Origin: Escherichia coli
Lineage (GTDB): Bacteria; Pseudomonadota; Gammaproteobacteria; Enterobacterales; Enterobacteriaceae
Direction: 5' to 3' (one strand)
DNA: 64,000 nucleotides
Assembly (NCBI RefSeq): GCF_030384885.1
Contig: NZ_CP128615.1
Position numbers and translations under genes: made by a program
Notes under the pieces: model-generated
Seen by the model: the letters and a program-made list of their open reading frames with translations, nothing else
What the model was told of the DNA's origin: nothing
Databases searched by the model: none
Shown here: positions 1 through 64,000 of the stretch, one piece after another
Numbering within the stretch: the first letter of the stretch is position 1
How the letters are laid out: each line of letters opens with the position of its first letter

Positions 1-2
1 AG

Positions 3-1565
3 ATGCCTCTGATCACGCGGCTTATGCTGCAAAACTTTAAAAAGTTTCCGGAACTGGACCTGCGCTTCACTCATGACCGTAACATTCTGGTCGGGGATAA
101 TGAGTCCGGGAAAAGCACGATTCTGCTGGCCCTTGACCTTGTGCTGAGCGACAGCCGGCACCGGGTCGAGGCATTGGGTGTGGAATCGCTCCTGTCCCAG
201 TCAGCAGTCAGGCAGTTTCAGGAAGGTGAGCGCCGCGCCGATCGGTTACCCGTGCTGACAGCTGATGTTTTCCTGAGTAATGGGGGAGATCCTGACCTGA
301 ACGGCAGGCAAAATCTGGCGGGTATCGATGCGGATGGTCTCAGAATGCGCATTGCACCCATGACGGAGGAATACGGTCAGGATATACATCATGTCCTGCA
401 GCAGGATCCCGATAATTTTCCCTATGAATACTATTCCGTGCGGTTCAGCACCTTCTCCGGGGGGCATTTTGCCGGCTTCAGACGCTATCTGCGCCATCTG
501 CTGTTAGACAGTGCACGCATCGATAACGAGCACGCCGCACAGGAATATACGCGCACAGTTTACAGCGTCAATGTGCCGGTAGCCGATCGGTACCGGCTTG
601 AAAACAGTTACCGGCAACAGAAAATGCACTTCTGCACCCGGCATCTGTCAGCCATAAACGACACGCTGGATACGTATCAGTTTGGCGTGCGTTCCGGTGC
701 TAAATCAGGTCTTGAGGCGAATCTGGACATTACCGAGGACGGTATTTCCATTCGTCACCGTGGAAAAGGAAGGCAGTGCTTCATCAAAACAGAGTTTGCA
801 CTGCAGCGGCATCAGCAGCAGGGAGAGCTCCACGCACTGTTGCTTGAGGAGCCGGAGAATCATCTCAGCCATGTCAGTATGAAGAGGCTGGTTAATCAGC
901 TTGCAACTGAACGGCAGACGCAGGTGTTTATTGCCACACACAGCAGCCATATCTCATCCCGCCTCGATCTGCGTAAGGCAATCCTCCTCGGGTCTGCCCG
1001 ACCGGTACTGATGAATGAACTTTCCGCTGAGACTGCCGCCTTCTTCATGAAAGCACCGGACAATAATGTGCTGGAATTTGCGCTGGCCAGACGTGTGCTG
1101 CTCGTGGAGGGGGATGCTGAGTTTATTCTGATCGAGGCCTTTTATCGCCGCCTGTATGGCAGGTCGCCGGAGGATGACGGGGTTCACATCATCGCTATCG
1201 GCGGAACGAGTTTCCGTCGTTATCTTGAACTGGCCCGTCTTCTGGAAAATCGCGTCGCGGCCCTTCGTGATAATGACGGCAACTATCAGCAAAACTGCGA
1301 TGAACGCTATGCTGACGTGCTTTGTTCCCGCTCCCGGGTATTTGCTGATCGCGATAACACCCGATCCACATTTGAAATCTGCCTGTATCAGGATAACGCT
1401 GGTCTGTGTGATGCGCTTTTCCGCGGAACACGCCGGACACTCACGGTGCAGGAATACATGCTGGCCAATAAGGCAGAAGCAGCATTCCGGCTGTTACAGC
1501 TGCACGCCGAAGAGCTGACAGTACCTGATTATATTCAGGAGGCACTGGCATGGATAAGAGAGTGA
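3..1565 (+). CDS. OLD-family ABC-type ATPase with C-terminal Toprim-like nuclease domain (GajA-like / class 1 OLD)
   Basis: 520-aa ORF; Walker A GDNESGKST, Walker B LLEEPE, C-terminal VLLVEGDAEF...RDNDGN Toprim-like motifs; stop overlaps start of downstream helicase gene. Confidence 0.75.
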   Translation: MPLITRLMLQNFKKFPELDLRFTHDRNILVGDNESGKSTILLALDLVLSDSRHRVEALGVESLLSQSAVRQFQEGERRADRLPVLTADVFLSNGGDPDLNGRQNLAGIDADGLRMRIAPMTEEYGQDIHHVLQQDPDNFPYEYYSVRFSTFSGGHFAGFRRYLRHLLLDSARIDNEHAAQEYTRTVYSVNVPVADRYRLENSYRQQKMHFCTRHLSAINDTLDTYQFGVRSGAKSGLEANLDITEDGISIRHRGKGRQCFIKTEFALQRHQQQGELHALLLEEPENHLSHVSMKRLVNQLATERQTQVFIATHSSHISSRLDLRKAILLGSARPVLMNELSAETAAFFMKAPDNNVLEFALARRVLLVEGDAEFILIEAFYRRLYGRSPEDDGVHIIAIGGTSFRRYLELARLLENRVAALRDNDGNYQQNCDERYADVLCSRSRVFADRDNTRSTFEICLYQDNAGLCDALFRGTRRTLTVQEYMLANKAEAAFRLLQLHAEELTVPDYIQEALAWIRE

Positions 1566-2572
1566 TATTTGCGGTTGCCGGCTCGGGCAAGACCACGCTG
1601 CTGATACAGCGGTTGAGTGAGGACCGGCGGACGCTGATCCTGACCTTCACCGTGAATAATGAAGCGCATCTCCGGGCGCAGATTATCAGACGTTTTGGCT
1701 TTATCCCGGACGGGATCAGGGTGATGACCTGGTTTGAGTTTCTGCACGGTTTTTGCTTCAGGCCTTTCCTGCAGGAGCAGCTGGCATCGCGTGGGCTGAG
1801 CTTCGACCAGCCCCCACCCAGAATACCGCGCACGAATGCCCGGCATTATCAGGATCCCGCCGGACGGCTGTATCACCGGAGGCTCGCACACTTACTCACA
1901 GCCCGGGGGCTGCTGCCAGATATCCGTACCCGGCTTGCCCGTTACTACGATGAACTGCTTGTCGATGAAGTCCAGGACTTTGCCGGACATGACTTTAATT
2001 TTCTGCTGGAGCTCTGCCGCGCGGAAATCACTGTGCTCTGTTGCGGCGATTTTTATCAACATACCTTTGATACAAGCCATGACGGCAACGTTAATTCAAC
2101 GCTGCACGATGACATTACGCGATATGAGGCCCGCTTCGACGCAGCAGGTTTCACGGTTGACCGGGACACGCTCAACCGGACATGGCGTTGCTCAGCTTCA
2201 GTGTGCGAGTTTATCACCGGACAACTGAACATCCGTATCGCTGCCCATGGGATACATGCCACCCTGATTGAAACGATCACAGATGCAGAGCGCACAGCCA
2301 CCCTGCACGCCGATAATACGGTGATTAAGCTCTTCTATCGTGAACATCACCGTTACGGCTGCTATTCCATGAACTGGGGCGTCAGTAAAGGGCTCGACCA
2401 CTTTCAGGATGTCTGCATTGTGATGGGATCTTCCCACTGGAAGCTTCTGACCCGTCAGGAACTGGCAGCCCTTCCACCGTCGTCCCGTAACAGGCTGTAC
2501 GTGGCATGCTCACGGGCGCGCGGCAACATTTATTTTGTTCCCGAAATTCATCTGCGCCGATTCCGGAACTGA
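1550..2572 (+). CDS. compact UvrD/Rep-like SF1 helicase (GajB-like partner of the OLD nuclease)
   Basis: 340-aa ORF; AGSGKTT Walker A, DEVQDF motif II, YVACSRARG C-terminal motif; 16-bp overlap with upstream gene. Confidence 0.7.
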   Translation: MDKRVIFAVAGSGKTTLLIQRLSEDRRTLILTFTVNNEAHLRAQIIRRFGFIPDGIRVMTWFEFLHGFCFRPFLQEQLASRGLSFDQPPPRIPRTNARHYQDPAGRLYHRRLAHLLTARGLLPDIRTRLARYYDELLVDEVQDFAGHDFNFLLELCRAEITVLCCGDFYQHTFDTSHDGNVNSTLHDDITRYEARFDAAGFTVDRDTLNRTWRCSASVCEFITGQLNIRIAAHGIHATLIETITDAERTATLHADNTVIKLFYREHHRYGCYSMNWGVSKGLDHFQDVCIVMGSSHWKLLTRQELAALPPSSRNRLYVACSRARGNIYFVPEIHLRRFRN

Positions 2573-2699
2573 GTCAGCTGCTTCTCAGTCGGGCACAATT
2601 CAGAAATAAAGCTGTATGGCCAACGATGTCACTTCAGGCTGGAAAAGTGCGGATCCGGTTTTGCCTTTTTTCGGATCTGAGCGGGAAAAGTGAGAAACC

Positions 2700-2861
2700 A
2701 ACATAGGTGTAACATATCCATATGCCGGGCATCTGCATAGGCAAAGCATACGCATATACCTACCATCTGCATATGTAACACCTATACAAGCCGGGCTTGC
2801 AGGCATATACTTCACCTATGCGGGAATACTCCCTGGCACACTCAGCATATGAGGAAAAACC
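2700..2861 (+). promoter_or_regulatory. putative vagCD promoter/operator (inverted repeat ATAGGTGT/ACACCTAT, CATCTGCATA direct repeats)
   Basis: repeat-rich region immediately upstream of vagC; a related repeat-rich region precedes the second vagC copy at 58860-59026. Confidence 0.4.
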
Positions 2862-3092
2862 ATGCGCACAGTTTCGATATTTAAAAACGGCAATAACCGC
2901 GCCATCCGTCTGCCCCGGGACCTGGATTTTGATGGCGTCAGCGAGCTGGAGATCGTCCGGGAAGGGGACAGCATCATTCTGCGTCCCGTCCGGCCGACCT
3001 GGGGCTCGTTCGCGCAGCTGGACAGGGCCGATCCGGACTTTATGGCGGAGCGTGAGGATGTGGTCAGCGATGAAGGACGCTTTGAGCCATGA
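2862..3092 (+). CDS. vagC: VagC/VapB-type antitoxin (AbrB/SpoVT fold)
   Basis: 76-aa ORF MRTVSIFKNGNNRAIRLPRDL...; 4-bp overlap with downstream PIN toxin. Confidence 0.9.
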   Translation: MRTVSIFKNGNNRAIRLPRDLDFDGVSELEIVREGDSIILRPVRPTWGSFAQLDRADPDFMAEREDVVSDEGRFEP

Positions 3093-3505
3093 AGAAAACC
3101 TGGATGCTCGACACCAACATCTGCTCGTTCATCATGCGCGAGCAGCCGGCAGCGGTGCTGAAGCGCCTGGAGCAGGCGGTGCTGCGCGGTGATCGCATTG
3201 TGGTCTCGGCCGTGACGTATGCCGAGATGCGCTTCGGCGCCACCGGCCCGAAGGCCTCGCCGCGCCATATTCAGCTGGTCGACGCGTTCTGCGCGCGCCT
3301 CGATGCCGTCCTGCCCTGGGACCGCGCCGCGGTGGACGCCACGACGGACATCCGGGTGGCGCTGCGCCTAGCCGGGACGCCGATCGGCCCGAATGACACG
3401 GCCATTGCCGGGCACGCCATCGCGGCGGGCGCCATCCTGGTGACGAACAATGTGAGAGAGTTTGCGCGGGTCCCGGGCCTGGTGCTGGAAGACTGGGTGA
3501 AATAA
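3089..3505 (+). CDS. vagD: VagD/VapC PIN-domain toxin
   Basis: 138-aa ORF MKKTWMLDTNICSFIM... with PIN acidic residues; overlaps vagC stop. Confidence 0.9.
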   Translation: MKKTWMLDTNICSFIMREQPAAVLKRLEQAVLRGDRIVVSAVTYAEMRFGATGPKASPRHIQLVDAFCARLDAVLPWDRAAVDATTDIRVALRLAGTPIGPNDTAIAGHAIAAGAILVTNNVREFARVPGLVLEDWVK

Positions 3506-3547
3506 TCCCGTAATAATTTCCGTGACGGAGACGACAGACATGAATGG

Positions 3548-3608
3548 GCTTTGTTGAATAAATCGAACTTTTGCTGAGTTGAAGGATCAGATCACGCATC
3601 CTCCCGAC
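3548..3608 (+). mobile_element. IS903-like (IS5 family) terminal fragment including IR GGCTTTGTTGAATAAATC
   Basis: matches the first ~61 bp of the intact IS903-like copy at 23903; homology stops where the IS3-family element begins. Confidence 0.65.
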
Positions 3609-3708
3609 TGGATTTGCCCCTATATTTCCAGACACCTGTTATCACTTAATGGAGTGACCCCGAGCCCGTAGACAAATCTGCCCTATAGTTTGAGCATAGG
3701 AGGAGTCT

Positions 3709-3993
3709 ATGGGCACATCACGTTTTACCCCTGAATTTAAGGAAGAGGCCGTCCGCCAGATCACCGAGCGGGGCTATTCTATTGCTGAAGTATCTGAACG
3801 GCTCGGCGTGTCGGCGCACAGCCTATATAAATGGCTCCGGGCTGTTAAGCCTGACAACAGTGGACAGCAGGCACAGGATTTACTGGATGCCAGAACAGAA
3901 ATTCTCAGGCTGAAAGCACAGCTTAAACGCACTGAGGAAGAGCGGGATATTCTGAAAAAGGCAGCGCGGTACTTTGCAAGGGAGCCCGACTGA
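3709..3993 (+). CDS. IS3-family transposase OrfA (HTH)
   Basis: 94-aa ORF with HTH (YSIAEVSERLGVSAHSLYKW) and leucine-zipper-like C-terminus. Confidence 0.85.
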   Translation: MGTSRFTPEFKEEAVRQITERGYSIAEVSERLGVSAHSLYKWLRAVKPDNSGQQAQDLLDARTEILRLKAQLKRTEEERDILKKAARYFAREPD

Positions 3994-4567
3994 AGTATCG
4001 CTTTATCAACGATCACCGTGAAATCTGGTCGATCGTTACAATGTGTCGGGTCCTTAAGGTTGCCCGTGCCGGATTTTATGTCTGGCTCCATAACCCTGTA
4101 TCTGCCGGAGAAAAGGATAACCAGCGACTGCTGGAACTCATCCGCGACTCCTATACGCTGAGTGGTGGAGTTTACGGTTATCGCAGGGTTCATGGCGATC
4201 TTCGCGAAATTGGCGAAGTGTGCAGCAGAAACCGGGTTGCCAAAATCATGAGGAAAAACAGGATTCAGGCTATACATGGTTATAAAGTGCCACGCGGGAG
4301 CCGGGGACGACCGTCACTGATAGCGCCTAATCACGTGCGGCGTGAATTTACTGTAGTGAAGCCCAATCAGGTGTGGGTCACCGACATCACCTACATCCGC
4401 ACCTGGCAGGGCTGGCTGTACCTGGCAGTGGTTATCGATCTTTTTGCCCGTAATGTGGTGGGCTGGTCGATGAAGCCGACACTGTCGCGCGAGCTGGCAC
4501 TGGATGCGCTGCTGATGGCGGTCTGGCGACGTAAACCTGAAGAAAACGTCATTGTGCACAGCGATAG

Positions 4568-5941
4568 TAATAATGCCGATGTCAGTCTTTACCACCACTT
4601 AGTTTGCCGTTTAACCAGATTGGTGTGATTACTGATGCAGTGAAGACCTTCCCGCATCCTGACTCACACAGCGATCGACCTTTTGTGTCCTGCCCTGGAC
4701 CCGTCGGTTGCCGGAAGCGCCTTCATGCGAGGCATCTCCTCACCGATGCGCGTGACTCAAGAAGGGCCTGACGGCTTGTCTCGTTACTGTCCTGTCCGGG
4801 TTATCTGTCTGGAGATTCAACTCTGTTTCCTCACAGGAGCTCTGTCATGGTTGATAAAGTTACCGAAGCTGCCGTTGTGGGTGGCGTGGATACACATAAA
4901 GATTTGCACGTTGCCGCTGTCGTAGATCAGAACAATAAAGTCCTTGGGACTCAGTATTTCTCCACAACACGACAAGGTTACCGGCAGATGCTGGCATGGA
5001 TGACCTCGTTTGGGACATTAAAGCGAATTGGTGTTGAGTGCACAGGTACCTATGGTTCCGGTTTGCTTCGTTATTTTCAGAACGCCGGGTTAGAAGTTCT
5101 TGAGGTGACTGCTCCAGACCGGATGGAGCGACGCAAACGGGGTAAAAGTGACACAATTGATGCTGAATGTGCCGCTCATGCAGCATTCTCAGGCATCAGG
5201 ACAGTTACTCCCAAAACGCGTGATGGCATGATTGAGTCCCTGCGGGTATTAAAAACTTGCCGAAAAACAGCAATATCAGCCCGCAGAGTCGCTCTCCAGA
5301 TTATCCATTCAAATATTATCTCTGCCCCGGATGAATTACGTGAACAGCTCAGAAATATGACGCGCATGCAGCTCATCAGGACCCTGGGTTCCTGGAGACC
5401 TGATGCCAGTGAATACCGCAATGTAACCAACGTTTATCGCATTTCATTAAAGTCCCTTGCCCGACGCTATCTCGAGTTACATGACGAAATCGCTGATCTG
5501 GATGTCATGATTGCGGCAATTGTCGACGAGTTGGCACCTGAGCTGATTAAACGTAATGCTATCGGATACGAAAGCGCTTCACAGTTGCTGATCACTGCCG
5601 GAGACAATCCTCAACGGTTAAGATCAGAATCAGGATTTGCGGCACTGTGTGGTGTCAGCCCGGTCCCCGTTTCTTCTGGAAAAACGAACCGTTACCGACT
5701 TAATCGTGGTGGAGATCGTGCTGCAAATAGTGCACTTCACATCATCGCCATCGGACGCTTACGAACTGACGCAAAAACAAAGGAATATGTCGCCAGGCGT
5801 GTAGCCGAAGGACATACAAAAATGGAAGCGATACGCTGTCTAAAGCGATATATCTCCCGCGAAGTTTACACGTTACTGCGCAATCAAAACAGGCGGATCA
5901 ACAGTATCCCGATAACAGCTTGACTCTTAGAAGGGCGTCCA
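4568..5941 (+). mobile_element. IS110-family insertion sequence (about 1374 bp, no obvious terminal IRs)
   Basis: precisely interrupts the IS3 orfB codon run HSD|RGSQY (2-bp junction ambiguity); carries a DEDD-type transposase gene. Confidence 0.75.
4847..5923 (+). CDS. IS110-family (DEDD) transposase
   Basis: 358-aa ORF; N-terminal GVDTHKDLHVAAV, C-terminal ...NRGGDRAANSALHIIAIGRLR... typical of IS110 family. Confidence 0.85.
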   Translation: MVDKVTEAAVVGGVDTHKDLHVAAVVDQNNKVLGTQYFSTTRQGYRQMLAWMTSFGTLKRIGVECTGTYGSGLLRYFQNAGLEVLEVTAPDRMERRKRGKSDTIDAECAAHAAFSGIRTVTPKTRDGMIESLRVLKTCRKTAISARRVALQIIHSNIISAPDELREQLRNMTRMQLIRTLGSWRPDASEYRNVTNVYRISLKSLARRYLELHDEIADLDVMIAAIVDELAPELIKRNAIGYESASQLLITAGDNPQRLRSESGFAALCGVSPVPVSSGKTNRYRLNRGGDRAANSALHIIAIGRLRTDAKTKEYVARRVAEGHTKMEAIRCLKRYISREVYTLLRNQNRRINSIPITA

Positions 5942-6325
5942 GGGCAGTCAGTATGGCAGTGATGACTGGCAGCGGTTCTGCCGGGCCAATAATCTGGTAC
6001 CGAGCATGAGCCGTCGCGGCAACTGCTGGGATAATGCAGTGGCAGAATCGTTCTTCAGTTCACTCAAAAAAGAGCGCATCAGGAAGCGGATATACAAAAC
6101 CCGGGACATGGCCCGGGCGGATATTTTCGATTATATTGAAGTGTTCTACAACCGGGCCCGGCGCCACAGTCATCTCGGCGGCGTCAGCCCGGAGGCCTTC
6201 GAAAAGGCCTCGCAGTGAGGACAGAAACTGTCTACCGGAGCGTGGTCACTCCACATTTAAAGAAACGAGCTTTGGTAAACATACCTGTAATGACTCCATA
6301 AAATGGCGCGTCAAACGACACCTAA

Positions 6326-8401
6326 TCAATTAACCCCAAGCGCCTTAAACACGGCATCGACGGGGTCTGCATAAAAGCTGATCTGGAATTTTGAGAACAA
6401 CTCAGCAGGAACCGTTGGAATATCTGAGGCTGAGGCCATTGGGAGCAAAATACGCTTTGCGCCACTGTCCATAGCTAACTGAAGACTGCCTGCAAGATCT
6501 TGAACAGGATTGACGACACCACCTAAAGTCATCTCACCCAAAACAACCATCTGCTCTTGAATCGGTCGGTTCATCAGAATTGAACAGAACGCAATTAATG
6601 CAGCGAGCGATGACTTTGTACTTGGCCCCGTATTGTGGAGCTCAACAACATGGAGGTGATACTCATGATCAGAAAACTTCGCCGACGCACTGATTCTATT
6701 CAGGTTACCTTTGAAATAATCAAAGCCAACACGCACAGCTTCTTTCGCTGCGGTATTCGAACCAAGGCCAGACACTGAGTGTTTACCAGAACCAGCCATC
6801 ATCTGGGTTTCATAGCGATATAACCCAAGCTGCCCAGTGCTTCCCTGAGTAACCAAGTGCACGACACCAGCGCGAGGTAAGCCCTCAGGAATTAGCTTGC
6901 TGCCACCTTGTTCCGGTACATTGATGAAGAATTCTTCTAATGAATCGTTATCGATGTAGCTAAAGTGCACATCAAAAAATTCCATTCCGCCAAGCTTTTT
7001 CAATTGCTCTTTGACTCTACGTCTAGTTTCCAGCGCATAGGTCAGGCAGGCTCTTACATCATCTTTTGTGTACTGTGCGTCGGGGTGTAGTAGCTTTAAC
7101 AAGCCCGAAACAGTTCTGCGTACAGCAATTACATCACGCTGATTAAGGTTATTACCGAGTTTGAAGAACTTATCGATAGCATCCGCAAAACTTCTTTTGC
7201 GCATTTCACGCATGTATTCAGCAAGATAGTCTGTGATTAATCCGTAACTATTGGTGAAAAACTCAGGACGCATCTTCGGTATTTCCCATCCAGGAATATA
7301 GGAATGGAAACGGTCAAAAAAAGCAGTGTCAATCATGGCTTCAGGAAAAGGTGCCAACAGATGACTGGTCTTCACCAGTGTCTCAACGCTTTGATTGATG
7401 TTACCGACGAATACCATGGAAGCCTTCGCTTCGATTGAATCACGACCACGGGCAAAAGACCCTGACGCCATATAATCTTTCATTATTTGGACGCCGTCTT
7501 TGTCTTTAAAGTTAATACCCGCTACTTCATCAAAGGCGACAACATCCCACATTCCGACCAACCCAACTTGGCGCGAGCTCATGTTATAGAACAAGTTCGC
7601 CACAGTTGTTTGTCCGCCCGAGACAAGCAATGAGTTTGGTGAGCACTCCTTGTAGACATGGCTTTTACCTGTCCCTCTTGGTCCGAGCTCACAAACGTTG
7701 TAGTTGTTTTCAACGAATGGGATCATACGAGTGATAAGATGCCATTTCACCCGATGCTCTAAGTTGGTTGGCTCCATACCCACGGAACGAAGCAACACAT
7801 CCATCCACTGATCGGTACTAAAATGTCTTCTGGTTGAAAACACCTCATCCATGTTCATGGACGGCATTTGTATCGGTTTTAAACTCATAATGGAGAAAGG
7901 TGATGTCTTCTGACCTTCCTCAAAGAAATACTGGACGGTAATAATGCACCAGATGCCGCCAGTTAATAATTTTTCGTTGTCTTGTACTATTTTGGTCGGT
8001 ACAAGGGCATCCTTGATACCCAGGTTCGACAACGCAGCTTCATAGACGTCTTTTTTCTGGTTGAGCTTAACGCTTACTTTGTCGATGATTTTAAACGTGC
8101 CGCGTTCACGGATCAGTGACTTCACTTTCTCCGCTTCATCTGGTCGGACATAGTTCTCAGCCAAGATTTTTTTTACATTATCAAGGCCTTGCATTACAAC
8201 TTCGTCGTCATCGGACGCACAATACATGCCTAGTAAATACTCAAGCACATAGACAGGGACGTTAGCGCCTTCTTTCAATTGCTTTGTCAGATCTTTTCGA
8301 ACGACACGGCCTTTAAAATATTGGTTGAGCAATGCGTCTAAATCGGCGCTTTGCATCTGATTTTTTTCGTCTTTATGATCTTGTGAAAAATCAGTTGTCA
8401 T
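6326..8401 (-). CDS. brxL: BREX BrxL (Lon-like protease domain protein)
   Basis: 691-aa ORF, last gene of the BREX operon; P-loop GPRGTGKSH and Lon-like C-terminus. Confidence 0.85.
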   Translation of the reverse strand: MTTDFSQDHKDEKNQMQSADLDALLNQYFKGRVVRKDLTKQLKEGANVPVYVLEYLLGMYCASDDDEVVMQGLDNVKKILAENYVRPDEAEKVKSLIRERGTFKIIDKVSVKLNQKKDVYEAALSNLGIKDALVPTKIVQDNEKLLTGGIWCIITVQYFFEEGQKTSPFSIMSLKPIQMPSMNMDEVFSTRRHFSTDQWMDVLLRSVGMEPTNLEHRVKWHLITRMIPFVENNYNVCELGPRGTGKSHVYKECSPNSLLVSGGQTTVANLFYNMSSRQVGLVGMWDVVAFDEVAGINFKDKDGVQIMKDYMASGSFARGRDSIEAKASMVFVGNINQSVETLVKTSHLLAPFPEAMIDTAFFDRFHSYIPGWEIPKMRPEFFTNSYGLITDYLAEYMREMRKRSFADAIDKFFKLGNNLNQRDVIAVRRTVSGLLKLLHPDAQYTKDDVRACLTYALETRRRVKEQLKKLGGMEFFDVHFSYIDNDSLEEFFINVPEQGGSKLIPEGLPRAGVVHLVTQGSTGQLGLYRYETQMMAGSGKHSVSGLGSNTAAKEAVRVGFDYFKGNLNRISASAKFSDHEYHLHVVELHNTGPSTKSSLAALIAFCSILMNRPIQEQMVVLGEMTLGGVVNPVQDLAGSLQLAMDSGAKRILLPMASASDIPTVPAELFSKFQISFYADPVDAVFKALGVN

Positions 8402-8417
8402 GTTTCACCTCAGCGCC

Positions 8418-11090
8418 TTAGAAAAAATCATCTTGGAATGCCAAATCAATGGTTACCGCGTATTGGCTATAACGGGTTCTCATTTCCGCATTCTCAAGAA
8501 CTAATGTGTATTGAGCGTTTCTATCGAACTGGGAGCCAATAAGCTTTAACCTAGCTTCGCGAGTACGTTCATCCATCACTTTACTCACGCTATCAAAGTT
8601 AATCGTTTCACGACTGGAGACTTCATTACCTTGTGCATCGACGATATAGACATCCAACAACCGTGCGACGAAACGCTCGCCTACAGGGTCTGTCTGAATA
8701 AATCTGACCTTGTCGATATTGTTTACTAATTTGATGGGCTGAGTGGCTGCTACAACACCTACCGGTTGTTTCTCATGTTTTGCTGCTTGTTCTTTTTGTA
8801 GCTCTCGCACATGTAGTACCGGTACGCAGACTTCCTGTAGCATCGCTCCGCCATGCACAAACTTAGCACCACCAACGAAGTGGAAGCGTTGAGCCGCTTT
8901 TGGAAGCAGGAACTCGGTATCACTTGAGCCATGAGCCGTATCGTTAATTGAGCCTTTCCAACAGGCTTCATCTGAAGGCAAGTTATTACCAACGATATAA
9001 CGTTTCTTGGCTTCTATCGCTCCAGCAGGTTTGGTTTTCAACGAGGTTTTGTCAGCCGCTACAAGTGCTTTTTGTTGGAAGAGGAAGCCATGGTCAGCAG
9101 TGATCACAACTCGGCTGCCGTTTAGACGGTTGATGACCCGCCCAACGAGGTCTTTTAGCTCTTCAATGGCACTACGACAGGCTTCAAACGTTTTCTCTTC
9201 AGTTGCTGCCTTATCACCAATCGCATCAATGGTATCGTGATAGATATAAACGACTTCTACGTCTCGAACCTTGTCACGCCCCTCCTGGTTACTCCAGCTC
9301 ATCAGTTCCTTAGAACTCACTGCCATACCACCTACTTTTTGTAGGATGGCGTTGCGGTTGTCTAGACCCTGTGAAGAAATACCATCCACATAAACAGCCG
9401 TGCCTTGCTCTGGCTGGTAACTGAGCGCCTTATGAGGCAATAATGCCGCCATCCCAAGTTGGGTATAACTCGGCAAAACGCCCAACTGCGTAGACACCTC
9501 AGCCTTAAATCGCTTCTCGTTGTTAATGATAGCGCCAAGCTCATTCGCAATTTCAAAACGCAGGGCATCAGAGATGATCACAAACACTCGTTTTGTCTGT
9601 TTCAGACTCAGTCGTGTGCGAACTTCTTTTTCATAGAAGTCATACTGGTGCGGTACGCCAGAAATCTGCCACTTTTCAAGTAATTTTTCATTGGCCAAGT
9701 GACGATCCCATGCAAGGCCAAGCTCATACAAGTACCAGTTGGTATAAATGCTTTCGACTTCGTCGTCGAGCTGACGCAGTATGTCTGCACCTTTACTCAA
9801 TACAGAGTGCACATGCTCATTGAACAAACGGTAAGCCTGGTCAAAACGATAAATGTCTGTGGTATAGGCGTCGTACATTGCTTTCGCGTTATCAAAGTGG
9901 AACCCATCCACATAGCGATTTCGCAAGTGCATTAACTCTTCAGCGTTGCGGATAGCTTCATAAATTGCGAAGTATTCTTTGCGTGACAATGTCCAGTGGC
10001 TAGAAAGACGTCTTGATAAGACCGTATCAAACTGAACCCGGTCTAGCGCTTTACTGCTATCGAGCAAATCACGAACTAAACCACGGATTATGGCCTGTTC
10101 CACAGCTTCGAACGTTTCGCATTCGATAAGCTCAACCGGATGGTACTGCCCAGCACGAGTCGAAATTTCCAACTGTTGGCTAAGCACCTTAGAGATGCTT
10201 TCGTAGTAAGCGGCGAAAGAGCGGCTGTCGCGCCAGCTCACCATAAACGCCAAGGCTGTCGCCCGGCCTGATGCGCTTTTTAGAACATTGTTAAGCAACC
10301 AATCGCGTTCAACACCTTCAATTTGGCTCCAGAATTCAGTACAGAATAATTTCAACACGAAGTCTGAGAAGGTTGGCTCTTCAACTGTATAGCCAAAACC
10401 CTCACTCAGATATGCCCAGAGTGAGGTCTCAAGATCAAACTTTCCTAGCTGGCTCCATAAAGGTTGACCAAGGCTTTCATCTTCGATATAAGCCGCATAT
10501 TCGCGTAGTAACCCAAGCAGAATGTCCGACAAAGACGCAGAATCAGCTTTTACAACCACTGCCATCATCTTTCTGTCTAACGACAGTTCGTCTTCGTTCT
10601 CAGTCACCCACTTTTTTAAACCGGCTATGCGCTGTTTATTGGCAAAAAAGCTCTGGCGCTTACGAATGTGCGTGCGAAGCGCCATTTTCGGAATACCCAG
10701 CTCATTAAGCAGCATTGAGCTGTGATCAGCAAAAAACTGCTCGCTATACAAACGCACGTCTAGCAACCAATCGCGGTCAGGCTCTGGCTCAGCGCTTGGA
10801 AAATAGATAAGGAATTTAGCTTCACGCTCATCTACTTCAATGCGTTTTTTCACTGCCAATACAGACTCATTGCCCATATTGAGGATGGTCAAATCATTTG
10901 GAAGCACCCGTGCAGTTTTATCCGCCGATTTATCGTCTGTTTCTTTTGCAAGCCCTTCTTTTGCAATAGAGAGGGCGTTAGCTAAATGCTCAAGCTCTTC
11001 AGTAAAGCTTTGCTCTGGGTCGTACCAAAACACAATGCGGCTTTGTTCAAATTTGGCAGCAACGCCTTGTGCCAGTTCACTAATCTGCAT
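8418..11090 (-). CDS. pglZ: BREX PglZ (alkaline-phosphatase superfamily)
   Basis: 890-aa ORF between pglX and brxL; N-terminal VFWYDP motif; size and position typical of PglZ. Confidence 0.85.
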   Translation of the reverse strand: MQISELAQGVAAKFEQSRIVFWYDPEQSFTEELEHLANALSIAKEGLAKETDDKSADKTARVLPNDLTILNMGNESVLAVKKRIEVDEREAKFLIYFPSAEPEPDRDWLLDVRLYSEQFFADHSSMLLNELGIPKMALRTHIRKRQSFFANKQRIAGLKKWVTENEDELSLDRKMMAVVVKADSASLSDILLGLLREYAAYIEDESLGQPLWSQLGKFDLETSLWAYLSEGFGYTVEEPTFSDFVLKLFCTEFWSQIEGVERDWLLNNVLKSASGRATALAFMVSWRDSRSFAAYYESISKVLSQQLEISTRAGQYHPVELIECETFEAVEQAIIRGLVRDLLDSSKALDRVQFDTVLSRRLSSHWTLSRKEYFAIYEAIRNAEELMHLRNRYVDGFHFDNAKAMYDAYTTDIYRFDQAYRLFNEHVHSVLSKGADILRQLDDEVESIYTNWYLYELGLAWDRHLANEKLLEKWQISGVPHQYDFYEKEVRTRLSLKQTKRVFVIISDALRFEIANELGAIINNEKRFKAEVSTQLGVLPSYTQLGMAALLPHKALSYQPEQGTAVYVDGISSQGLDNRNAILQKVGGMAVSSKELMSWSNQEGRDKVRDVEVVYIYHDTIDAIGDKAATEEKTFEACRSAIEELKDLVGRVINRLNGSRVVITADHGFLFQQKALVAADKTSLKTKPAGAIEAKKRYIVGNNLPSDEACWKGSINDTAHGSSDTEFLLPKAAQRFHFVGGAKFVHGGAMLQEVCVPVLHVRELQKEQAAKHEKQPVGVVAATQPIKLVNNIDKVRFIQTDPVGERFVARLLDVYIVDAQGNEVSSRETINFDSVSKVMDERTREARLKLIGSQFDRNAQYTLVLENAEMRTRYSQYAVTIDLAFQDDFF

Positions 11091-14000
11091 TAGTTAACCT
11101 CCGGGGCCGAACCGGTAATGGCCTTAACATCAGCCAACAGATCACCAAACTTGCCGTAATTCACTTTCACGCCATCATCCAAATCCAGTGAAATACGCAT
11201 ATCAGCGTAGTGTTTTAGCTTGTCATCAAACTCGCGTAGTTCAACCTGTTTCTTGATTAAGGCATCCAACTCTTTCTTGAAGCGGTTCGCTTCACTGGTC
11301 GAGTCTGCCGTTTCAATCTGCTTCTCAAGCTGCTCTGCATAAGCATCGTATTTGCCGAGTAACGGGGTGACATACTCGGTACGCATACGCGAAAGCGTGC
11401 CCTCGTTGTAACGGTGCAGGTAAACCAGGCACTCAAAAGCCTTCTGTTTGCCTGAGCTAAACAACCAATAAATAGGACGTTTTTTGTATGTCTTCAGGTG
11501 GTCTTTGTAGAATTGAGTCGATAAATAGCGGCGGATCGTCTCAAGAGCTGATTCTGATTTTTTGGGCTTTATGGCATTTAAGCACAGAGACTCTGCAACA
11601 AAATCGAGATTTTCTTGTAAGTGTTCTTCACCCCAAACAACTTGGACAAACTCGCGGAAACGATTGGTTGCGTCGTCCTTGAACCATTCTTGGTCGGTTA
11701 GGGGAATGATGCCATTTTCGTCGGCAGCAAAAGATTGATAAGCACCTTCGGCAACGAGTTTATCAAACCCATAATTACAAGCATGAGCGTAGACTAAGCC
11801 TTCACGATCAAGAGAGTAACGCCCCATCATGCAACCAATGGAGTAACTAATGAGTTCACAGGTTGTATCAGATTTTAACTTACTTAAATCAGTAGAATTT
11901 TCATATCGAAAAGCAGGGTTAGCAAATAATGATAGTGTTGAAATATCTATTGAAACCGGCACCGAAATTCCAAAATCATTGCATATTAAAGAATTAACTT
12001 CACTTTCCAAATTGGCTTGTTCATTAACTAGATTTAACTTCACTTCATTTAGAACCTGATAAGATTCAGCAATTTTGGCACGTTTTATTTTACACAGAGG
12101 CGAACATTCAAAGTTCCATGACGTTTCGTACATATCCCAATCAACCTTTGCGTTGGAAATTAAATCGCTCACCTTTTCAAACAATGCTTCTTTGTCAGCC
12201 TTATTGAAAATTGCCGGCAATGAGGCTATTTGACTCGTTTCATAGTTAAGCGTTGGCGAAATGATTTTTAACTGTTCCAGCACTACAGATGAGTTTAACT
12301 GAGCCAATAAGGCATATTCTTCAATTCGAGAATTAAGAAATACTGATGCACCTGCAACGTCAAATATCGCTCCTTCAGGCTGCCATCTGAACGATGGAAT
12401 TCCACTCGAAATTTTTGACCAAGTTACTGAGCTACGAAAATAAAATGCACCATTTTTCACAGTTCTAGTAGGAGACCCATACAAACTTTTAGCGTATGCA
12501 AATACCTCTTCACCTGCATTTTCCCAATTAATTACGTATTCCTGATTGCCATACCATTTTCTATATGAACCGCCTTTATTATATGGAAACCATTTGAATC
12601 CTGAGGATTCAGCTTCATCTTTAGAACTAGAGTCATACATTGAGGTGTTTACTGGAACTTCATGCCATAGCCTTAAGAATCTATTATTATCACTTGTTTG
12701 ACACCCAACTCTAGTTTTAGCAACTGACGATATTGGCGCGTCCATAAATGTATTTAATATTTCCTTGGCAACCCAATAAGCAATCGGACTCCCAGGAATC
12801 TTTTTGAAATCATCCTGAGCTGTCGCTGCAAATTCATTCTCTCTATTGAGCAATGCTTTTTGCTTTTCTTCTTCATTGCCATCTATCAGCCTATAAAAGG
12901 TAGGTTGATAATGATTGATGTGCTTATTTTGAATAATCCAGGCAGTAGTCTGTACAACCTCGCCACTAATCTGACTAAAAGCGCGTGCACCGAGGTGAGC
13001 CATAGTAATAAATGTATGGTCTTCCAATAAATTGTTTCTTAGTTGCTCATAACTCGACAAGAACATCCACGATTGCATATTGATTTGAGCATTAAATCCA
13101 TATTGAGAAAGCAATTTAAATGCTCGCTCCATAAAAATGGCAAACAAGTCTGATTTACTATTTGGGTATTGTTTCTTAGCAAACTCTTTCAAATCTGCAT
13201 TCATTCCTTTTGCTCCCATATAGGGAGGATTAGCAATCACAGCATCGTAACGAATAGATAAAACCAAAGCCTGGTGAACAAACTCAATCAATTGCTTCGC
13301 TGCCAGCTTCTGCATTGAGTCGCCTGACTCTTGTAGCTCTACTAGCGTGCTCAGGAGCTCTTTTAGCTGTTCATGGTCATCGCTTGGTACATCAATCAAT
13401 GAACCAAAGGTCTTGGCTTGAGTAAATCTTGCCAACGTTCGCTTCAGCAGTTGGTAGCGGTTGTCTGCATTGAACGAGCTTAAATCTTGCTCTTCGTCAG
13501 AGAACAGTCCTTGTGATGTGCCGCTTTGCCAACTTCCCGATAGGTTGAGTGCTTTCCATAAGGTCGGCAGATCAATATGGTTACTTTCCTGCAATGACAG
13601 TACATTGAGTCGCACGTTACGGGTAAAAATACGCTTGTCGTCATCTCTCGCCATCATCATCAGGGCAAAGCCAGATAGCTGTGCTGCACGATCATCTATG
13701 TCCAAGCCGAAGAGGTTGTTCTCCAGGATCATCTTTGGAATGTCACGAGAGCGGAAACCACGTTCTTCGTAGATGGCTTTTAGTACGTTGTAAGCTTCAA
13801 TCAGTATGTGGCCCGAGCCACAAGCGGGATCGAGTACTTTGATGGTTTCAGGTTCAATCGATTCTGGCGTAATAGCCTTTAGCTGTTGGTTAACTTCGTC
13901 AGATTGCTGCGCAGGCTCAATGTAGTATTCCATCTGGCTTTTAATGGCAGAGTCTGGGTAGGTTTGCAGCCATTGACGACCGACTGAGTTTTGTACCAGG

Positions 14001-14758
14001 TACTTTACAATCCAGTTAGGTGTAAATAGCTGAGTAGCGGCAGGAATGTCTTCACTTTTGACTACTTTTCCGATGACCTGATCTTTCTTTTCAGAAATGT
14101 AGAATTGGTAAAGCCAACCAATCACTTCGACTTGTTGCCAGTCCTCTTCAGGGATGCCGTCTACCAATCCACGCAGAATGGAGTCGGTACGCATTAGGTT
14201 GTCTGGTAGCAGAAGCTCTGTTTCATCGTCCAATGCGTCAAATAAGAAAGGCATCGCTTCATGTAGCTTATGGCACTGGCCTAACAGCAGTTCACGATAC
14301 AGCTCTTCGTCTTTGTTGCCCGCAAGCTTGAGTTCAACAATGCGAGCTCTATCTAATCCGAGTTCATCCGCAGCGTCTTGGGCATGGTCGATAATTTCAA
14401 AGCCTTTAGGGTTGTCTGGGTGCGACAAAACACGAAAACCGTGGCCTAGATAGTCATGGATTTCCATATAGCGAATAGCACACAGACGGTTGAACCAGGT
14501 ATAAGCTACTTGTTCAATAAGTTGTGCATACCCAAGTTTCTGGCTTCTGGCTACTATGCGTTTTCTGGGCTCGGCCAGTTTACCGTCAAAACTGTTACCA
14601 GCGATTTGAAGCACAGAACCTTGTAGATTCGCTTCTGCAATTTGTAGCTCGCCCTTTTTATTCGCGGTGATACCAAAGGTATTTAATCGTTTAGCTACCG
14701 CATCCATAAATTCGCGGCGCGCTTTTGGTGCGTATTTTTTAATGTTGTTCGTATTCAT
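11090..14758 (-). CDS. pglX: BREX PglX N6-adenine DNA methyltransferase
   Basis: 1222-aa ORF; SAM motif LDPACGSGHIL and catalytic NPPY (ANPPYMGAKG). Confidence 0.9.
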   Translation of the reverse strand: MNTNNIKKYAPKARREFMDAVAKRLNTFGITANKKGELQIAEANLQGSVLQIAGNSFDGKLAEPRKRIVARSQKLGYAQLIEQVAYTWFNRLCAIRYMEIHDYLGHGFRVLSHPDNPKGFEIIDHAQDAADELGLDRARIVELKLAGNKDEELYRELLLGQCHKLHEAMPFLFDALDDETELLLPDNLMRTDSILRGLVDGIPEEDWQQVEVIGWLYQFYISEKKDQVIGKVVKSEDIPAATQLFTPNWIVKYLVQNSVGRQWLQTYPDSAIKSQMEYYIEPAQQSDEVNQQLKAITPESIEPETIKVLDPACGSGHILIEAYNVLKAIYEERGFRSRDIPKMILENNLFGLDIDDRAAQLSGFALMMMARDDDKRIFTRNVRLNVLSLQESNHIDLPTLWKALNLSGSWQSGTSQGLFSDEEQDLSSFNADNRYQLLKRTLARFTQAKTFGSLIDVPSDDHEQLKELLSTLVELQESGDSMQKLAAKQLIEFVHQALVLSIRYDAVIANPPYMGAKGMNADLKEFAKKQYPNSKSDLFAIFMERAFKLLSQYGFNAQINMQSWMFLSSYEQLRNNLLEDHTFITMAHLGARAFSQISGEVVQTTAWIIQNKHINHYQPTFYRLIDGNEEEKQKALLNRENEFAATAQDDFKKIPGSPIAYWVAKEILNTFMDAPISSVAKTRVGCQTSDNNRFLRLWHEVPVNTSMYDSSSKDEAESSGFKWFPYNKGGSYRKWYGNQEYVINWENAGEEVFAYAKSLYGSPTRTVKNGAFYFRSSVTWSKISSGIPSFRWQPEGAIFDVAGASVFLNSRIEEYALLAQLNSSVVLEQLKIISPTLNYETSQIASLPAIFNKADKEALFEKVSDLISNAKVDWDMYETSWNFECSPLCKIKRAKIAESYQVLNEVKLNLVNEQANLESEVNSLICNDFGISVPVSIDISTLSLFANPAFRYENSTDLSKLKSDTTCELISYSIGCMMGRYSLDREGLVYAHACNYGFDKLVAEGAYQSFAADENGIIPLTDQEWFKDDATNRFREFVQVVWGEEHLQENLDFVAESLCLNAIKPKKSESALETIRRYLSTQFYKDHLKTYKKRPIYWLFSSGKQKAFECLVYLHRYNEGTLSRMRTEYVTPLLGKYDAYAEQLEKQIETADSTSEANRFKKELDALIKKQVELREFDDKLKHYADMRISLDLDDGVKVNYGKFGDLLADVKAITGSAPEVN

Positions 14759-14773
14759 ATGATCTTGCGCCTC

Positions 14774-16537
14774 TTATTCTGTCTCTACGCTGTTTGCGGG
14801 TTGTAATGCGGTTCTAATGCGGGCAAGCAGTGTTTCCTGACGCTCGCGGTAAAAGTCCATAAACTGGTTTAGTTGTTCAGGTAATGATGTTATGGCTTGC
14901 GATTGCAGATGTGCTTGTCTTGCATTCACATCAGGCCACTGCTGCGCATACCATTCATGGGGCATTTTTTGCCGCTTCTGGTTGTTGATTGTCCCTTCCA
15001 ACAGTTGAAGGTTTGGCAGCTTGTTAGATGCCTCGATGAGTTCATCTAGCTGTTCAGCTGGGACACCAACTTTTGCAAGCTTGTTACGCGTAAACAAACC
15101 TTTGGGGTAAATGTGGTCCACATGAAAGTGTCGTGAAAAATCGAATCCTGGGAACAACAAAGTCAACAAGGCAAAGGTACGCGGATTACCATAATCCAAC
15201 TGCGCTAGTTCACTAATTTCCTCTGGGTCAAAGCGCAACGATTTACCACGCTGTTGCATGGTCGCTTCAATTTTCGCTAGCGGGAAACCCGTATCACCCG
15301 ATTGTTTAATGTCTGAGCGAAGCATAGTAAGCAGGGTATCCAAACCACTTCCCCAGATGCCTGACGCTTTCAACAACGACCTAATGAGCCAGTTTCTGAT
15401 GCATTCTCTATCGACCGCATATTCAACCCTAGAAAGGTAGCTTGCCGTTAACTTTCGGTGGTGCAGGTAATAGGCTAACGGGAGGATGGCACTTGTTGCT
15501 CTGAGGTTTTGTGCATTAAAACCAAAACTTGCCAGCAACTGCATTGAGAGCAATAACGCATCACGAATTGGCGTCCAGTTCTTTTCGAGAATCGCCATAT
15601 TTTCCTTGTTAAAGTTCTCAACCTTAAAGCCCACGCTACCGATGTCAGAGAGCATTAAGCCTGCTTTTAAAACGAGATCTTTTGATACGTTGAATCCATC
15701 ACCAACACGGTTCATCTCATCCACTAAGGCATGAATTTCTTCACGGGCATCTAACGAGCTCCACTGCGCTACGGCTATTGAAAGTAGTAAGTCTGAGTAG
15801 GACAAAGTAGTGCCGCCGCTATTCATGCGGATAAAGATATTCAGAACACGTTCAAGGCTCTGATCACTTTCTTCGTAAAACGAAATCTTATCTTTGTCAT
15901 GGATAGTTCGATACAAGTGACGAAGAGTTGAGCGAGCCTCTTTGCGTTGCTCCGAGCTCAACCTAGCATCATCAGCAACTTCATCGATAAGTGCATCTTC
16001 TTCCTCTTCCATGATCCGGCCTACACGGAACCAGTATTGTTCAGATGCATCCAAAGAGGCTTTATCGTCGGTTAGGAACTCAAAGTCATACATCGACCCA
16101 GTTTCTAAGTCGGGCTGGCTTAACAGATTTAAGTGAAGCCTGCGCACTGGGAAGGCGTCATCATTGCTCCACCATTTACCTGTCAGCTTCCACGCAAATG
16201 AGCCGCGTAGGCCGATGTTCAAAGCGGTAATCCGCTGCTGTCCATCTAGGACGGCAATGAACTCACGCTCTGGTAACTGAGTGACATTTTCACAATGGTA
16301 GTTATCTCGCTCATGGTAATGCTGCATGAACTGATAAAACTGATAGCTATGCCGGTTCTCTGGTTTTATCTTCCAGAATAGAAAGGTCCCAAACGGGTAA
16401 CCTTGCAACAGGCTATCAAATAGACGACAGATCTGTTCTGGTCGCCATACAAACTCTCGCTGGATGGCCGGTAACAGGTATTCCTGCTCAGCAACCTTGT
16501 CGAGTAATGATCTTATTGTTCCACCCGCTTGATACAT
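14774..16537 (-). CDS. GmrSD-family type IV restriction endonuclease (DUF262 + DUF1524; BrxU-like) embedded in BREX locus
   Basis: 587-aa ORF; N-terminal IQREFVW and DGQQR (DUF262/ParB-like) motifs, C-terminal HxxH-type HFHVDHIYPK (DUF1524 His-Me finger). Confidence 0.8.
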   Translation of the reverse strand: MYQAGGTIRSLLDKVAEQEYLLPAIQREFVWRPEQICRLFDSLLQGYPFGTFLFWKIKPENRHSYQFYQFMQHYHERDNYHCENVTQLPEREFIAVLDGQQRITALNIGLRGSFAWKLTGKWWSNDDAFPVRRLHLNLLSQPDLETGSMYDFEFLTDDKASLDASEQYWFRVGRIMEEEEDALIDEVADDARLSSEQRKEARSTLRHLYRTIHDKDKISFYEESDQSLERVLNIFIRMNSGGTTLSYSDLLLSIAVAQWSSLDAREEIHALVDEMNRVGDGFNVSKDLVLKAGLMLSDIGSVGFKVENFNKENMAILEKNWTPIRDALLLSMQLLASFGFNAQNLRATSAILPLAYYLHHRKLTASYLSRVEYAVDRECIRNWLIRSLLKASGIWGSGLDTLLTMLRSDIKQSGDTGFPLAKIEATMQQRGKSLRFDPEEISELAQLDYGNPRTFALLTLLFPGFDFSRHFHVDHIYPKGLFTRNKLAKVGVPAEQLDELIEASNKLPNLQLLEGTINNQKRQKMPHEWYAQQWPDVNARQAHLQSQAITSLPEQLNQFMDFYRERQETLLARIRTALQPANSVETE

Positions 16538-16553
16538 AGTTATCCGTTGCCTC

Positions 16554-19500
16554 TTACTTAATTCTTACTCGGTCGCCAGCTTTGACCGCAGCAATCAGCT
16601 GCTCTCTTAAAGCGGCAAGATAGGCATCAACTTCGGCTTCACTTTCAATGAATCCGGTTGTTACTGACTTAGCCATGGCATCGGTTGAGTTAATCGTTAC
16701 GGTACGTTTTGCAACCGGCTGTGGCTGCACTGGTTCAGAGGCTGGCTCAGGTGCTGGAGCTGCTTTACCGGCTTTCGCTGCTTCCTCTTCGCGTGTCTGC
16801 TGTTCGAGTTCACGACGTCTTTGCTCAGCTTCAGCTTTTTTGCGTTGATCTTCGATAAAGCCATTCAGCAACTCATAGGCTTCGTCCTCGTAACCTTCCG
16901 CTTCAGTTTGCTCACTGATAATTTGTGGTATTGAAGAGGTCGCTTCAATACGCTGTCTGCACATTTGTAACGGGCGCAGTGCTTGGTTCTGTAATTCAGA
17001 CGGTGCATGAGCTTCAGCTAGCGCTTCTTTTACACGTCCGATGCGCAGATCAACACGCTCTAAGGCATGAGTGCGTTTTTCTTCAACCAATGTTGAGTTA
17101 ATTTTTGCCACCTGCTCGATAAGCGGATTAATGTGGCGCAGCTGCTCATACGGCGAGGGCATATTGTAAATGCGTTCTAATTCAGTGAGCGCTTTTAATG
17201 CTTCACTGTCTTTTTCTAACGCAGGTCTATTGGCCTTAAACTTCTCGTTCAATGCGCCAGCAAGGGCTTGCCAAGTTTGAAATTGGCTATTGTAGAAGTC
17301 ATCAAGATCCTCAAAGTCCTCAGCAAACTCTTCAAGGGCATCAGCGTTTTCTAAGAATCGGGTGATAAGAGCGAAGCTTGAAGTTTGCTCAAGAATACCC
17401 GCGACCAATGCAAGACCATCGTCAATTTGAGATTTACCTGGGAAATGGCCTGTCTGTGACTTGGTTCTGAATGATTTAAGCTCTTCATTCCAAGCCAGTA
17501 ATTCATCGCGCACTAATTCGTAGAGCTCCTTTTCACCAGAGCCGGTAAAGGTTTTTGAAAAGATCTCTTTAACAAGACCAGCAGCCTTTTTGATTTGGCG
17601 CTCGTCATGTTGCCTGATTTTATGTACACGGATCTCACCGCGTTTACGCACGCTGGTAAACGGCTCGTAAGCTTTTTTCAACGCCAGATCTGTGCCCTGG
17701 GTACTAAAAGATAACTTTCCAGCCAAGCCCAGCCTTGCAGTGAGCAATAAGATTTCATTGTCTGGCCAGCCATACGGGCGCTTGCCGAAGTGGGCAACGA
17801 TGTCACGTAAGTAAACAGGCTCATTACGCTCGACTTTTAGCGTTACGTACTGCTCAACCTCACGCGTAGCTTCTGGGTTACATTCATCCGCTTGAAGATC
17901 CAGTCCAATCTGAGCAATATCATCAGCAACAAGTACGGCCTGTAGCTCACGCAAAACTTCACCAGGCGTCGCCTTGAGCATGTTCAATTTAGCGAAGGTG
18001 TTTTCGATAACGTATTTGTATGCTTCTTCGACGATGGCACTTGGCGTTGCTGATTTCTTCGGTAGTTTTGTGCCGATAGCGTAAACGTCAGCCTCTGCAA
18101 ACAAAGCTTCAAAATCCGTTCTTAAGCGTTTTTCACGCTCAATATTTTCCATCTGCTTTTCGCGGAGAAGGTGTTCTTGCTCTGGTCGCTGTCCTGAATT
18201 TTGTTTTAAGAATCGGTCAGTTTTTATAAAGGTTGTCAGGTCATCCCAAAGACGTTTATGTTCGCCCAGCTTGACGAGCACGCACCCATCAGCCTCAAGC
18301 GTATGATTGATGCAGGCTTGATCGTGGGAGTAATTTTCAAAGTGCGAATCCAAAGGTGAAATGACTTTAATGACTAGATCTTCCAGCGTGGTGCCATCTT
18401 TTGGATGACCATTGCAAAAACGGCTCACCGCAAAGTCTTGCTTATTAATCGGGTATCGATAGGCACGATTACCTTTCAAAATACCGTCAAATACGATTGC
18501 TGAAAGCTTGTTAGAGACCTCTGACATTTCAACGTCAGTGTGGCGGATCTCGTTTTCAATCTCTTTTTCTTCGTTGGTCAGGAAGATAAATTCATCACCA
18601 TTACGCGCAATCAGCAATTGGCGTTCAAGACGATTCAAGCTCTCTTCAATTTGTTTACGCAGCGCAATTTTATCTGCATCGATTCGATCAATTGACAGCG
18701 TCACAAGGTTGTCTAGTGTGCTTTTGACAACGTCCACATAACGGATCAAGAAAAGAGTTTTTAGAATCTTGCCATCGAATTCTGTTAAGGAATCCAACTC
18801 ACAGGCTTGGTCAATCGTTCGCTTAACCGCTGGCTCCAAAAAGCTTTCAATCGGTGCATAGAAACTGTAAAACGGGATTAACACATCAAGGCCAGAGTCC
18901 TTCATCTGTTTTGCAGCTGATTGGAAAGCATCAAGTAATGAACGCTCACCCATGGCTAAGTGCTTACCCGTCGCGCCTTTTGTTCGAATTGACTCAAACA
19001 CTTTTTGAACCAGCGTGTAGTGGTAAGGCACAAACGGATAGTTGTCCACGAAAGACGGAGCGTCGGTGTAGCCCTTTAGAGACGCAGTTGTCGTTTTATC
19101 AAATGTCAGCTGGTTACGAAGAATGTCGCCCTTTTCAGCAAACACATCGATGAGGTGTGTACGAGCTTCTTCCGTTTTGGACAACAAACGCTTTTGAATA
19201 ACTTCCGAGGTATTCGAGCTCGACAGCTGCAAGCGGGTACTAAAACGCCCTTGAATTTTAGAGAAGTCCTCGCCATCGCGCTTATCCATACCACCAATGG
19301 CAGCATCAATGTCTGCCTGAGAGGTAACAACGACCCAAGCTCTGCCACCACAATATGTGCCAAGATCTTCAGTAATGGTCTGAAGCTTCAACATCATTTG
19401 TGTGTTCTTACCGATAAACTGACCGACTTCATCGACTAAGAAAAGAAGGTTACGATCTCCAGTTCGATCTAAGTATTCATTAACCCACTTACAGAAGTTT

Positions 19501-20231
19501 CGGATATCTAGCGGGAAATTGTTTTCAACCTGTTCAACCCACGCTTTGGCAGACTCTAATGATTGCTCACTGGCATGAGCGAGTGCTTCTGAAAGTTCGT
19601 CTCGATAGAAGTCATAGGCGTCACGCTCCTTTTCCCAAGTTGATTGAGTCAACTCAGCAAATTTGTCCTTGAAAGACATGTATTGATTACGCTTATCAAG
19701 CTCGCGTTCTAAATGCGCAATGTGAGGAAAATCAGCGCAGTATCCTACACGCTCATTAAAGACTTTGAGGAAGACCTTAAGAATGGCATTTTCTCGGTCA
19801 TCCGTATTGGCTCGTGAATCGATGTTAAAAAGAATAACATCAGTGTCTTTGGTAACAGCGTTTTGGATATCGGCCAACAGCATGGCATCGTTGATTTTGT
19901 CTTTAAAAAACTCAAATGCTTGACGGCCTTGGCCATCCTTTTCGACAGACTTATTTTCGAGGAGGTAAGACAAAATTTTCAGGAAGTGAGACTTACCCGA
20001 ACCAAAGAAGCCAGAGATCCACACACCAATTTTTCCTGACATTGATGCGCCACTTTGCGTCACAGATGGAACGTAAGCCTCAAAGAAAGCGCGAAAATGT
20101 CGATCTAGCTCTCGGGTTACAACATACTCATCAAGTTCGACATACACACTGTCATTGTCTTTCTGTTCCGCTTTAACAACGCCGTTAATATCACGCGTCA
20201 ACTTCTTGGAAAAAATCTGTTCAATTTTCAT
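16554..20231 (-). CDS. brxC: BREX BrxC (large P-loop ATPase)
   Basis: 1225-aa ORF; Walker A GFFGSGKSH; position downstream of brxB. Confidence 0.9.
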   Translation of the reverse strand: MKIEQIFSKKLTRDINGVVKAEQKDNDSVYVELDEYVVTRELDRHFRAFFEAYVPSVTQSGASMSGKIGVWISGFFGSGKSHFLKILSYLLENKSVEKDGQGRQAFEFFKDKINDAMLLADIQNAVTKDTDVILFNIDSRANTDDRENAILKVFLKVFNERVGYCADFPHIAHLERELDKRNQYMSFKDKFAELTQSTWEKERDAYDFYRDELSEALAHASEQSLESAKAWVEQVENNFPLDIRNFCKWVNEYLDRTGDRNLLFLVDEVGQFIGKNTQMMLKLQTITEDLGTYCGGRAWVVVTSQADIDAAIGGMDKRDGEDFSKIQGRFSTRLQLSSSNTSEVIQKRLLSKTEEARTHLIDVFAEKGDILRNQLTFDKTTTASLKGYTDAPSFVDNYPFVPYHYTLVQKVFESIRTKGATGKHLAMGERSLLDAFQSAAKQMKDSGLDVLIPFYSFYAPIESFLEPAVKRTIDQACELDSLTEFDGKILKTLFLIRYVDVVKSTLDNLVTLSIDRIDADKIALRKQIEESLNRLERQLLIARNGDEFIFLTNEEKEIENEIRHTDVEMSEVSNKLSAIVFDGILKGNRAYRYPINKQDFAVSRFCNGHPKDGTTLEDLVIKVISPLDSHFENYSHDQACINHTLEADGCVLVKLGEHKRLWDDLTTFIKTDRFLKQNSGQRPEQEHLLREKQMENIEREKRLRTDFEALFAEADVYAIGTKLPKKSATPSAIVEEAYKYVIENTFAKLNMLKATPGEVLRELQAVLVADDIAQIGLDLQADECNPEATREVEQYVTLKVERNEPVYLRDIVAHFGKRPYGWPDNEILLLTARLGLAGKLSFSTQGTDLALKKAYEPFTSVRKRGEIRVHKIRQHDERQIKKAAGLVKEIFSKTFTGSGEKELYELVRDELLAWNEELKSFRTKSQTGHFPGKSQIDDGLALVAGILEQTSSFALITRFLENADALEEFAEDFEDLDDFYNSQFQTWQALAGALNEKFKANRPALEKDSEALKALTELERIYNMPSPYEQLRHINPLIEQVAKINSTLVEEKRTHALERVDLRIGRVKEALAEAHAPSELQNQALRPLQMCRQRIEATSSIPQIISEQTEAEGYEDEAYELLNGFIEDQRKKAEAEQRRRELEQQTREEEAAKAGKAAPAPEPASEPVQPQPVAKRTVTINSTDAMAKSVTTGFIESEAEVDAYLAALREQLIAAVKAGDRVRIK

Positions 20232-20249
20232 TCGGGAGGCTCCCTGCTC

Positions 20250-20843
20250 TTAATTTTTTTTACCGTCTTCAGGCACAAGCTTGAAGGCGCGATAGTAGTT
20301 TTTAGATTCGATCATGCCGAAAGGATGCAAATCCCTTCCGCTATATTCACCCGGATAGAAAAGCACTAATGGCGTGCTACCCATAACGTCTTGCAGAGCA
20401 CTAAGTAACTCATGTCCTCGGATAAGAGGCCACGCACTGCCTAAGCCTGACAGCAACACAAACTCAAGTTCTGATGGCTTATATTTGTCCGCGATATACC
20501 TTGCCACTTTCTCTTGGCTCAGAGGCCCGGCTAGTGTTTTTCGAAGGCCATCAACACCGACTTGCAATTCACGCTGGCAAGCTCGGTCGAAAAGGCCTCG
20601 CTCCTCAAGCATATCTATCAAGACTTCAAAAATATTGAGATGGACAAAGCGGTAACCACGCTTGTTGAGTTTTTCGTCAACGTGCTTAATGTGCTCTCGT
20701 ACAAGCAGTTCATACTTGGCTGGATAGTCAAATACCCAAAATCCAATTTCATTGCCCAAGCCATCGTTTTTCAAAAACTTAGGGCTTTCAATTCGTTCCA
20801 GTATCAGATCAAGCCTGGTCTGAAGAGCCTTCATATTGTGCAC
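20250..20843 (-). CDS. brxB: BREX BrxB (DUF1788)
   Basis: 197-aa ORF immediately upstream of brxC, overlapping brxA; size and position typical. Confidence 0.8.
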   Translation of the reverse strand: MHNMKALQTRLDLILERIESPKFLKNDGLGNEIGFWVFDYPAKYELLVREHIKHVDEKLNKRGYRFVHLNIFEVLIDMLEERGLFDRACQRELQVGVDGLRKTLAGPLSQEKVARYIADKYKPSELEFVLLSGLGSAWPLIRGHELLSALQDVMGSTPLVLFYPGEYSGRDLHPFGMIESKNYYRAFKLVPEDGKKN

Positions 20844-21430
20844 TCCATTACCTCAATCAAATCTTCCCGGCCCAGACGAACTAACCAGTCTTTAACTTCT
20901 GGCATTAGGTAAACAGGTTGTATTTTCTTTGTCCTGCTATCACTCAGGTAGCCACTATCAACCAGTGCCTTAATTGCGTTGTTACCCATTTTTTTGACAG
21001 TTGAGTCAGAAAAACCGCCAAGCTCAGCATATGCCCGCACTCTCGTGTCATAAAACTCAGACCATGCATCAGCGGTTAAAGAGGGTTTATAGGTGCGACG
21101 AGCTTCGGCTAAGGTAAGTCGCATAAAATAAGCGACAACCGGAGAATGAATGAGTAATGACATCATCAGCATTTGGACATAGGCACGTTCACTCGCGGCT
21201 AAAAGATCAGTCATAAACTCATCACCCAGGCCTTCAATACGCCAACGGATTGTTCTGGCATAACGAATAGCCGTCTGACCGGATTTTTTCTGAAGAACAT
21301 TTTGCTCAACGATCAGCGACTTCCACTCATCTTCTGGAAGTTTTTTCAATAGCGATTCTGCGATTATTCTAGATTCAGTTATCAATAAACTGCCTCCGAT
21401 AAGATCGCCTAAATATTCTTTTATATTCAT
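20831..21430 (-). CDS. brxA: BREX BrxA (DUF1819)
   Basis: 199-aa ORF first structural gene of operon; size and position typical. Confidence 0.8.
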   Translation of the reverse strand: MNIKEYLGDLIGGSLLITESRIIAESLLKKLPEDEWKSLIVEQNVLQKKSGQTAIRYARTIRWRIEGLGDEFMTDLLAASERAYVQMLMMSLLIHSPVVAYFMRLTLAEARRTYKPSLTADAWSEFYDTRVRAYAELGGFSDSTVKKMGNNAIKALVDSGYLSDSRTKKIQPVYLMPEVKDWLVRLGREDLIEVMECTI

Positions 21431-21439
21431 AAATTCATC

Positions 21440-22366
21440 TCACGATTCGCTATATCCAGGAGCGAGTGCAGCATTGTCAACGCCGTATAGTGCTTCTGGA
21501 TTTTTAAGTGCTAAATGGAACTCTCGCCCATTGCTCTTACAATTCTTTGAACAATCGATATTCCATAAACGCAGTAAATATCCAGCGAACGCAGCTCTTA
21601 TCTCTACACGCAACCTATTGTTTTCCATTGCGTAGTCCATCGATACAGCTTCTGGATGTGCTAGTTTTGGATGAGGTATCAGCTCTAGCTCAACGATTCG
21701 GTTCCATTGCTTATCCCACTGAAGAGTCTCAACTTCGTCGTTAACCTCATCCTCTAACAACTCAACTTCACTTATTCTGGTTAAAACAAAATCCCTAAAT
21801 TCTCTAAGCTTTCTATCGAATGCTCGGACATGCCATCTCAAGCCATTGTCAATCAGGGTATGAGGAACTATTTGCCTGCTCCCATGACCACTCGACAATG
21901 AGGTGTACTCAATATTAATCACAGCGCGCTTATGTATGGCTTCACTAATAGCCGCTACAACTTCCAATTTCGGCTTATTGAGATGGAATGGTGCTTCACA
22001 AGCCATAGGTGGCCTGGCCTTGCCAAGAAAGCCATCACCGAACCCTTGGCTTATCGTCGCAAGAGTTCGAACAACGTCATAATCAAACAACGGCTGGAAT
22101 GCGCTCGTCTTCAAGTGCACTCTGCGCTTTTCGTCATACATAACGTTGTTAGGAGCCAACTCTTTGTACCGCGCAAAATCTTGTGTTGCCACAGACGGCG
22201 CTACGCTAAATCGCTCGGTTAAATAACTACGCCCAGCTTCACCTTTAAATAACAAAGTGAAATCAATATGAGCGAGTCGTTCTCTCTGTGCTTGGCTAAG
22301 CTCTTCAAGTCCAGTGTTGTCTTGCACTGTCAGCCTCTCAATCCATCTGGGACAAGCCCTAATCAT
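21440..22366 (-). CDS. brxR: BrxR-type WYL-domain transcriptional regulator
   Basis: 308-aa ORF upstream of brxA; WYL-like core (RWHVRAFDRKLREFRDF); true start may be an internal Met. Confidence 0.75.
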   Translation of the reverse strand: MIRACPRWIERLTVQDNTGLEELSQAQRERLAHIDFTLLFKGEAGRSYLTERFSVAPSVATQDFARYKELAPNNVMYDEKRRVHLKTSAFQPLFDYDVVRTLATISQGFGDGFLGKARPPMACEAPFHLNKPKLEVVAAISEAIHKRAVINIEYTSLSSGHGSRQIVPHTLIDNGLRWHVRAFDRKLREFRDFVLTRISEVELLEDEVNDEVETLQWDKQWNRIVELELIPHPKLAHPEAVSMDYAMENNRLRVEIRAAFAGYLLRLWNIDCSKNCKSNGREFHLALKNPEALYGVDNAALAPGYSES

Positions 22367-22685
22367 TTAAAACTAGGAAGCCATCGATTGAATGCCATCA
22401 AGCAACCTACTTTTTTTCATTAGGTATCATAGTATCAACAAGTCGTCTTGTTGGCTATAAAAATTGGCTTGACGTTGTTCGAATGTTTCTTTTCTGGCCT
22501 TGATAGAAGCTCACGCTGGAATGCCAACTGACGCAATTCATTCTCTCGAACACGCCTAGCAACTTCTGCCTGGGCTGGTAGCTGATCTTGACCCTCCATC
22601 TCCGAACAGCTTTTGTATCTTAAGTTAACGATGTCCGCTGCCGCCGGTATTCCCTCGGGGAGTGATATCCCAGCGCGCTGTGCGG

Positions 22686-22961
22686 GTGGCTTCCATTTCC
22701 ATCAGATGTCCTTCCTGCTCCGCTACTGAAGGCGTGGTGCGTAACGGCAAAAGCACTGCCGGACATCAGCGCTATCTCTGCTCTCACTGCCGTAAAACAT
22801 GGCAACTACAGTTCACTTACACCGCCTCTCAGCCCGGTACGCACCAGAAAATCATTGATATGGCCATGAATGGCGTTGGATGCCGGGCAACCGCCCGCAT
22901 TATGGGCGTTGGCCTCAACACGATTTTACGTCACTTAAAAAACTCAGACCGCAGTCGGTAA
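22686..22961 (+). CDS. insA: IS1 InsA
   Basis: [37 protein letters not shown]...; GTG start; the ORF-track Met at 22662 lies outside IS1. Confidence 0.85.
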
Positions 22962-23383
22962 CCTCACGCATACAACCGGGCAGTGACGTCATTGTTTGCG
23001 CGGAAATGGACGAACAGTGGGGTTATGTCGGCGCTAAATCACGCCAGCGCTGGTTGTTTTACGCGTATGACAGGATACGGAGGACGGTTGTGGCGCACGT
23101 ATTCGGTGAACGCACGTTGTCCACGCTGGAGCGTCTTCTGGGCCTGCTGTCGGCCTTTGAGGTCGTGGTATGGATGACGGATGGCTGGCCGCTTTATGAA
23201 TCACGCCTGAAGGGAGAACTGCACGTTATCAGCAAGCGATATAAGCAGCGCATTGAGCGGCATAACCTGAATCTGAGGCAGCATCTGTCAAGGCTGGGCA
23301 GGAAGTCACTGTCGTTCTCAAAATCGGTGGCGCTGCATGACAAAGTCATCGGGCATTATCTGAACATAAAACACTATCAGTAA
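22880..23383 (+). CDS. insB: IS1 InsB (expressed as InsAB fusion by frameshifting)
   Basis: 167-aa [29 protein letters not shown]... Confidence 0.85.
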
Positions 23384-23590
23384 GTTGGAGTCATTACCTT
23401 CTTTGCCGCCGGACATTGTCCGGCGCAACACCAAACCGGTCTGGCGGGCTGAGCCAATCCCGCAGGCAAATTCAGCCCTTACCGGATGGCTCAGCCCCCT
23501 ACTCATTGGAATTGGATATTCAACTTTCAGGGGCTACTGCGCCAGACTTCAGTCTTTAAAGTGATTGACTTAGCGCCTGGCACACTCAAT

Positions 23591-23902
23591 TTATTTAGGT
23601 AGCGGGCCTAATTGCACCCCATCAGGATAATACTTCCAGCCATCGCGAATTTTGACATTTTCATCCCACGGAAGTTTGTATTCGCCATTGGCAAGATCGC
23701 GCACCCAGGTCAGGTAATTCTCGCGTTCGCCTCCCGGTTTGCCGACATAGCCCCGGCAGCCAAGGTTGAAAATATTGTTTTCCAACGCCCAGTTTTCACG
23801 CGCTTTATCCACCAGGCGCGGGAACAGCTCTGCGGTAACAATTTCCCATGGGTTGCGGTGCCCCTGCTGAATGACGTTACCGTCATAATTGCAGACCGTA
23901 CC
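23591..23902 (-). pseudogene. 3' fragment of an unidentified gene, N-terminally truncated by IS903
   Basis: C-terminal ORF ...[58 protein letters not shown] abuts the IS903 IR at 23903. Confidence 0.4.
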
Positions 23903-24959
23903 GGCTTTGTTGAATAAATCGAACTTTTGCTGAGTTGAAGGATCAGATCACGCATCCTCCCGACAACACAGACCATTCCGTGGCAAAGCAAAAGTTCAGA
24001 ATCACCAACTGGTCCACCTACAACAAAGCTCTCATCAACCGTGGCTCCCTCACTTTCTGGCTGGATGATGGGGCGATTCAGGCCTGGTATGAGTCGGCAA
24101 CGCCTTCATCACGGGGAAGGCCCCAGCGCTATTCTGACCTTGCCATCACGACTGTGCTGGTCATTAAACGCGTATTCAGGCTGACCCTGCGCGCTGCGCA
24201 GGGCTTTATTGATTCCATTTTTACACTGATGAATGTTCCGTTGCGCTGCCCGGATTACAGCTGTGTCAGCAGGCGGGCAAAGTCGGTTAACGTCAGTTTC
24301 AAAACGTTCACCCGGGGTGAAATCGCGCATCTGGTGATTGATTCCACCGGGCTGAAGGTCTTTGGTGAAGGCGAGTGGAAAGTCAAAAAGCATGGCCAGG
24401 AACGCCGTCGTATATGGCGAAAGTTGCATCTGGCAGTTGACAGCAACACACATGAAATCATCTGTGCAGACCTGTCGCTGAACAATGTGACGGACTCAGA
24501 AGCCTTCCCGGGTCTTATCCGGCAGACTCACAGAAAAATCAGGGCAGCATCGGCAGACGGCGCTTACGACACCCGGCTCTGTCACGATGAACTGCGGCGT
24601 AAGAAAATCAGCGCGCTTATCCCTCCCCGAAAAGGTGCGGGTTACTGGCCCGGTGAATATGCAGACCGTAACCGTGCAGTGGCTAATCAGCGAATGACCG
24701 GGAGTAATGCGCGGTGGAAATGGACAACAGATTACAACCGTCGCTCGATAGCGGAAACGGCGATGTACCGGGTAAAACAGCTGTTCGGGGGTTCACTGAC
24801 GCTGCGTGACTACGATGGTCAGGTTGCGGAGGCTATGGCCCTGGTACGAGCGCTGAACAAAATGACGAAAGCAGGTATGCCTGAAAGCGTGCGTATTGCC
24901 TGAAAACACAACCCGCTACGGGGGAGACTTACCCGAAATCTGATTTATTCAACAAAGCC
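23903..24959 (+). mobile_element. IS903-like (IS5 family) copy 1, 1057 bp, intact
   Basis: 18-bp IRs GGCTTTGTTGAATAAATC at both ends; no 9-bp target duplication. Confidence 0.9.
23935..24903 (+). CDS. IS903-like DDE transposase
   Basis: 322-aa ORF ...[28 protein letters not shown]... Confidence 0.9.
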
Positions 24960-25112
24960 AGATGGAATAGCCCCGCTCGGTGATTTGGCGGACAGCTTCT
25001 TCCTTAAATTCAGGGGTAAAACGTGGTGTGCCCATAGACTATGACCTGCTCCCCGTTGATTAGTACACCCCGATGTTAGTAATGTCTTCATAAGCCACAT
25101 GAGGACATCCCC

Positions 25113-25376
25113 ATGAAGAAGCGTTTTTCCGACGAACAGATCATCAGTATTCTCCGCGAAGCCGAAGCTGGGGTACCCGCCCGTGAACTCTGCCGCAAGC
25201 ATGCCATTTCCGATGCCACGTTTTACACCTGGCGTAAGAAGTATGGCGGTATGGAGGTGCCTGAAGTTAAGCGCCTGAAGTCGCTTGAGGAAGAGAACGC
25301 CAGACTCAAGAAGCTGCTTGCCGAAGCCATGCTGGATAAAGAGGCGCTTCAGGTGGCTCTTGGGCGAAAGTACTGA
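25113..25376 (+). CDS. IS3-family transposase OrfA
   Basis: 87-aa ORF MKKRFSDEQIISILREAEAGVPARELCRKHAISDATFYTWRKKYGG... Confidence 0.85.
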   Translation: MKKRFSDEQIISILREAEAGVPARELCRKHAISDATFYTWRKKYGGMEVPEVKRLKSLEEENARLKKLLAEAMLDKEALQVALGRKY

Positions 25377-25399
25377 CGACAGACCAGAAGCGGGAAGCC

Positions 25400-25624
25400 G
25401 TGATGCTGATGTGTGATGCGACCGGTCTGTCGCAACGTCGTGCCTGCAGGCTTACAGGTTTGTCCCTGTCGACCTGCCGCTATGAGGCTCACCGTCCGGC
25501 TGCTGATGCGCATTTATCAGGGCGCATCACTGAGCTGGCACTGGAGCGCAGGCGTTTTGGCTACCGTCGTATTTGGCAATTGCTGCGCCGTGAAGGGCTT
25601 CATGTTAATCATAAGCGCGTGTAG
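25400..25624 (+). pseudogene. IS3-family transposase OrfB, N-terminal fragment only
   Basis: 74-aa ORF ending at the truncation point. Confidence 0.7.
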
Positions 25625-25873
25625 TGATGCGGACTACGACGTGCGTTTGGTCCAGGACTGCTGCTACGACCCGGATCGGGATGCCCACGAAGCTCTGTTG
25701 CGTTCCGGGTTCGGCGGACGTGTACAGGTCGTGTAATTTTCGGGCCTCGCATGATCGCGGCCATAGCCGCAGGTGGATTGGTGCGAGGCAGGGCCAGTCC
25801 AAGTCAGGGTGCGGTCATCGCGGCGCCTGCAACTCTCAAAAACCCATCGCCGTAGCGGAGGTCTTGTAATCGC

Positions 25874-26758
25874 ATGTCATTACGCACGCCCGATTTATTG
25901 TTCACAGCGATAGCACCTGCCATTTGGGGCAGCACCTACATTGTCACCACCCAATACCTGCCGAACTTCTCACCGATGACGGTCGCGATGCTGCGGGCGT
26001 TGCCGGCGGGTTTATTGCTCGTGATGATCGTCCGACAGATTCCAACGGGAATCTGGTGGATGCGCATCTTCATCCTCGGCGCACTTAATATTTCGCTATT
26101 CTGGAGCTTGTTGTTTATTTCGGTCTACCGCCTGCCGGGCGGGGTCGCGGCGACGGTAGGCGCTGTGCAGCCGCTGATGGTCGTGTTCATCTCTGCCGCT
26201 CTGCTAGGTAGCCCGATACGATTGATGGCGGTCCTGGGGGCTATTTGCGGAACTGCGGGCGTGGCGCTGTTGGTGTTGACACCAAACGCAGCGCTAGATC
26301 CTGTCGGCGTCGCAGCGGGCCTGGCGGGGGCGGTTTCCATGGCGTTCGGAACCGTGCTGACCCGCAAGTGGCAACCTCCCGTGCCTCTGCTCACCTTTAC
26401 CGCCTGGCAACTGGCGGCCGGAGGACTTCTGCTCGTTCCAGTAGCTTTAGTGTTTGATCCGCCAATCCCGATGCCTACAGGAACCAATGTTCTCGGCCTG
26501 GCGTGGCTCGGCCTGATCGGAGCGGGTTTAACCTACTTCCTTTGGTTCCGGGGGATCTCGCGACTCGAACCTACAGTTGTTTCCTTACTGGGCTTTCTCA
26601 GCCCGGGGACCGCCGTGTTGCTAGGATGGTTGTTCTTGGATCAGACGCTGAGTGCGCTTCAAATCATCGGCGTCCTGCTCGTGATCGGGAGTATCTGGCT
26701 GGGCCAACGTTCCAACCGCACTCCTAGGGCGCGTATAGCTTGCCGGAAGTCGCCTTGA
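25874..26758 (+). CDS. EamA/DMT-family transporter (PecM-like)
   Basis: 294-aa multi-TM ORF adjacent to tetA(A), as in Tn1721. Confidence 0.8.
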   Translation: MSLRTPDLLFTAIAPAIWGSTYIVTTQYLPNFSPMTVAMLRALPAGLLLVMIVRQIPTGIWWMRIFILGALNISLFWSLLFISVYRLPGGVAATVGAVQPLMVVFISAALLGSPIRLMAVLGAICGTAGVALLVLTPNAALDPVGVAAGLAGAVSMAFGTVLTRKWQPPVPLLTFTAWQLAAGGLLLVPVALVFDPPIPMPTGTNVLGLAWLGLIGAGLTYFLWFRGISRLEPTVVSLLGFLSPGTAVLLGWLFLDQTLSALQIIGVLLVIGSIWLGQRSNRTPRARIACRKSP

Positions 26759-26789
26759 CCCGCATGGCATAGGCCTATCGTTTCCACGA

Positions 26790-27989
26790 TCAGCGATCGG
26801 CTCGTTGCCCTGCGCCGCTCCAAAGCCCGCGACGCAGCGCCGGCAGGCAGAGCAAGTAGAGGGCAGCGCCTGCAATCCATGCCCACCCGTTCCACGTTGT
26901 TATAGAAGCCGCATAGATCGCCGTGAAGAGGAGGGGTCCGACGATCGAGGTCAGGCTGGTGAGCGCCGCCAGTGAGCCTTGCAGCTGCCCCTGACGTTCC
27001 TCATCCACCTGCCTGGACAACATTGCTTGCAGCGCCGGCATTCCGATGCCACCCGAAGCAAGCAGGACCATGATCGGGAACGCCATCCATCCCCGTGTCG
27101 CGAAGGCAAGCAGGATGTAGCCTGTGCCGTCGGCAATCATTCCGAGCATGAGTGCCCGCCTTTCGCCGAGCCGGGCGGCTACAGGGCCGGTGATCATTGC
27201 CTGGGCGAGTGAATGCAGAATGCCAAATGCGGCAAGCGAAATGCCGATCGTGGTCGCGTCCCAGTGAAAGCGATCCTCGCCGAAAATGACCCAAAGCGCG
27301 GCCGGCACCTGTCCGACAAGTTGCATGATGAAGAAGACCGCCATCAGGGCGGCGACGACGGTCATGCCCCGGGCCCACCGGAACGAAGCGAGCGGGTTGA
27401 GAGCCTCCCGGCGTAACGGCCGGCGTTCGCCTTTGTGCGACTCCGGCAAAAGGAAACAGCCCGTCAGGAAATTGAGGCCGTTCAAGGCTGCCGCGGCGAA
27501 GAACGGAGCGTGGGGGGAGAAACCGCCCATCAGCCCACCGAGCACAGGTCCCGCGACCATCCCGAACCCGAAACAGGCGCTCATGAAGCCGAAGTGCCGC
27601 GCGCGCTCATCGCCATCAGTGATATCGGCAATATAAGCGCCGGCTACCGCCCCAGTCGCCCCGGTGATGCCGGCCACGATCCGCCCGATATAGAGAACCC
27701 AAAGGAAAGGCGCCGTCGCCATGATGGCGTAGTCGACAGCAGCGCCGGCCAGCGAGACGAGCAAGACCGGCCGCCGCCCGAAACGATCCGACAGCGCGCC
27801 CAGCACAGGTGCGCAGGCAAATTGCATCAACGCATACAGCGCCAGCAGAATGCCATAGTGGGCGGTGACGTCGTTCGAGTGAACCAGATCGCGCAGGAGG
27901 CCCGGCAGCACCGGCATAATCAGGCCGATGCCGACAGCGTCGAGCGCGACAGTGCTCAGAATTACGATCAGGGGTCTGTTGGGTTTCAC
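26790..27989 (-). CDS. tetA: tetracycline efflux MFS transporter TetA(A)
   Basis: 399 aa from GTG start (VKPNRPLIVILSTVALDAVGIGLIMPVLPGLL...); the ORF-track start at 28064 is an upstream extension. Confidence 0.9.
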   Translation of the reverse strand: MKPNRPLIVILSTVALDAVGIGLIMPVLPGLLRDLVHSNDVTAHYGILLALYALMQFACAPVLGALSDRFGRRPVLLVSLAGAAVDYAIMATAPFLWVLYIGRIVAGITGATGAVAGAYIADITDGDERARHFGFMSACFGFGMVAGPVLGGLMGGFSPHAPFFAAAALNGLNFLTGCFLLPESHKGERRPLRREALNPLASFRWARGMTVVAALMAVFFIMQLVGQVPAALWVIFGEDRFHWDATTIGISLAAFGILHSLAQAMITGPVAARLGERRALMLGMIADGTGYILLAFATRGWMAFPIMVLLASGGIGMPALQAMLSRQVDEERQGQLQGSLAALTSLTSIVGPLLFTAIYAASITTWNGWAWIAGAALYLLCLPALRRGLWSGAGQRADR

Positions 27990-28094
27990 GTCTGGCCTCC
28001 GGACCAGCCTCCGCTGGTCCGATTGAACGCGCGGATTCTTTATCACTGATAAGTTGGTGGACATATTATGTTTATCAGTGATAAAGTGTCAAGC

Positions 28095-28745
28095 ATGACA
28101 AAGTTGCAGCCGAATACAGTGATCCGTGCCGCCCTGGACCTGTTGAACGAGGTCGGCGTAGACGGTCTGACGACACGCAAACTGGCGGAACGGTTGGGGG
28201 TTCAGCAGCCGGCGCTTTACTGGCACTTCAGGAACAAGCGGGCGCTGCTCGACGCACTGGCCGAAGCCATGCTGGCGGAGAATCATACGCATTCGGTGCC
28301 GAGAGCCGACGACGACTGGCGCTCATTTCTGATCGGGAATGCCCGCAGCTTCAGGCAGGCGCTGCTCGCCTACCGCGATGGCGCGCGCATCCATGCCGGC
28401 ACGCGACCGGGCGCACCGCAGATGGAAACGGCCGACGCGCAGCTTCGCTTCCTCTGCGAGGCGGGTTTTTCGGCCGGGGACGCCGTCAATGCGCTGATGA
28501 CAATCAGCTACTTCACTGTTGGGGCCGTGCTTGAGGAGCAGGCCGGCGACAGCGATGCCGGCGAGCGCGGCGGCACCGTTGAACAGGCTCCGCTCTCGCC
28601 GCTGTTGCGGGCCGCGATAGACGCCTTCGACGAAGCCGGTCCGGACGCAGCGTTCGAGCAGGGACTCGCGGTGATTGTCGATGGATTGGCGAAAAGGAGG
28701 CTCGTTGTCAGGAACGTTGAAGGACCGAGAAAGGGTGACGATTGA
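28095..28745 (+). CDS. tetR: tetracycline repressor TetR(A)
   Basis: MTKLQPNTVIRAALDLLNEVGVDGLTTRKLAERLGVQQPALYWHF...; divergent from tetA. Confidence 0.9.
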   Translation: MTKLQPNTVIRAALDLLNEVGVDGLTTRKLAERLGVQQPALYWHFRNKRALLDALAEAMLAENHTHSVPRADDDWRSFLIGNARSFRQALLAYRDGARIHAGTRPGAPQMETADAQLRFLCEAGFSAGDAVNALMTISYFTVGAVLEEQAGDSDAGERGGTVEQAPLSPLLRAAIDAFDEAGPDAAFEQGLAVIVDGLAKRRLVVRNVEGPRKGDD

Positions 28746-29043
28746 TCAGGACCGCTGCCGGAGCGCAACCCACTCACTACAGCAGAGCCATGTAGACAAC
28801 ATCCCCTCCCCCTTTCCACCGCGTCAGACGCCCGTAGCAGCCCGCTACGGGCTTTTTCATGCCCTGCCCTAGCGTCCAAGCCTCACGGCCGCGCTCGGCC
28901 TCTCTGGCGGCCTTCTGGCGCTCCTGCTGCGGCGTCCGCTCGTGGGCCGTGGCGCGGGTCCGCGCGCCGGCCTCGTGCGCCTGGCGCTCGCGGGCGAGGT
29001 CCAGGGCGGCCGTCTTCACGTTCTGCCTTGCGCAGATGAGATA

Positions 29044-29081
29044 GGGGAGCCCGCAGAATTCGGAAAAAATCGTACGCTAAG
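29044..29081. repeat. Tn1721 internal 38-bp inverted repeat
   Basis: GGGGAGCCCGCAGAATTCGGAAAAAATCGTACGCTAAG, overlapping tnpA stop. Confidence 0.8.
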
Positions 29082-32043
29082 GTTTTCCGGGCATCCGTAA
29101 GGGCCGAAACTTCCCGTCTTCCAGTCTGCGGCTCTGCCGCCAGACGTAATCGCCGGTTAGGTTGATGTGCTCCCAGCCCAGCGGCGACAGGAATTGCAGC
29201 AGCTCGCCGTCCACCGGCTTGCCGGCCTCGACCAACCCCTGGGTGGCGCGTTCCAGGTACACCGTGTTCCACAGCACGATAGCCGCCGTCACCAGGTTGA
29301 GGCCGCTGGCCCGGTAGCGCTGCTGCTCGAAGCTCCGATCCCTGATTTCCCCAAGGCGGTTGAAGAACACCGCCCTGGCCAGCGAGTTGCGCGCCTCACC
29401 TTTGTTCAGGCCGGCATGCACGCGGCGGCGCAGTTCAACACTTTGCAGCCAGTCCAGGATGAACAGCGTGCGCTCGATCCGGCCCAGCTCGCGCAGGGCC
29501 ACGGCCAGTCCGTTCTGGCGCGGGTAGCTGCCGAGCTTGCGCAGCATCAGCGAGGCGGTGACGGTGCCCTGCTTGATCGAGCTGGCCAGGCGCAGGATGT
29601 CGTCCCAGTGGGCACGCACGTGCTTGATGTTCAGGGTGCCGCCGATCAGCGGGCGCAACGTCGGGTAGGCTTGCACGCCCTGCGGCACGTACAGCTTGGT
29701 TTCGCCGAGGTCGCGGATGCGCGGCGCGAAGCGGAAGCCTAGCAGGTGCATCAGGGCAAAGACGTGATCGGTGAAGCCGGCCGTGTCGGTGTAGTGCTCC
29801 TCGATCCGCAGGTCGGACTCGTGGTACAGCAGGCCGTCGAGCACATAGGTGGAATCGCGGACGCCGACATTCACCACGCGGGTGCTGAACGGCGCGTACT
29901 GGTCGGAGATATGGGTATAGAACAGCCGTCCCGGCTCGCTACCGTACTTCGGGTTGACGTGCCCGGTGCTCTCGCCCCGGCCACCCGCGCGGAAGCGCTG
30001 GCCATCGGAGGATGAGGTCGTGCCGTCGCCCCAGTGGGCGGCAAAGGCGTGGCGATACTGGTGGTTGACCAGCTCGGCCAAGGCCGCCGAATAGGTTTCG
30101 TCGCGGATGTGCCAGGCTTGCAGCCAGGACAGCTTGGCGTAGGTCAGGCCGGGGCTCGACTCGGCCATCTTGGTCAGCCCGAGGTTGATCGCATCACCGA
30201 GGATTGCGGACAGCAGCAACGTCCTGTCTTTGGCCTCGGCCCCGTCCTTCAAGTGGGTGAAGTGGCGGCTGAAGCCCGTCCAGTCGTCCACGTCCATCAG
30301 CAGTTCGGTGATCTTGATGCGCGGCAGTAACTGGCTGGTTTGGTCGATCAGCGCCTGCGCCCGATCCGGCACCGCCGCATCCAGCGGGGTGATTTTCAGC
30401 CCTGACTCGGTGAGGATGGCATCGGGCAGCTCGTTGTCCTTGGCCAGGCGGGTGACGGTGGCCAACTGCTCGTCCAGCAGCTGCAAACGCTCTTCCAGGT
30501 ACTGGTCGCTGTTCGGGTTGATCGCCAGGGGCAGGGCCTGCTCGCGCTTGAGTGCGGCGAACTTCTCGGCCGGCAGCAGGTAGTCGTCGAAGTCGCGGAA
30601 CTGCCGCGAGCCCTTGACCCAGATGTCGCCGGAGCGCAGGGCGTTCTTCAGCTCGGACAGGGCGCAGATTTCGTAGAATTTCCGGTCGAGGCCTTCCGGG
30701 GTGATCACCAGCGGCTTCCAGCGCGGCTTGATGAAGGCCGTGGGTGCATCGGCCGGCACCTTGCGCAGGTTGTCGGCGTTCATCTCACGCAGGGTCTGCA
30801 CGGCTGCCAGCACGCCTTGCGCGGCCGGCGCGGCGCGCAGTTCCAGCACCTCCAGCAAGGCCGGCGTGTAACGGCGCAGGGTGGCGAAGTTCTCGCCGAC
30901 CAGGTGCAGGTGGTCGAAGCCTTCCGGCCGGGCCAGCAGCTCGGCCTCGCTGACGCTCTCGGTGAACTCGTCCCAGGGAATCACCGCCTCGATGGCGGCA
31001 TAGGGGTCGCTGCCGCTTTCCTTCGCTTCCAGCAGCGCCTGGCCGATCCTGGAGTACAGGCGCACCTTGTCGTTGATCGCCTTGCCCTGCTTCTGGAACT
31101 GCTGCTGATGCTTGTGCTTCGCGCCGCTGAACAGCTTGACCAGGATGCGGTCATGCAGATCGACCAGCTCATCGATCACGGTCGCGGTGCTCTCCAGCAC
31201 CACGGCGGCCAGGGTCGCGTAGCGGCGCTGCGGCTCGAACTTACCGAGGTCTTTGGGCGTCATCTGCCCACCCTCGCGGGCCAGCTTGAGCAGGCGGTTC
31301 TGGTGGATGTGCCGGCCCAGGCCTTCGGGCAAGTCCACCAACTGAAATGTCTTCAGCCGCTCGATGTGTTCCAGCATGTGCCGAGAGTTGGGTTTCAGCG
31401 GTGCCTGGCGCAGCCAGGTCAACCAGGTGATGCTGCTGCCGGCCTTGAGCTTCAACAGCTCGTCCAGCTTGGCCCGATGCGAGTCCGTGAGTGGTTCGAC
31501 CAGGGCGCGGTAGACCCGCCGATTGGCTCGCGCAATGGCTTCCGAGCAGGCCCGGTCAATCACGCTCAGCGCCGGCAGGATGCGTCGTTTCTGCCGTAGG
31601 CTCTCCAGGGCCTGACCGGCCAGCAGCAAGCCTTTGTCGGTCTGCTGGGCCAGCTCGGTTAGCTCGCGCACCAGGGCGCGGAAGTCGGACAGGCCGAACG
31701 GGGCCAGTTGCAGGTAGGTGCGCAGTTCCTGGGCATGCTCGCGACGGGTCACGTCGCGCTCGCCGTACTTTGCCCAGCTCGCCGGCTCGGCCTGGACTTG
31801 CTTCGCCACCCACAGGATGACCGGCTCGGGCAGCTCGCTGTCGGTTCCCAGCGCGTAACCGGGGTAGCGCAGCAGGCAGAGCTGCACGGCGAAGCCGAGG
31901 CGGTTGGCGTCGCCGCGTCGCTGGCGGATCAGCGACAGGTCGGAGTCGTTGAAGGTGTAGTAGCGGATCAGGTCATCCTGGCTTTCCGGCAGCGCAAGCA
32001 GGGTGTCCCGCTCCGTGGCCGAGAGGATCAAGCGACGCGGCAT
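29077..32043 (-). CDS. tnpA: Tn3-family transposase TnpA (Tn1721-type)
   Basis: 988-aa ORF; C-terminal ...[17 protein letters not shown] motif. Confidence 0.9.
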
Positions 32044-32046
32044 GTG

Positions 32047-32607
32047 TCAGTCGTCCGTGCGGAGGTACTGGTAGAGGGTTTCCCGGCTGATGTTGAACTC
32101 GCGGGCAAGCTGCGCCTTGGGCTCGCCGGCCGTCGCTCGCTGCCGCAGGGTAGCAGCCTGCTCATCGGACAGGGCTTTCTTGCGGCCCCGGTACGCGCCA
32201 CGCTGCTTGGCCAAGGCGATGCCCTCACGCTGCCGCTCGCGGATCAGGGCGCGCTCGAACTCAGCGAAGGCCCCCATCACCGACAGCATCAGGTTGGCCA
32301 TCGGCGAGTCCTCGCCAGTGAACACCAGGCCCTCCTTCAGGAACTCGATGCGCACGCCGCGCTGAGTCAGCTTCTGTACCAAGCGACGCAGGTCATCGAG
32401 GTTGCGGGCCAGCCGATCCATGCTGTGCACCACCACTGTATCGCCTTCGCGGACGAAGCTCAGCAGCGCTTCGAGCTGGGGGCGCTGGGTGTCCTTGCCC
32501 GATGCCTTGTCGGTGAACACCTTGCTCACCTGGGTTTGTTCCAGCTGGCGTTCCGGGTTCTGGTCAAAGCTGCTGACCCGGACGTAGCCGATGCGGTGCC
32601 CCTGCAC
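32047..32607 (-). CDS. tnpR: serine resolvase TnpR
   Basis: 186-aa ORF MQGHRIGYVRVSSFDQNPERQ... with catalytic Ser and C-terminal HTH. Confidence 0.9.
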   Translation of the reverse strand: MQGHRIGYVRVSSFDQNPERQLEQTQVSKVFTDKASGKDTQRPQLEALLSFVREGDTVVVHSMDRLARNLDDLRRLVQKLTQRGVRIEFLKEGLVFTGEDSPMANLMLSVMGAFAEFERALIRERQREGIALAKQRGAYRGRKKALSDEQAATLRQRATAGEPKAQLAREFNISRETLYQYLRTDD

Positions 32608-32800
32608 GATGTCTCCTTGGTTGAAGGCGGCTTAAGTGCACTTTCTGTTCCGTTGTGCCTCAAAGCCCATTTCTGTCAGGCTGAAATCTATAACCTTCGC
32701 GGGCATGTGTCAAAAAATGGGAAAGCAGACTCTATTCTGACGAAGCGGCGCGCCCTGCCTGACATCAAGTTAGGGTATAGCCTAGATTGACATGCGCGAT
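32608..32800. promoter_or_regulatory. probable res site / tnpR promoter region
   Basis: AT-rich intergenic region between tnpR and mcp, by position only. Confidence 0.4.
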
Positions 32801-32915
32801 GCAACCCTTAACTTGCTTGCACCTATCGTTTCCATGCTAGCTTTATCGTAACGCTCAAGAAATTGGGCTTAATGCCGAAAACAATAAAATAAAACAGCCA
32901 ACCCTTGAGGTTCTT

Positions 32916-34493
32916 ATGCGCCAGAATTTACCAGTGACGGGTCGAAACTTAGAACTCCCAAAAGATGCCAATATTCTTTCGACTACCTCCCCTCAAAGCC
33001 ATATCACGTACGTTAATCCTGACTTCATTAAAATCAGTGGTTTCACTGAGGAAGAACTATTAGGCCAGCCTCACAACATCGTAAGACACCCAGATATGCC
33101 GCCTGCTGCATTTGAGCATATGTGGAGTACATTAAAATCTGGCCGCTCATGGATGGGGCTAGTAAAAAATCGCTGTAAAAATGGCGACCACTATTGGGTA
33201 AGTGCTTATGTAACGCCAATAGCTAAGAATGGTTCGATTGTTGAATACCAGTCTGTAAGGACCAAGCCTGAACCTGAGCAGGTTTTGGCTGCGGAAAAAT
33301 TATATGCTCAATTGAGAAGCGGGAAGGCCGCGAGGCCGAAATTGGCTGCTAGCTTTTCCGTGAAAATACTCTTGCTCATATGGGGTAGTATTATATCAAG
33401 CGCAATGGCTGCCGGCATGCTTACTGATACATCAATAAGCAGCTTATTGTTAGCCACTTTAATGTCAGGAAGCTTAAGCTCTGTTAGTGTTTTGGCTATT
33501 CTCTCTCCTCTTGGAAGACTGGTTGAAAGAGCCAGGAATATTTCCAATAACCCATTAAGTCAATCCCTCTACACTGGGCGCACCGATGAGTTTGGCCAAA
33601 TAGAGTTTGCTTTACGAATGATGCAAGCTGAAACAGGCGCCATAGTAGGTCGCATAGGTGATGCATCAAATCGGCTTAGCGAACACACCCGAGGCCTACT
33701 AAAGGATATTGAGTCAAGCAATGTACTTACAGTTGAGCAGCAGGCAGAGACAGATCAAATAGCAACGGCAGTAAACCAAATGGTGGCAAGCATTCAAGAG
33801 GTTGCGAGCAATGCACAGCATGCTGCAGATGCGGCCGGAAGAGCAGACACTGAGACGGCATCTGGCCAGCGTCTGGTAGCCCACACAAGCCAGTCAATCA
33901 CTGCCCTTGAAGGTGAAATTAGGCAAGCCACTCAGGTTATTCATGAGCTTGAAGGTCAAAGTAACGAGATATCAAAAGTTCTTGACGTTATACGAGGGAT
34001 CGCCGAGCAAACGAATTTGTTGGCACTCAACGCAGCAATTGAGGCCGCGCGTGCTGGTGAGCAGGGGCGTGGTTTTGCTGTTGTCGCCGATGAGGTTCGC
34101 AGTCTTGCTGCTCGCACACAGCAATCGACAACGGATATTCAAAGCATGATCAGCGCTCTACAAGAGCGAGCGCAATCCGCTGTTACAGTCATGGAGCAAA
34201 GTAGTCGGCAAGCGCACACGAGTGTAGCTCACGCAGAGGAAGCAGCTACAGCTCTTGATGGAATTGGCCAACGCGTTAACGAAATTACCGACATGAACGC
34301 GCAAATAGCGACTGCGGTCGAGCAGCAGGGAGCAGTAAGTGAAGACATAAACCGCAGTATTATCAATATACGCGATGCTGCTGATACCAATGTACAGACC
34401 GGGCAGAATAATTTGCAAAGTGCGAAATCTGTCGCTCAGTTAACTAGCGCTCTGAGCGAACTGGCAAAACAGTTTTGGGAAAAACGAGGATAA
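32916..34493 (+). CDS. methyl-accepting chemotaxis-like protein (Tn1721 orfI-type, PAS + MCP signalling domain)
   Basis: 525-aa ORF; PAS-like N-terminus, TM segment, MCP signalling repeats ([30 protein letters not shown]). Confidence 0.85.
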
Positions 34494-34643
34494 CGCTTTT
34501 CAGTATCTCGACAGGGATAACTTACTTTACCATCGGTTATCCCTTTTAGCCGCACAAATTTTAGCCATGGCTTTTCAGGAAGTCAGGGCTATCAGAATGG
34601 CCTTAGAAAGCCTAGTCAAAGAGCTGTCACGAGAACACCGTTA

Positions 34644-34681
34644 GCTTAGCGTACGATTTTTTCCGAATTCTGCGGTTCCCC
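34644..34681. repeat. Tn1721 terminal inverted repeat (mcp side)
   Basis: reverse complement of GGGGAACCGCAGAATTCGGAAAAAATCGTACGCTAAG. Confidence 0.8.
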
Positions 34682-34715
34682 CTTAATTTCAGTATCTGTT
34701 ATTACAGTTGGGTAT

Positions 34716-34790
34716 CGGTGATGCTGCCAACTTACTGATTTAGTGTATGATGGTGTTTTTGAGGTGCTCCAGTGGCTTCTGTTTCTATGG
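34716..34790 (+). mobile_element. IS1 terminal fragment (IR plus first ~75 bp)
   Basis: GGTGATGCTGCCAACTTACTGATTTAGTGTATGATGG...; joined directly to a Tn3-family IR. Confidence 0.8.
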
Positions 34791-34828
34791 GGTCAGTTTG
34801 GATATCGAAAATTATTGTACGTTAAGGT
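34791..34828. repeat. Tn3-family 38-bp terminal inverted repeat (unidentified transposon)
   Basis: GGGGTCAGTTTGGATATCGAAAATTATTGTACGTTAAG followed on minus strand by a tnpA 3' fragment. Confidence 0.7.
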
Positions 34829-35147
34829 CGTTTTTTGACCTTTCTACTTTAGCTGGCCTCAGCCGACGAAACTTACCGGAGGCCGGTATTCTGTTGTTTT
34901 TCCAGATGTAATCGCCTGTCAGATTGATATGCTCCCAGCCTAACGGCGACAAATGTGACAGCAGTTGCTCGTTGATCTTCACCCCTTTACGCTTCAGGGC
35001 ATCGACCGCTCTTTCCATATACACTGTATTCCACAGCGAGATAGTTGCTGTCAGCAGCGTCAGTCCACTGGCGCGGTAGCTCTGATTTTCCGGTTTACGA
35101 TCCCTGATTTCACCCAGACGGTGCAGGAATACCGCGCGCGCTAGAGA
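34812..35147 (-). pseudogene. Tn3-family transposase TnpA, C-terminal ~110 codons only
   Basis: ...[17 protein letters not shown]...[17 protein letters not shown]...; homology to TnpA ends near 35147. Confidence 0.75.
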
Positions 35148-35666
35148 GAGCTCCCATCGCTGCGCGACGGGCCCCAACCGGAGAACCAAGTTAGTTACAG
35201 CATTCAGATGAAAATTCATCATAAAACCGGCGCCGGTTTGCCAGCCAGGAGCCCCTCCCCACCACTGAAAAGCGCCGCCGCCCCCGGCCGAAGGCCGGGA
35301 GTAGTGTCGCTTTTAATGATGGGTGTTGTAACTACTCTTCGTCATCTCTGTGAGTAGTGTCGCGGTAAGTTCTGGGATACACGCTCGTAAGCGGCCCTAA
35401 CGGCCCGCTAACGCGGAGATACGCCCCGACTGCGGCTGTCGCCTTGCCGGGACCACTCCGACCGCGTACAGAGGCATCTGAGCCGTTTTTAGCGGGTATA
35501 GCTTTGCAGGGAAGGGGGTGGGTGAGGCAGAACCTGTCAAAACAGCAGCCGGCTGCGCCGGGCGACGGCGCCATTTACCCGCAGTACTCCATTCAACTTC
35601 AGCTGGCGCCTCCATGCCGCTGACGCGGCATTATCTATACTTTAAGTCTGGCCACTGGAGGTAACC

Positions 35667-35751
35667 ATGTGCGGACGTTTTTCTCAGTCTATGACGCGGG
35701 AAGAGTATCTTTCTCTCCTCGCCAATGAAGCCGATCGAAATATTGCCTACG
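35667..35751 (+). pseudogene. SRAP/YedK-like (DUF159) gene, first 28 codons only, truncated by IS903
   Basis: MCGRFSQSMTREEYLSLLANEADRNIAY with RBS GGAGGT; runs into the IS903 IR at 35752. Confidence 0.5.
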
Positions 35752-35912
35752 GGCTTTGTTGAATAAATCAGATTTCGGGTAAGTCTCCCCCGTAGCGGGT
35801 TGTGTTTTCAGGCAATACGCACGCTTTCAGGCATACCTGCTTTCGTCATTTTGTTCAGCGCTCGTACCAGGGCCATAGCGGGGTCGTTTGCGGGAGGGGG
35901 CGGAATCCTACG

Positions 35913-38798
35913 CTAAGGCTTTGGCCAGCGATATTCTCCGGTGAGATTGATGTGTTCCCATCCGAGCGGCGAAACATGGGCCAAGAGATCGGGCGATAGC
36001 AGCTTTCCATCGCGTTTCTGGTTTGCAACGACCTCGCCGAGCTTCATGGTGTTCCAGAAGATGATGATGGCGGCGAGCAGATTCATGCCGGCGATGCGGT
36101 AATGCTGGCCTTCGGCGGAACGGTCGCGGATTTCACCGCGGCGGTGGAAGCTGATTGCCCGCTTCAGCGCATGATGAGCTTCGCCTTTGTTGAGCCCGAT
36201 CTGGGCACGCCGTTGGAGTTCGGCATCCAGAATCCAGTCGATCATGAACAGGGTGCGCTCGACGCGACCGACTTCCCGCAGGGCTGTCGCGAGCTCGTTC
36301 TGCCGCGGATAGGAGGCGAGTTTCCGCAGAATCTGGCTTGGCGCGACGGTCCCGGCAGCAATGGTGGCGGCGATGCGCAGGATGTCGGGCCAATTGCGCT
36401 CGATCATGGCTTGGTTGACCTTTCCGCCGATCAACGCTCGCAGGTGCGCCGGGGCGGCCGACGGATTGAACGCGTAGAGCCGTTTGGATGGCAGGTCGCG
36501 GATGCGCGGAGCGAACCGGTAGCCGAGAATGGCACATGCGGCAAAGACGTGATCGGTGAAGCCGCCCGTGTCGGTGAACTGCTCGCGGATATGGCGTCCA
36601 GCATCGTTCATCAGCAGGCCATCGAGGATGTAAGGCGCTTCGCTTGCCGTTGCAGGAATCACCTGGGTTGCGAACGGCGCATATTGGTCGGAGACGTGGC
36701 TATAGGCTTTCAGGCCCGGGGTATTGCCATATTTCGCGTTGACCAGGTTCATGGCCTCACCTTGCTCTGTAGCGACGAAGAACTGTCCGTCGCTCGAAGC
36801 CGACGTGCCCATGCCCCAGAACCGGGCCATGGGTAACGCTGCCTGTGCCTCGACCACCATGGCCAGCGCCCGGTCATAGGCTTCGCCCTCGACATGCCAC
36901 CGTCCAATGCGGATCAATTCCCAGAAGGTGTGGGTGTTTGTCGCATCCGCCATTTTGCGCAAGCCGAGGTTGATCCCTTCCGCCAAGATAACGTTCATTA
37001 GCCCGATCCGGTCAGCGCAGGGTGCTCCTGTGCGCAGATGGGTGAACGCTTCGGTGAAGCCGGTCGCCGCATCCACCTCCAGCAGGAGATCGGTGATGCG
37101 CGTGGGCGGGATCTGCTTGTAGAGATCGAGCACCAGATCTTCGGCGCCTGTCGGCGCGGCGGCTTCGAGTTTCTCGATATGCAGAACGCCGTTTTCAATC
37201 GACCCGCCCGGGATCGTGCCTGCGCGAGCGGCACGGCCAAGCTCGCGCAACCGCATGTCGAGGCGAGCTTGCCGGTCTGCCAGCCATTCCTCCGGCCGCA
37301 ATGGCACAGCGAGACGACCGCCTTCCGCGATGGATTGTGCCGGAACGAGTGCGTGTTTCAGATCGCCATAGCGCCGGGACCTAGTAAGCCAGACATCTCC
37401 GGAGCGGAACGCATCGCGCAGATGGAACAGCACCGCGATCTCCCATAGGCGAGCGTCGCCAGCCCTCTGGGCCCGAAGGTGGCGATGCCATTTCGAGCTG
37501 GGCCGCAAGAAGCTGGTCATCGCGGCATCGTTCAAACCGGTACGAAGGGCCGTCACCGCTTCCAGAAGCGGCAGTGCAACGGGCGCAGCTCGCAGATCGA
37601 GCAGGCGCAACATGCGTGGAGCGTATCGGCGGAAGCGGTGATAACCGTCGAGCACATGATTGAGCGGATCGTCGGCCATGGTGGCGGTCAGCCTGGTTGC
37701 CATTGCAACAAGGGTTTTTAAGCCGTCCCACCCTGACCCACTCGCGATGACATCGCCCAGCGGCTGGCCATCATCCTGTGCATCGACCAGGGCGCCCCCG
37801 ATCTCGGCGAAGGATTTCAGGGTGTCACGCACCACCCCCGCTTCGTCTGCGACCTTTGCATGGCAAATACGCTCCGAAGCACGGTAGAGACGGCCGACGA
37901 TCCGGTCGTGGGTTTCGACCACTGCGTCGGCCAACATCGCCTGCCATTCCGAGACGCAAACAGCCAAGATCGCAAGCCGCCTGTCCTCCGGGAGATCGCG
38001 CATGCCGTCGGCATAATACCGTTCACCCTGCCTGCGCAGACGAGTCACCCGATGGGCAGGAACGCCGGCAAGCAGATCCTCGGGGAGATCGATGCGTTGC
38101 AGATATTCGAGCCGGTCGAGCAGCCGGTTGGCCGACGAAGAGTTCGAGCCAGGCTCGAACTGGCGCAGCCACACAAAACGGGTCACCCGATCATCAGCCG
38201 TCTCCTCGAGCAATGCCAGCAACTGTTCTCGGATCGACATAGGCAGCCGACTGGCGATCCTCGTCTCGATGCGTCGCTCGGCATCGACGAGAGCCGCGGC
38301 ACAAAGCCGCTCGATCGTGGATGTCGCGGGAAGGACAGTGCGGGTGCGTCGGCACTCGGCTACGAAGCGACGGGCGATATCCTCGTTCGACACCGCCATC
38401 TCGGCTTCTCGGAACAACCATTCCTTCAGCTCGCTCGCACCACGTCCGGAGAAGGTGCGGAAGCCGTAGAGCCCCCGTAACTCGGCAAGATGCTCGTGCC
38501 GTGTTTCCTCGCGGGCAGCATAGTCTACGAGATCGTCGGCACCCAGGCCAAGCTGCGCTCCGATAAATTCGATGACCTCTGCAGGGATCAGTTCGCCTGG
38601 AGCCAGCACCCGGCCGGGATAGCGCAGGACACACAATTGCAGGGCGAAGCCGAACCTGTTGTGAGCGCGCCGACGCAGCCTGATATGCCCAAGGTCTTCA
38701 TCACTCAGCGTATAGTGCTTGAGCAAATCCGTCTGTGAAGTCGGCAAGCGCAACAGCGCGTCTTTCTGCCGATCGGTTAGAGTGACGCGACGCGGCAT
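35913..38798 (-). CDS. tnpA: Tn3-family transposase TnpA (Tn5393)
   Basis: 961-aa ORF; C-terminal ...[17 protein letters not shown]. Confidence 0.9.
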   Translation of the reverse strand: MPRRVTLTDRQKDALLRLPTSQTDLLKHYTLSDEDLGHIRLRRRAHNRFGFALQLCVLRYPGRVLAPGELIPAEVIEFIGAQLGLGADDLVDYAAREETRHEHLAELRGLYGFRTFSGRGASELKEWLFREAEMAVSNEDIARRFVAECRRTRTVLPATSTIERLCAAALVDAERRIETRIASRLPMSIREQLLALLEETADDRVTRFVWLRQFEPGSNSSSANRLLDRLEYLQRIDLPEDLLAGVPAHRVTRLRRQGERYYADGMRDLPEDRRLAILAVCVSEWQAMLADAVVETHDRIVGRLYRASERICHAKVADEAGVVRDTLKSFAEIGGALVDAQDDGQPLGDVIASGSGWDGLKTLVAMATRLTATMADDPLNHVLDGYHRFRRYAPRMLRLLDLRAAPVALPLLEAVTALRTGLNDAAMTSFLRPSSKWHRHLRAQRAGDARLWEIAVLFHLRDAFRSGDVWLTRSRRYGDLKHALVPAQSIAEGGRLAVPLRPEEWLADRQARLDMRLRELGRAARAGTIPGGSIENGVLHIEKLEAAAPTGAEDLVLDLYKQIPPTRITDLLLEVDAATGFTEAFTHLRTGAPCADRIGLMNVILAEGINLGLRKMADATNTHTFWELIRIGRWHVEGEAYDRALAMVVEAQAALPMARFWGMGTSASSDGQFFVATEQGEAMNLVNAKYGNTPGLKAYSHVSDQYAPFATQVIPATASEAPYILDGLLMNDAGRHIREQFTDTGGFTDHVFAACAILGYRFAPRIRDLPSKRLYAFNPSAAPAHLRALIGGKVNQAMIERNWPDILRIAATIAAGTVAPSQILRKLASYPRQNELATALREVGRVERTLFMIDWILDAELQRRAQIGLNKGEAHHALKRAISFHRRGEIRDRSAEGQHYRIAGMNLLAAIIIFWNTMKLGEVVANQKRDGKLLSPDLLAHVSPLGWEHINLTGEYRWPKP

Positions 38799-38923
38799 AC
38801 ATGTTCCTTTTTCAAAATCTGATAGCGTTCAAGACGCTTTGTTTATGAAGCTGGTTGAGATACATTTCCAGAGGTCAATGCAATCGTGGCCGAAGCGCCG
38901 CCTCAAACCAACGTTTGTGATAC

Positions 38924-39538
38924 ATGCTGATCGGATATGCCCGCGTCTCCAAAGCCGATGGCTCGCAGTCTCTCGACCTGCAGCACGACGCCTTGCGCGC
39001 CGCAGGTGTCGAACGGGACAATATCTATGATGATCTTGCTTCCGGCGGTCGTGATGATCGCCCTGGCTTGACTGCCTGCCTCAAGTCATTGCGTGACGGC
39101 GATGTGCTGGTGGTCTGGAAGCTCGATCGCCTCGGACGATCGCTTGCCCATCTGGTCAACACGGTGAAGGAGCTGTCAGACCGCAAGATCGGCCTGCGGG
39201 TTCTGACTGGAAAGGGCGCTCAGATCGACACCACGACTGCGTCCGGTCGCATGGTGTTCGGAATCTTCGCCACCTTGGCCGAGTTCGAGCGGGATCTGAT
39301 CCGAGAGCGCACCATGGCGGGTCTCGCCTCCGCGAGAGCGCGCGGTCGCAAGGGCGGACGAAAATTCGCGCTCACCAAAGCTCAGGTGCGTCTCGCGCAA
39401 GCCGCCATGGCCCAGCGCGATACTTCAGTTTCCGATCTCTGCAAGGAACTCGGCATCGAGCGCGTCACTCTCTACCGATATGTCGGTCCCAAAGGCGAGC
39501 TCAGAGACCATGGAAAGCATGTTCTCGGACTTACGTAG
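38924..39538 (+). CDS. tnpR: serine resolvase TnpR (Tn5393)
   Basis: 204-aa ORF MLIGYARVSKADGSQSLDLQ... Confidence 0.9.
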   Translation: MLIGYARVSKADGSQSLDLQHDALRAAGVERDNIYDDLASGGRDDRPGLTACLKSLRDGDVLVVWKLDRLGRSLAHLVNTVKELSDRKIGLRVLTGKGAQIDTTTASGRMVFGIFATLAEFERDLIRERTMAGLASARARGRKGGRKFALTKAQVRLAQAAMAQRDTSVSDLCKELGIERVTLYRYVGPKGELRDHGKHVLGLT

Positions 39539-39581
39539 TGGACTTGCCTCGGTTTCGTTCCGGTCTTTTTGAGAGCATTAT

Positions 39582-39878
39582 TTGTTATCAAGGAGACCAT
39601 ATATGTCATTAAAGCATAGTGATGAATTTAAGCGTGATGCAGTTCGCATAGCACTCACTAGTGGCTTAACACGCCGTCAAGTTGCGTCAGATTTAAGTAT
39701 TGGGCTTTCCACGCTTGGGAAATGGATCGCATCAATTTCCGATGAAACTAAAATTCCTACCCAAGACACTGATCTTCTGCGTGAGAATGAACGTTTACGC
39801 AAAGAGAACCGTATCCTTCGGGAGGAGAGGGAGATATTAAAAAAGGCAGCAATATTTTTCGCAGTACAAAAGCTGTGA
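39582..39878 (+). CDS. IS1133 transposase OrfA
   Basis: 98-aa ORF with HTH. Confidence 0.8.
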   Translation: MLSRRPYMSLKHSDEFKRDAVRIALTSGLTRRQVASDLSIGLSTLGKWIASISDETKIPTQDTDLLRENERLRKENRILREEREILKKAAIFFAVQKL

Positions 39879-40732
39879 GATTTCAGTTTATTACGGATTA
39901 CCGTGGCTCTCTCTCACGTTCACGCATATGTCGTTTGATGGGCGTAACAGATCGTGGTTTACGTGCATGGAAACGCCGTCCTCCATCACTGCGCCAGCGT
40001 CGTGATCTTATACTTCTAGCGCATATACGTGAGCAGCATCGGTTGTGTTTGGGGAGCTATGGTAGGCCGCGTATGACAGAAGAGTTGAAAGCGCTGGGCC
40101 TGCAGGTTGGGCAGCGTCGGGTTGGACGTTTGATGCGCCAGAATAACATTACAGTTGTTCGAACGCGTAAATTCAAACGGACAACGGATAGTCATCATAC
40201 CTTCAACATTGCACCGAACCTATTAAAACAAGACTTTAGCGCAAGCGCACCCAACCAGAAATGGGCAGGCGATATCACTTATGTTTGGACCAGAGAAGGA
40301 TGGGTCTATCTTGCTGTTATCCTTGACCTGTATTCCCGTCGCGTGATTGGCTGGGCAACAGGTGATCGATTAAAGCAGGATCTTGCATTAAGGGCACTGA
40401 ATATGGCGTTGGCTTTACGCAAACCACCACCGGGTTGTATTCAACACACAGACCGTGGGAGCCAATATTGCGCTCATGAATATCAAAAGCTACTGCTCAA
40501 ACATCAATTGCTGCCGTCCATGAGCGGGAAAGGCAATTGTTTTGATAACTCCGCAGTAGAAAGCTTCTTTAAATCATTAAAGGCTGAGTTGATTTGGCGC
40601 AGACACTGGCAAACAAGGCGAGATATTGAGATTGCAATCTTCGAATATATAAATGGCTTTTATAATCCACGCCGAAGACATTCAACACTCGGCTGGAAAT
40701 CGCCGGTGGCATTTGAGAAAAAAGCCGCTTAA
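39875..40732 (+). CDS. IS1133 transposase OrfB (DDE/rve)
   Basis: 285-aa ORF; 4-bp overlap with orfA. Confidence 0.8.
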   Translation: MRFQFITDYRGSLSRSRICRLMGVTDRGLRAWKRRPPSLRQRRDLILLAHIREQHRLCLGSYGRPRMTEELKALGLQVGQRRVGRLMRQNNITVVRTRKFKRTTDSHHTFNIAPNLLKQDFSASAPNQKWAGDITYVWTREGWVYLAVILDLYSRRVIGWATGDRLKQDLALRALNMALALRKPPPGCIQHTDRGSQYCAHEYQKLLLKHQLLPSMSGKGNCFDNSAVESFFKSLKAELIWRRHWQTRRDIEIAIFEYINGFYNPRRRHSTLGWKSPVAFEKKAA

Positions 40733-40838
40733 AATGAGAGATAGACCGGAACACAACCGGTGCAAGTCCATAGCAACTCGTTTCTTTTCGCAGGTTGAGC
40801 CACCTCCGCGCTTCATCAGAAAACTGAAGGAACCTCCA

Positions 40839-41642
40839 TTGAATCGAACTAATATTTTTTTTGGTGAATCGCATTCTGACTGGTTGCCTGTCAGAGGCGG
40901 AGAATCTGGTGATTTTGTTTTTCGACGTGGTGACGGGCATGCCTTCGCGAAAATCGCACCTGCTTCCCGCCGCGGTGAGCTCGCTGGAGAGCGTGACCGC
41001 CTCATTTGGCTCAAAGGTCGAGGTGTGGCTTGCCCCGAGGTGATCAACTGGCAGGAGGAACAGGAGGGTGCATGCTTGGTGATAACGGCAATTCCGGGAG
41101 TACCGGCGGCTGATCTGTCTGGAGCGGATTTGCTCAAAGCGTGGCCGTCAATGGGGCAGCAACTTGGCGCTGTTCACAGCCTATCGGTTGATCAATGTCC
41201 GTTTGAGCGCAGGCTGTCGCGAATGTTCGGACGCGCCGTTGATGTGGTGTCCCGCAATGCCGTCAATCCCGACTTCTTACCGGACGAGGACAAGAGTACG
41301 CCGCAGCTCGATCTTTTGGCTCGTGTCGAACGAGAGCTACCGGTGCGGCTCGACCAAGAGCGCACCGATATGGTTGTTTGCCATGGTGATCCCTGCATGC
41401 CGAACTTCATGGTGGACCCTAAAACTCTTCAATGCACGGGTCTGATCGACCTTGGGCGGCTCGGAACAGCAGATCGCTATGCCGATTTGGCACTCATGAT
41501 TGCTAACGCCGAAGAGAACTGGGCAGCGCCAGATGAAGCAGAGCGCGCCTTCGCTGTCCTATTCAATGTATTGGGGATCGAAGCCCCCGACCGCGAACGC
41601 CTTGCCTTCTATCTGCGATTGGACCCTCTGACTTGGGGTTGA
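40839..41642 (+). CDS. strA: aminoglycoside 3''-phosphotransferase APH(3'')-Ib (streptomycin resistance)
   Basis: 267 aa from TTG start (NRTNIFFGESHSDWLPVRGGESGDFVFRRGDGHAFAKIAP...); the ORF-track start at 40653 is an upstream extension. Confidence 0.9.
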   Translation: MNRTNIFFGESHSDWLPVRGGESGDFVFRRGDGHAFAKIAPASRRGELAGERDRLIWLKGRGVACPEVINWQEEQEGACLVITAIPGVPAADLSGADLLKAWPSMGQQLGAVHSLSVDQCPFERRLSRMFGRAVDVVSRNAVNPDFLPDEDKSTPQLDLLARVERELPVRLDQERTDMVVCHGDPCMPNFMVDPKTLQCTGLIDLGRLGTADRYADLALMIANAEENWAAPDEAERAFAVLFNVLGIEAPDRERLAFYLRLDPLTWG

Positions 41643-42478
41643 TGTTCATGCCGCCTGTTTTTCCTGCTCATTGGCACGTTTCGCAACCTGTTCTCATTGC
41701 GGACACCTTTTCCAGCCTCGTTTGGAAAGTTTCATTGCCAGACGGGACTCCTGCAATCGTCAAGGGATTGAAACCTATAGAAGACATTGCTGATGAACTG
41801 CGCGGGGCCGACTATCTGGTATGGCGCAATGGGAGGGGAGCAGTCCGGTTGCTCGGTCGTGAGAACAATCTGATGTTGCTCGAATATGCCGGGGAGCGAA
41901 TGCTCTCTCACATCGTTGCCGAGCACGGCGACTACCAGGCGACCGAAATTGCAGCGGAACTAATGGCGAAGCTGTATGCCGCATCTGAGGAACCCCTGCC
42001 TTCTGCCCTTCTCCCGATCCGGGATCGCTTTGCAGCTTTGTTTCAGCGGGCGCGCGATGATCAAAACGCAGGTTGTCAAACTGACTACGTCCACGCGGCG
42101 ATTATAGCCGATCAAATGATGAGCAATGCCTCGGAACTGCGTGGGCTACATGGCGATCTGCATCATGAAAACATCATGTTCTCCAGTCGCGGCTGGCTGG
42201 TGATAGATCCCGTCGGTCTGGTCGGTGAAGTGGGCTTTGGCGCCGCCAATATGTTCTACGATCCGGCTGACAGAGACGACCTTTGTCTCGATCCTAGACG
42301 CATTGCACAGATGGCGGACGCATTCTCTCGTGCGCTGGACGTCGATCCGCGTCGCCTGCTCGACCAGGCGTACGCTTATGGGTGCCTTTCCGCAGCTTGG
42401 AACGCGGATGGAGAAGAGGAGCAACGCGATCTAGCTATCGCGGCCGCGATCAAGCAGGTGCGACAGACGTCATACTAG
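41642..42478 (+). CDS. strB: aminoglycoside 6-phosphotransferase APH(6)-Id (streptomycin resistance)
   Basis: 278 aa MFMPPVFPAHWHVSQPVLIADTF...; overlaps strA stop. Confidence 0.9.
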   Translation: MFMPPVFPAHWHVSQPVLIADTFSSLVWKVSLPDGTPAIVKGLKPIEDIADELRGADYLVWRNGRGAVRLLGRENNLMLLEYAGERMLSHIVAEHGDYQATEIAAELMAKLYAASEEPLPSALLPIRDRFAALFQRARDDQNAGCQTDYVHAAIIADQMMSNASELRGLHGDLHHENIMFSSRGWLVIDPVGLVGEVGFGAANMFYDPADRDDLCLDPRRIAQMADAFSRALDVDPRRLLDQAYAYGCLSAAWNADGEEEQRDLAIAAAIKQVRQTSY

Positions 42479-42584
42479 ATATCAAGCGACTTCTCCTATC
42501 CCCTGGGAACACATCAATCTTACCGGAGAATATCGTTGGCCAAAGCCTTAGCGTAGGATTTCGCCCTCTCCCGCAAACGACCCC

Positions 42585-43486
42585 ATAGCCTCCGCAACCT
42601 GACCATCGTAGTCACGCAGCGTCAGTGAACCCCCGAACAGCTGTTTTACCCGGTACATCGCCGTTTCCGCTATCGAGCGACGGTTGTAATCTGTTGTCCA
42701 TTTCCACCGCGCATTACTCCCGGTCATTCGCTGATTAGCCACTGCACGGTTACGGTCTGCATATTCACCGGGCCAGTAACCCGCACCTTTTCGGGGAGGG
42801 ATAAGCGCGCTGATTTTCTTACGCCGCAGTTCATCGTGACAGAGCCGGGTGTCGTAAGCGCCGTCTGCCGATGCTGCCCTGATTTTTCTGTGAGTCTGCC
42901 GGATAAGACCCGGGAAGGCTTCTGAGTCCGTCACATTGTTCAGCGACAGGTCTGCACAGATGATTTCATGTGTGTTGCTGTCAACTGCCAGATGCAACTT
43001 TCGCCATATACGACGGCGTTCCTGGCCATGCTTTTTGACTTTCCACTCGCCTTCACCAAAGACCTTCAGCCCGGTGGAATCAATCACCAGATGCGCGATT
43101 TCACCCCGGGTGAACGTTTTGAAACTGACGTTAACCGACTTTGCCCGCCTGCTGACACAGCTGTAATCCGGGCAGCGTAGCGGAACGTTCATCAGAGAAA
43201 AAATGGAATCAATAAAGCCCTGCGCAGCGCGCAGGGTCAGCCTGAATACGCGTTTAATGACCAGCACAGTCGTGATGGCAAGGTCAGAATAGCGCTGAGG
43301 TCTGCCTCGTGAAGAAGGTGTTGCTGACTCATACCAGGCCTGAATAGCTTCATCATCCAGCCAGAAAGTTATGGAGCCACGGTTGATGAGGGCTTTATTG
43401 TAGGTGGGCCAGTTGGTTATTTTGAACTTTTGCTTTGCCACGGAACGGTCTGCGTTGTCGGGAAGATGCGTGATCTGATCCTTCAA
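42585..43486 (-). pseudogene. IS903-like transposase, C-terminus replaced by read-through into Tn5393 IR
   Basis: ORF identical to the other copies up to ...VAEAM, then diverges (GSFAGEGEILR) at the Tn5393 junction. Confidence 0.8.
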
Positions 43487-43857
43487 CTCAGCAAAAGTTC
43501 GATTTATTCAACAAAGCCCATTCAGTCCTCAATTTGTGCATTTTTTAAACGAAAAAAGGGTGTCTAATACGGTGAAATCATAGTATTACCAAAGTAATAA
43601 ATAAAAAGTTATTTAAATCAGTAATTTAGATTTGATTTGTAATACCTGGGTAATACCGCAGCATGGCTAAATTTTGTTTTTTTTCTTTTAAATCAGTGCG
43701 ATAGCGTGATTTATCACGCTGCGTTAGGTGTATAGCAGGTTAAGGGATAAAAAATCATCTTTTTTTGGTAGGGCGATCTCCGTAGGTTAAGGGGCATTTG
43801 GCTAAAAAGCGTCCTATTCTTTGATGGTCATGCTTGCATGACCATCTGAGCAACCAA

Positions 43858-44006
43858 AAACTACAGATAAACTACAGATAAACTACAAAAAACGTTTTGC
43901 CTTAGTGTTGTAAGACTACAAATAGACTACAATAAAACTACAAATAAACTACAAAAAACGTGACAGACTACAAATAGACTACAATAAAACTACAGATAAA
44001 CTACAA
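43858..44006. repeat. array of ~11-bp ACTACA(A/G)ATA direct repeats (iteron- or centromere-like)
   Basis: at least 12 copies of (A/G)ACTACA(A/G)AT(A) in 150 bp, preceded by a perfect palindrome GATGGTCATG-cttg-CATGACCATC at 43821-43846. Confidence 0.6.
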
Positions 44007-44066
44007 AACTCGATTGACCCCTTCTTACGAGTGTTGTAGAGTCATTTTCATACAACGGAGGGGGTT

Positions 44067-44246
44067 ATGAATAAACCAGCAGATCTGAAACCCCGCAACT
44101 TATCGGCTGCTGTCAGATTGCGCCTAAATGAAATCGAGAACTGGCTGGACAGAGGGCTAACGCGGCATGAAATTGCTGAAATCCTCGACAGCGAATACAG
44201 CTTTTCGGTAACAGCCAAAGGGCTTGAGATGGATGGCACTGTATAG
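44067..44246 (+). CDS. small hypothetical protein (59 aa), possible DNA-binding regulator
   Basis: strong RBS GGAGGGGG 6 bp upstream; MNKPADLKPRNLSAAVRLRLNEIENWLDRGLTRHEIAEILD...; below the ORF-track length cutoff. Confidence 0.45.
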   Translation: MNKPADLKPRNLSAAVRLRLNEIENWLDRGLTRHEIAEILDSEYSFSVTAKGLEMDGTV

Positions 44247-44465
44247 AACGCGGCAAAACCGAAAAAATGTATTGCACAATACGCATGATAAGAGTAGCGC
44301 GAAGGGTGCAGCGGAAAGTGTATTGCACAATACACAACCGTCTGAGCCTGAAGTGCAGGAAAGTAAAAAAGCAGAGAGTCCCGGCATTATTGATAAAGAA
44401 TTCTTCAAGAAAATCGGTGAGAATTTCGACCCTAAGAAGTTCAACAAAAAATTCTGAGGTGATTT

Positions 44466-44540
44466 ATGAAAGTAGCGGTAATTAATTACAGTGGCAGTGT
44501 TCGTAAAACCTTAATTTCATCTTACCTGTTAGCCCCGCGC
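44466..44540 (+). pseudogene. 5' fragment of a gene (MKVAVINYSGSVRKTLISSYLLAPR), truncated by IS903 copy 3
   Basis: RBS GAGGTGA then ATG; the N-terminus resembles the start of a ParA-like NTPase but the Walker A is not canonical. Confidence 0.35.
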
Positions 44541-45597
44541 GGCTTTGTTGAATAAATCAGATTTCGGGTAAGTCTCCCCCGTAGCGGGTTGTGTTTTCAG
44601 GCAATACGCACGCTTTCAGGCATACCTGCTTTCGTCATTTTGTTCAGCGCTCGTACCAGGGCCATAGCCTCTGCAACCTGACCATCGTAGTCACGCAGTG
44701 TCAGTGAACCTCCGAACAGCTGTTTTACCCGGTACATCGCCGTTTCCGCTATCGAGCGACGGTTGTAATCTGTTGTCCATTTCCACCGCGCATTACTCCC
44801 GGTCAGCCGCTGATTCGCAACAGCACGGTTACGGTCTGCATATTCACCGGGCCAGTAACCCGCGCCTTTTCGGGGCGGGATAAGCGCGCTGATTTTCTTA
44901 CGCCGCAGTTCATCGTGACAGAGTTGGGTGTCGTAAGCGCCGTCTGCCGATGCTGCCCTGATTTTTCTGTGAGTCTGCCGGATAAGACCCGGGAAGGCTT
45001 CTGAGTCCGTCACATTGTTCAGCGACAGGTTTGCACAGATGATTTCATGTGTGTTGCTGTCAACTGCCAGATGCAACTTTCGCCATATACGACGGCGTTC
45101 CTGGCCATGCTTTTTGACTTTCCATTCGCCTTCACCAAAGACCTTCAGCCCGGTGGAATCAATCACCAGATGCGCGATTTCACCCCGGGTGAACGTTTTG
45201 AAACTGACATTAACCGACTTTGCGCGCTTGCTGACACTGGTGTAATCCGGGCAGCGCAACGGAACATTCATCAGTGTAAAAATGGAATCAATAAAACCCT
45301 GTGCAGCCCGCAGGGTCAACCTGAACACGCGTTTAATGACCAGAACGGTGGTGATGGCGAGATCAGAATAGCGCTGAGGTCTTCCCCGTGATGAAGGCGT
45401 TGCCGACTCATACCAGGCCTGAATAGCTTCATCATCCAGCCAGAAAGTTATGGAGCCACGGTTGATGAGGGCTTTATTGTAGGTGGGCCAGTTGGTTATT
45501 TTGAACTTTTGCTTTGCCACGGAATGGTCTGCGTTGTCGGGAAGATGCGTGATCTGATCCTTCAACTCAGCAAAAGTTCGATTTATTCAACAAAGCC
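44541..45597 (-). mobile_element. IS903-like copy 3, 1057 bp, intact
   Basis: 18-bp IRs at both ends; same orientation as copy 2. Confidence 0.9.
44597..45565 (-). CDS. IS903-like DDE transposase
   Basis: 322-aa ORF nearly identical to copy 1. Confidence 0.9.
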   Translation of the reverse strand: MKDQITHLPDNADHSVAKQKFKITNWPTYNKALINRGSITFWLDDEAIQAWYESATPSSRGRPQRYSDLAITTVLVIKRVFRLTLRAAQGFIDSIFTLMNVPLRCPDYTSVSKRAKSVNVSFKTFTRGEIAHLVIDSTGLKVFGEGEWKVKKHGQERRRIWRKLHLAVDSNTHEIICANLSLNNVTDSEAFPGLIRQTHRKIRAASADGAYDTQLCHDELRRKKISALIPPRKGAGYWPGEYADRNRAVANQRLTGSNARWKWTTDYNRRSIAETAMYRVKQLFGGSLTLRDYDGQVAEAMALVRALNKMTKAGMPESVRIA

Positions 45598-46099
45598 GTC
45601 TGTGTTGTAAAATGGCGCCGAAAGCCCGGCGTAGCCGGTTGCCGGGCTATAAATTCTGCCACCCTACCCCCTGCCCTGATTAGCCTTAACTCGCGAACAG
45701 CAATGAAGAAGTCAAAGTAATCCCTTTTAACCCCGGTGAGCGGGCTTTACGGCGTTTACGACGTAAAGGGCGTGATTTCCGGGGCCTAAGCGGCGGCAGC
45801 TTGCTGCTGACGCTTAGGGGGATGTTCATCAACTATTTCAGCGACACCAGGGAACTTAACACGGTAGCTGCAAAGCCCTAATCCCGCTCACCGCCACGCA
45901 GCTGCCGTACGTCCCCCACGGGGGTGCGCAGTGCTGCGCGCGGGAACGGCGGCCCGTCTGCGGGACGCGGCGCCGTACTGCGCGTTAGCGGCCGCACGCG
46001 GCCGGTTACGGGGGACACTCCGCCATACGACCAGCGACCCGCTGAGCTGCACAATCCACAGATAACACAAGCTACATACATGTCGATATGGGAATCGGC

Positions 46100-46660
46100 C
46101 CACCTTGCCGGGCGCCGGTGCCGTGTGGAAATCCGCCCACCTTGCCGCGCGCCGGTGCCGTGTGGGAATCCGCCCACCTTGCCGCGCGCCGGTGCCGTGT
46201 GGGAATCCGCCCACCTTGCCGGGCGCCGGTGCTGTGTGGAAATCCGCCCACCTTACCGGGCGCCGGTGCTGTGTGGAAATCCGCCCATCTTGCCGGGCGC
46301 CGGTGCCGTGTGGGAATCCGCCCACCTTACCGGGCGCCGGTGCCGTGTGGGAATCCGCCCACCTTACCGGGCGCCGGTGCCGTGTGGGAATCCGCCCACC
46401 TTACCGGGCGCCGGTGCTGTGTGGAAATCCGCCCACCTTGCCGCGCGCCGGTGCCGTGTGGGAATCCGCCCACCTTGCCGCGCGCCGGTGCCGTGTGGGA
46501 ATCCGCCCACCTTGCCGGGCGCCGGTGCTGTGTGGAAATCCGCCCACCTTACCGGGCGCCGGTGCTGTGTGGAAATCCGCCCATCTTGCCGGGCGCCGGT
46601 GCCGTGTGGGAATCCGCCCACCTTACCGGGCGCCGGTGCTGTGTGGAAATCCGCCCATCT
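46100..46660. repeat. tandem array of about 15 copies of a 37-bp repeat (putative Rep_3 iterons)
   Basis: unit CTTGCCG(G/C)GCGCCGGTGC(C/T)GTGTGG(G/A)AATCCGCCCAC; lies downstream of the truncated repA fragment. Confidence 0.7.
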
Positions 46661-46708
46661 TCATGACAAAAATTTGTCAAATGACAGGCTCATGTGTGCT
46701 GATTTATG

Positions 46709-47011
46709 TCAGACGGGATTTTGCTTATCAATTATTGAGAACAGAAATTTTCCTGAATCATCAATACTATACTTAGCAAGTAAAGGTGTTTTCTCATTTA
46801 TCTGCTTGAGTGCAGGATCAAGGAAAGATCGTTTCAACTCTGCCAAGTTCTTCTGCTGGGATTCCGGTAAGACGAAACGGTCATTTAACCAAGCATGAGT
46901 AGTAACCCATAAGCCTGAAGATTTGAATTGAGCAAGACTTTCATAAAGGCGGATCGTCCGGGGATTTCGAAGACTGCCACAATCGCGGAGCGAGTAGGTG
47001 GTGAACTGGTT
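46709..47011 (-). pseudogene. Rep_3-family replication initiator, C-terminal ~100 codons only (truncated by IS1)
   Basis: translation ...NQFTTYSLRDCGSLRNPRTIRLYESLAQFKSSGLWVTTHAWL... aligns with the C-terminus of the intact RepA at 54593-55459. Confidence 0.8.
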
Positions 47012-47026
47012 GGTAATGACTCCAAC

Positions 47027-47530
47027 TTACTGATAGTGTTTTATGTTCAGATAATGCCCGATGACTTTGTCATGCAGCGCCACCGATTTTGAGAACGACA
47101 GTGACTTCCTGCCCAGCCTTGCCAGATGCTGCCTCAGATTCTGGTTATGCCGCTCAATTCGCTGCGTATATCGCTTGCTGATAACGTGCAGTTCTCCCTT
47201 CAGGCGGGATTCATAAAGCGGCCAGCCATCCGTCATCCATACCACGACCTCAAAGGCCGACAGCAGGCCCGGAAGACGCTCCAGCGTGGCCAGAGTACGC
47301 TCACCAAAGACGCGTGCCACCACCGTCCTGCACATCCTGCCATAGGCGTAAAATAACCAGCGCTGACGTGATTTAGCCCCGACGTAGCCCCACTGTTCGT
47401 CCATTTCCGCGCAGACAATGACGTCACTGCCCGGTTGTATGCGTGAGGTTACCGACTGCGGTCTGAGTTTTTTAAGTGACGTAAAATCGTGTTGAGGCCA
47501 ACGCCCATAATGCGGGCGGTTGCCCGGCAT
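47027..47530 (-). CDS. insB: IS1 InsB
   Basis: 167-aa ORF. Confidence 0.85.
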
Positions 47531-47724
47531 CCAACGCCATTCATGGCCATATCAATGATTTTCTGGTGCGTACCGGGCTGAGAGGCGGTGTAAGTGAACT
47601 GTAGCTGCCATGTTTTACGGCAGTGAGAGCAGAGATAGCGCTGATGTCCGGCAGTACTTTTACCGTTACGCACCACGCCTTCAGTAGCTGAGCAGGAGGG
47701 ACAACTGATGGAGATGGAAGCCAC
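47449..47724 (-). CDS. insA: IS1 InsA
   Basis: 91-aa [14 protein letters not shown]... Confidence 0.85.
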
Positions 47725-47789
47725 TGGAGCACCTCAAAGACACCATCGTACACTAAATCAGTAAGTTGGCACCATTATCCGGCAGGCGA

Positions 47790-49700
47790 TCTGGATTATC
47801 GTCACGCTGTTAAATATGTCGCGGTAGGGATACCCGTTACCGGATACCCCCCGCACAGATCCCGGCGTGCGCGATTTACGCACCGGGCTCCTGCCTCGGG
47901 TGTCTGGCGGTGAACCGCTCCACAGGCCATGGATGAAGAACCCGAACCCTTGGTAGCCATGCGGCTGCCAGTTTGTTTGCTTTCGTCCAGGTCGTATCAT
48001 CCTTCTGGCTCCTGCGCCTGAGCGCCCGGCGCCAGAGGTTTGTTACGTGTGTCCTGAACTTCTGCATGGTGGGGAAGTTGCCCGGTACCGAGTGATAGTT
48101 CAGGTATCCCTGAACCACTCTCCTGAGCCATTTTCCCTGTTCGGGGATTGAGTAATGCCAGCGCCTTCGCAGACCGTCTTTGATGGCTTTCAGAGTTGCC
48201 GTCATCCGATCCCGGCGGGTCTTTCGTATCAGCATGAACCTGCCGTTGCGATCTTTCCCGCTGATGTGCGTGAACCCGAGGAAGTTGAACGTTTCTGGTT
48301 TGCCTTTTCCCCTGATGGCACGGTTTTCGGCAGCGAAGCGGCCGAACTCCATCAGACGGGTTTTCTCCGGGTGAACCGTGAGTCCGAACTCCCTCAGTCT
48401 GCGCTGCATGGCTATACGGAAGCGCCGGGCATCGTATCGTTTGTCGAACCCGATGACGATGTCATCGGCGTATCTGACCATTACCACATTGCCTGTGGCA
48501 TAGCGACGTCGCCACTGATGCGCCCACAGATCGAAGACGTAGTGGAGGTATATGTTTGCCAGCAGCGGTGAGATGACCGCACCCTGTGGGGTGCCTTCCT
48601 CCGTTGCTCGCCATTGACCCTCCTCCAACGTCCCGGCTGTGAGCCACTTACGTATGAGCCTGATTACGCTCCGGTCGCCGATCCGATGCTCTGTGAACCT
48701 GATCAGCCATTCGTGGCTCACCCTGTCGAAGAACTGACTGATGTCGGCATCCAGTACCCAGTTTACGTTAGTGCGTACCAGCCCTGTGGCCAGTGCGTCC
48801 AGTGCATCGTGCTGGCTTCGCCCGGGTCTGAACCCGTATGAGAACCCCATAAAGTCGTTTTCATAGACTGCGTTCAGGATTTTCACCAGCGCATACTGGA
48901 CGATCTTGTCCTCCAGCGAGGCGATGCCGAGCGGGCGTTGTTTTCCATCCGCTTTTGGGATGTAGTGACGCCTGCCGGGCTGCGCCCTGTAGCTGCCCTA
49001 ATGTAGCCTCCGGTGCAGATCTGTTATGTTGTTCTTCATGTTTCCGGCGTAGTCCATCCACCTGATGCCATCCACTCCGGCGGCCGCTTTCCTGCTCAGG
49101 GAGAGGAATGCGGCTTCCAGTGCTTCGACTGTCAGCAGGTGGAACAATGCTGTAAACCGTTCTTTCTTCCGCTGCTTCGCAGCTTCCCGCACGCGTGACA
49201 GCCTCTGTGACATGCTTTCCCGGCTCTGTGTCCGGCGCATGTGTGGCTGTTCCGCGTTCCCCTTGGCCCCGCTCCTTCGCTCCACTGACTCCGCTCCTTT
49301 CGGGTTGTTCGCCTGCTTCGCCGCTACTATGAGCGAGTCCGACTTCTCCTCTCCGTACATCACCGGCTATGACTCCTCGTCTTCCCGGTGCGGGCCGTCT
49401 CCGACACTGGCAGATGGTCAGAGGGGAGATCTCCCGGTTCCCGCGTAGAGATCGTATTGACATGCCAGGGTCTCAGACCCCGCCGGGTCCATGTGGCACT
49501 CGCAGTATCGCACCCTATGATGTTGCCTTCCGTTAACAGTACAACGTCGGCACCCGGTAATTTAATATACATTTCGTGGCTCAATGGCTGGCCTGTCAAC
49601 ACCCCTGTCAACGCTTCGCCCCATACCTCGCGGTATGCAACGCATGACTCGGGGACCTTGTGGATTGCTGGTCCTTCAATGGTCGGGGACTTTCACCCCT
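47790..49700 (-). mobile_element. bacterial group II intron (boundaries approximate)
   Basis: intron-encoded RT/maturase ORF; domain V-like hairpin in the reverse complement of 47845-47880; 5' boundary not pinned. Confidence 0.6.
47876..49363 (-). pseudogene. group II intron reverse transcriptase/maturase, interrupted by one in-frame TAG
   Basis: two same-frame ORFs (48998-49363 and 47876-48886) separated by a TAG at 48998-49000; RT motifs ...GVDGIRWMDY..., ...FSYGFRPGRSQHDAL..., ...YADDIVIG... Confidence 0.75.
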
Positions 49701-49727
49701 TGATCTCTACCGGTCTCCCGGTGAACA

Positions 49728-49743
49728 CTGTATGTATAACCAG
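49728..49743 (+). promoter_or_regulatory. LexA (SOS) box upstream of umuD
   Basis: CTGTATGTATAACCAG (CTGT-N8-CCAG, one mismatch to the CTG-N10-CAG consensus) 26 bp upstream of the umuD start. Confidence 0.6.
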
Positions 49744-49768
49744 TAAAATTAGAGTGTCAGGAGGAAAG

Positions 49769-50200
49769 ATGAAACTACAACTTTTCAGCACCGGGAAAGA
49801 ACTCCCGCCACAGGCCCATCCATTGTTTGCCGATCTGGCCAGCTGCGGTTTTCCCAGCCCTGCTGCTGACTATGTCGAGTCCGATCTGGATCTCCATGAT
49901 TACTGCATACGGCATCCGAGCGCGACGTACTACCTGCGTGCCAGCGGAGACAGCATGGCCGACGGCAGTCTGTACAATGGCGATCTGCTGGTTGTGGACA
50001 GTGCTGAAAAGCCGCGGCACGGCGATATCGTTGTCGCCAGCATGCAGGGGGAGTTTACGGTGAAACGGCTTCTGCTGACGCCGCGACTGACGCTGCAGCC
50101 CATGAATGCCTCCTGGTCGCCGATTTATCCTGATCCCGACGAGCTGGATATCTTTGGCGTCGTCACGCATATCATCCACCGCCCGAGGGAGATGTACTGA
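49769..50200 (+). CDS. umuD: UmuD-like SOS mutagenesis protein (LexA-like peptidase S24)
   Basis: 143 aa from [10 protein letters not shown]... with RBS AGGAGG; Ser-Lys dyad region (SGDSM...K); the ORF-track start at 49388 is an upstream extension. Confidence 0.85.
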
Positions 50201-51471
50201 TGTTTGCCCTGGCCGATGTGAACAGCTTCTATGCCAGCTGTGAACGTGTTTTCCGCCCGGATTTGAAAGGAAAGCCGATAGTCGTCCTGAGCAACAACGA
50301 CGGGAATGTAATCGCTCGCAGTGCCGAGGCGAAGCCCTGGATCAAAATGGAAACTCCGTGGTTTCAGATAAAAAACGAAAGATACCCGGAAAAAATATAT
50401 GCGTTTTCAAGTAACTATGAACTTTATGCCTCGATGTTGGCGCGCGTGATGAACAGCCTGGAGGAACTGGCCCCCAGAGTGGAACAGTATTCAATTGATG
50501 AGATGTTCCTCGATTTGACCGGCGTGGAGCACTGTATGGAGCTTGAGGACTTCGGCCGGCAGCTGCGTCAGCACGTGTATGACTGTACCCACCTGACCAT
50601 TGGCGTGGGCGCCGGACCAACGAAGACCCTCGCAAAATCAGCCCAGTGGGCCTCAAAAGAGTGGAAACAGTTTCGTGGCGTACTTGCTCTGACCAGGGGA
50701 AATCCGCAGAGAACGCGGAAACTGCTTTCACTGCAGCCGGTTGAAGAAATCTGGGGGGTGGGTAACCGTATTGCACGCAAGCTGAATGTACTGGGCATTA
50801 AGACCGCGCTCGATCTCGCCCTGACGAACCCGGCCTTCATCCGCAAAAATTTTTCTGTGGTCCTTGAGCGAACGGTACGGGAACTGAACGGGGAAAGCTG
50901 CCTTTCGCTTGAGGAAGCCCCTCCGACGAAACAGCAAATTGTCTGCAGCCGCAGTTTTGGCGTGAAGATCACGGAGTACGAGTCACTCCGTCAGGCTATC
51001 TGTCAGCACGCAGAGCGGGCCTCTGAAAAACTGCGTAAAGAGCACCAGTATTGCCGGCATATTTCCGTTTTCATCAAAACGTCTCCGTTCGCCATTAAAG
51101 AGCCTTACTACGGCAACGTGGCTACGGAAAAACTTCTTACACCCACTCAGGACACCAGGGACATCATTGCAGCCGCTACAACGGCTCTGGAGCGTATCTG
51201 GAGGGATGGGCACCGGTATGCCAAAGCCGGAGTTATGCTGAATGACTTCACCGGCTCCGGCGTTTCGCAGCTGCAGCTGTTCGACGAACGCCCGCCACGC
51301 CCTTACAGTGCTGAGCTGATGAAGGTTCTGGACGGGATCAACAACTCAGGGCTGGGTAAAGTATGGTTTGCGGGGCGGGGTATTGCCCCGGAATGGCAGA
51401 TGAAACGGGAGATGCTTTCTCCTGCTTATACGACACGATGGTCAGATATTCCTTCAGCGAAACTGGCGTAA
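50200..51471 (+). CDS. umuC: UmuC-like Y-family DNA polymerase V catalytic subunit
   Basis: 423-aa [44 protein letters not shown]... Confidence 0.9.
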
Positions 51472-51481
51472 AACTTTGGCG

Positions 51482-51550
51482 ATTTCACCTTGAAATTCTC
51501 AGCCTAAACTGCCTAATTACAATAAGTTAGATGTGAAATCGCCATGGCGA
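51482..51550. promoter_or_regulatory. putative P1-type parS centromere (heptamer ATTTCAC and hexamer TCGCCA boxes)
   Basis: GATTTCACC...GTGAAATCGCCATGGCGAAAT immediately downstream of parB. Confidence 0.5.
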
Positions 51551-51552
51551 AA

Positions 51553-52530
51553 TTATTGACTCAAATTTCTGTCAAGGACCTCGTTGATAGCCTTGTCCAG
51601 TTCATCCTGAATCACTTTTGACATACGGCTAAACTCATAAGTCAGCGTACGCCCTTTCACACGCTTACGCGCGAACTTGTCCTTTTCTTCAAAAGACCAG
51701 AGTGGGGAAACCACTGACTTTTCCTTGGGAGATGGATCTATCAATGCCTGAGATGCCTGAGAAATCAGCTTCAGTATACTGGCTTTCTGTTCGTCTTCTG
51801 GTCGCTCGCCTTCACTCAAAATTGCATCGAGCTGAGCTGATACAGACTGAATGAGTTCTTCAGGCGTTAATCCCTTTTCACTGAGTTTTTCATTAACTTC
51901 TAAAAGAAGTTTATAGTCACTAAACGATAGCTCCGACTGAACCGGGAACAGAGAAATCAAGTCTTGCGGTACGGCCGCCGCCTGCAGCGCCCTGGTAACT
52001 TTAGCTTGAGATAACCCCTCCAGTTCAGCAATTTCCTTTTGATTAAATCCGGACTCTTTAAGAGCGATCAATCTCAGGCCAATCTCCCGAAGATTATGTT
52101 CTTTAGCTGTCTGGATATCTTTAGCCAGTTGGCGAGCTTCATCAGCTGATAAATGCTCTTCGGTAACCATTACATCAAGGCCTGTACGGACAAAAATTGC
52201 TGAGGCTCGCCGTCTTGAACCATCCAGTATCTCAATCCTTTCACTTTGCTTAATACCAATACAGGGAAAGAACTGCTGAAACTTAATCGTCTGGATAATG
52301 GATTTCAGGGATTCCCTGGTCAGTGCAAGTTGATCTCTTCCGTTGTTTTCCTGGTTTACGAAGGTCTTACTTTCAACTTCAGATGCAGGCACCCGAACAA
52401 ACCTGAACGTTACCTTCCTGCCGGTTTTTAAGGTAAATACCTGGCTTCTACCGGTGTCCGTCATTTCCGCAATTGACGCCTGGGTATTTAACTGTCTGCC
52501 GATGGTTTTTCTTTTCTCATTCGACATCAC
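51553..52530 (-). CDS. parB: ParB/SopB-family partition protein
   Basis: 325-aa ORF downstream of parA, overlapping its stop. Confidence 0.8.
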   Translation of the reverse strand: MMSNEKRKTIGRQLNTQASIAEMTDTGRSQVFTLKTGRKVTFRFVRVPASEVESKTFVNQENNGRDQLALTRESLKSIIQTIKFQQFFPCIGIKQSERIEILDGSRRRASAIFVRTGLDVMVTEEHLSADEARQLAKDIQTAKEHNLREIGLRLIALKESGFNQKEIAELEGLSQAKVTRALQAAAVPQDLISLFPVQSELSFSDYKLLLEVNEKLSEKGLTPEELIQSVSAQLDAILSEGERPEDEQKASILKLISQASQALIDPSPKEKSVVSPLWSFEEKDKFARKRVKGRTLTYEFSRMSKVIQDELDKAINEVLDRNLSQ

Positions 52531-53732
52531 ATACCTCCGTTAGTACGAATGAACTCGATGCGATCAAAGACTGCCTTCGCAAAGTCTTCCGCTGCTGATT
52601 TTGCGCTTTTTAGTGCCTCTGTACTTCCATCATAGGTTGCTGGATTTGCTGAAATAACTGTGTCAAAAGTCTCCCCACAACGTTCGAAACCATCCAGTCT
52701 TGGCAGAACCATGTCTAGCATATCGGCACCGAAAACCTCTTTGGCCTGACTATGGCAAATTTTGTGATCAGACTTGTTCAGGATCTTGGACATGAAGCCG
52801 ACATTACCGATGAGATTGCAGGTGTGCCCATCCATTTCGATGGAATCTATGAGGGCAGGGAGGCTGGCCACAAACTTCAGGGAAGAATGAAAATCAACCG
52901 TCGCCGGTGGAAGAGGGGTCAACATCAGGTCTGCCGCCCCAATGCAGTTTTTCAGGAACGCATCAAGGTGAGGACCACTATCAAGGAAAATAAAGTCGTA
53001 GTCATGCTGGAGCTTGTCGATAATGTTCTCTTTAAGCACCGCATGAATATTTTTCCCTGGCAGATGTTCTTCACACAATCCCTTCCAGCCTTCAGCAAGG
53101 AATGCATCGTCAATGGAAGCGGGGATTACATCAACACCAGGGATAATAGACGGTACTATAAAATCGGAAAGTAATTCTTCACGAGACACGTTCTGGAGCA
53201 TGGCCTGAGCAGCCGTATTTTCAACCAAGCCCACTGAATTCTCATGGCTCAGGAACATTGTCAGAGATGCCTGCGGATCGAAATCGATGGCCAGAATACG
53301 CAGGTCTTCGAACAGAAGCTGAGGATGAGCTCGAAAAGCATGTGATAATGAAGCGGTAGAAACTGTCTTGGAACCACCACCTTTAAGATTACATACAAAA
53401 ATCGTAAAGGCTTTATCGAAGCGATCCCTGTACTTCGGTACTTTACGATGGTTATACAGATCGATGACATTCTGAATCGTCATCGCGTATTTCATCGTAT
53501 TACCAGAAGGTTTCTTTTTAAAAATGTAGCCACCGGCTTCCATTTCGGACACAGCATACTCAACACTGCCTTTACTGAGCTTAGGCAGCTTATACAGAGC
53601 GGCTTTGCTGTATTCCTGATAGAACTCGGTAAGCTTCAATTCCTCTTTTTGCTGTCGGATACTTTCGCTCAAAGATGTCAGAAGCTTACCTGCACGTGTA
53701 GCGACTTTCCGTAACTGCTCAATATTGTCCAT
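52527..53732 (-). CDS. parA: ParA/SopA-family type Ia partition ATPase
   Basis: 401-aa ORF; deviant Walker A (CNLKGGGSKTVSTASL) after an N-terminal DNA-binding extension. Confidence 0.85.
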   Translation of the reverse strand: MDNIEQLRKVATRAGKLLTSLSESIRQQKEELKLTEFYQEYSKAALYKLPKLSKGSVEYAVSEMEAGGYIFKKKPSGNTMKYAMTIQNVIDLYNHRKVPKYRDRFDKAFTIFVCNLKGGGSKTVSTASLSHAFRAHPQLLFEDLRILAIDFDPQASLTMFLSHENSVGLVENTAAQAMLQNVSREELLSDFIVPSIIPGVDVIPASIDDAFLAEGWKGLCEEHLPGKNIHAVLKENIIDKLQHDYDFIFLDSGPHLDAFLKNCIGAADLMLTPLPPATVDFHSSLKFVASLPALIDSIEMDGHTCNLIGNVGFMSKILNKSDHKICHSQAKEVFGADMLDMVLPRLDGFERCGETFDTVISANPATYDGSTEALKSAKSAAEDFAKAVFDRIEFIRTNGGM

Positions 53733-54125
53733 TTATCACCTCATGACGTTTTTTGTCATTTTGAACAAAAAGTGTCATGTTGCAAGAAAAAAATCATATT
53801 GTTTTGATTTCGCTCTCAACAGAAGGGGGATGAAGCTCGACGGGCGTGCTACTAAATCACACTGCAGCAACACGCAGACGCACTTTTGACCATCAACAGC
53901 AACTCATACAAAAGGGCTTTGAGAAAGGTATTCAACTTGCAAGACAGGAGAGTCATTCAGAAGGATTCTGATTTTAGTTACGACCAGTGCAATGCTGAGC
54001 CTTATGTATCAGCGCTCGCCGCAGCCATGTAACCGAGCGTAGCGAGCGAACTGGCGAGGAAGCGAAGAGGAACCGTTCCGGCAGATAGCTCTTACGCTCA
54101 GCACAAGAAGAGTTTTCCATCCTCT

Positions 54126-54545
54126 GTGGGAAACAGGTCAACTTTAATGGACGCTCCGGACTATGGGAAACAGGTCAACTTCGCGGACGGCCCGGACTAT
54201 GGGAAACAGGTCAACTTCACGGGCGGCCGGGAGTGTGGGGAACAGGTCAACTTCGCGGACGGCCCGGATTATGGGAAACAGGTCAACTTCGCGGGCGGCC
54301 GGGACTGTGGGAAACAGGTCAACTTTGCAGACGGCCCGGACTGTGGGAAACAGGTCAACTTCGCGGGCGGCCGGGAGTGTGGGGAACAGGTCAACTTCGC
54401 GGACGGCCCGGACTAAGGGAAACAGGTCAGCTTCTCGGACGGCCCGGACTATGGGAAACAGGTCAACTTCTCGGACGGTCGGGAGTGTGGGAAACAGGTC
54501 AAGTTAGGCAAGCACTATGGGAAACACAGCAAGTTCAGTATCCCC
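54126..54545. repeat. tandem array of about 11-12 copies of a 36-bp repeat (putative repA iterons / copy-control array)
   Basis: unit TATGGGAAACAGGTCAACTTCGCGGACGGCCCGGAC; immediately downstream of repA. Confidence 0.7.
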
Positions 54546-54592
54546 CCATATGTCAGCAACAAACTAAGGGGGGAGGAAATAAAAATTACAGA

Positions 54593-55459
54593 CTATTGTT
54601 TTTTATCAAGAAAATTAAACAGCAAGCGACCATCTTCTTCAGTGGTATATGTTACCTTTAATGGCGTCTTCTCATTAATTTTCTTCAGAGCAGGTTCCAG
54701 GAAGGTACGCTTCATTTCAGCAATATTGTTTTTCTGCGAGGCAGGGAGCATAAACCTTTCACATAACCAGTCATGTGTGGTGATCCAGACACCAGTGCTC
54801 CGGAACTGACACAGGCTTTCATAAAGCCGGATGACACGAACACTATTAAGCTGGCCACAGTCATAGAGAGAATAGGTAGTGAACTGGGAGGTTAAGCCGA
54901 CCAGGAATGGCATGACCTTGTAGTTAAATTCAATCTGCCAGGAACCCCGGCCTCGCTTCATTCCTGCTTCAGCCAGCCACGGACGTTTAACTTCTTCAAA
55001 CTCACCTTCTTTTGGATAAAAGGTAACCGTTGATTCGCCCAGAGCATTTACCCCAGCCTTCACATCACGACTGGCGACAGACGTAGCGACATTGAAGTAT
55101 TTGACGTAATCGGAAACGCTGATTTTGAAGAGCGGCAATACGTCAGAGTCATCTTCCTGGCTGTCATTAAAATAGGCCTGCATGAGGCATAACCACAGCA
55201 CACGTTTTGCCTGAAGAGGCAGGTAATATGCAGCTTCGGTCAATTCGTTAGATTGCTTTATACTGGCGCGTTTTTTAAACGTTTTAGTAGCTGGCAAGAG
55301 TGCTTGAGTATCCATTTCAATGCCTATGGGTAAATTTTTACCCACCCATAATGACAGTGAAAACAGAAATTGCAAGCTATCGCGATACTTATCCACCGGA
55401 AAAATCTGCACTTTATCCACAAGTGGATAATTGAGAACTGAACTTGACCTCTTTCCCAT
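54593..55459 (-). CDS. repA: Rep_3-family replication initiator (RepFIB-type)
   Basis: 288-aa ORF; N-terminal IKQSNELTEAAYYLPLQAKRVLWL typical of Rep_3. Confidence 0.85.
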   Translation of the reverse strand: MGKRSSSVLNYPLVDKVQIFPVDKYRDSLQFLFSLSLWVGKNLPIGIEMDTQALLPATKTFKKRASIKQSNELTEAAYYLPLQAKRVLWLCLMQAYFNDSQEDDSDVLPLFKISVSDYVKYFNVATSVASRDVKAGVNALGESTVTFYPKEGEFEEVKRPWLAEAGMKRGRGSWQIEFNYKVMPFLVGLTSQFTTYSLYDCGQLNSVRVIRLYESLCQFRSTGVWITTHDWLCERFMLPASQKNNIAEMKRTFLEPALKKINEKTPLKVTYTTEEDGRLLFNFLDKKQ

Positions 55460-55700
55460 AGCTTGTTGATGCGTATCCCATAGCTTGTTGACACAAAACC
55501 CACTGATACGTGATTAATTTCCCATATTATGTTTACCAGTTGCCCATACAGGCCCCCTCTCAGGCCGCACTGTACGCGGCTTTCAGGCTCCCTAAAAGAT
55601 GTAAAATAAAGAAAAAGAATAAAAAAGTACTTTATAAAAATATGCCCGTGGATAAGTGGATAACCCCGAGGGGAGGTGATTTTTCAGGCATTGAGCGTAA
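55460..55700. other. putative oriV region (DnaA boxes, short direct repeats, AT-rich tract)
   Basis: TTATCCACA at 55414-55422, TGGATAAGTGGATAA near 55640, two copies of TCCCATAGCTTGTTGA at 55460-55500. Confidence 0.5.
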
Positions 55701-56221
55701 GCAGAATTTATAAGTTTTGTTCCCTGGTGCTTCCTCGCTCACTCGGGGCTTCGCCCTGTCGCTCGACTGCGGCGAGCACTGCTGGCTCGATCATATCCGT
55801 GGCCGGAAGATACTACTCCTCCCCCGAGTCGCTCTCCAGAGCCGGCTACAGCGAGACAACCCGCACGAAGATTTCTATCGTCCCTGCAGACATATTCGAA
55901 TCGTTTTTATTAACCCTGGCTTCCGTCGTGACAGAACACTACGTCCTGTAAAAGGGGGACTAAGGCCCCTGAATCACACACCTGAATAATGCGGAGTTTT
56001 ACGATAATGTCATTGCTGGAAACTTTCCTGACCGCTTCTCAGGGGGCAACAATCCTGTTCCTTGCCATGCTGATCTACTGGCAAAAGCGATAAATCCAAG
56101 CGGGCTGGCCTTTGGCCAGCTTCGCTGTATAAGGGGAAAAATGCGGCATATCCAGACATTTCACTAGGCAATTTGAATTCAGATATCTATGCTTGGGATC
56201 CGGTCAACAGGAGGTAACAAG

Positions 56222-56479
56222 ATGAAACTTGAAACTATACAGATAGATAATACCGTAAGGAGTGGTCTTAATTCTTTCACTGACGGGGTGATTATTCGTG
56301 ATACAAAGGTATTGATCACGCTCAATCTCCCGGATGGACAGAAAACCACTATTGAGGGGGAATGGCGGCATATGTCGGACGCCAACAGGTTGTCAGAACG
56401 TATTACGATGCTTCAGCATGCGATCTATGAGCAGTATGAGGAATACAGAGCAGATATTCCCGTCAGCTGGTCCAGATAA
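56222..56479 (+). CDS. hypothetical protein (85 aa)
   Basis: RBS AGGAGG then MKLETIQIDNTVRSGL...; no recognisable motif. Confidence 0.5.
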   Translation: MKLETIQIDNTVRSGLNSFTDGVIIRDTKVLITLNLPDGQKTTIEGEWRHMSDANRLSERITMLQHAIYEQYEEYRADIPVSWSR

Positions 56480-56536
56480 CGTCTGACAGACCTCCCCGGC
56501 GAGCAGGACGTTCGCCAGCATCATTCTCCTAAGTAC

Positions 56537-57315
56537 TTAAATATTCCCTTTCAGCATGGCTACCGCATCCGCTTCGGGCATCTGAAACTGAACTCGATGC
56601 CGCGCAGCAACATCAAGTGCGAACACCTTCGTATAGACTTCCGTCGAGCTAATCGATTTGTGGCCCATCAGGCTCTGCAAAACCTTCAGTGGTATGCCGG
56701 CATACAGCACATATGCATCGCGTAGGAGTGGCGGAACGTATGCGGGGTGACCGGCACCGAGAATGTCACCCCGTCGACGGCGGCCGCTTCAACCGCTTCG
56801 CCAATCCAGGTCCGTACTGTCCGGTCGGTGATGTCCCAGATGCGGGCTTTCTCTGTTCTGCCGGTACGCTTGTTGCGTCTTTCCAGCGGAATTTTCAGGG
56901 TGGCCACCATCATCTGCAGCTGGCTGACGTAGTGGTGATCGGAAAGCGGAACCAGACGATGAGCCTGGCTACCGGCGGGAGCTCGGCCGGCTGTCCTGGC
57001 CGCTTTTTCGGTGCGCTGCTTAAGCGTGGCCAGCTGCACGAACGGATACGGTGGCACCAGCGAAAAATCCCCCCGGGTCAGCGCCAGCGCCTCGTTGATA
57101 CGTGCGCCGGTGTTCCAGAGGGTTGCCAGCAGCATCTTGCGGTGCAAATCGGGCACATAATGGAGCAGGGCGCTGACTTCCGGTGCCAGCAGGTATTTCG
57201 GTAGTTCATCTTGAACGAGCGCCATCTGGCGCAGGGCCAGCGCGGCGGGATAGTCAATGGCCACCGGCATTTGCGCCGGCTGCTGCGGGTGAGAATATGA
57301 TAAGAGGCCGCTCAT
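56537..57315 (-). pseudogene. tyrosine site-specific recombinase (XerD/ResD-like) with frameshift upstream of the catalytic Tyr
   Basis: ORF 56686-57315 ends ...HTFRHSYAMHMCCMPAYH*; the adjacent frame continues LYAGIPLKVLQSLMGHKSISSTEVYTKVF... Confidence 0.7.
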
Positions 57316-58055
57316 TGGTTTGACATTCCATCAGGTATCACTAATTGATTCCACTCCCTGTTGCGGGTAGCTTCAGCAGCGCGCAGGGCTCTTTCGCGCC
57401 TCCAGACTTTACGAAACACGGAAACTGCAGACCATTCATCATGACCTGTAAGACGTGTTTCGGGCATCCCGGTTGCCTTGCGCAGACGGACGGCAAGAAT
57501 GACAGCGTTGATGCCCAAGCGCGTGAACTGATACTGCCGTTCCCTGAAATAGTCCTTATGCCAAGGAGGGTCGGAGTATTCGGCGGCATATGCAATTGCC
57601 CTGTGGGCCTCATCCTGGAGCACCGGCAGTTCACGGATGCGATACATAAGACGTGGCTCTAAAGTCCGCCAGTCACCGGAGACATCGATCAGATTCAGTT
57701 CAGGGTAATTCGTGACAGCTTTTCTCTCAGGCTGGGGGGCATCATCATCCTGGCCGTCATCCGTCACAACCCGGAAACAACCCTCAGCATACCGTTCAAG
57801 CATGAATACCAACTCGGTGGCAATGTAATGCAGTTCCTTTTTCATTTTATCTTCTGACGCCTGTCTCTCACGCTTAAGCGTGAAATAATGTGTCAGCCAG
57901 ATGCCAGTGAGTGTTATACCCCCAGTAAGCAGGCCAGTGATAAGCCCGGTTGCCACGTTTCCCCAGATCCCCGCCCCTTGATTAATCAGCTGTACGGAAA
58001 CCGGATGGGATGTCGCAGCAACTATACTCTCAGTTGCGGCCTGTATATCAGTCAT
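57312..58055 (-). CDS. hypothetical membrane-anchored protein (one N-terminal TM helix)
   Basis: 247-aa ORF; hydrophobic segment GNVATGLITGLLTGGITLTGIWL; 4-bp overlap with the recombinase start. Confidence 0.6.
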   Translation of the reverse strand: MTDIQAATESIVAATSHPVSVQLINQGAGIWGNVATGLITGLLTGGITLTGIWLTHYFTLKRERQASEDKMKKELHYIATELVFMLERYAEGCFRVVTDDGQDDDAPQPERKAVTNYPELNLIDVSGDWRTLEPRLMYRIRELPVLQDEAHRAIAYAAEYSDPPWHKDYFRERQYQFTRLGINAVILAVRLRKATGMPETRLTGHDEWSAVSVFRKVWRRERALRAAEATRNREWNQLVIPDGMSNQ

Positions 58056-58105
58056 TGATCATTTACCCCTTTATATTCCTGAGAAATCCCGCCCTCTGTC
58101 CGTAG

Positions 58106-58456
58106 TCAGCGGCCGGCAGCCAGCTCTTCAGCCAGTTTCACAAACCTTTTGTGCTCAGTCTGCAGGTAATGGCTGTAAATCCGGGCATCACGTTCTGTCA
58201 GTCCGGATGGATTGCCGGTGAAGTAACGTTGCAGCACCGCAATACAGTGATTGTAGGTATCGAGATCATATTCCCAGTTTCCCAGCTCACCGGCCGCATC
58301 CAGTTCCTGGCGAAACTGCTCGTATTTACGGAGCAGAATGCCAAGACCTAATTCTGTTGCAGCATAAAGATTATTTTCTCCTGGCGCGGAAATCGCATTA
58401 CGGATTTTTTCAAAAGCATAACTGAAATCATTTCTCTCATTGAATGCAGTAAACAT
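58106..58456 (-). CDS. hypothetical protein (116 aa)
   Basis: ORF 50 bp upstream of the membrane protein gene, same strand; no recognisable motif. Confidence 0.5.
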   Translation of the reverse strand: MFTAFNERNDFSYAFEKIRNAISAPGENNLYAATELGLGILLRKYEQFRQELDAAGELGNWEYDLDTYNHCIAVLQRYFTGNPSGLTERDARIYSHYLQTEHKRFVKLAEELAAGR

Positions 58457-58859
58457 GTCCTTTCCTCAGTTGAATAGTTAGCCGTGCAATTTTACCACAC
58501 CTCAATCATCGTCAGATGAGTGCCACTCTGTCGCGACAGTGACTTTCACGAGAGTGATTTTCACATACTAAAATAATAAGCAGCCATATAACAACGTAAT
58601 TAAATTACCTGACGGCCGCTCTGGCCGGATCCGACTTTTATGTTATTCCACAGTTTCCGGAAGTGTACCACGCACACGGAATAACCACAGCGCCCTTTCA
58701 GGGTGGTGAGCGGCCGGTCACGGGGCAGGGGAGGGGCACAACATATATGGTCACTGACAGCTGGAAACACCGCTACATCTTGTGTTTCCGGGCCGCTGCG
58801 CGCCGGCGGGGCTGAATCAGATCCGGAACTGGTGGTTTTCGGATCTGCGGTGGAGAAAT

Positions 58860-59026
58860 GAGAAAACAGGATATGCGCAGCATATCCACATGCCACGCAT
58901 CTGCATAGGGCAGACATACGCATATGTCAGTCATCTGCATATGTTACACCTATACAGACCAGTCCGGCAGGCATATACTGCACATATGTACTCACACATC
59001 ATGCATGATCAGCCGGAGGAACATCC
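58860..59026 (+). promoter_or_regulatory. putative promoter/operator of second vagC copy (CATATG / CATCTGCATA repeats)
   Basis: repeat pattern related to, but diverged from, 2700-2861. Confidence 0.4.
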
Positions 59027-59257
59027 ATGCGCACAGTTTCGATATTTAAAAACGGCAATAACCGCGCCATCCGTCTGCCCCGGGACCTGGATTTTGACGG
59101 CGTCAGCGAGCTGGAGATCGTCCGGGAAGGGGACAGCATCATTCTGCGTCCCGTCCGGCCGACCTGGGGCTCGTTCGCGCAGCTGGACAGGGCCGATCCG
59201 GACTTTATGGCGGAGCGTGAGGATGTGGTCAGCGATGAAGGACGCTTTGAGCCATGA
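59027..59257 (+). CDS. vagC: VagC/VapB-type antitoxin, second copy
   Basis: 76-aa protein identical to the first copy; two synonymous DNA differences noted. Confidence 0.9.
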   Translation: MRTVSIFKNGNNRAIRLPRDLDFDGVSELEIVREGDSIILRPVRPTWGSFAQLDRADPDFMAEREDVVSDEGRFEP

Positions 59258-59349
59258 AGAAAACCTGGATGCTCGACACTAACATCTGCTCGTTCATCAT
59301 GCGCGAGCAGCCGGCAGCGGTGCTGAAGCGCCTGGAGCAGGCGGTGCTG
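59254..59349 (+). pseudogene. vagD: vagD (PIN toxin), first ~32 codons only, truncated by IS21-family element
   Basis: MKKTWMLDTNICSFIMREQPAAVLKRLEQAVL then IS terminus TGTCAACGCC... Confidence 0.85.
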
Positions 59350-59407
59350 TCAACGCCACGATGTTTGACCGTTATTTGCCATTTTCATGCCCGCTAAGAT
59401 ACTTTCG

Positions 59408-60191
<784 letters not shown>

Positions 60192-60195
<4 letters not shown>

Positions 60196-60833
60196 AACAG
60201 CTCCTCATAGGCACTCAGTGGTCGATGTTCCACCTGACTGACCTGCTGCCAGAGCGGGGCGTGATGCTCCGGCACTGTCTGCCAGCCAGACGATGCCGGA
60301 CAGAGGCGATGTGAGGCCACCAGTTTCTCATTACTGTAGATCCGCAACTCGTCATCCAGCGATATTCGTATCGATACTGGCTGACCACACAGCGCTTCGG
60401 GAACGCTGTAACGATTACCACCAACCTCGATATAGCTGTCCCAGGACACATGGCGGATGTCGAAGTAACTGGTATCGAAGTCCGTATCCGGTAACGGCTG
60501 CAGATGTTCCTGCTCCAGCGCGAAGCGCTGTTCCGGCGTTTCTTTGAACTGGCGAAGCTCCCGTTTGTCAGCCACATCGGCTATCCATTGCTCCAGTTGT
60601 TGATTAACATGAGTGAAGCTGTCGAACCTGCGGTACCGGACGAAGAAGTTCTCCTTGAGGTATTTCACCATCCGCTCAACCTTACCTTTTGTTCTGGCCC
60701 TGCGTGGACGGCATGCCCGTGGCAGGAAGTTATAGTGGTCGGCCAGCAACAGGAATCCGGAGTTGAACACGACTTTCCCGTTGTTATTCTTCAGCACCGC
60801 AGCCTTCTGGTTATCAACCAGCACCGTTTTCAC
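60192..60833 (-). pseudogene. istA: IS21-family IstA transposase, C-terminal 213 codons only
   Basis: ORF ...[23 protein letters not shown]...; overlaps istB start. Confidence 0.75.
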
Positions 60834-61020
60834 ACAACCACCGAATTTGATCCCTGAAAACTGTCAGCGCTGCGAGGACGAAGAAAGTATTACGGCTAAA
60901 GCCGTAATACCTCCCCATCCAGCTTCAAGCTATGTAGAAACTTATGTGGGTAGAGCAGTCCCGACAGGGCAGTACCGCATTGACAGGCCGTCAGGGCCAC
61001 TTACGAGCTTGTATGACAAG

Positions 61021-61058
61021 GGGGGCCGTCTGGATATAGCGAATTATTGTACGGTAAG
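61021..61058. repeat. Tn3-family-like 38-bp inverted-repeat sequence, isolated
   Basis: GGGGGCCGTCTGGATATAGCGAATTATTGTACGGTAAG, about 80 percent identical to the IR at 34791-34828. Confidence 0.5.
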
Positions 61059-61394
61059 CCTTTTTTGAACAGCCTTACCTATTGCTATAGAGGGGAACTC
61101 CTACGTTATACGCCGCTTTCAGGGGATTCGACCTTAATGAGACAACTCAAATATGATCGACAACTTAAACGCGATAGTTGCTGATAAAATCAATCCATTA
61201 CGCGTTTCAATTGATTAAATAATGCACTTAATGTACAAAAATTCCCGATCTCAAAACTGAACCCTAAAGATACCAGGCATCTCCCCCAGGAAGCGCCCTC
61301 ATGCGTTTTCCTGTTCCGCCCCTGCCACCTACCTTCTGTTTCATACTTGTTGTATTATTGTTTTTGTTTTCAATCCCCAAGGAGACGTCGCTAT

Positions 61395-61562
61395 ATGACT
61401 GTGCGGGAGACAGAGGAAAACATTGAACAAATCTTCCCTGAGCTTTCGAACTTAATTGATATTATTAATAAATGGCTTTCCCATGGAAACATTGATCCTG
61501 AACTGGCACACTTCATCATTTATCTTCTTGATTACCTAACCACCACACACAAAAGCATATAA
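61395..61562 (+). CDS. small hypothetical protein (55 aa)
   Basis: MTVRETEENIEQIFPELSNLIDIINKWLSHGNIDPELAHFIIYLLDYL...; followed by a strong terminator; RBS weak. Confidence 0.35.
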   Translation: MTVRETEENIEQIFPELSNLIDIINKWLSHGNIDPELAHFIIYLLDYLTTTHKSI

Positions 61563-61677
61563 AAATTTTCCTTGCACATCCATTTTTTTGCGAATATTAT
61601 TATTCCTGCTGAATATGATTCAATATCGCACGCTACTCATCCATCCCAGGATAATGAGTACATAGGTTGAAGTTTCA

Positions 61678-61705
61678 ACACCCCCATTACGGGGGTGTTT
61701 TTTTT
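61678..61705 (+). terminator. rho-independent terminator
   Basis: ACACCCCCATTACGGGGGTGT followed by T8. Confidence 0.7.
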
Positions 61706-61823
61706 ACCAATAAACACAAATCACACCATCGCCATACTCTGTTTGCCAGACATCGATTGGTAAATATGCGTAACTCGCTATAATACAAAAAGAAAAATCA
61801 GAACCAGAAACCAGTTTCCAGAT

Positions 61824-61850
61824 AAAAAACACCCTCCCGAAGGAGGGGAC
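61824..61850 (-). terminator. rho-independent terminator (minus strand)
   Basis: reverse complement of CCCTCC-CGAA-GGAGGG hairpin followed by a T-run. Confidence 0.6.
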
Positions 61851-62180
61851 AGACACATTCATATTTCCCAAAACAGGAATTTTTATTTTTATGACGCATT
61901 AATGAAGTTACTTCATCTCCAGTAGATTAACTTCATTTAAAGTGGCGATCAATCATATTTATTACGACTCTAAACTATTACAACAACCACAATAAGATAT
62001 CACCTCAAATATAAAAGATAACTCTTACAAAAACGTTCCGAAAACAAAAAATACAGATAAACACCAATAAAAAACAGAAAACTCTTACACATTTAAAGAT
62101 GGTAAAATAATATAGAACTGTTAGTCTAATGGAGAAGGCGCATCTGATTCAGAGCAATCTATTGCGAAGAATCAGAGTAA

Positions 62181-62219
62181 CAGGGCCCCATGATATAATC
62201 ATGGGGCCCTGTTGCTTTT
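62181..62219. terminator. strong near-perfect hairpin, possibly a bidirectional terminator
   Basis: CAGGGCCCCATGA-TATAA-TCATGGGGCCCTG followed by TTGCTTTT. Confidence 0.6.
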
Positions 62220-62463
62220 ACAGATGTAAAAACGACCAATCATTTAACATCTGTTATCGGCACCGCCCCGGACGGGTTCGGCGCAAATATGGTATGGTAC
62301 CAGCCCGGCAATTCACCTGCCGTGCAATCTGACGAAGCAGTACCGGCGTATGCAGATATATCGTCCAGACATATCTGCCGCATTCAGGCGGTGAGTAAAG
62401 CCTTCTCTCTCAAAAGAGGAGCAACAGTTATCCACAGATTCTGGGGATAACTGCGAAAAGAAT

Positions 62464-62604
62464 ATGTGCCAGGAAAGTCGGCTCCCGGGAAAAAGACCGC
62501 TGGCGGCGCAGCTGCTGGATACGAAAGCTGAGCTGAAAGGATCCCGGGAGGACGTCCGTAAACTTCAGTCCCTGGCCCGTCATGACGGGAAGGTGAAAAA
62601 GTGA
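62464..62604 (+). CDS. small hypothetical protein (46 aa)
   Basis: MCQESRLPGKRPLAAQLLDTKAELKGSREDVRKLQSLARHDGKVKK; stop overlaps GTG start of the next ORF (GTGA); below the ORF-track cutoff. Confidence 0.3.
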   Translation: MCQESRLPGKRPLAAQLLDTKAELKGSREDVRKLQSLARHDGKVKK

Positions 62605-63242
62605 ATGCGGATACCTGGACCCGCCTGCAGGCCTTCCGACATGCTCTGGAGCTGACTTCCTGTGAGGCTTCTCTCACCGCCGGGTATGATCACCTGAAGG
62701 ATTTCCCGGCCGGTTGCAGCGAGCTGGCCAGCCAGACGCTGACTGATTATCTGACGGAAGACGGCAGCAACCTGTACTCCTGTATTGTCGGTATGCAGTG
62801 GGATAATGGTCCTGGCAGATACGGCCACGTCATTGCCGCCCCTGCCAGGGACTATATCGACCTGACCCTTGATCAGTTTCCAGGCTATCATAACCGGATT
62901 GTGGCAGAGCCCGTTGAGTCCGGCGGACAGCTCGCGGCAGACCTCAACAGGGAGCCTGCCATCAGTACAGCTGATGGAATAGTGGCCAGCGCATCAGATA
63001 AGGTTAATTACATTACTGAACAGAAAAATCGCCAGCCAATGGTGATCATTACAGAATGTTACAAGCTGATCAGAATAACGGCAAGATTTATACCAATGTG
63101 CCAGTCATCTCAACTCTTCCAGCACCAGGTATTCCCTCGCTTATTTATCATTTCAGACGTTGGCTCCTGCAGTTTGTCCAGGAACACCTTAGATCGTTTA
63201 GCTACTGACTGGAAGGTGACACTGTCCATCCTGTCGCTATAG
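62601..63242 (+). CDS. hypothetical protein (GTG start; 3' part may be spurious)
   Basis: 213-aa ORF; N-terminal ~150 aa look protein-like; 3' end overlaps a convergent ORF. Confidence 0.35.
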   Translation: MNADTWTRLQAFRHALELTSCEASLTAGYDHLKDFPAGCSELASQTLTDYLTEDGSNLYSCIVGMQWDNGPGRYGHVIAAPARDYIDLTLDQFPGYHNRIVAEPVESGGQLAADLNREPAISTADGIVASASDKVNYITEQKNRQPMVIITECYKLIRITARFIPMCQSSQLFQHQVFPRLFIISDVGSCSLSRNTLDRLATDWKVTLSILSL

Positions 63243-63430
63243 GGCTTGATATAAACCTGGCAGGCAAGGGATCTGGTTAACTCCTTTCCTTCCATAAAGT
63301 GTTTGAAGATCCAGAGATACGTATCCACAAGCTCCAGCCCTGTACTCTGTGTCCCCGACTGGAAGACCTGCGGTTCAGCTGGTATTTCCGTTACATCCAT
63401 GACCGGTGTCTGCGCAGCAGTGCCTGTCAT
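63110..63430 (-). CDS. hypothetical protein (106 aa)
   Basis: ORF convergent with and overlapping 62601-63242; no recognisable motif. Confidence 0.3.
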   Translation of the reverse strand: MTGTAAQTPVMDVTEIPAEPQVFQSGTQSTGLELVDTYLWIFKHFMEGKELTRSLACQVYIKPYSDRMDSVTFQSVAKRSKVFLDKLQEPTSEMINKRGNTWCWKS

Positions 63431-64000
63431 CAGGATCCTGTCACTCTTTCGACCGACAGCTTATGGCATACAGTTGGGCTCGTAAGATCCAGAGTCAATA
63501 ACTGACAGGGTTTATTCTGTCATCCTCCGGCAACAAAGGCATATACGATATTCACTTATTTTGTCGGCCCAACGGCTTTTTACAGTAGCTCGTTTTGCCC
63601 AACTGATGCTACAGCTCTTTGGTTTGCTTCATCACGGATATCAGCTCCGACACAGGCACAGCTGACTGGTTGCAACGTCTGCACTTCTCTGGACCTGAAA
63701 CGTCAATTATCAGGATTCTGACGATTAGTCTTAAGACTGTCGGTAAATTAAGTGATGCCAGTTGTCAGGATATTCATGGAGCCAGTCTGCATGCGCCTCT
63801 GGCGTTGAGACAAACATATGAAGTGTATTTCGGATATGACTGTACGCTCAGGAAGTACGGCAGATTCCGTCAAAAATTACCTGTAAAGACAGACTTCAGA
63901 AAAAACAGTGCTCGCCGCAGACCGGTGACCGGGCGAAGCCCGCGAACCGGCGAGGAAGCGCAATATATCTGTAGTTACAGTGAGCAGGTACGCCCTGAAG

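What the first reader, a model, noticed from the sequence alone, without database searches (positions are those of the whole stretch)
3..2572. Unusually compact OLD-family nuclease / UvrD-like helicase pair (Gabija-like)
ORF1 (520 aa) combines an ABC-type ATPase (Walker A GDNESGKST, Walker B LLEEPE) with a C-terminal Toprim-like segment (VLLVEGDAEF, RDNDGN). ORF2 (340 aa) carries SF1 helicase motifs (AGSGKTT, DEVQDF, YVACSRARG). The ORF2 start lies 16 bp inside ORF1, implying translational coupling. OLD nuclease plus UvrD-like helicase is the Gabija (GajA/GajB) / class 1 OLD architecture, but both proteins are clearly shorter than the canonical forms as I recall them (roughly 580 and 490 aa). 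This may therefore be a minimal or divergent variant, or a distinct two-gene system. It sits directly upstream of vagCD and about 4 kb from BREX.
Basis: partly seen in the sequence, partly recalled or inferred. Interest (0 to 1): 0.6.

Follow-up and report, generated by a model that had tools for sequence, protein, structure and literature searches.

The report
Compact plasmid-borne Gabija defence pair
These two overlapping genes are a short-form member of the known Gabija anti-phage system (an ATP-controlled DNA-cutting enzyme plus a stripped-down helicase); this form is very common on E. coli and Klebsiella resistance plasmids, yet I found no experiment that tested it.

Summary

PADLOC matches both end to end, to GajA and GajB sub-family profiles of the same short length (E 1.5e-101 and 1.7e-47).

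The shortness is a trait of the clade, not a truncation:
- Hundreds of 50%-identity clusters measure about 520 aa and 333-397 aa.
- The same 16-nt overlap recurs in Pseudomonas, Acinetobacter and Vreelandella defence islands.
- dN/dS is 0.08 for gajA and 0.12 for gajB.

The module occurs on 2775 PLSDB plasmids and in 15% of complete E. coli genomes, almost always as vapBC-gajA-gajB.

The Gabija systems I could check that were tested experimentally are long forms (B. cereus; E. coli ECOR49, 566+540 aa, chromosomal). I found no test of the compact clade.

Verdict: an ordinary defence-system call, with an uncharacterised minimal architecture. Interest is modest.

The parts
3..1565 (+). gajA (compact clade): an OLD-family nuclease of 520 aa. 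[quoted passage not shown]
   Evidence: PADLOC GajA PDLC00102, E 1.5e-101, residues 4-517 against profile positions 3-531 of 532. Pfam AAA_15 N- and C-terminal parts plus OLD-like_TOPRIM. AF2 model pLDDT 81.7. Foldseek gives TsOLD 7.6e-16 and BcGajA 1.4e-15. The motif residues are invariant in 31 homologues.
1086..1382 (+). Toprim catalytic core of GajA (residues 362-460). Predicted metal A ligands are E369, D423 and D425. Predicted metal B ligands are E373, T456 and E458.
   Evidence: Pfam PF20469, E 1e-16, residues 362-425. All six residues are invariant in alignment A2. They were assigned by position and spacing against BpOLD E400/D455/D457 and E404/T506/E508 (PMC7049728), and by the alignment with BcGajA E379.
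1537..1565 (+). Translational-coupling junction: Shine-Dalgarno AGGAGG (1537-1542), gajB ATG (1550) and gajA TGA (1563-1565). The overlap is 16 nt, ATGGATAAGAGAGTGA.
   Evidence: Read from the sequence. The same 16-nt overlap, ATGGATAAGAGnGTrA (GTG start in Vreelandella), is present in E. coli pNDM-5-1001, P. protegens, Vreelandella and Acinetobacter loci, although the proteins are only about 50-58% identical.
1550..2572 (+). gajB (compact clade): an SF1A helicase core of 340 aa. It has domain 1A (residues 1-78 and 133-188), a reduced 1B-like insert (79-132) and domain 2A (189-340), with no 2B domain. Motifs: I GSGKT 11-15, II DEVQD 139-143, III GDFxQ 166-170, IV R213, V NWGxSKGxD 275-283, VI VAxSR 318-322.
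1784..1945 (+). Reduced 1B-like insert of GajB (residues 79-132). It is a loop plus two helices (109-118 and 122-132) that precede the Walker B strand. This is the likely counterpart of the BcGajB 1B helices that dock on GajA.
   Evidence: Model secondary structure. A profile alignment places residues 109-174 on PcrA 192-257. BcGajB Nacc is residues 73-155, and its contacts with GajA (V147, Q150) are in 1B (PMC10681800 and PMC10781630). The docking role is an inference.
2573..2861 (.). Intergenic region downstream of gajB. The joint with the vagCD-IS-BREX block lies at about 2652-2662, and the vagC promoter/operator region follows. This region is not part of the Gabija unit.
   Evidence: Plasmids that carry vagCD-BREX without gajAB match the window only from 2652/2662 onward. 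The simple consensus scan found no terminator-like site on the + strand here.

Best explanation
This is a two-gene Gabija-type (Class 2 OLD) defence operon of a compact clade, carried in the maintenance region of an IncF-type plasmid.

Shown:
- gajA and gajB are co-oriented and overlap by a conserved 16 nt with a strong Shine-Dalgarno site, so they are very probably translated in a coupled way.
- GajA has an intact ABC-ATPase site, a helical dimerisation insert and a complete two-metal Toprim site.
- GajB has all SF1 ATPase/translocase motifs on a bare 1A+2A core, with a stub of 1B and no 2B.
- Both genes are under purifying selection.
- The pair sits in defence islands in other genera.

Inferred from studied Gabija and OLD enzymes:
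- GajA oligomerises through its helical insert, and GajB docks on it through the retained 1B helices.
- Nucleotide binding by the GajA ATPase holds the Toprim nuclease in check.
- On infection the complex nicks or cleaves invading DNA. The trigger could be nucleotide depletion, or linear DNA ends not occupied by RecBCD.
- The GajB motor supplies DNA-dependent ATP turnover or translocation.

On plasmids this protects the host, and so the plasmid, against phages and perhaps against rival mobile DNA.
For: - Full-length matches to PADLOC GajA and GajB profiles.
- OLD-like Toprim and AAA_15 domains.
- Fold matches to TsOLD, BcGajA and retron Eco8 OLD for ORF1, and to Rep, UvrD, PcrA and BcGajB for ORF2.
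- Invariant catalytic residues in both families.
- The pairing and the identical 16-nt overlap are conserved in 5 of 5 loci across distant genera.
- dN/dS is 0.08 and 0.12.
- Chromosomal relatives sit beside an AAA_21+HNH pair (Septu-like), type I R-M genes and Wadjet jetABCD.
- In this window the pair lies about 4 kb from a complete type I BREX.
- Gabija mechanism is taken from PMC10781630, PMC10681800, PMC10568477 and PMC12407980.
- Wu et al. report defence-finder 'Gabija' with VapBC on E. coli plasmids.
Against: - I found no experiment on any member of this clade.
- Similarity to tested Gabija proteins is marginal. ORF1 against BcGajA gives E 5e-10 over residues 267-409 only. ORF2 against BcGajB gives E 0.7. 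Against the tested E. coli ECOR49-type pair, identity is 20% for GajA, and for GajB only the Walker A region aligns.
- The family profile of ORF1 does not recover BcGajA from the PDB at E<=0.01.
- GajB lacks the 2B domain, and GajA lacks the Class 2 Insert 3 helix in the model. Complex geometry, regulation and inhibitor sensitivity may therefore differ.
Confidence: 0.77

Rival explanations
1. The biochemistry is the same, but the selected function is plasmid-centred. In this reading the vapBC-gajAB block is a plasmid maintenance and competition module. It attacks incoming rival plasmids or other mobile DNA, or stabilises the carrier plasmid together with VapBC, and phage defence is not its main role.
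For: - About 1570 of the 1580 PLSDB plasmids with a near-full gajAB also have a vapBC homologue adjacent.
- The block sits with ccdAB, a resolvase/integrase, and the par and rep genes in E. coli and Klebsiella IncF plasmids.
- In E. coli, 832 places are on plasmids and 14 on chromosomes.
- Wu et al. suggest a role in plasmid maintenance and conflicts between mobile elements.
- PA14 Gabija can also target plasmids (abstract of PMC12407980).
Against: - Distant relatives are chromosomal, lack vapBC and sit among anti-phage systems.
- Nothing in the sequence is specific to plasmid DNA.
- Linkage with vapBC may simply reflect inheritance of one IncF backbone block.
Confidence: 0.13
2. It is a separate OLD-helicase system that profile tools only lump with Gabija. 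A Class-1-like OLD nuclease is partnered with a 2B-less SF1A motor that works as an unregulated translocase or helicase. Its trigger, stoichiometry and target differ from those of Gabija.
For: - Very low similarity to all studied GajA and GajB proteins.
- The top fold hits are Class 1 TsOLD and Rep, not BcGajA and BcGajB.
- There is no 2B domain. The spacing from the first Toprim Glu to the metal B Glu is 89 residues, against 103 in TsOLD and 108 in BpOLD.
- The helicase clade is discrete in length: the 150 best of the 389 clusters at E<=1e-30 are all 432 aa or shorter, and the full-length ones are 333-397 aa.
- From general knowledge, not tested here: removing 2B from Rep activates its monomer helicase.
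Against: - The defining genetic architecture of Gabija/Class 2 OLD is met.
- Other PADLOC GajA profiles also hit ORF1 at E 1e-33 to 1e-17, better than Old (8e-19) or AriA (5e-18).
- The catalytic machinery is the same.
- The 1B helices that mediate GajA-GajB contact in B. cereus appear to be retained.
Confidence: 0.2
3. It is a DNA repair or processing accessory for the plasmid itself, for example handling conjugative or replication intermediates, and has no immune function.
For: - The fold is related to RecF, Rad50, SMC and UvrD/Rep repair proteins.
- It lies near umuDC, par and rep functions on IncF plasmids.
Against: - The OLD/Toprim plus helicase pairing is a recognised defence architecture.
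- Chromosomal relatives lie in defence islands, not near repair or conjugation genes.
- Many plasmids carry deleted copies without obvious consequence, with 43-54% coverage of the query.
Confidence: 0.04

Closest known systems
Bacillus cereus VD045 Gabija (GajA 578 aa / GajB 494 aa; PDB 8SM3, 8J4T, 8U7I)
   Same: - Gene order is gajA then gajB.
- GajA is an ABC ATPase with a helical dimerisation insert plus a Toprim domain. The Toprim Glu aligns (E369 with E379), and the Walker A, Walker B and H-loop motifs are present.
- GajB is an SF1A fold with motifs I-VI.
- Both pairs are called Gabija by PADLOC.
   Different: - ORF1 is 58 aa shorter. About 49 aa of the shortfall lie after Toprim helix alpha2 (111 against 160 residues remain after the aligned block).
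- ORF2 is 154 aa shorter. It has no Cacc/2B domain (103 aa in BcGajB), and its 1B is 54 aa instead of 83 aa.
- Pairwise sequence similarity is E 5e-10 for the GajA proteins and 0.7 for the GajB proteins.
E. coli ECOR49-type Gabija tested by Wu et al. (566 + 540 aa)
   Same: Same species, the same PADLOC/DefenseFinder label and the same two-gene layout. Mutating its catalytic residues K35, H317, E379, GajB K27/T28 and D183/E184 abolished defence. The counterparts here are K37, H313, E369, K14/T15 and D139/E140.
   Different: - The ECOR49 type is chromosomal and sits in a P4-like satellite hotspot (integrase ... psu, delta). Its primer sequence matched 18 of 5426 genomes and no plasmid.
- The compact type is in 823 of 5426 genomes, nearly always on plasmids.
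- GajA identity is 20%, and for GajB only the Walker A region aligns.
Thermus scotoductus OLD (Class 1, 528 aa; PDB 6P74)
   Same: It is the best Foldseek hit for ORF1 (7.6e-16). [quoted passage not shown]
   Different: TsOLD is a stand-alone gene, which is what defines Class 1. ORF1 always has an overlapping helicase gene downstream (5 of 5 loci). Only the N-terminal 50 residues align by sequence.
E. coli Rep / UvrD / PcrA (SF1A helicases, 630-720 aa)
   Different: ORF2 has no 2B domain and only a remnant of 1B. From general knowledge it resembles the engineered Rep lacking 2B. The gene is not housekeeping: it is plasmid-borne and coupled to a nuclease.
PADLOC GajA PDLC00102/00098 and GajB PDLC00148/00140 sub-family profiles
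   Same: Both match end to end and at the same length (532/534 and 369/365 positions). This clade is therefore already part of the catalogued Gabija diversity.
   Different: These are profile models only. I found no described structure, biochemistry or phenotype for the clade.

Membership tests
Gabija (= Class 2 OLD system) | [quoted passage not shown] | tested here: met
   Pfam AAA_15 plus OLD-like_TOPRIM. PADLOC GajA, E 1.5e-101. The fold matches TsOLD and BcGajA.
Gabija (= Class 2 OLD system) | A UvrD/PcrA/Rep-like SF1 helicase gene lies immediately downstream in tandem. | tested here: met
Gabija (= Class 2 OLD system) | The catalytic residues are intact: GajA Walker A Lys, H-loop His and Toprim acidic residues; GajB Walker A and DExQ. 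| tested here: met
   K37, E282/E283, H313, E369, E373, D423, D425, T456 and E458 are invariant. GSGKT 11-15 is invariant, and in DEVQD 139-143 the D139, Q142 and D143 are invariant with E140 and V141 in at least 90% of sequences.
Gabija (= Class 2 OLD system) | Class 2 Toprim hallmark: an Insert 3 helix between alpha3 and beta4. | tested here: not met
   In the AF2 model only about 9 residues lie between helix 428-434 and strand 444-447, with no helix. The definition comes from PMC7049728. This rests on a model and was not checked by superposition.
Gabija (= Class 2 OLD system) | Class 2 C-terminal helical domain, which makes the protein about 50 aa longer than Class 1. | tested here: inconclusive
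   Five short helices follow beta4 (457-519, about 62 aa after E458), against about 86 aa after E508 in BpOLD. The total length of 520 aa is like Class 1. I had no coordinates with which to superpose.
Gabija (= Class 2 OLD system) | GajB has a four-subdomain architecture (1A, 1B, 2A, 2B). | tested here: not met
   Motif IV (R213) and motif V (275-283) are about 60 residues apart, and that stretch is filled by core strands and helices. No 2B is present, and 1B is reduced to 54 aa.
Gabija (= Class 2 OLD system) | GajA and GajB form a 4:4 supramolecular complex. | not testable with these tools
   No multimer prediction or biochemistry was available. The retained 1B helices (109-132) make docking plausible.
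Gabija (= Class 2 OLD system) | An anti-phage phenotype that requires both genes. | not testable with these tools
   I found no test of this clade in the searched literature. The systems whose sequences I could check are long forms: B. cereus and E. coli ECOR49. PA14 GajB has a DESQ box rather than the clade's DEVQ.
Class 1 OLD (P2 Old, TsOLD) | A stand-alone old gene with no adjacent helicase. | tested here: not met
   A helicase gene overlaps it in every locus examined.
PARIS (AriA/AriB) | The ABC ATPase and the Toprim nuclease are separate proteins, and there is no helicase. | tested here: not met
   The ATPase and Toprim are fused in ORF1. The best-scoring stretch of the AriA profile match covers only residues 4-52.

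The most novel reading that the evidence does not exclude
The compact clade may be a mechanistically distinct OLD-helicase system rather than just a small Gabija. It would pair a Class-1-like OLD nuclease with a natural 2B-less SF1A motor, comparable to the engineered, de-repressed Rep lacking 2B. Its assembly, trigger and susceptibility to phage anti-Gabija proteins would then differ from the B. cereus paradigm. Because this clade, and not the tested long forms, is the 'Gabija' that dominates IncF resistance plasmids of E. coli and Klebsiella, and is nearly always welded to vapBC, current statements about plasmid Gabija would rest on the wrong model protein.
Probability: 0.22. Interest if true: 0.55.

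Novelty: new variant of a known kind. Interest (0 to 1): 0.33.

Why it matters
About 15% of complete E. coli genomes and thousands of Klebsiella and Enterobacter plasmids carry this module, including conjugative IncF resistance plasmids. It is therefore probably a common reason why clinical strains are scored as 'Gabija-positive' when phage susceptibility is predicted.

Every mechanistic or structural study I could check used long-form proteins that share 20% identity or less with it.

If the compact form works, it marks out a smaller functional core for Gabija: GajB would need no 2B domain and GajA no Insert 3. It would also be a smaller, more tractable system for structural work. If it behaves differently, genome-based predictions of phage resistance for these plasmids need revising.

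Tried and rejected
- **Truncation or pseudogene.** Rejected. The lengths 520-523 and 340-345 aa are conserved in more than 100 homologues each. dN/dS is well below 1. The start is confirmed by RefSeq and by an upstream ribosome-binding site in sister plasmids.
- **Class 1 OLD.** Rejected by definition, because a helicase partner is always present.
- **PARIS, Septu or retron-OLD.** Rejected. Only the N-terminal P-loop region matches those profiles.
- **Phage origin.** There is no DNA match in 50,697 phage records, and PHROG hits are weak and partial.
- **The idea that Wu et al. had tested this very system.** Rejected. The ECOR49 mutant numbering and the primer sequence identify a 566+540 aa chromosomal pair on a P4-like satellite.
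- **The idea that PA14 Gabija belongs to the compact clade.** Unlikely. PA14 GajB has a DESQ box, whereas D139, Q142 and D143 of the DEVQD box are invariant here and E140 and V141 nearly so.
- **vagCD downstream as the conserved partner.** Rejected. The conserved vapBC is upstream. The apparent 'gajAB+vagCD' matches came from BLAST pieces that were joined out of order.
- **Reference plasmid.** I could not retrieve CP083423.1, the reference plasmid of Wu et al..
- **Profile search against the PDB.** The profiles gave no useful long alignment with GajA or GajB.
- **Literature.** Searches for a described short Gabija sub-type found nothing.
Full report
**Observation.** The window opens with two co-oriented ORFs on the + strand. 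ORF1 is 3-1565 (520 aa) and ORF2 is 1550-2572 (340 aa). The ORF2 ATG lies 16 nt inside ORF1 and is preceded by AGGAGG at 1537-1542. ORF1 is not cut by the window edge: RefSeq annotates the same 520-aa protein in near-identical plasmids, with an AAGGA ribosome-binding site just upstream.

**Identity.**
- PADLOC matches ORF1 end to end to a GajA profile (PDLC00102, E 1.5e-101, residues 4-517 against positions 3-531 of 532).
- PADLOC matches ORF2 to a GajB profile (PDLC00148, E 1.7e-47, residues 1-330 against positions 1-352 of 369). A second short profile also fits each protein.
- Pfam finds OLD-like_TOPRIM (E 1e-16) and split AAA_15 in ORF1.
- Pfam gives only sub-threshold UvrD hits in ORF2. 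This explains why RefSeq calls ORF2 either 'DNA helicase UvrD' or 'hypothetical protein'.
- NCBIfam has no model for either protein.
[quoted passage not shown] Class 1 is the stand-alone form.

**The compactness is real and belongs to the clade.**
- Homologues of ORF2 are 340-345 aa and homologues of ORF1 are 520-523 aa. They occur across Enterobacterales, Pseudomonas, Acinetobacter, Halomonadaceae and Burkholderiales.
- A profile search of 1.84 billion cluster representatives found 389 clusters at E<=1e-30. Among the 150 best hits listed, full-length ones are 333-397 aa and none exceeds 432 aa.
- In loci from P. protegens, Vreelandella and Acinetobacter the two genes are paired in the same way. 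They share the same 16-nt overlap, ATGGATAAGAGnGTrA, even though the proteins are only about 50-58% identical to those here.
- Against an E. coli allele, dN/dS is 0.08 for gajA and 0.12 for gajB.

**GajB anatomy.**
- The AF2 model is confident (pLDDT 90.2, pTM 0.85).
- All SF1 motifs are invariant in the family.
- BcGajB has Ncore 1-72 and 156-222, Nacc/1B 73-155, Ccore 223-313 and 417-494, and Cacc/2B 314-416.
- In ORF2 the insert at the 1B position is 54 aa (79-132). It ends in two helices that align with the last 1B helices of PcrA.
- Motifs IV and V are only about 60 residues apart, so there is no 2B domain.
- In B. cereus the GajA-GajB contact is made by the C-terminal part of 1B (V147, Q150). 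The retained helices 109-132 could do the same job here. This is an inference.

**GajA anatomy.**
- The model is of moderate confidence (pLDDT 81.7).
- Foldseek ranks Class 1 TsOLD (7.6e-16) and BcGajA (1.4e-15) almost equally.
- K37, E282/E283, H313, E369, E373, D423, D425, T456 and E458 are invariant in the family. [quoted passage not shown]
- The alignment with BcGajA runs level up to residue 409 of ORF1 and 418 of BcGajA. After that, 111 residues remain in ORF1 against 160 in BcGajA, so most of the shortfall is C-terminal.
- The model shows no helix between Toprim alpha3 and beta4, so the Class 2 'Insert 3' is absent. Five short helices follow beta4.
- The spacing from E369 to E458 is 89 residues. 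The equivalent spacing is 103 in TsOLD and 108 in BpOLD.

**Distance from studied systems.**
- ORF1 against BcGajA gives E 5e-10 over one block. ORF2 against BcGajB gives E 0.7.
- The ORF1 family profile does not recover BcGajA at E<=0.01.
- The E. coli Gabija tested by Wu et al. came from ECOR49. Its mutant list (GajA K35, H317, E379, D495, K528; GajB K27/T28, D183/E184) and its cloning primer identify a 566+540 aa pair in a chromosomal P4-like satellite. The primer sequence matched 18 of 5426 complete genomes and no plasmid.
- That pair shares 20% identity with ORF1. With ORF2 only the Walker A region aligns.
- PA14 GajB has a DESQ box, not the DEVQ box that is conserved in this clade.
- I found no experiment on the compact clade.

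**Context and distribution.**
- The 2.7-kb segment matches 2775 PLSDB plasmids, 1580 of them near full length. Klebsiella accounts for 1653 and Escherichia for 746, and most are conjugative.
- It matches 823 of 5426 complete E. coli genomes, with 832 places on plasmids and 14 on chromosomes.
- In E. coli and Klebsiella IncF plasmids the conserved order is ccdAB - vapBC - gajA - gajB.
- About 1570 of the 1580 plasmids with a near-full gajAB have an adjacent vapBC homologue.
- The downstream vagCD in the window (2862-3505) is a paralogue of the upstream vapBC, 83% identical in nucleotides. It belongs to a vagCD-IS-BREX block that ColV-type plasmids carry without gajAB. The joint lies at about 2652-2662.
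- Wu et al. had already noted that 'Gabija', tmn and VapBC co-localise on E. coli plasmids.
- Chromosomal relatives sit beside an AAA_21+HNH pair, type I R-M genes and Wadjet.

**Conclusion.** Best explanation, at about 0.77 confidence: this is a functional compact Gabija-type nuclease-motor defence operon.
- Shown: the gene structure, the coupling signal, intact active sites, purifying selection, the minimal fold and the defence-island context.
- Inferred: complex formation, ATP-gated DNA nicking or cleavage, and the anti-phage phenotype.
- Rivals: a plasmid-competition role with the same biochemistry, a mechanistically separate OLD-helicase system, and a DNA-processing role for the plasmid.
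- The call itself is ordinary for defence-system annotation. What is new is the explicit minimal architecture, and the fact that the widespread plasmid form is not the form that has been studied.

Noticed in passing
window 6326-22366 (- strand): A complete type I BREX cluster: WYL regulator (21440-22366), brxA, brxB, brxC, a 587-aa HEC-05/DUF262 protein (14774-16537) embedded between brxC and pglX, then pglX, pglZ and brxL. The embedded gene resembles the BrxU/GmrSD-type arrangement that I recall from plasmid pEFER.
   Followed up: partly
window 2573-3505; L001 7170-7929: In the closest plasmids gajAB is bracketed by two paralogous vapBC copies, 83% identical in nucleotides over 758 nt. Their similar 'CATATGC...CATCTGCATATG' promoter/operator regions could support recombinational gain or loss of the cassette. 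Homology to plasmids that carry vagCD-BREX without gajAB begins at 2652/2662.
   Followed up: partly
window 3709-6218: An IS3-family element appears to be split by an inserted IS110-family transposase gene (4847-5923). The IS3 pieces are orfA at 3709-3993, the N-terminal part of orfB at 4041-4628 and the C-terminal part of orfB at 6006-6218. The element lies between vagCD and brxL.
   Followed up: no
window 3-2572 compared with L004 12720-15292: The two genes diverge unevenly between alleles: gajA is 93.8% identical in nucleotides and gajB only 85.7%. This suggests recombination within the operon, or different histories for the two halves.
   Followed up: no
L009 (E. coli VR50 chromosome, 6001-9320): The experimentally tested ECOR49-type Gabija (566+540 aa) sits in a P4-like satellite hotspot next to tRNA-Thr (integrase ... 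psu, ogr/delta). It was found only on chromosomes, in 18 of 5426 genomes. The plasmid 'Gabija' discussed in the same paper is therefore most likely the compact clade.
   Followed up: yes
plasmid hits H54-H57: Some Klebsiella and Enterobacter plasmids keep only 43-54% of the 3.6-kb query (window 1-3600: gajAB plus vagCD), with internal deletions in gajAB next to an intact vapBC. The defence pair is therefore lost at times while the toxin-antitoxin pair stays.
   Followed up: no
window 25874-38798 and 50200-55459: The rest of the window is typical resistance-plasmid cargo and backbone: tet(A) (26790-28064), two Tn3-family transposases, a PAS/methyl-accepting chemotaxis-like protein (32916-34493), umuC, a ParA-type partition ATPase and a RepE-like initiator.
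   Followed up: partly
window 1550-2572: RefSeq annotation of this gene is inconsistent across near-identical plasmids ('hypothetical protein', 'DNA helicase UvrD' or 'helicase UvrD'). Pfam UvrD domains score below threshold and NCBIfam has no model.
   Followed up: yes

Follow-up and report, generated by a model that had tools for sequence, protein, structure and literature searches.

The question raised by this locus is how an OLD/UvrD gene pair, a vagCD toxin-antitoxin operon and a BREX operon came together in a 22-kb region of an Escherichia coli resistance plasmid (contig NZ_CP128615.1; the whole stretch analysed, 64,000 nucleotides, is called the window). Profile matches confirm all three modules, as reported in the initial annotation, and most of the biology of the window is already known. 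The comparison with related plasmids proposed there returned conserved co-localisation of the modules in pairs, but the triple and its junction were found in none of the 72,556 PLSDB plasmids and none of the 5,426 complete E. coli genomes searched, so the OLD/UvrD-vagCD-BREX stack is a one-off cointegrate. Gene identities, synteny, a pair of reciprocal junctions and a conserved site at the crossover, all observed directly, point to a probable origin by fusion of a whole IncR plasmid with an IncF plasmid at an rfsF-like site-specific recombination site.

The first module derives from the IncF parent. It begins with a gene for a GajA-like OLD-family ABC-ATPase/TOPRIM nuclease of 520 aa (3..1565, plus strand), which aligns over its full length with the PADLOC GajA profile PDLC00102 (E=1.5e-101), contains the Pfam domains AAA_15 and OLD-like_TOPRIM and shows in its translation the Walker A motif GDNESGKST, EEPE, the TOPRIM motif VEGDAE and DND; its match to the solved B. 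cereus GajA is weak (E=5e-10, residues 267-409). Overlapping it by 16 bp is the gene of a short, GajB-like SF1 UvrD-like helicase of 340 aa (1550..2572, plus strand), matching positions 1-352 of the 369 in the PADLOC GajB profile PDLC00148 (E=1.7e-47) and containing the motifs AGSGKT, DEVQD, GDFYQ and VACSRA; no solved structure was matched by sequence at E<=0.01. Apparently these genes form a Gabija-like nuclease-helicase pair with a putative antiviral role, only distantly related to the experimentally tested Gabija. The usual context of the pair in the IncF parent type is vapBC-OLD-UvrD, and across plasmids of many types vapBC is nearly always immediately upstream of it, about 74 bp apart.

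The second module, vagCD, is the IncR allele and comprises vagC (2862..3092, plus strand; VapB/MazE-type antitoxin, Pfam MazE_antitoxin), in a region 99.7% identical to plasmid pEFER, and vagD (3089..3505, plus strand; VapC-type toxin, Pfam PIN). VagD matches structures of the tRNA(fMet)-specific endonuclease VapC (E=1.7e-29) with the PIN acidic residues aligned, and VagCD is an addiction module of the VapBC type, with initiator tRNA as its probable target. Toxin-antitoxin modules give phage defence in some other cases, and the nearly constant position of vapBC upstream of OLD/UvrD would suit a vagCD that cooperates with its neighbours in abortive infection, beyond addiction. Such a role is doubtful here: the window copy is that of the IncR backbone, also found by rfsF without OLD/UvrD or BREX; its published role, as cited in PMC4398462, is plasmid stability; and defence by the pEFER island was credited to BREX and BrxU (PMC8565348). 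IncR backbones normally carry vagCD as their addiction module, adjoining rfsF (PMC9412624, PMC12310702), so its independent acquisition as a defence module is not supported, and of the two roles offered earlier for it addiction is the more probable.

The third module is a complete type I BREX operon, identified with PADLOC and Pfam, with all genes on the minus strand: brxL (6326..8401; Lon-like; PADLOC BrxL E=0; Pfam BrxL_N, BrxL_ATPase and Lon_C; 99.7% amino acid identity to pEFER), pglZ (8418..11090; PADLOC PglZ E=0; Pfam PglZ; 98.3% to pEFER), the methyltransferase gene pglX (11090..14758; PADLOC PglX E=0), brxC (16554..20231; PADLOC BrxC E=0; Pfam BrxC domains), brxB (20250..20843) and brxA (20831..21430), the last two by both PADLOC and Pfam. 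RefSeq records of related plasmids annotate the brxB start at the equivalent of window position 20834. Embedded between brxC and pglX is brxU (14774..16537, minus strand; Pfam GmrSD_N; PADLOC HEC-05 E=6e-234), encoding a GmrSD-family type IV (modification-dependent) restriction enzyme 99.5% identical to the characterised BrxU of pEFER (PMC8565348). The WYL-domain repressor of the island is encoded by brxR (21440..22366, minus strand; Pfam WYL; 96.8% to pEFER BrxR), whose function has been shown (PMC9122601). The BrxR operators, mapped from pEFER coordinates 12820-12846 and 13612-13638 (PMC9122601), are kept: R-BOX1, downstream of PbrxR, with 3 mismatches (22402..22428, minus strand) and R-BOX2 as an exact match (21610-21636). 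The island proteins are 96.8-99.7% identical to those of pEFER with the exception of PglX, where the specificity region (about aa 500-1000) has been replaced; identity is 74% overall and 24-56% in aa 500-1000, and the DNA at 11859-13208 gave no alignment to pEFER. Judged by these identities, the window BREX is the already characterised pEFER-type BREX/BrxU island, studied experimentally in PMC8565348 and PMC9122601. Self DNA would be methylated via PglX and unmethylated phage blocked, BrxU would cut modified phage DNA and BrxR would repress the island. Both brxU and brxR, as well as the 28-bp core and its reciprocal partner described below, had been overlooked in the initial annotation.

The linkage of vagCD to BREX is not particular to the window: 13 of the 40 best plasmid matches extend from window position 2652 or 2662 across BREX, and pEFER has the same linkage, although split by a later transposon insertion. 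Between vagD and brxL are an IS903-group end fragment of 62 bp (3547..3608, plus strand; 100% identical to 23903-23964, the end of the complete IS903 copy at 23902..24959, plus strand), a 41-bp remnant that we take to be an IS2 terminus (3609..3649, plus strand) and ISEc15 of the IS3 family (3650..6253, plus strand; Pfam HTH_Tnp_1, HTH_21 and rve). The first is known as delta-IS102, part of 'locus A', whose order is delta-IS102, delta-IS2, ISEc15, the delta-IS2 position fitting 3609-3649 (PMC9412624). ISEc15 is bounded by terminal inverted repeats (3650-3674 and 6229-6253), and its 1230 bp are split into 3650-4565 and 5940-6253 by ISKpn60, an IS110-family element of 1374 bp (4566..5939, plus strand; transposase gene 4847-5923; Pfam DEDD_Tnp_IS110 and Transposase_20). 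The insertion limits were set with the intact ISEc15 of pF18S020, which aligns to window 2652-4565 and 5940-6922, and the element names were taken from PMC9412624, where 41 of the 74 IncR plasmids have the interruption at exactly this nucleotide; E. coli chromosomes carry the same ISEc15::ISKpn60 composite at 94.7% identity. On the other side of BREX, 103 bp without assigned identity (22583-22685), where pEFER homology stops, precede a truncated IS1 (22686..23398, plus strand) that, compared with the full copy at 47012-47779, has lost about 55 bp and with them one of its terminal repeats. The loss of one IS1 end had been correctly described, only the repeat at 23376-23398 being kept. The IS903 fragment had been given as 61 bp, and the IS3-family element was rightly placed in its family but taken as ending about 5 bp after the brxL stop, whereas its inverted repeat ends at 6253, 72 bp from the stop (6326).

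No target-site duplication was found at the ISEc15 flanks (left TAA, right CAT); the left flank is the IS2 remnant and the right one is not the remainder of IS2, which indicates that an earlier IS-associated rearrangement shaped the vagCD-BREX junction. The earlier proposal was that IS elements joined three independent defence modules stepwise, giving a resistance plasmid its defence island. It can draw on the remnants at both sides of BREX (ISEc15::ISKpn60, delta-IS903 and delta-IS2 by brxL; delta-IS1 and IS903 by brxR), on the missing ISEc15 duplication, from which it follows that the right end underwent recombination or deletion associated with IS elements, and on the pEFER homology upstream of brxR breaking off at 22582, beside the truncated IS1. 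As an account of the stack it is nevertheless improbable: the flanking elements belong to different families and form no composite transposon; the order vagCD, IS scar, brxL is old and common to many IncR plasmids, some with a brxL remnant only; vagCD belongs to the IncR backbone (PMC9412624, PMC12310702); and the triple stack is missing from every other record searched in PLSDB and the E. coli genomes. At the OLD/UvrD-vagCD junction it is largely refuted: no IS is present there, and the join is an exact, reciprocal crossover within an rfsF-like core of 28 bp. What is retained of the proposal is the part of IS elements in the vagCD-BREX junction, and ISEc15::ISKpn60, delta-IS903, delta-IS2 and delta-IS1 would be older scars within the IncR lineage.

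In the fusion of two plasmids, parent A would be an IncFIB/FIC plasmid similar to p14EC033d, with the gene order vapBC, OLD, UvrD-like gene, rfsF-like site and second vapB, and source of window 1-2650 and 58847-64000. Parent B would be a complete 56-kb IncR plasmid similar to pEFER and AR_0011, source of window 2652-58819, with a backbone of repB, parAB, umuDC, resD, rfsF and vagCD and, in the vagCD-umuDC interval, the pEFER-type defence island and resistance transposons. Window 1-2660 and window 58820-64000 both match plasmid p14EC033d at 99.9% and adjoin each other there at positions 4415/4416, so the IncF backbone carries on unbroken from one side of the insert to the other. The IncF-type vapB (59027-59257) with a truncated vapC was located by alignment (59027..59349, plus strand); the backbone is IncF onward to 64000, 99.9% identical to p14EC033d 4416-9596. 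All segments of pEFER (55,150 bp) map by BLAST into window 2652-59349, circularly permuted, with start and end in the vagC region. The free IncR plasmid NZ_CP024857.1 covers 52,467 of the 56,168 bp (93%) of the IncR segment at an identity of at least 98% and shares the pglX allele of the window. From BLAST to pEFER and open reading frames, repB (54593..55459, minus strand), parAB (51553-53732) and umuDC (49388-51471) were identified, with the 36-bp repB iterons as tandem repeats at 54127-54502. The IncR plasmid would have been inserted between the UvrD-like gene and the second vapB.

This insertion would have taken a single reciprocal exchange, in which two rfsF-type cores of 28 bp and 11-6-11 architecture recombined, the crossover falling between left arm and central region. 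The left hybrid core (2651..2678, plus strand; GGATCCGGTTT-TGCCTT-TTTTCGGATCT) has, by alignment and mismatch counts, an IncF-derived left arm and an IncR-derived centre and right arm; the right one (58819..58846, plus strand; AGATCCGGAAC-TGGTGG-TTTTCGGATCT) has the reverse. At the left junction, sequence before the centre had 0/44 mismatches to IncF and sequence after it 0/523 to IncR; at the right junction the left side had 0/71 mismatches to IncR and the right side 0/520 to IncF, the alternative parent being mismatched at 51-58 positions in each comparison. RecA-dependent homologous recombination in the roughly 530 bp of vagC/vapB homology, with the position of the core a coincidence, could also give a cointegrate: the loci are about 90% identical over 518 bp, including a vagC coding stretch of some 320 bp that is almost the same in both, and IncR cointegrates usually arise by homologous or IS26-mediated recombination (PMC12310702). 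This route is unlikely, since the exchange falls right at the left-hand limit of the homology, with unrelated left flanks (51 of 71 positions differ); the crossover did not use the near-identical coding stretch, and both diagnostic vagC/vagD SNPs stay with their own right-hand parent; and unrelated plasmids show this very boundary with other partners (ars in pLA-109; pifC or vagCD in 17 genomes). Less probable still is an assembly artefact joining two separate plasmids in silico via the repeated vagC region. The window does contain two copies of about 0.5 kb (2668-3184 and 58836-59349) and its junction is unique among the public records searched, but identity between these copies is no more than 89.8%, an assembler switch is expected in the longest identical stretch and not in a 28-bp core sharing the right arm only, and both reciprocal junctions are present and mutually consistent.

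The cores are considered rfsF-like because plasmid F carries the same 11-6-11 motif at 45922-45949, between pifC and ccdAB-resD, coinciding with its rfsF, placed at the RepFIA start at nt 45922 (PMC4398462); the F core was assigned from where it lies and from its motif rather than by comparison with a published core. In IncR plasmids foreign DNA is inserted just downstream of rfsF (PMC9412624). A scan of 100,044 species genomes gave about 39 cores in Enterobacterales (tallied by record titles). A resD homologue lies 1-2.9 kb to the left in 16 of them, always in one orientation and behind either ccdAB or a pair of hypothetical genes; to the right, vagCD starts at 158-270 bp in 10 and pifC is there instead in 7. 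Every combination of left and right modules occurs among these cores, and the central 6 bp go with the right-hand module.

The exchange pattern would be the signature of a ResD-family tyrosine recombinase, normally in charge of plasmid dimer resolution, acting intermolecularly, and ResD presumably catalysed the fusion. The parental central regions, TGCCTT and TGGTGG, differ at 4 of 6 positions, and many tyrosine recombinases do not tolerate mismatch there; with an intolerant enzyme, exchange of one strand and resolution of the Holliday junction through replication would be needed, as at cer. The IncR resD of the window (56540..57315, minus strand; tyrosine recombinase) is a pseudogene, frameshifted by a 2-bp TG insertion at 56710-56711, and its product ends after about residue 201, ahead of the catalytic tyrosine region. 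Either this gene was intact at the time of fusion or an IncF-encoded recombinase, outside the window, acted. The frameshift may now block resolution of the cointegrate and lock the fusion; it could also be a sequencing error. The rest of resD, 777 nt, is identical to that of pEFER, and the ResD protein of AR_0011 is identical to pEFER ResD.

Since positions 1-2660 and 58820-64000 match the IncFIB/FIC plasmid p14EC033d at 99.9% and are contiguous there, and the entire stretch in between corresponds to the full length of pEFER, the IncR plasmid of Escherichia fergusonii ATCC 35469, circularly permuted, the window was identified as an IncF::IncR cointegrate. The free IncR plasmid of E. coli AR_0011 (NZ_CP024857.1) covers 93% of the insert at identities of at least 98%. 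The insert presents the IncR backbone as previously defined (PMC9412624; reviewed in PMC12310702), comprising repB with 36-bp iterons (10.4 copies), parAB, umuDC, resD, rfsF and vagCD, with resD frameshifted. The retA group II intron gene (ltrA in AR_0011) had no match in window 2600-7000 on comparison with AR_0011. At 46089-46661 a 37-bp GC-rich unit is repeated in tandem 15.5 times (93% matches); this array is shared with pEFER and AR_0011 and differs from the 36-bp IncR iterons found at 54127-54502.

The initial annotation had described OLD/UvrD, vagCD and BREX as a defence island assembled by insertion sequences. The genes are present and older IS scars do surround BREX, but the IS anatomy had to be corrected, brxU and brxR had been missed, and the adjacency of OLD/UvrD, vagCD and BREX is the junction of two parents, the supposed island being their meeting point. 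Defence "stacking" on resistance plasmids can come in one step, without gradual IS-driven accretion, and surveys of defence islands should check rfsF cointegrate junctions before inferring selection for clustering. In this case a single molecule combines antibiotic resistance with two replicons and with three or four systems for phage defence or maintenance; strAB was identified by match to the strAB region of pEFER and AR_0011, and tet(A) is expected from features of related plasmids.

The junctions were read from a six-sequence alignment and from mismatch counts. At the left junction (2651-2678) the sequence left of the centre is IncF (0/44 mismatches) and that to the right is IncR (0/523), and at the right junction (58819-58846) the left side is IncR (0/71) and the right side IncF (0/520), the other parent mismatching at 51-58 positions in each case. 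The exchange is exactly reciprocal. It switches parents where the left arm of a 28-bp 11-6-11 core, with the motif RGATCCGnnnn-N6-TTTTCGGATCT, meets the 6-bp centre. Close by, vagC coding sequence is almost identical over 320 bp, yet the crossover bypassed it, which argues against both RecA-driven recombination and misassembly. As judged from the junctions, a ResD-family tyrosine recombinase would have made the fusion, probably by first-strand exchange at the boundary of left arm and centre, given the 4 of 6 positions at which the parental centres disagree.

Plasmid F carries the same motif at 45922-45949, where pifC and ccdAB-resD flank it, and rfsF sites have been placed at the start of the RepFIA region of F, at nt 45922 (PMC4398462). 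In 16 genomes, in F and in pEFER the core lies about 360-400 bp upstream of a hypA-hypB-resD or ccdAB-resD operon, so that a short core with inverted arms around a centre stands beside a resD-family recombinase operon, as in rfsF/ResD sites. The likeness to rfsF/ResD of F extends to the 11-6-11 core at the annotated position and to the switch of gene sets at the site; however, the F system serves dimer resolution, whereas the event in the window is an intermolecular fusion of two different replicons, and the IncF partner site follows the UvrD-like gene and has no adjoining resD gene, unlike rfsF of F. The IncF recombinase gene falls outside the window. In IncR plasmids vagCD adjoins rfsF, and foreign DNA has been found directly downstream of rfsF, with the join exactly at this site (PMC9412624), and in IncI1 plasmids gene sets change at rfsF by module switching (PMC8004404). 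Juxtaposition by rfsF-mediated exchange is a mechanism already described in kind, but here the foreign DNA is a whole IncF plasmid with both reciprocal junctions seen.

The combination of all three modules is a recent, one-off event. In an exact search, the junction of OLD/UvrD with IncR vagC was absent from PLSDB plasmids and from all complete E. coli RefSeq genomes, and the best full-length matches to this query were the IncF parent (87.6-92% identity); taken in pairs, vagCD with BREX and vapBC with OLD/UvrD are commonly linked. The right junction has look-alikes of 95-97% in Klebsiella plasmids, so promoter alleles alone are not diagnostic, and the IncF side was identified because of the 5-kb match to p14EC033d at 99.9%.

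The IncR resD gene (56540-57315, minus strand) contains a TG insertion at 56710-56711, its other 777 nt being those of pEFER resD, and the insertion cuts ResD before the catalytic tyrosine region. In this the window differs from the IncR backbone of Oliva et al. 2022 (PMC9412624), and the ResD protein of AR_0011 is identical to that of pEFER. The frameshift could stabilise or lock the cointegrate; it could also be a sequencing error.

The IncF side of the left junction carries an OLD-family ATPase/TOPRIM gene (3-1565, plus strand, 520 aa; PADLOC GajA, E=1.5e-101, full length) and a UvrD-like gene (1550-2572, plus strand, 340 aa; PADLOC GajB, E=1.7e-47, full length), which adjoin with a 16-bp overlap. 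The catalytic motifs of both the OLD protein and the helicase are intact as read from the translations. Gabija is formed by GajA and GajB (Doron 2018; Cheng 2021, PMC8136825; structures 8SM3 and 8U7I), likewise an OLD ATPase-TOPRIM nuclease adjacent to and overlapping an SF1 UvrD-like helicase. However, the pair in the window is shorter (520 + 340 aa versus about 578 + 494 aa), its match to B. cereus GajA among solved structures is limited to the TOPRIM region (E=5e-10), the 340-aa helicase had no match among solved structures in a PDB sequence search, and, unlike Gabija, OLD/UvrD of this type nearly always has vapBC in front. At the level of sequence it belongs to a known kind, as a short pair resembling Gabija with a putative role in phage defence. 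The segment (window 1-2660) is present in 2,290 PLSDB plasmids, its usual setting being vapBC-OLD-UvrD, at times followed by a second vapBC; as the window opens 2 bp ahead of the OLD start codon, it does not include the vapBC upstream.

On the IncR side of the same junction, vagC (2862-3092, plus strand, MazE fold, Pfam MazE_antitoxin) and vagD (3089-3505, plus strand, Pfam PIN) overlap by 4 bp and form a VapBC type II toxin-antitoxin pair. VagD aligns with structures of tRNA(fMet)-specific VapC (E=1.7e-29) and keeps the D, E and D positions. When the window was compared with itself, 58836-59349 emerged as another vagC locus, sharing 89.8% identity with 2668-3184. Within it (59027-59349) the IncF-type second vapB is intact and its vapC ends after about 32 codons; the same cut-off vapC occurs in p14EC033d, leaving an orphan antitoxin gene that adjoins the rfsF-like site.

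The BREX region (6326-22366, minus strand) comprises brxL, pglZ, pglX, a GmrSD_N/DUF262 gene, brxC, brxB, brxA and a WYL-domain gene. The six type I BREX genes, collinear on the minus strand at 6326-21430, were identified by PADLOC and Pfam matches (E from 1e-71 to 0), and in ORF listing and profile searches the ORFs of OLD, the UvrD-like gene, vagCD and the BREX region all appear intact. This defence content is already known as the island of pEFER (Picton et al. 2021, PMC8565348), where the order brxR, brxA, brxB, brxC, brxU, pglX, pglZ, brxL is identical; the proteins share 96.8-99.7% identity in seven of the eight genes, PglX being the exception, and DNA identity is about 97% across 6032-11858 and 13209-22582 (direct BLAST and PLSDB megablast). 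The pEFER island confers phage resistance through type I BREX (motif GCTAAT) and an embedded type IV enzyme of the GmrSD family, BrxU, of which structure and activity are published, and for the same system PglX-dependent N6-adenine methylation of a 6-bp non-palindromic motif, with exclusion of unmethylated phage, has been shown (PMC8565348).

The BrxU of the window (Pfam GmrSD_N, E=4.6e-34) is 99.5% identical to that of pEFER over all 587 aa. It joins DUF262 (GmrSD_N) and a C-terminal DUF1524 nuclease in one polypeptide, as in GmrSD type IV enzymes, the DUF1524 half being assigned because of the identity to pEFER BrxU, as its Pfam match fell below the 1e-5 reporting threshold. The WYL-domain regulator BrxR (Pfam WYL, 96.8% identity to pEFER BrxR) is encoded immediately upstream of the operon, as in wHTH-WYL regulators with inverted-repeat operators. 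For the pEFER island, BrxR was shown to act on R-BOX operators and thereby to repress PbrxR and PbrxA (Picton et al. 2022, PMC9122601); in the window R-BOX1 lies at 22402-22428 with 3 mismatches against pEFER and R-BOX2 at 21610-21636 is exact, PbrxR and R-BOX1 falling within the 216 bp retained upstream on the brxR side.

Between about aa 500 and 1000 (window 11859-13208) PglX is 24-56% identical to pEFER, the remainder being 96-100% identical. This central and C-terminal change has the look of an exchanged target-recognition module, and since the specificity region differs from that of pEFER, the methylation and exclusion motif of this BREX is probably other than GCTAAT. The altered region would illustrate how BREX can change its target naturally inside a single plasmid lineage. 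In PLSDB, 55 plasmids contain 80% or more of the island; at least 2 of them, the free IncR plasmid NZ_CP024857.1 and pPK8568-156kb, contain the pglX allele of the window. The accessions noted with this allele are NZ_CP024857.1 and NZ_CP080127.1.

On the brxL side, the inverted repeats of an IS3-family element were identified at 3650-3674 and 6229-6253, its end lying 72 bp from the brxL stop, and not about 5 bp as initially annotated; by comparison with the intact copy in pF18S020, it contains a 1374-bp IS110-family insertion at 4566-5939. These are ISEc15 and ISKpn60 in the naming of PMC9412624. The window presents the same order, delta-IS102, delta-IS2 and ISEc15::ISKpn60 beside vagCD, as "locus A" of IncR plasmids, an array of delta-IS102, delta-IS2 and ISEc15 adjoining vagCD in which ISEc15 is interrupted at the identical nucleotide in 41 of 74 plasmids (Oliva et al. 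2022, PMC9412624). No target-site duplication borders ISEc15 (flanks TAA and CAT); its right end therefore meets the brxL flank at an old rearrangement associated with IS elements, and as pF18S020 retains just a brxL remnant, BREX is ancestral in this IncR lineage. The ISEc15::ISKpn60 composite also occurs in the E. coli chromosomes NZ_CP107147.1 and NZ_CM190148.1 at 94.7% identity, its ends coinciding with the ISEc15 repeats. Two explanations are offered: a target preference of ISKpn60 for this ISEc15 sequence, or a composite that remains mobile.

On the brxR side, homology to pEFER ends at 22582 and is followed by 103 bp of other sequence (22583-22685) and an IS1 short by about 55 bp, one terminal repeat included, which replace the brxS/brxT region that pEFER has upstream of brxR. 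Past an IS903 copy, positions 24962-25177 comprise 79 bp resembling ISEc15 (93.7%, inverted) and 136 bp corresponding to pEFER 11319-11453, inverted. The 103-bp stretch and these inverted pieces indicate that the brxS/brxT region is rearranged and partly lost here. A composite-transposon origin of BREX, with the same IS twice and a duplication outside, was rejected: the flanking elements are ISEc15::ISKpn60 (IS3/IS110) and a truncated IS1, of different families and with no duplications. In pEFER a 19.9-kb resistance segment inside ISKpn60 (Tn3-family transposases, blaTEM-1, tet(B) and strAB), which the window lacks, separates vagCD from BREX; vagCD is on the brxL side in both plasmids.

A scan for the core pattern in one genome per species, followed by tblastn, identified about 39 cores in Enterobacterales as counted by record titles. 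A resD homologue lies on the left-arm side of 16 cores, at fixed distance and orientation, behind ccdAB or two hypothetical genes; on the right, vagCD begins 158-270 bp away in 10 cores and pifC is found there in 7. All combinations of left and right were found, and the 6 bp of the centre follow the module on the right. Two loci are natural reassortants at the core: in L078 (Kluyvera intermedia) the IncR hypA-hypB-resD operon (100% identical) is joined to pifC, and in L081 (Escherichia sp.) the F-type ccdAB-resD (99%) is joined to vagCD.

In loci L004 (cores at 7022 and 10651) and L005 (4223 and 7852), from Leclercia and Citrobacter plasmids, two cores in direct repeat, 3.63 kb apart, enclose vapBC-OLD-UvrD in the manner of a cassette, and in pLA-109 the second core is followed by an ars operon in place of vapBC. 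The upstream core of vapBC-OLD-UvrD is found in 4 of 8 contexts, with 2 degenerate copies, and the downstream core in 5 of 8, being absent in pEC958 and pKPC2_020143, where IS1 directly follows the UvrD-like gene, and in two Enterobacter loci. A general two-core cassette was thus not adopted, as cores are missing in several contexts, and survives only within the wider reading given below; a PLSDB search with the whole cassette gave no boundaries because the two vapBC copies cross-match. Acinetobacter pdif modules are cassettes flanked by XerC/D sites. By analogy, short dif-like 11-6-11 sites would likewise bound small modules, often with toxin-antitoxin genes; however, pdif involves another member of the recombinase family and another host group, and here the second core is missing in several contexts (L010, L011, L012 and L051).

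The new points are modest: a clean reciprocal cointegrate, the resD frameshift and the PglX specificity swap, to which the placement of vapBC-OLD-UvrD between two cores, not universal, adds a hint. A wider reading by analogy, which seems rather unlikely, is that rfsF-type cores and ResD-family recombinases would form a general system for module exchange (right-hand modules vagCD, pifC, ars and vapBC-OLD-UvrD) and replicon fusion in enterobacterial plasmids, the resD frameshift fixing this one. If so, rfsF-type exchange could fuse whole replicons and stack the phage-defence systems of different plasmids.

Four Nostoc contigs (L019, L070, L076 and L093) contain a near-palindromic version of the core (AGATCCGAAAA/ATAA-N6-TTTTCGGATCT). 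In these four genomes a gene with 26-28% identity to ResD is at most about 0.6-1.3 kb away, which suggests an old pairing of recombinase and site.

Follow-up and report, generated by a model that had tools for sequence, protein, structure and literature searches.

Hybrid rfsF-type recombination sites beside two vagC genes point to fusion of an IncFIB/FIC and an IncR plasmid, next to a probable VagC operator of 17-bp repeats

Why should two almost identical copies of one antitoxin gene stand behind clearly different upstream sequences? The question arises in a 64,000-nucleotide stretch of Escherichia coli DNA (contig NZ_CP128615.1, hereafter the window), which carries two copies of vagCD on its plus strand. 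The first (2862..3505) is intact: vagC (2862-3092) encodes a 76-aa AbrB/MazE-type antitoxin (PF04014, E 4.5e-9), vagD (3089-3505) encodes a 138-aa PIN toxin (PF01850, E 1.3e-14), and the two genes overlap in the ATGA at 3089-3092. The second (59027..59349) consists of vagC (59027-59257) and a vagD that an IS21-family element has cut down to its first 96 nt (59254-59349). Solved relatives of VagC and VagD include the VapB structures 6IFM, 3ZVK and 3TND, from which VagC is distant (E 1e-7 to 1e-3), and the tRNA(fMet)-specific VapC (E 1.7e-29). Matches to vagCD are found in more than 5,000 PLSDB records.

The two vagC genes are identical at 230 of 231 positions and the retained 5' parts of vagD at 95 of 96, whereas between the palindromic core and the ATG the identity is 72% when gaps count as differences, or about 81% when aligned columns only are considered. 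The switch from diverged to nearly identical sequence occurs within a few bases of the vagC ATG. To the left, homology between the copies begins at the palindrome and not at 58790, where the second control region had been thought to start; beyond it the left flanks show 47% identity, as unrelated sequences do. The original observation, that the upstream regions have diverged while the coding sequences have not, is thus borne out by pairwise alignment. As for the cause, we consider it quite probable that an IncFIB/FIC-type and an IncR plasmid were fused at a ResD site and, jointly with this, that the 17-bp repeats in front of each vagC form the promoter-operator bound by VagC. The stretch is a junction of two unrelated and independent plasmid-maintenance elements, a recombination site and a probable vagCD operator. 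The rfsF site, the operator and the inserted plasmid are all elements of ordinary kinds, here unusually clear.

The homologous upstream sequence opens with the palindrome GATCCG-N14-CGGATC. A palindrome scan of the window finds it exactly twice, at 2652-2677 and 58820-58845, against a chance expectation of 0.03 (two matches were obtained in none of 100 shuffles), and the two 26-mers are identical at 19 of 26 positions. On the 3' side follows GAGCGGGAAAAGTGAGAAA in copy 1 and GGTGGAGAAATGAGAAAA in copy 2; CATCTGCATA is present twice in each copy and has no exact occurrence elsewhere in the window. Hairpin, direct repeats and inverted repeat all lie where they had been placed originally, and the first two do recur upstream of the second vagC, the repeats in the same register. 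The inverted repeat of about 70 bp, formed by ATAGGTGT (2703-2710) and ACACCTAT (2779-2786), does exist in copy 1, but its left arm is not kept in copy 2, which reads GATATGCG. We rejected it as a functional element, since the missing conservation of this arm is coupled with a simpler explanation, the near-palindromic array of hexamers described below.

The palindrome had been taken for a control element of vagC. However, a palindrome with the same arms precedes ccdAB-resD in F (NC_002483, 45923-45948, GATCCGAAAACCCCAAGTTACGGATC), ccdAB..rsdB in pSLT and the rsd operon of the S. Dublin plasmid; neither F nor pSLT, where it lies ahead of the resD/rsdB operon, has any vagCD. Between F and the window sites, the adjacent purine-rich box and blocks on the resD side are conserved as well. 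The homology of RepFIA to F starts at nt 45922, opening with the rfsF sites (PMC4398462); rfsF has been described as a pair of imperfect 10-14 bp inverted repeats separated by 6-8 bp (PMC5587640); and in IncR plasmids vagCD adjoins rfsF, where homology ends (PMC9412624). The arms of copy 2, CAGATCCGGAA and TTTCGGATCTG, are 8 nt apart and fit this definition. Both window sites (2652..2677 and 58820..58845) have arms GATCCGG... and ...TTTTCGGATC around a variable centre, and they are directly oriented to each other. A ResD homologue is encoded upstream in 9 of the 18 loci that have the full hairpin and in 0 of the 62 that do not (Fisher P 2e-7). Across about 35 sites, the four nucleotides after GATCCG track the left flank and the bases that follow track the right flank, and right-flank matches in the database begin at 2647-2662, those to IncR plasmids at 2652 or 2662. 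Judged by its sequence, then, the palindrome is a core-type site of a ResD/Rsd tyrosine recombinase, a relative of Cre, and not a regulatory hairpin of vagC; binding and cleavage by ResD at the 26-mer would be expected, probably at a Cre-like position.

Immediately to the right of each core lies a purine-rich box, TGAGCGGGAAAAGTGAGAAACCAA at 2678..2701 and TGCGGTGGAGAAATGAGAAAACAG at 58846..58869. Similar boxes stand to the right of rfsF in places where vagC is missing: in F (TCCGGAGAAATAAGAAGAGG), at site 28730 of a plasmid of the host type (TCTGCGAGAAGTGAAAGAAAC) and at position 467 of locus L038. By this distribution the box goes with rfsF rather than with vagC, and it is possibly an extended binding region for the recombinase or for an accessory factor.

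A palindrome that could form a stem of 8-11 bp, beside tandem repeats whose length of about 17 bp is superficially iteron-like, may also bring to mind an RNA or DNA structure (a gajB terminator or a vagC leader) or iterons and a partition centromere. We find this hardly credible. A T-tract is absent on both strands and no terminator is called at the hairpin, fold z-scores are ordinary (-0.3 to -2.5), and the minimum free energy structure of copy 1 does not pair the arms. The arms are invariant save for two single changes (GATCCA and GTTCCG), which are uncompensated, so that covariation is lacking, and an Rfam search returned no credible family. As regards iterons, those of IncR lie at 54124-54502 and parAB, too, is elsewhere in the window; the divergent genes are the resD operon and not par, and the array follows VagC, on chromosomes and in many plasmid types, rather than Rep or Par genes.

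The history of the recombination site itself can be read from its flanks. On the left, the first site abuts a Gabija-type pair (3..2572), gajA (3-1565; OLD-family ATPase/Toprim nuclease, PADLOC GajA E 1.5e-101, Pfam AAA_15 and OLD-like TOPRIM) and gajB (1550-2572; UvrD-like helicase, PADLOC GajB E 1.7e-47, Pfam UvrD-helicase), which is outside vagCD control and 99.9% identical to IncFIB/FIC plasmids of E. coli and Shigella. In about ten plasmids, the sequences matching 1-2651 and 60900-64000 of the window (99.9%) are only 2,081 bp apart, versus 58,249 bp here. The difference, 56,168 bp, is exactly the distance between the two cores (58820 minus 2652). An IncFIB/FIC plasmid with such an empty site has Gabija, rfsF and vagC variant B in that order, and its vagD, cut by an IS, has the same truncation as in the window; the IncR type has resD, rfsF and vagCD variant A in that order, and the IncR plasmid NZ_CP024857.1 matches 2652-24000 at 100% and also the resD side of copy 2. 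We refer to these as parent-like plasmids, as they are close relatives (99.2-100%) and not the actual parents. Each resembles the window copy that shares its upstream variant and vagC at 99.9-100% identity.

A four-way comparison of the cores places the exchange. The host core is GATCCGGTTT-TG-GTGGTTTTCGGATC and the IncR core is GATCCGGAAC-TG-CCTTTTTTCGGATC; the window has GTTT-TG-CCTT in copy 1 and GAAC-TG-GTGG in copy 2, the exact reciprocal products. At the first junction, the sequence is that of the host plasmid through 2661 and that of IncR from 2664, with the exchange falling within the shared TG at 2662-2663; at the second, the left part (the resD side) is IncR and the right part is host plasmid, with the shared TG at 58830-58831. 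At the level of sequence comparison, the two sites are thereby shown to be hybrid products of an inter-plasmid fusion at rfsF, with the exchange of flanks resolved to the nucleotide. The junction of Gabija with variant A is absent from PLSDB and from complete E. coli genomes, in which the best full-length matches to the junction stretch are empty sites (90.9-95%).

We may thus picture an IncFIB/FIC-type plasmid with gajA-gajB, rfsF, vagC variant B and an IS-cut vagD, and a 56,168-bp IncR plasmid with the resD operon, rfsF and vagCD variant A, which would have recombined within the TG close to the left border of the centre. The product would read Gabija, rfsF, vagCD-A, the remainder of IncR, resD, rfsF and vagC-B, with both sites in direct orientation, and the intact vagCD of the window would have arrived with the IncR plasmid. 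If so, excision of the 56,168-bp segment would restore GATCCGGTTTTGGTGGTTTTCGGATC. The answer to our opening question follows: the two vagC copies have different upstream sequences most probably because a reciprocal site-specific fusion brought two parent plasmids together. The central regions of the parents have only TG in common, and most tyrosine recombinases require homology across the overlap; therefore, the fusion was either a rare event or a single strand exchange.

Fusions involving IncR are usually attributed to IS26 or to homologous recombination (PMC12310702). The parents have about 320 bp of vagC-vagD sequence in common (99% identity), in which RecA could have acted, and IS-mediated cointegration would be the other route bypassing rfsF. 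Both are highly improbable here. Each upstream variant has changed partner, so the crossover must fall before the diverged 180 bp, within the 26-mer, over which the parents agree at just 7 + 2 + 12 bp. Furthermore, neither junction has an IS or a target duplication, and the inserted length equals the distance between cores exactly.

The same evidence bears on the reading from which the analysis set out, whereby all of 2573-2861, hairpin included, is a single vagCD regulatory region and gene conversion acted between the copies in this plasmid. The hairpin does adjoin the repeats in both copies, the divergence switches abruptly at the ATG, and mosaic vagCD alleles exist elsewhere, with breakpoints in different places in three loci (L006, L012 and L090). 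Yet F, pSLT and a second site of the host-type plasmid show the hairpin in the absence of vagCD, most VagC homologues are without it, and flanks are exchanged inside it. Gene conversion within this plasmid is unneeded, given that one and the same VagC protein (WP_001261276.1) is already encoded by each parent-like plasmid behind an operator variant of its own. We therefore regard this reading as very unlikely, while retaining from it one element: an older homologous recombination of vagCD alleles, at the level of the population, is evident.

The recombinase that effected the fusion may have come from either parent. Upstream of the second rfsF, and facing it, lies the IncR resD operon on the minus strand (56540..58456), with orf116 (58106-58456), orf247 (57312-58055) and resD (57315-56540), the latter with a Phage_integrase domain. 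Copy 2 thus adjoins resD behind orf116 and orf247, as copy 1 adjoins Gabija. Compared with the intact resD of NZ_CP024857.1, the window gene has a 2-bp TG insertion at 56710-56711, also apparent from split tblastn hits, a frameshift that costs the protein its last ~57 residues. The host-type plasmid has an intact F-type ResD of its own and a further rfsF; on it, two rfsF sites that differ in their centres coexist stably in direct orientation. As the IncR gene is frameshifted and the host type has its own enzyme, the fusion was presumably catalysed by a member of the ResD family of either origin. We also entertained the idea of a cointegrate trapped by the resD frameshift, which is weakened by the intact F-type ResD and the two stable rfsF sites of the host-type plasmid.

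What, then, are the repeats between the recombination site and vagC? In copy 1 they form an array (2702..2820) of seven abutting 17-bp positions, starting at 2702, 2719, 2736, 2753, 2770, 2787 and 2804, each organized as hexamer-N5-hexamer. Six of the seven resemble CATATG-N5-CATATG, and the degenerate one (2787) is the spacer between -35 and -10. Copy 2 has seven positions in the same register (58870..58988), the sixth again degenerate. Hexamers with at most one mismatch to CATATG number 12 in 2700-2861, versus 0.73 expected from their density in the window (Poisson P 2.5e-11), and 11 in the second copy; nowhere else in the window do at least six occur per 162 bp. All are in phase 0 or 11 modulo 17 except the one in the copy 1 leader (2846..2857), where CATATG (2846-2851, missing from copy 2) is followed by a Shine-Dalgarno-like AGGAAA (2852-2857) and then by the vagC ATG. 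Between copies, 67 of 72 hexamer positions (93%) are identical, versus 15 of 30 spacer positions (50%; Fisher P 2.8e-6).

A consensus scan predicts a sigma-70 promoter (9/12 match) embedded in units 5 and 7 of the array. In copy 1 (2783..2811), it comprises a -35 TATACA (2783-2788), a 17-bp spacer and a -10 TATACT (2806-2811), overlapped by the units 2770-2786 and 2804-2820; in copy 2 (58951-58979), the -35 is at 58951-58956 and the -10 at 58974-58979. Related loci keep the motif CTATACA-N16-CATATACT, and distant VagC homologues have units on either side of the -10. A 17-bp unit is found upstream of 70 of 79 VagC homologues (64-97% identity), versus 9 of 1903 control windows (0.47%). Among the 50 VagC loci without trace of rfsF, in Vibrio, Shewanella, Photobacterium, Vreelandella, Pseudomonas and Yersinia, 43 have the unit; conversely, F and pSLT have rfsF and no 17-bp repeats. 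Since the unit tracks VagC homologues, including those without rfsF, and is rare in controls, the repeats are most likely an operator for VagC, an AbrB-type VapB. Their proposed role in vagCD control thus holds up, the array being very probably the vagCD promoter/operator, and so does the idea of two operator variants for one antitoxin, as the two copies have the same hexamers with different spacers and should bind the same VagC. The number of units varies between plasmids, with exact 34-bp deletions, and arrays of 5-8 abutting units are seen only in rfsF-linked plasmid forms.

By analogy with VapBC of Shigella and Salmonella, a plausible mechanism can be drawn. The two CATATG-like hexamers of a unit are 11 bp apart and would lie in neighbouring major grooves on the same side of the helix; a dimer of the AbrB-type VagC would read each hexamer, and a VagD dimer could bridge two VagC dimers to give one VagC4D4 octamer per unit. 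Occupancy of the units over -35 and -10 would lead to autorepression of vagCD, probably relieved when toxin is in excess. The promoter, the binding of VagC or VagCD and its stoichiometry are inferred. The enteric VapBC systems (two operators in Shigella pMYSH6000, vapO1/vapO2 in Salmonella LT2) likewise pair an AbrB/SpoVT-type antitoxin with a PIN toxin and have half-sites built on ATAT that are spaced by about one helical turn, over -10 and -35, with one hetero-octamer expected per site. Operator oligonucleotides of Shigella VapBC have GATATAC...ACATATCC and GTATATCC...ACATATCC half-sites over -10 and -35 (PMC3384007), and conditional cooperativity has been demonstrated for Salmonella VapBC (PMC3378870). 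Unlike them, vagCD has the hexamer CATATG at an exact 11-bp spacing and, in place of two separate operators, six good abutting units in a 17-bp register that reach about 85 bp upstream of the -35. The seven positions of the array greatly outnumber the two operators known for VapBC. CATATG-N5-CATATG is a concrete and testable candidate operator motif for vagCD, one of the most widespread toxin-antitoxin systems of plasmids.

The repeats abut the core site in IncR and in the S. Dublin plasmid, and may therefore be suspected of being accessory binding sites for ResD/Rsd, part of the crs of pSDL2, rather than operators of VagC. Krause and Guiney reportedly described in 1991 a pSDL2 crs that included eight incomplete 17-bp direct repeats beside rfsF-like inverted repeats, which favours this idea; our text searches of the literature found no mention of the 17-bp repeats. 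We nevertheless hold an accessory role to be quite unlikely: neither F nor pSLT has the repeats, though both have rfsF and ResD, VagC homologues on chromosomes devoid of rfsF and ResD are accompanied by the repeats, a conserved sequence of accessory appearance lies instead on the resD side (including the half-site GATCCGACTTT about 200 bp in), and the hexamers resemble the Shigella VapBC half-sites used for EMSA. If the 1991 description is as reported, our results suggest that the 17-bp repeats there belong to the neighbouring vagC promoter.

The proposed recombination site can be compared with known ones. It shares with rfsF/ResD of F and crs/Rsd of the Salmonella virulence plasmids the GATCCG...CGGATC arms, the 14-nt interval, the position upstream of the resD operon, the purine-rich box on the far side and, on the resD side, conserved sequence with a second half-site. 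Sites of this kind are points where flanking modules are swapped (PMC4398462, PMC9412624, PMC8004404). Unlike these systems, the window has two inter-plasmid hybrids, whose partner centres differ except for TG, and a resD that is not adjacent to copy 1 and is frameshifted at copy 2. With Cre/loxP and FLP/FRT the common points are two inverted recombinase-binding arms around an asymmetric centre of about 8 bp and an integration that yields directly repeated hybrid sites. The window junction lies slightly inward of the left border of the centre, which is where Cre cuts the top strand. In contrast to those sites, rfsF has shorter arms of lower symmetry and, here, heterologous centres in the two partners, and its cleavage point is deduced from natural recombinants. 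With the exchange narrowed to two bases, the place at which ResD would exchange strands becomes testable. IncR-IncF fusions disseminate resistance and virulence genes; this one can be followed nucleotide by nucleotide to the resolution site that the plasmid itself carries, and pairs of hybrid rfsF could flag such fusions in plasmid sequences.

A more speculative and rather unlikely extension is that vagCD and its array constitute a mobile rfsF module moved by recombinases of the ResD family, and that the array may also gate ResD recombination. Carrying the right half of the recombination site, vagCD would be movable between replicons, and a VagC or VagCD nucleoprotein array beside the core might provide an accessory architecture through which ResD recombination is biased or gated; if it does, the toxin-antitoxin state would be linked to the resolution of multimers or to plasmid fusion. 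Such a module is hinted at by the restriction of 5-8-unit arrays to rfsF-linked plasmid forms, by the reported crs description with its repeats, and by the right arm TTTTCGGATC(TG), which persists beside vagC homologues at 11 loci, one of them in a Vibrio, despite a degenerate or absent left arm. In Acinetobacter plasmids, pdif modules place toxin-antitoxin or accessory genes beside short tyrosine-recombinase sites in many backbones, the junctions falling at the site. Unlike those XerC/D-dependent modules, vagCD is associated with a different recombinase and site and is at most a candidate cassette, as only a few loci (L014 and L024), which also hint at a module, have sites on both sides of vagCD.

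The intergenic stretch at 2573-2861 separates a UvrD-like gene (1550-2572) from vagC (2862-3092) and vagD (3089-3505), whose products carry a MazE/AbrB antitoxin domain and a PIN domain, respectively. Solved relatives of VagC and VagD are VapBC complexes of enteric, Rickettsia and Haemophilus origin, and the nearest one to VagD is a tRNA(fMet)-specific VapC. The palindrome GATCCG-N14-CGGATC occurs at only two sites in the window, 2652-2677 and 58820-58845 (0.03 expected). To its right lie a purine-rich box and then a phased array: 2700-2861 contains 12 CATATG-like hexamers (at most one mismatch) against 0.73 expected, all at phase 0 or 11 modulo 17 except one in the leader, at 2846. Elsewhere in the 64 kb, hexamers cluster to a comparable degree only in front of the second vagC, and a sigma-70-like promoter (TATACA-17-TATACT) is predicted inside the array at an equivalent position in both copies. 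Identity between the copies shifts stepwise along the locus: left flanks are unrelated (47%), 19/26 bases are identical in the core, 72% from core to ATG with gaps counted (about 81% over aligned columns only), 230/231 in vagC and 95/96 in the retained 5' part of vagD. The initial observation of a hairpin and repeats in front of both vagC genes, with diverged upstream and nearly identical coding sequences, is thus confirmed.

Directly after copy 1 vagD, at 3548-3610, we observed GGCTTTGTTGAATAAATCGAACTTTTGCTGAG, which we take to be an IS903/IS102-type terminal inverted repeat, and an IS3-family element starts at about 3610. This arrangement agrees with the delta-IS102/IS2/ISEc15 locus that adjoins vagCD in IncR plasmids (PMC9412624).

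Neither upstream element is of a new kind: one is an rfsF/ResD site, the other most likely a VapBC-type operator. On sequence grounds, we identify the hairpin as an rfsF recombination site. Copy 2 is set in an IncR backbone, where the minus strand carries repB, resD (encoding a tyrosine recombinase), two small ORFs and then the hairpin; in IncR plasmids, vagCD adjoins rfsF, the target of ResD, and homology among these plasmids often stops there (PMC9412624). The same palindrome is found upstream of ccdA-ccdB-resD in F (NC_002483 45923-45948), upstream of ccdAB..rsdB in pSLT and, in the virulence plasmid of S. Dublin, between vagC and the rsd operon. In F, the RepFIA region starts at nt 45922 with the rfsF sites first (PMC4398462), and rfsF is described as imperfect inverted repeats with a 6-8 bp spacer (PMC5587640). 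When the sites are oriented from the resD side, they all have the arms AGATCCG / CGGATCT, a conserved resD-side flank and the purine box opposite. Among 80 surveyed loci encoding VagC relatives, the full hairpin is present in 18, and a ResD homologue lies upstream in 9 of these versus none of the 62 hairpin-less loci. The hairpin had been proposed as a vagC control element; this part of the original prediction has to be abandoned, as the arms, flank and purine box of rfsF are also kept without vagC, both in F and at another rfsF of the IncFIB/FIC-type plasmid.

The hairpin was also considered as an RNA or DNA structure and rejected. No terminator was called at either copy, folding was unremarkable (z-scores from -0.3 to -2.5), no compensatory changes were seen in the invariant arms, and comparison with Rfam gave no credible match. 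Each core arm contains a GATC Dam methylation site, that is, two per site (2652-2677; 58820-58845). Furthermore, the IncR, F, pSLT and S. Dublin plasmids share a conserved half-site, GATCCGACTTT (GATCCGATTTT in Salmonella plasmids), on the resD side, about 200 bp from rfsF (window 58628-58639; F, L003 2131-2142, reverse strand; pSLT, L004 about 1776-1790; L005 about 23155-23170); conserved blocks, GTGGTACACTTCCGGAAA among them, flank it. This half-site may correspond to the second rfsF site that PMC4398462 mentions, or may serve ResD as an accessory site.

The 17-bp repeats are distributed differently: F and pSLT have rfsF and ResD without them, and copy 1 has them without an adjacent resD. 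Judging from sequence comparison, they are most likely the VagC operator. With a unit defined as CATATG-N5-CATATG, up to one mismatch in each hexamer, lying no more than 150 bp upstream of the gene, at least one unit is found at 70 of 79 loci encoding VagC relatives (64-97% identical), versus 9 of 1,903 control windows from those loci, and at 43 of 50 loci without any hairpin trace. In Vibrio, Shewanella, Photobacterium, Vreelandella, Pseudomonas and Yersinia, one or two units immediately surround a -10-like hexamer. Between the two copies, 67/72 hexamer positions are identical versus 15/30 spacer positions (P 2.8e-6), the footprint one would expect of protein contacts at the hexamers, and the N-terminal DNA-binding half of VagC relatives is almost invariant. 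The window hexamers are similar to the half-sites of oligonucleotides bound by Shigella VapBC (GATATAC...ACATATCC), which overlap the -10 and -35; the VapB4C4 octamer that binds them extends into adjacent major grooves (PMC3384007); in Salmonella, derepression of VapBC depends on the toxin (PMC3378870). By analogy, each 17-bp unit would be occupied by one VagC4D4 complex, and the promoter embedded in units 5-7 would be autorepressed by VagCD. The array may also have a role in recombination. An explicit VagC operator motif backed by phylogeny is new.

The number of operator units varies among plasmids. Arrays in Citrobacter plasmids (L001 5279-5425; L090 about 4279-4420) are exactly 34 bp, or two 17-bp units, shorter than the window copies, and that of L035 is longer (240 bp, 12 hexamers); such whole-unit changes are what slippage or unequal exchange would produce. 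For pSDL2, the 1991 description of the resolution site crs reportedly included eight incomplete 17-bp direct repeats beside rfsF-like inverted repeats. In the S. Dublin plasmid, seven or eight 17-bp units lie between rfsF and vagC, and comparative evidence assigns them to vagC. A tandem array at 54124-54502, just upstream of repB, shows repeated peptide motifs in its ORFs and self-hits shifted by multiples of 36 bp. From its position it is the IncR iterons, which are 36-bp repeats (PMC9412624), and is unrelated to the 17-bp repeats.

Across about 35 rfsF sites, the four bases after GATCCG track the left flank and later bases track the right flank; alignments of database sequences with the copy 1 right flank start at 2647-2662. 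Window 2652-24000 is matched at 100% identity by the IncR plasmid NZ_CP024857.1, which on the far side of its own rfsF also matches the DNA left of copy 2. About ten E. coli/Shigella IncFIB/FIC plasmids carry segments 1-2651 and 60900-64000 at 99.9% identity, 2,081 bp apart versus 58,249 bp in the window; the difference, 56,168 bp, is exactly the hairpin-to-hairpin distance. The core reads GATCCGGTTT TG GTGGTTTTCGGATC at the empty site of the host-type (IncFIB/FIC) plasmid, GATCCGGAAC TG CCTTTTTTCGGATC in IncR, GATCCGGTTT TG CCTTTTTTCGGATC in copy 1 and GATCCGGAAC TG GTGGTTTTCGGATC in copy 2, a perfect reciprocal exchange inside the common TG (2662-2663; 58830-58831). We therefore infer that the window shows an IncR plasmid that was opened at its rfsF and joined to an IncF-type plasmid at the rfsF of the latter, the parental types, IncR and IncFIB/FIC, being deduced from close relatives. 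The intact vagCD of copy 1, with upstream variant A, would have been brought in by the IncR plasmid, and copy 2, with variant B, would be the host's own. In copy 2, an IS21-family element (59350-60833; istB-like 59408-60195 in two ORF pieces, istA-like from 60192) interrupts vagD behind codon 32, and the identical truncation in the empty-site plasmid NZ_CP055056.1 shows that it predates the fusion.

With the site taken as 9-bp arms and an 8-bp centre, the junction falls right after the first central base. Cre cleaves loxP just after the first central base, so the two positions correspond. Apart from TG, the parental sites have different centres, which points to an event that was rare or that began as a single strand exchange and was finished by replication. 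The window's own junction was absent from PLSDB and complete E. coli genomes. A recent review names IS26 and homologous recombination as the main routes of IncR fusion and touches on rfsF-resD only generally (PMC12310702); new here is an rfsF-mediated IncF-IncR fusion reconstructed at the nucleotide level, with both parental types identified.

Gene conversion had been put forward to explain the nearly identical coding regions. At other loci compared with copy 1, upstream identity is 69-88% where coding identity is 82-91%, and the copy 1/copy 2 pair (81% upstream, 99.4% coding) is an outlier, implying past recombination. The breakpoints vary from plasmid to plasmid: L006 is like copy 1 upstream and in most of vagC and diverges in vagD, the switch in L012 is at about 2800, and L090 is chimeric within the array. 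Past recombination is thus supported, but not within the fused plasmid: each parent-like plasmid has its own variant in front of a gene for the identical VagC, WP_001261276.1, so homogenisation predates the fusion.

The window resD (minus strand, 57315-56540) has a 2-bp TG insertion at 56710-56711 relative to the intact NZ_CP024857.1 gene. The frame shifts after ...HTFRHSYAMHM, with loss of about 57 C-terminal residues, including the conserved ...STEVYTKV.... The insertion might keep the cointegrate stable, or might be an error of assembly; the host-type plasmid has an F-type ResD of its own (97% identical to F, 84% to IncR). Beside its own ccdAB-resD, that plasmid has a second rfsF, GATCCGGAACCAGGAGTTTTCGGATC (L092 28730, NZ_CP055056.1), in direct orientation relative to the Gabija-linked site and with a different centre, which indicates that two such sites coexist stably on one plasmid.

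The flanks of rfsF seem to collect defence and addiction cargo. A two-gene Gabija-type system (3-2572; GajA E 1.5e-101, GajB E 1.7e-47) directly abuts rfsF in the window; in F, the pif phage-exclusion genes abut it opposite resD, the position of vagCD in the window, and L006 has a RES-domain toxin gene left of the site, on the same side as Gabija. Variable gene sets also end at rfsF in IncI1 plasmids (PMC8004404). Just beyond the window's left end, the host-type plasmid (L091 1-438, NZ_CP055056.1) has another vapBC homologue immediately upstream of gajA, with about 85% identity to vagD. Matching IncR plasmids are annotated with a BREX type 1 cluster (brxC, pglX, pglZ, brxL) over window about 5000-24000, together with a DUF262 protein and IS elements.

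Upstream of vagC homologues at L010, L013, L022, L031, L032, L038, L042, L043, L066 and L070 (Vibrio sonorensis), the right arm TTTTCGGATC(TG) alone is kept, the left arm being degenerate or absent. This would fit vagCD elements having integrated at secondary sites, or a left arm that decayed where ResD is absent. Finally, rfsF-type sites lie on both sides of the vagCD module, within about 1.7 kb, at L014 (319, 2016) and L024 (3927), the latter with another operator-like array after a second site, which hints at cassette-like or tandem modules.

What the first reader, a model, noticed from the sequence alone, without database searches (positions are those of the whole stretch)
3548..6320. Nested insertion: IS110-family element inside IS3-family orfB, inside an IS903 end
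The IS3-family orfB reading frame is continuous across a 1374-bp IS110-family element (HSD | RGSQY), so the IS110-family element inserted cleanly into a previously intact IS3 copy. The IS3 copy itself begins 61 bp into an IS903 end, whose remainder is absent. This gives a relative chronology of three transposition events next to the BREX 3' end.
Basis: seen in the sequence. Interest (0 to 1): 0.3.

Follow-up and report, generated by a model that had tools for sequence, protein, structure and literature searches.

The report
ISEc21-type element inside ISEc15 transposase gene
A small RNA-guided mobile element (an ISEc21 variant) has inserted precisely into the transposase gene of another mobile element (ISEc15) on an IncR-type plasmid backbone; both this targeting habit and this arrangement are already published, so the finding is real but ordinary.

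Summary
The core observation holds. Removing window 4566-5939 (1374 bp) leaves a 1230-bp element that is 100% identical, in one piece, to intact ISEc15 (IS3 family) in six plasmids. Three plasmids (pIS04_68, p1658/97, pM206-NDM1) carry the same vapC...brxL locus with ISEc15 uninterrupted, so a true empty site exists.

The inserted element is an ISEc21 variant of the IS110 family: same length and ends, 92.6% nucleotide and 97% transposase identity, and an invariant guide region. Its upstream non-coding RNA region carries CACAGCGAT and CTGCCCTG, which match the two target halves exactly. Siddiquee et al. [quoted passage not shown] ISEc21 next to truncated ISEc15 on an IncR hybrid plasmid is also published.

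- The junction is HSD|QGSQY, not HSD|RGSQY.
- The IS903 end is 3547-3608 (62 bp).
- A 41-bp IS2 right end (3609-3649) lies between IS903 and ISEc15 and was missed.
- ISEc15 has no target duplication here (TAA versus CAT), so a deletion or recombination also occurred.
- The ISEc21-type insertion was the last event.

Already known; low interest.

The parts
3547..3608 (+). IS903-type (IS5 family) left, transposase-proximal end fragment: the 18-bp inverted repeat GGCTTTGTTGAATAAATC plus 44 bp. The rest of the element is absent here.
   Evidence: 100% identical to the first 62 bp of the complete 1057-bp IS903-type copy at window 23903-24959, whose transposase ORF is on the + strand.
3609..3649 (-). 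41-bp fragment of the right end (IRR) of an IS2-type element. The IS2 body would have extended to the right, with its transposase on the minus strand.
   Evidence: 41-bp matches at 97.6-100% in 4458 of 5426 E. coli genomes, under IS2-family transposase annotations; the match sits at the 3' end of an annotated IS2 transposase (L007); sequence comparison with IS2.
3650..4565 (+). ISEc15 (IS3 family), left 916 bp. Contains IRL 3650-3674, orfA 3709-3993, a slippery site GAAAAAG at 3954-3960, and orfB (-1 frame) up to codons ...V-H-S-D (GAT ends at 4565).
   Evidence: HTH_Tnp_1, HTH_21, rve; 100% identity to ISEc15.
4566..5939 (+). ISEc21-type IS110-family element, 1374 bp, with no terminal inverted repeats and no target duplication, in the same orientation as ISEc15 orfB.
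   Evidence: Boundaries fixed by the empty site. 92.6% nucleotide identity, same length and ends as the ISEc21 reference LT903847. Transposase 348/358 identical.
4566..4846 (+). Left-end non-coding region (281 bp) encoding the seekRNA/bridge RNA. AATAAT at 4569-4574 is the -10 half of the promoter that forms when the ends are joined.
   Evidence: region 60-280 is nearly invariant between this element and ISEc21; published deletion and complementation experiments on the ISEc21 non-coding region. Junction sequence printed.
4636..4730 (+). Predicted long hairpin whose open apical region holds both target-matching segments (the target-binding loop).
   Evidence: MFE -32.2 kcal/mol, z = -2.5, 2 of 200 shuffles fold as well.
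4667..4675 (+). Guide segment CACAGCGAT, identical to the 9 bp immediately left of the insertion point (pairs with the bottom strand).
   Evidence: 9/9 match, reached by 3 of 2000 shuffles. Invariant in ISEc21.
4690..4697 (+). Guide segment CTGCCCTG, the reverse complement of the 8 bp immediately right of the insertion point (CAGGGCAG, pairs with the top strand). With its neighbours it complements 11 nt of the RE/right-flank junction, GTC|CAGGGCAG.
   Evidence: 8/8 match, reached by 71 of 2000 shuffles. It lies 3' of the bottom-strand match, as published for ISEc21.
4760..4767 (+). Candidate donor-recognition segment AGAAGGGC, identical to right-end positions -11 to -4 (tentative). The partner for the left end is unclear; the candidate is CGTTACTG at 4782-4789.
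   Evidence: 8-mer match, reached by 30 of 2000 shuffles. The local fold is not significant (z = -0.7).
4847..5923 (+). IS110-family DEDD transposase/recombinase gene, 358 aa (WP_000227969.1), intact.
   Evidence: DEDD_Tnp_IS110 plus Transposase_20. NF033542 'IS110 family RNA-guided transposase', 195 bits against a cutoff of 140; annotation.
5920..5925 (+). TTGACT, the -35 half of the promoter formed across the joined right and left ends (TTGACT-N17-AATAAT). It overlaps the tnp stop codon.
   Evidence: Read directly from the sequence printed. A junction promoter is published for ISEc21 and for IS110 elements generally.
5940..6253 (+). ISEc15, right 314 bp: orfB resumes at codons Q-G-S-Q-Y, stop codon at 6216-6218, IRR 6229-6253.
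   Evidence: (rve, rve_2, rve_3).
6254..6325 (.). 72 bp between the ISEc15 right end and the brxL stop codon. It contains no IS2 or IS903 remainder and does not repeat the left flank.
   Evidence: brxL is at 6326-8401 on the minus strand.

Best explanation
Window 4566-5939 is a complete, apparently functional variant of ISEc21, an IS110-family insertion sequence. Its recombinase is directed by an RNA (seekRNA/bridge RNA) encoded in its own upstream non-coding region. Two short segments of that RNA, CACAGCGAU and CUGCCCUG, match the two halves of the sequence CACAGCGAT|CAGGGCAG. That sequence encodes His-Ser-Asp|Gln-Gly-Ser around the second catalytic Asp of IS3-family transposases.

The likely course of events is as follows. 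The element excised as a circle, which creates a TTGACT-N17-AATAAT promoter across its joined ends. It then integrated in one orientation between GAT and CAG of the orfB of an intact ISEc15 copy, with no duplication or loss of target bases. This split and inactivated the ISEc15 transposase gene.

That ISEc15 copy already lay between vapBC and the 3' end of a BREX-1 operon on an IncR-type backbone. It had earlier inserted 41 bp inside the right end of an IS2 element, which itself abuts 62 bp of an IS903 left end. The right side of that ISEc15 copy had then been rearranged, by deletion or by recombination between ISEc15 copies, so that it joins the brxL downstream region.

Shown here: boundaries, identities, the empty site, guide-target matches, and repeated use of the same site in different IS3 hosts. 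Taken from published experiments on ISEc21: the RNA requirement, the circle, and insertion without duplication. Inferred: activity of this particular copy and the exact route of the earlier rearrangements.
For: - Exact excision restores ISEc15 at 100% over 1230 bp.
- Empty-site alleles exist in the same vapC...brxL context, with 1-2 mismatches in 1830 bp.
- The element is 1374 bp with the same ends as the ISEc21 reference, at 92.6% nucleotide identity and 97% amino-acid identity. The guide region is invariant.
- The guide segments match the flanks 9/9 and 8/8, directly abutting the junction. They exceed nearly all shuffles and sit in the open top of a significant hairpin.
- In 12 loci the element or ISEc21 sits in at least 5 different IS3-family sequences (ISEc15, a diverged ISEc15/ISEc24-like copy, IS911-like and others). 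It is always at the HSD|QG codon boundary and in the same orientation. The one exception is the left flank in L006.
[quoted passage not shown] Its non-coding region is required in cis or in trans, the circle has a junction promoter, and there is no duplication (PMC11187229).
- ISEc21 next to truncated ISEc15 is described on an IncR hybrid plasmid (PMC7096625).
- Protein domains are as expected.
Against: - No experiment was done on this copy. RNA expression, circle formation and activity are inferred.
- Rfam 15 has no matching RNA family.
- There is almost no sequence variation in the guide region, so there is no covariation support.
- The donor-recognition part of the RNA is only tentatively located. 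The left-end match is no better than chance and the second hairpin is not significant.
- Donor and target share no base at the crossover point, unlike the CT core of IS621, so the IS621 strand-exchange details may not transfer.
- The composite ISEc15::ISEc21-type unit occurs in other genomic contexts. It could have reached this locus by homologous recombination rather than by de novo insertion.
Confidence: 0.92

Rival explanations
1. The interrupted ISEc15 was not made by insertion at this locus. A pre-formed ISEc15::ISEc21-type composite elsewhere in the cell replaced the intact resident ISEc15 by homologous recombination or gene conversion through the ISEc15 arms. Alternatively, the composite transposed as a unit using ISEc15 transposase supplied in trans.
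For: - The same composite is found with different flanks in Pluralibacter gergoviae (L015) and K. michiganensis (L020). An ISEc21-type element sits at the same site of a diverged ISEc15-like copy in the E. coli R14 chromosome (L002).
- The ISEc15 arms of 916 and 314 bp are ample for recombination.
- ISEc15 at this locus has no target duplication, which shows that recombination has acted here before.
Against: - Direct, site-specific, duplication-free insertion into exactly this sequence is experimentally shown for ISEc21 and needs only one step.
- The arms here are identical to those of the empty-site plasmids, whereas the other composites differ by 0.5-1.6%.
- The final structure and the biology of the element are the same under either route.
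Confidence: 0.12
2. One reading: three simple nested transpositions, with the IS3-family element inserted directly into an IS903 end 61 bp from its tip.
For: The IS903 inverted repeat and the IS3-family element are close together, and the IS110-in-IS3 nesting is real.
Against: - 41 bp of IS2 right end separate IS903 from ISEc15.
- ISEc15 has no target duplication, and its right flank is brxL-downstream DNA rather than IS903 or IS2.
- A related plasmid keeps the rest of an IS2-like element to the right of ISEc15 at almost the same position.
Confidence: 0.02
3. An assembly artefact or chance juxtaposition of repeat fragments.
For: IS-rich regions are prone to misassembly.
Against: The identical 2773-bp structure is present at 99.9-100% in many independently sequenced complete plasmids from Escherichia, Klebsiella and Raoultella. 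In the plasmid collection, 251 records cover at least 80% of it.
Confidence: 0.01

Closest known systems
ISEc21 (IS110 family, IS110 group), as characterised by Siddiquee et al. 2024, Nat Commun 15:5235 (PMC11187229)
   Same: - Length of 1374 bp, identical terminal sequences (AGTAATAATGCC... and ...CTTAGAAGGGCGTC), and a 358-aa transposase that is 97% identical.
- Upstream non-coding region with invariant target-matching segments.
[quoted passage not shown]
- TTGACT and AATAAT halves of a junction promoter.
   Different: - 92.6% nucleotide identity overall, with differences concentrated in the first ~55 bp of the left end and in tnp.
- NCBI's pipeline names this protein only 'IS110 family transposase'.
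- The host here is ISEc15, whose site (CACAGCGAT|CAGGGCAG) matches the guides perfectly. The reference ISEc21 copies sit in sites with 2-3 mismatches (CATAGCGAC|CAGGGAAG).
- ISEc15 is not among the example hosts named in the paper's main text.
IS621 and its bridge RNA (Durrant et al. 2024, Nature 630:984, PMC11208160; Hiraizumi et al. 2024)
   Same: - Same family and the same general logic.
- A left-end-encoded non-coding RNA whose loop pairs with the bottom strand of the left target half and the top strand of the right target half.
- A promoter reconstituted on the circular form.
- A DEDD plus Tnp-domain recombinase.
   Different: - IS621 targets REP-like sequences and uses a CT core shared by donor and target. 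Here donor (GTC|AGT) and target (GAT|CAG) share no base at the crossover.
- The transposase is longer (358 aa, against the 315-330 aa given for the IS621 branch).
- The donor-binding loop could not be confidently delineated.
[quoted passage not shown]
   Same: A DEDD-transposase IS that targets a conserved sequence inside another mobile element and thereby disables it.
   Different: - They belong to a different subgroup, with the guide RNA in the right end and subterminal inverted repeats.
- Their target is a transposon inverted repeat, not a transposase coding sequence.
ISEc21-ΔISEc15 module of IncR-type plasmids (for example pCRE3-KPC, PMC7096625)
   Same: Same backbone neighbourhood and the same ISEc15/ISEc21 association.
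   Different: In the truncated variants seen here (L009, L010) the right part of ISEc15 is missing and the sequence breaks exactly at the ISEc21-type right end (as the pCRE3-KPC paper also reports a truncated ISEc15). The window keeps both ISEc15 parts and the adjacent BREX operon.

Membership tests
IS110 family (IS110 group) RNA-guided insertion sequence | Transposase with an N-terminal DEDD (RuvC-like) domain and a C-terminal Transposase_20 domain | tested here: met
   PF01548 at 3.4e-20 and PF02371 at 1.9e-12. NF033542, 195.2 bits against a cutoff of 140.
IS110 family (IS110 group) RNA-guided insertion sequence | No terminal inverted repeats and no target-site duplication | tested here: met
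   Comparison with the empty site shows 1374 bp inserted between GAT and CAG, with no base duplicated or lost. The ends AGTAAT... and ...GGCGTC are not inverted repeats.
IS110 family (IS110 group) RNA-guided insertion sequence | Long non-coding left end upstream of tnp containing segments that match both strands of the target | tested here: met
   The left end is 281 bp. CACAGCGAT (4667-4675) and CTGCCCTG (4690-4697) match the flanks 9/9 and 8/8 and lie in the open top of a hairpin.
IS110 family (IS110 group) RNA-guided insertion sequence | The RNA is expressed, binds the transposase and is required for movement | not testable with these tools
   Shown experimentally for ISEc21 itself, not for this copy.
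IS110 family (IS110 group) RNA-guided insertion sequence | Joining of the right and left ends reconstitutes a sigma-70 promoter | tested here: met
   At sequence level only: TTGACT (5920-5925), a 17-nt spacer, then AATAAT (4569-4574) across the junction (sequence printed). Promoter activity was not tested.
IS110 family (IS110 group) RNA-guided insertion sequence | Donor and target share a core dinucleotide at the crossover (the IS621 paradigm) | tested here: not met
   The target is GAT|CAG and the donor junction is GTC|AGT, with no shared base. This agrees with the published finding of no duplication for ISEc21. It is a feature of IS621 rather than of the family as a whole.
ISEc21 (named IS) | Close identity to the reference element. 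The ISfinder isoform convention of roughly >90% nucleotide or >95% amino-acid identity is recalled from memory. | tested here: met
   92.6% over 1374/1374 bp against LT903847.1 and 348/358 aa. No access to ISfinder to confirm the official name.
ISEc21 (named IS) | [quoted passage not shown] | tested here: met
   The window and 11 other loci show the right junction at the same Q-G codons, and all but L006 also the left HSD junction, in the same orientation. Published target.
IS3 family / ISEc15 | orfA (HTH) and orfB (DDE rve domain) joined by a -1 frameshift, giving a full-length transposase | tested here: met
   After in-silico excision, the 378-aa OrfAB covers NF033516 positions 1-369 of 369 at 424.6 bits. 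Pfam finds HTH_Tnp_1, HTH_21 and rve.
IS3 family / ISEc15 | Imperfect terminal inverted repeats ending 5'-TG...CA-3' | tested here: met
   TGGAGTGACC... at 3650 and ...GGTCACTCCA ending at 6253. 21 of 25 positions match.
IS3 family / ISEc15 | Identity to copies annotated as ISEc15 | tested here: met
   100% over 1230 bp to six plasmid copies annotated 'IS3-like element ISEc15 family transposase'.
IS3 family / ISEc15 | Short (3-4 bp) target-site duplication flanking the element | tested here: not met
   The flanks here are TAA and CAT. Another copy has GTG/GTG (L022) and another TAAC/TAAC (L023). The absence here points to a later rearrangement, not to non-membership.
IS2 (right-end fragment) | Sequence identity to the IS2 terminal inverted repeat region | tested here: met
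   41/41 or 40/41 identity to thousands of IS2 ends. The position at the 3' end of the IS2 transposase gene is confirmed in L007.
IS903 (left-end fragment) | The 18-bp IS903 inverted repeat plus adjacent sequence | tested here: met
   62/62 identity to the left end of the complete 1057-bp copy at window 23903-24959, whose 322-aa transposase ORF lies on the + strand.

The most novel reading that the evidence does not exclude
ISEc21-type elements may act at population level as RNA-guided hyperparasites that silence IS3-family elements on resistance plasmids. In the plasmid collection, more records hold the interrupted ISEc15 structure (251 with at least 80% of it) than an uninterrupted ISEc15-like copy (167).

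A related possibility concerns the recurrent plasmid variants that break exactly at the ISEc21-type right end and continue into a Tn3-family tnpA remnant upstream of aac(3)-IIe (L009, L010). These may reflect recombinase-mediated rearrangements at off-target sites, which would make the element a shaper of resistance regions rather than a passive passenger.

Neither idea is excluded by my evidence and neither was tested. The counts are confounded by clonal oversampling of IncR/KPC plasmids.
Probability: 0.2. Interest if true: 0.45.

Novelty: already known. Interest (0 to 1): 0.15.

Why it matters
It matters little beyond correct annotation. The locus is a clean natural example, with a matching empty site, of an RNA-guided IS110-family element disabling an IS3-family transposase at its catalytic-motif codons. 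That behaviour was already demonstrated for ISEc21 in 2024.

Practical value:
- The three pseudogene fragments that annotation pipelines report here are one ISEc15 split by one ISEc21-type element.
- The 103 bp to the left are IS903 plus IS2 scars.
- The order of events can help in typing IncR-type backbones that carry this BREX operon.

Tried and rejected
- **Rfam scan.** A scan of 3400-6400 at E <= 1 found no RNA family. The bridge/seekRNA could therefore only be located by complementarity, folding and the literature.
- **Whole left-end fold.** Folding the full 281-nt left end was not better than shuffles (z = -0.55). Only the 95-nt target-loop hairpin is significant.
- **Donor-binding loop.** I looked for a loop matching the left end. 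The best match (ATTACT) is no better than chance, so the donor loop is left as tentative.
- **Shared core or duplication.** I tested every shift of the boundaries (and reasoning from the empty site). None exists, so the IS621 CT-core picture was not applied.
- **Ancestral IS903::IS2 junction.** I searched the plasmid collection for an ancestor with an intact IS2. There were no single-piece hits. The two-piece hits were not examined further and appear to be unrelated neighbouring IS903 and IS2 copies.
- **Native brxL downstream sequence.** I tried to find it without ISEc15 by looking up contigs that encode the identical BrxL. Five of the six places shown carry the IS110-family gene next to brxL and the sixth locus shows no called gene downstream, so none was informative.
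- **Reprogrammed guide.** I considered whether the window element is a reprogrammed relative of ISEc21 with a changed guide. This was rejected because the guide region is invariant.
Full report
**What is in the sequence**

Reading 3000-7200 and listing ORFs shows the following, from left to right:
- a vapB/vapC pair ending at 3505;
- an IS903-type inverted repeat starting at 3547;
- an IS3-family orfA (3709-3993), and an orfB that stops making sense after ...VIVHSD at 4565;
- a 358-aa ORF (4847-5923) with IS110-family domains;
- the remainder of an IS3-family orfB (from 5940, stop codon at 6216-6218);
- on the minus strand, brxL (6326-8401).

Pfam confirms HTH_Tnp_1, HTH_21 and rve on the IS3 pieces, and DEDD_Tnp_IS110 plus Transposase_20 on the middle ORF.

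**Checking the observation**

Trying all nearby boundaries showed that only removals of 1374 or 1371 bp keep orfB open. Removing exactly 4566-5939 (1374 bp) yields a 1230-bp element. That element is 100% identical, in a single alignment over its full length, to copies annotated as ISEc15 in six plasmids. Its closest other named relative in E. coli is ISEc24, at 88.9%.

With the -1 frameshift at GAAAAAG (3954-3960), the reconstructed OrfAB is 378 aa. It covers the NCBIfam IS3 transposase model from position 1 to 369 of 369, at 424.6 bits against a cutoff of 160.

The restored codons are GAT|CAG, that is HSD|QGSQY, not HSD|RGSQY.

**A true empty site**

Three plasmids carry the same neighbourhood with ISEc15 uninterrupted: pIS04_68 (NC_024960, IncR), pM206-NDM1 and p1658/97 (NC_004998). 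The neighbourhood is vapC, IS903 end, IS2 end, ISEc15, and brxL (pM206-NDM1 matches the same sequence, although brxL is not listed in its incomplete gene table).

The window with 4566-5939 removed differs from these plasmids at only 1-2 positions in 1830 bp. Two conclusions follow:
- the insertion removed and added nothing else;
- it happened after the rest of the locus had its present form.

**What the inserted element is**

It has the same length (1374 bp) and the same terminal sequences as the ISEc21 copy in LT903847.1 that Siddiquee et al. used. Nucleotide identity is 92.6% and the transposase is 348/358 identical.

An alignment of the left-end non-coding regions shows that the differences cluster in the first ~55 bp. 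Positions ~60-280 are almost invariant.

**The guide RNA**

Within the invariant part of the left end:
- CACAGCGAT (4667-4675) is identical to the nine bases immediately left of the insertion point;
- CTGCCCTG (4690-4697) is the reverse complement of the eight bases immediately right of it.

In shuffles of the non-coding region, matches this long were reached 3 times in 2000 for the first segment and 71 times in 2000 for the second. The opposite-sense controls gave only chance-level 4-5-mers.

Both segments sit in the open apical part of a 95-nt hairpin (4636-4730) that folds better than 198 of 200 shuffles.

Joining the right end to the left end gives TTGACT-N17-AATAAT (sequence printed).

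A donor-recognition segment is plausible (AGAAGGGC, 4760-4767, equal to the right end). Its partner could not be established.

**Target preference**

I collected 12 loci, from E. coli complete genomes and from one scan of representative genomes. In these, this element or ISEc21 sits in:
- ISEc15;
- a diverged ISEc15/ISEc24-like copy;
- IS911-like elements;
- at least two other IS3-family sequences.

In every case the right junction falls at the same Q-G codons and the element has the same orientation. Every left junction except one falls after H-S-D. Site variants include CATAGCGAC|CAGGGAAG, CATAGCGAT|CAGGGCAGC and CATAGTGAT|CAAGGATG. The ISEc15 site in the window is a perfect match to both guide segments. 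The exception is L006, where the left flank is not IS3 sequence and instead resembles an IS110-type right end.

**What is already known**

Siddiquee et al. 2024 (PMC11187229) report the following for ISEc21:
- its upstream non-coding region is required in cis or in trans for circle formation and for transposition;
- a 74-nt (minimally 58-nt) seekRNA co-purifies with the transposase and contains matches to both target strands, with the top-strand match lying 3' of the bottom-strand match. That order is what I see here;
- the circle creates a promoter;
- insertion makes no duplication.

Durrant et al. 2024 (PMC11208160) describe the general bridge-RNA architecture for the family. A 2020 plasmid paper (PMC7096625) already annotates ISEc21 next to truncated ISEc15 on an IncR hybrid plasmid.

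The identical 2773-bp structure occurs at 99.9-100% in many complete plasmids from Escherichia, Klebsiella and Raoultella.

**Corrections to the left side and the chronology**

The IS903-type fragment is 3547-3608 (62 bp). It equals the transposase-proximal end of the complete IS903-type copy at window 23903-24959.

The next 41 bp (3609-3649) are not IS903 and not ISEc15. They match the right end of IS2 in 4458 of 5426 E. coli genomes, at the 3' end of the IS2 transposase gene.

ISEc15 (3650-6253, TG...CA ends, 21/25 inverted repeats) therefore inserted 41 bp inside an IS2 right end, and that IS2 abuts the IS903 fragment.

ISEc15 has no target duplication here (TAA on the left, CAT on the right). 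Other copies have GTG/GTG or TAAC/TAAC. Its right flank is 72 bp of sequence running into brxL, not IS2.

A Klebsiella plasmid (NZ_CP031801) keeps the rest of an IS2-like element to the right of an ISEc15 copy inserted one base away from the window's position. This shows what the unrearranged state looks like.

**Minimum history**

1. An IS903 element lay next to vapC.
2. An IS2 right end came to abut the IS903 fragment, 62 bp from its tip (presumably by IS2 insertion into IS903).
3. ISEc15 inserted into the IS2 end.
4. A deletion, or recombination between ISEc15 copies, joined the ISEc15 right end to the brxL downstream region.
5. The ISEc21-type element inserted into ISEc15 orfB.

Step 5 is shown to be last. 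The order of the earlier steps is inferred from the nesting.

**Mechanism and confidence**

I am about 92% confident that this is an ISEc21-type, RNA-guided, site-specific insertion that inactivated ISEc15.

The main residual alternative is that the composite arrived by homologous recombination from another ISEc15::ISEc21 copy (about 12%). It cannot be excluded because the same composite exists in other contexts. It would not change what the element is.

One difference from the IS621 paradigm is worth noting. Donor (GTC|AGT) and target (GAT|CAG) share no base at the crossover. This is consistent with the published absence of a duplication, and perhaps with the single-strand transfer models now being discussed.

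**Verdict**

The finding is real and well resolved, but it is already known biology and an already described plasmid feature. Interest is low.

Noticed in passing
L008 (NZ_CP024430.1) 1603-1687; also L015 6786-6832; many Klebsiella plasmid hits (2 pieces, 2813-bp span): Many Klebsiella IncR/IncF plasmids carry a 40-bp tandem duplication of the ISEc15 left end (TGGAGTGACC...CTATAGT twice) in the otherwise identical nested structure. The window and the empty-site plasmids lack it. Some intact ISEc15 copies also appear 40 bp longer (H104, H132).
   Followed up: partly
L009 (NZ_CP010174.1) 4892/4893 and L010 (NZ_CP070587.1) 4892/4893; hits H12-H22: In a group of plasmids the structure breaks exactly at the ISEc21-type right end (...GAAGGGCGTC|AGTTGCTGCC...). 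It continues into what looks like an inverted Tn3-family tnpA remnant upstream of aac(3)-IIe, and the right part of ISEc15 is missing. A breakpoint exactly at the IS110-type end suggests that the element itself took part in the rearrangement.
   Followed up: partly
L006 (NZ_CP081783.1) 1470-4405: An identical copy of the element has a non-IS3 left flank (...CTGCTAAGAAGGGCTCAC|AGTAAT...) that resembles an IS110-type right end. Its right flank is the normal ISEc15 sequence, followed closely by a second, different IS110-family transposase gene and then an IS3 remnant. This may be tandem or nested IS110-family insertions.
   Followed up: no
L008 4308-4324 versus window 6254-6331: In p48896_1 the sequence right of ISEc15 is shared with the window for only 78 bp. 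It then continues with GGGGGAACCGCAGAATTCGG... (which looks like a Tn1721/Tn1722 inverted repeat, from memory) and a methyl-accepting chemotaxis gene instead of brxL. The BREX operon is therefore absent at this position in that lineage.
   Followed up: partly
window 23903-24959, 44541-45597, 35752, 43518: The window holds two complete 1057-bp IS903-type copies (one in each orientation) and two further isolated IS903 ends. The left end of the copy at 23903 is 100% identical to the 62-bp fragment at 3547-3608, including a C variant that the other copies lack.
   Followed up: partly
window 24965-25040 (minus strand): A 76-bp fragment that is 94.7% identical to ISEc15 positions 55-130 lies directly beside the right end of the IS903-type copy at 23903-24959. 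It is probably a second, related IS3-family element truncated by IS903.
   Followed up: no
L025 (NZ_CP031801.1) 2650-4403: ISEc15 is inserted in an IS2-like right end at almost the same position as in the window (one base further in, TAAC duplicated) but in an unrelated flank. This is either a preferred ISEc15 target near the IS2 inverted repeat, which resembles ISEc15's own repeat, or a composite that moved.
   Followed up: partly
window 6307: There is a single C/A difference between the window and all three empty-site plasmids in the 72-bp spacer downstream of brxL. It is the only mismatch in 1830 bp for two of them.
   Followed up: no
window 1550-2572: A 340-aa ORF with a Walker A-like N-terminus (AVAGSGKTT) lies upstream of vapBC. 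The E. coli PCN061 plasmid with the identical nested structure has ccdAB and an integrase there instead, so the backbone to the left of vapBC differs between carriers.
   Followed up: no
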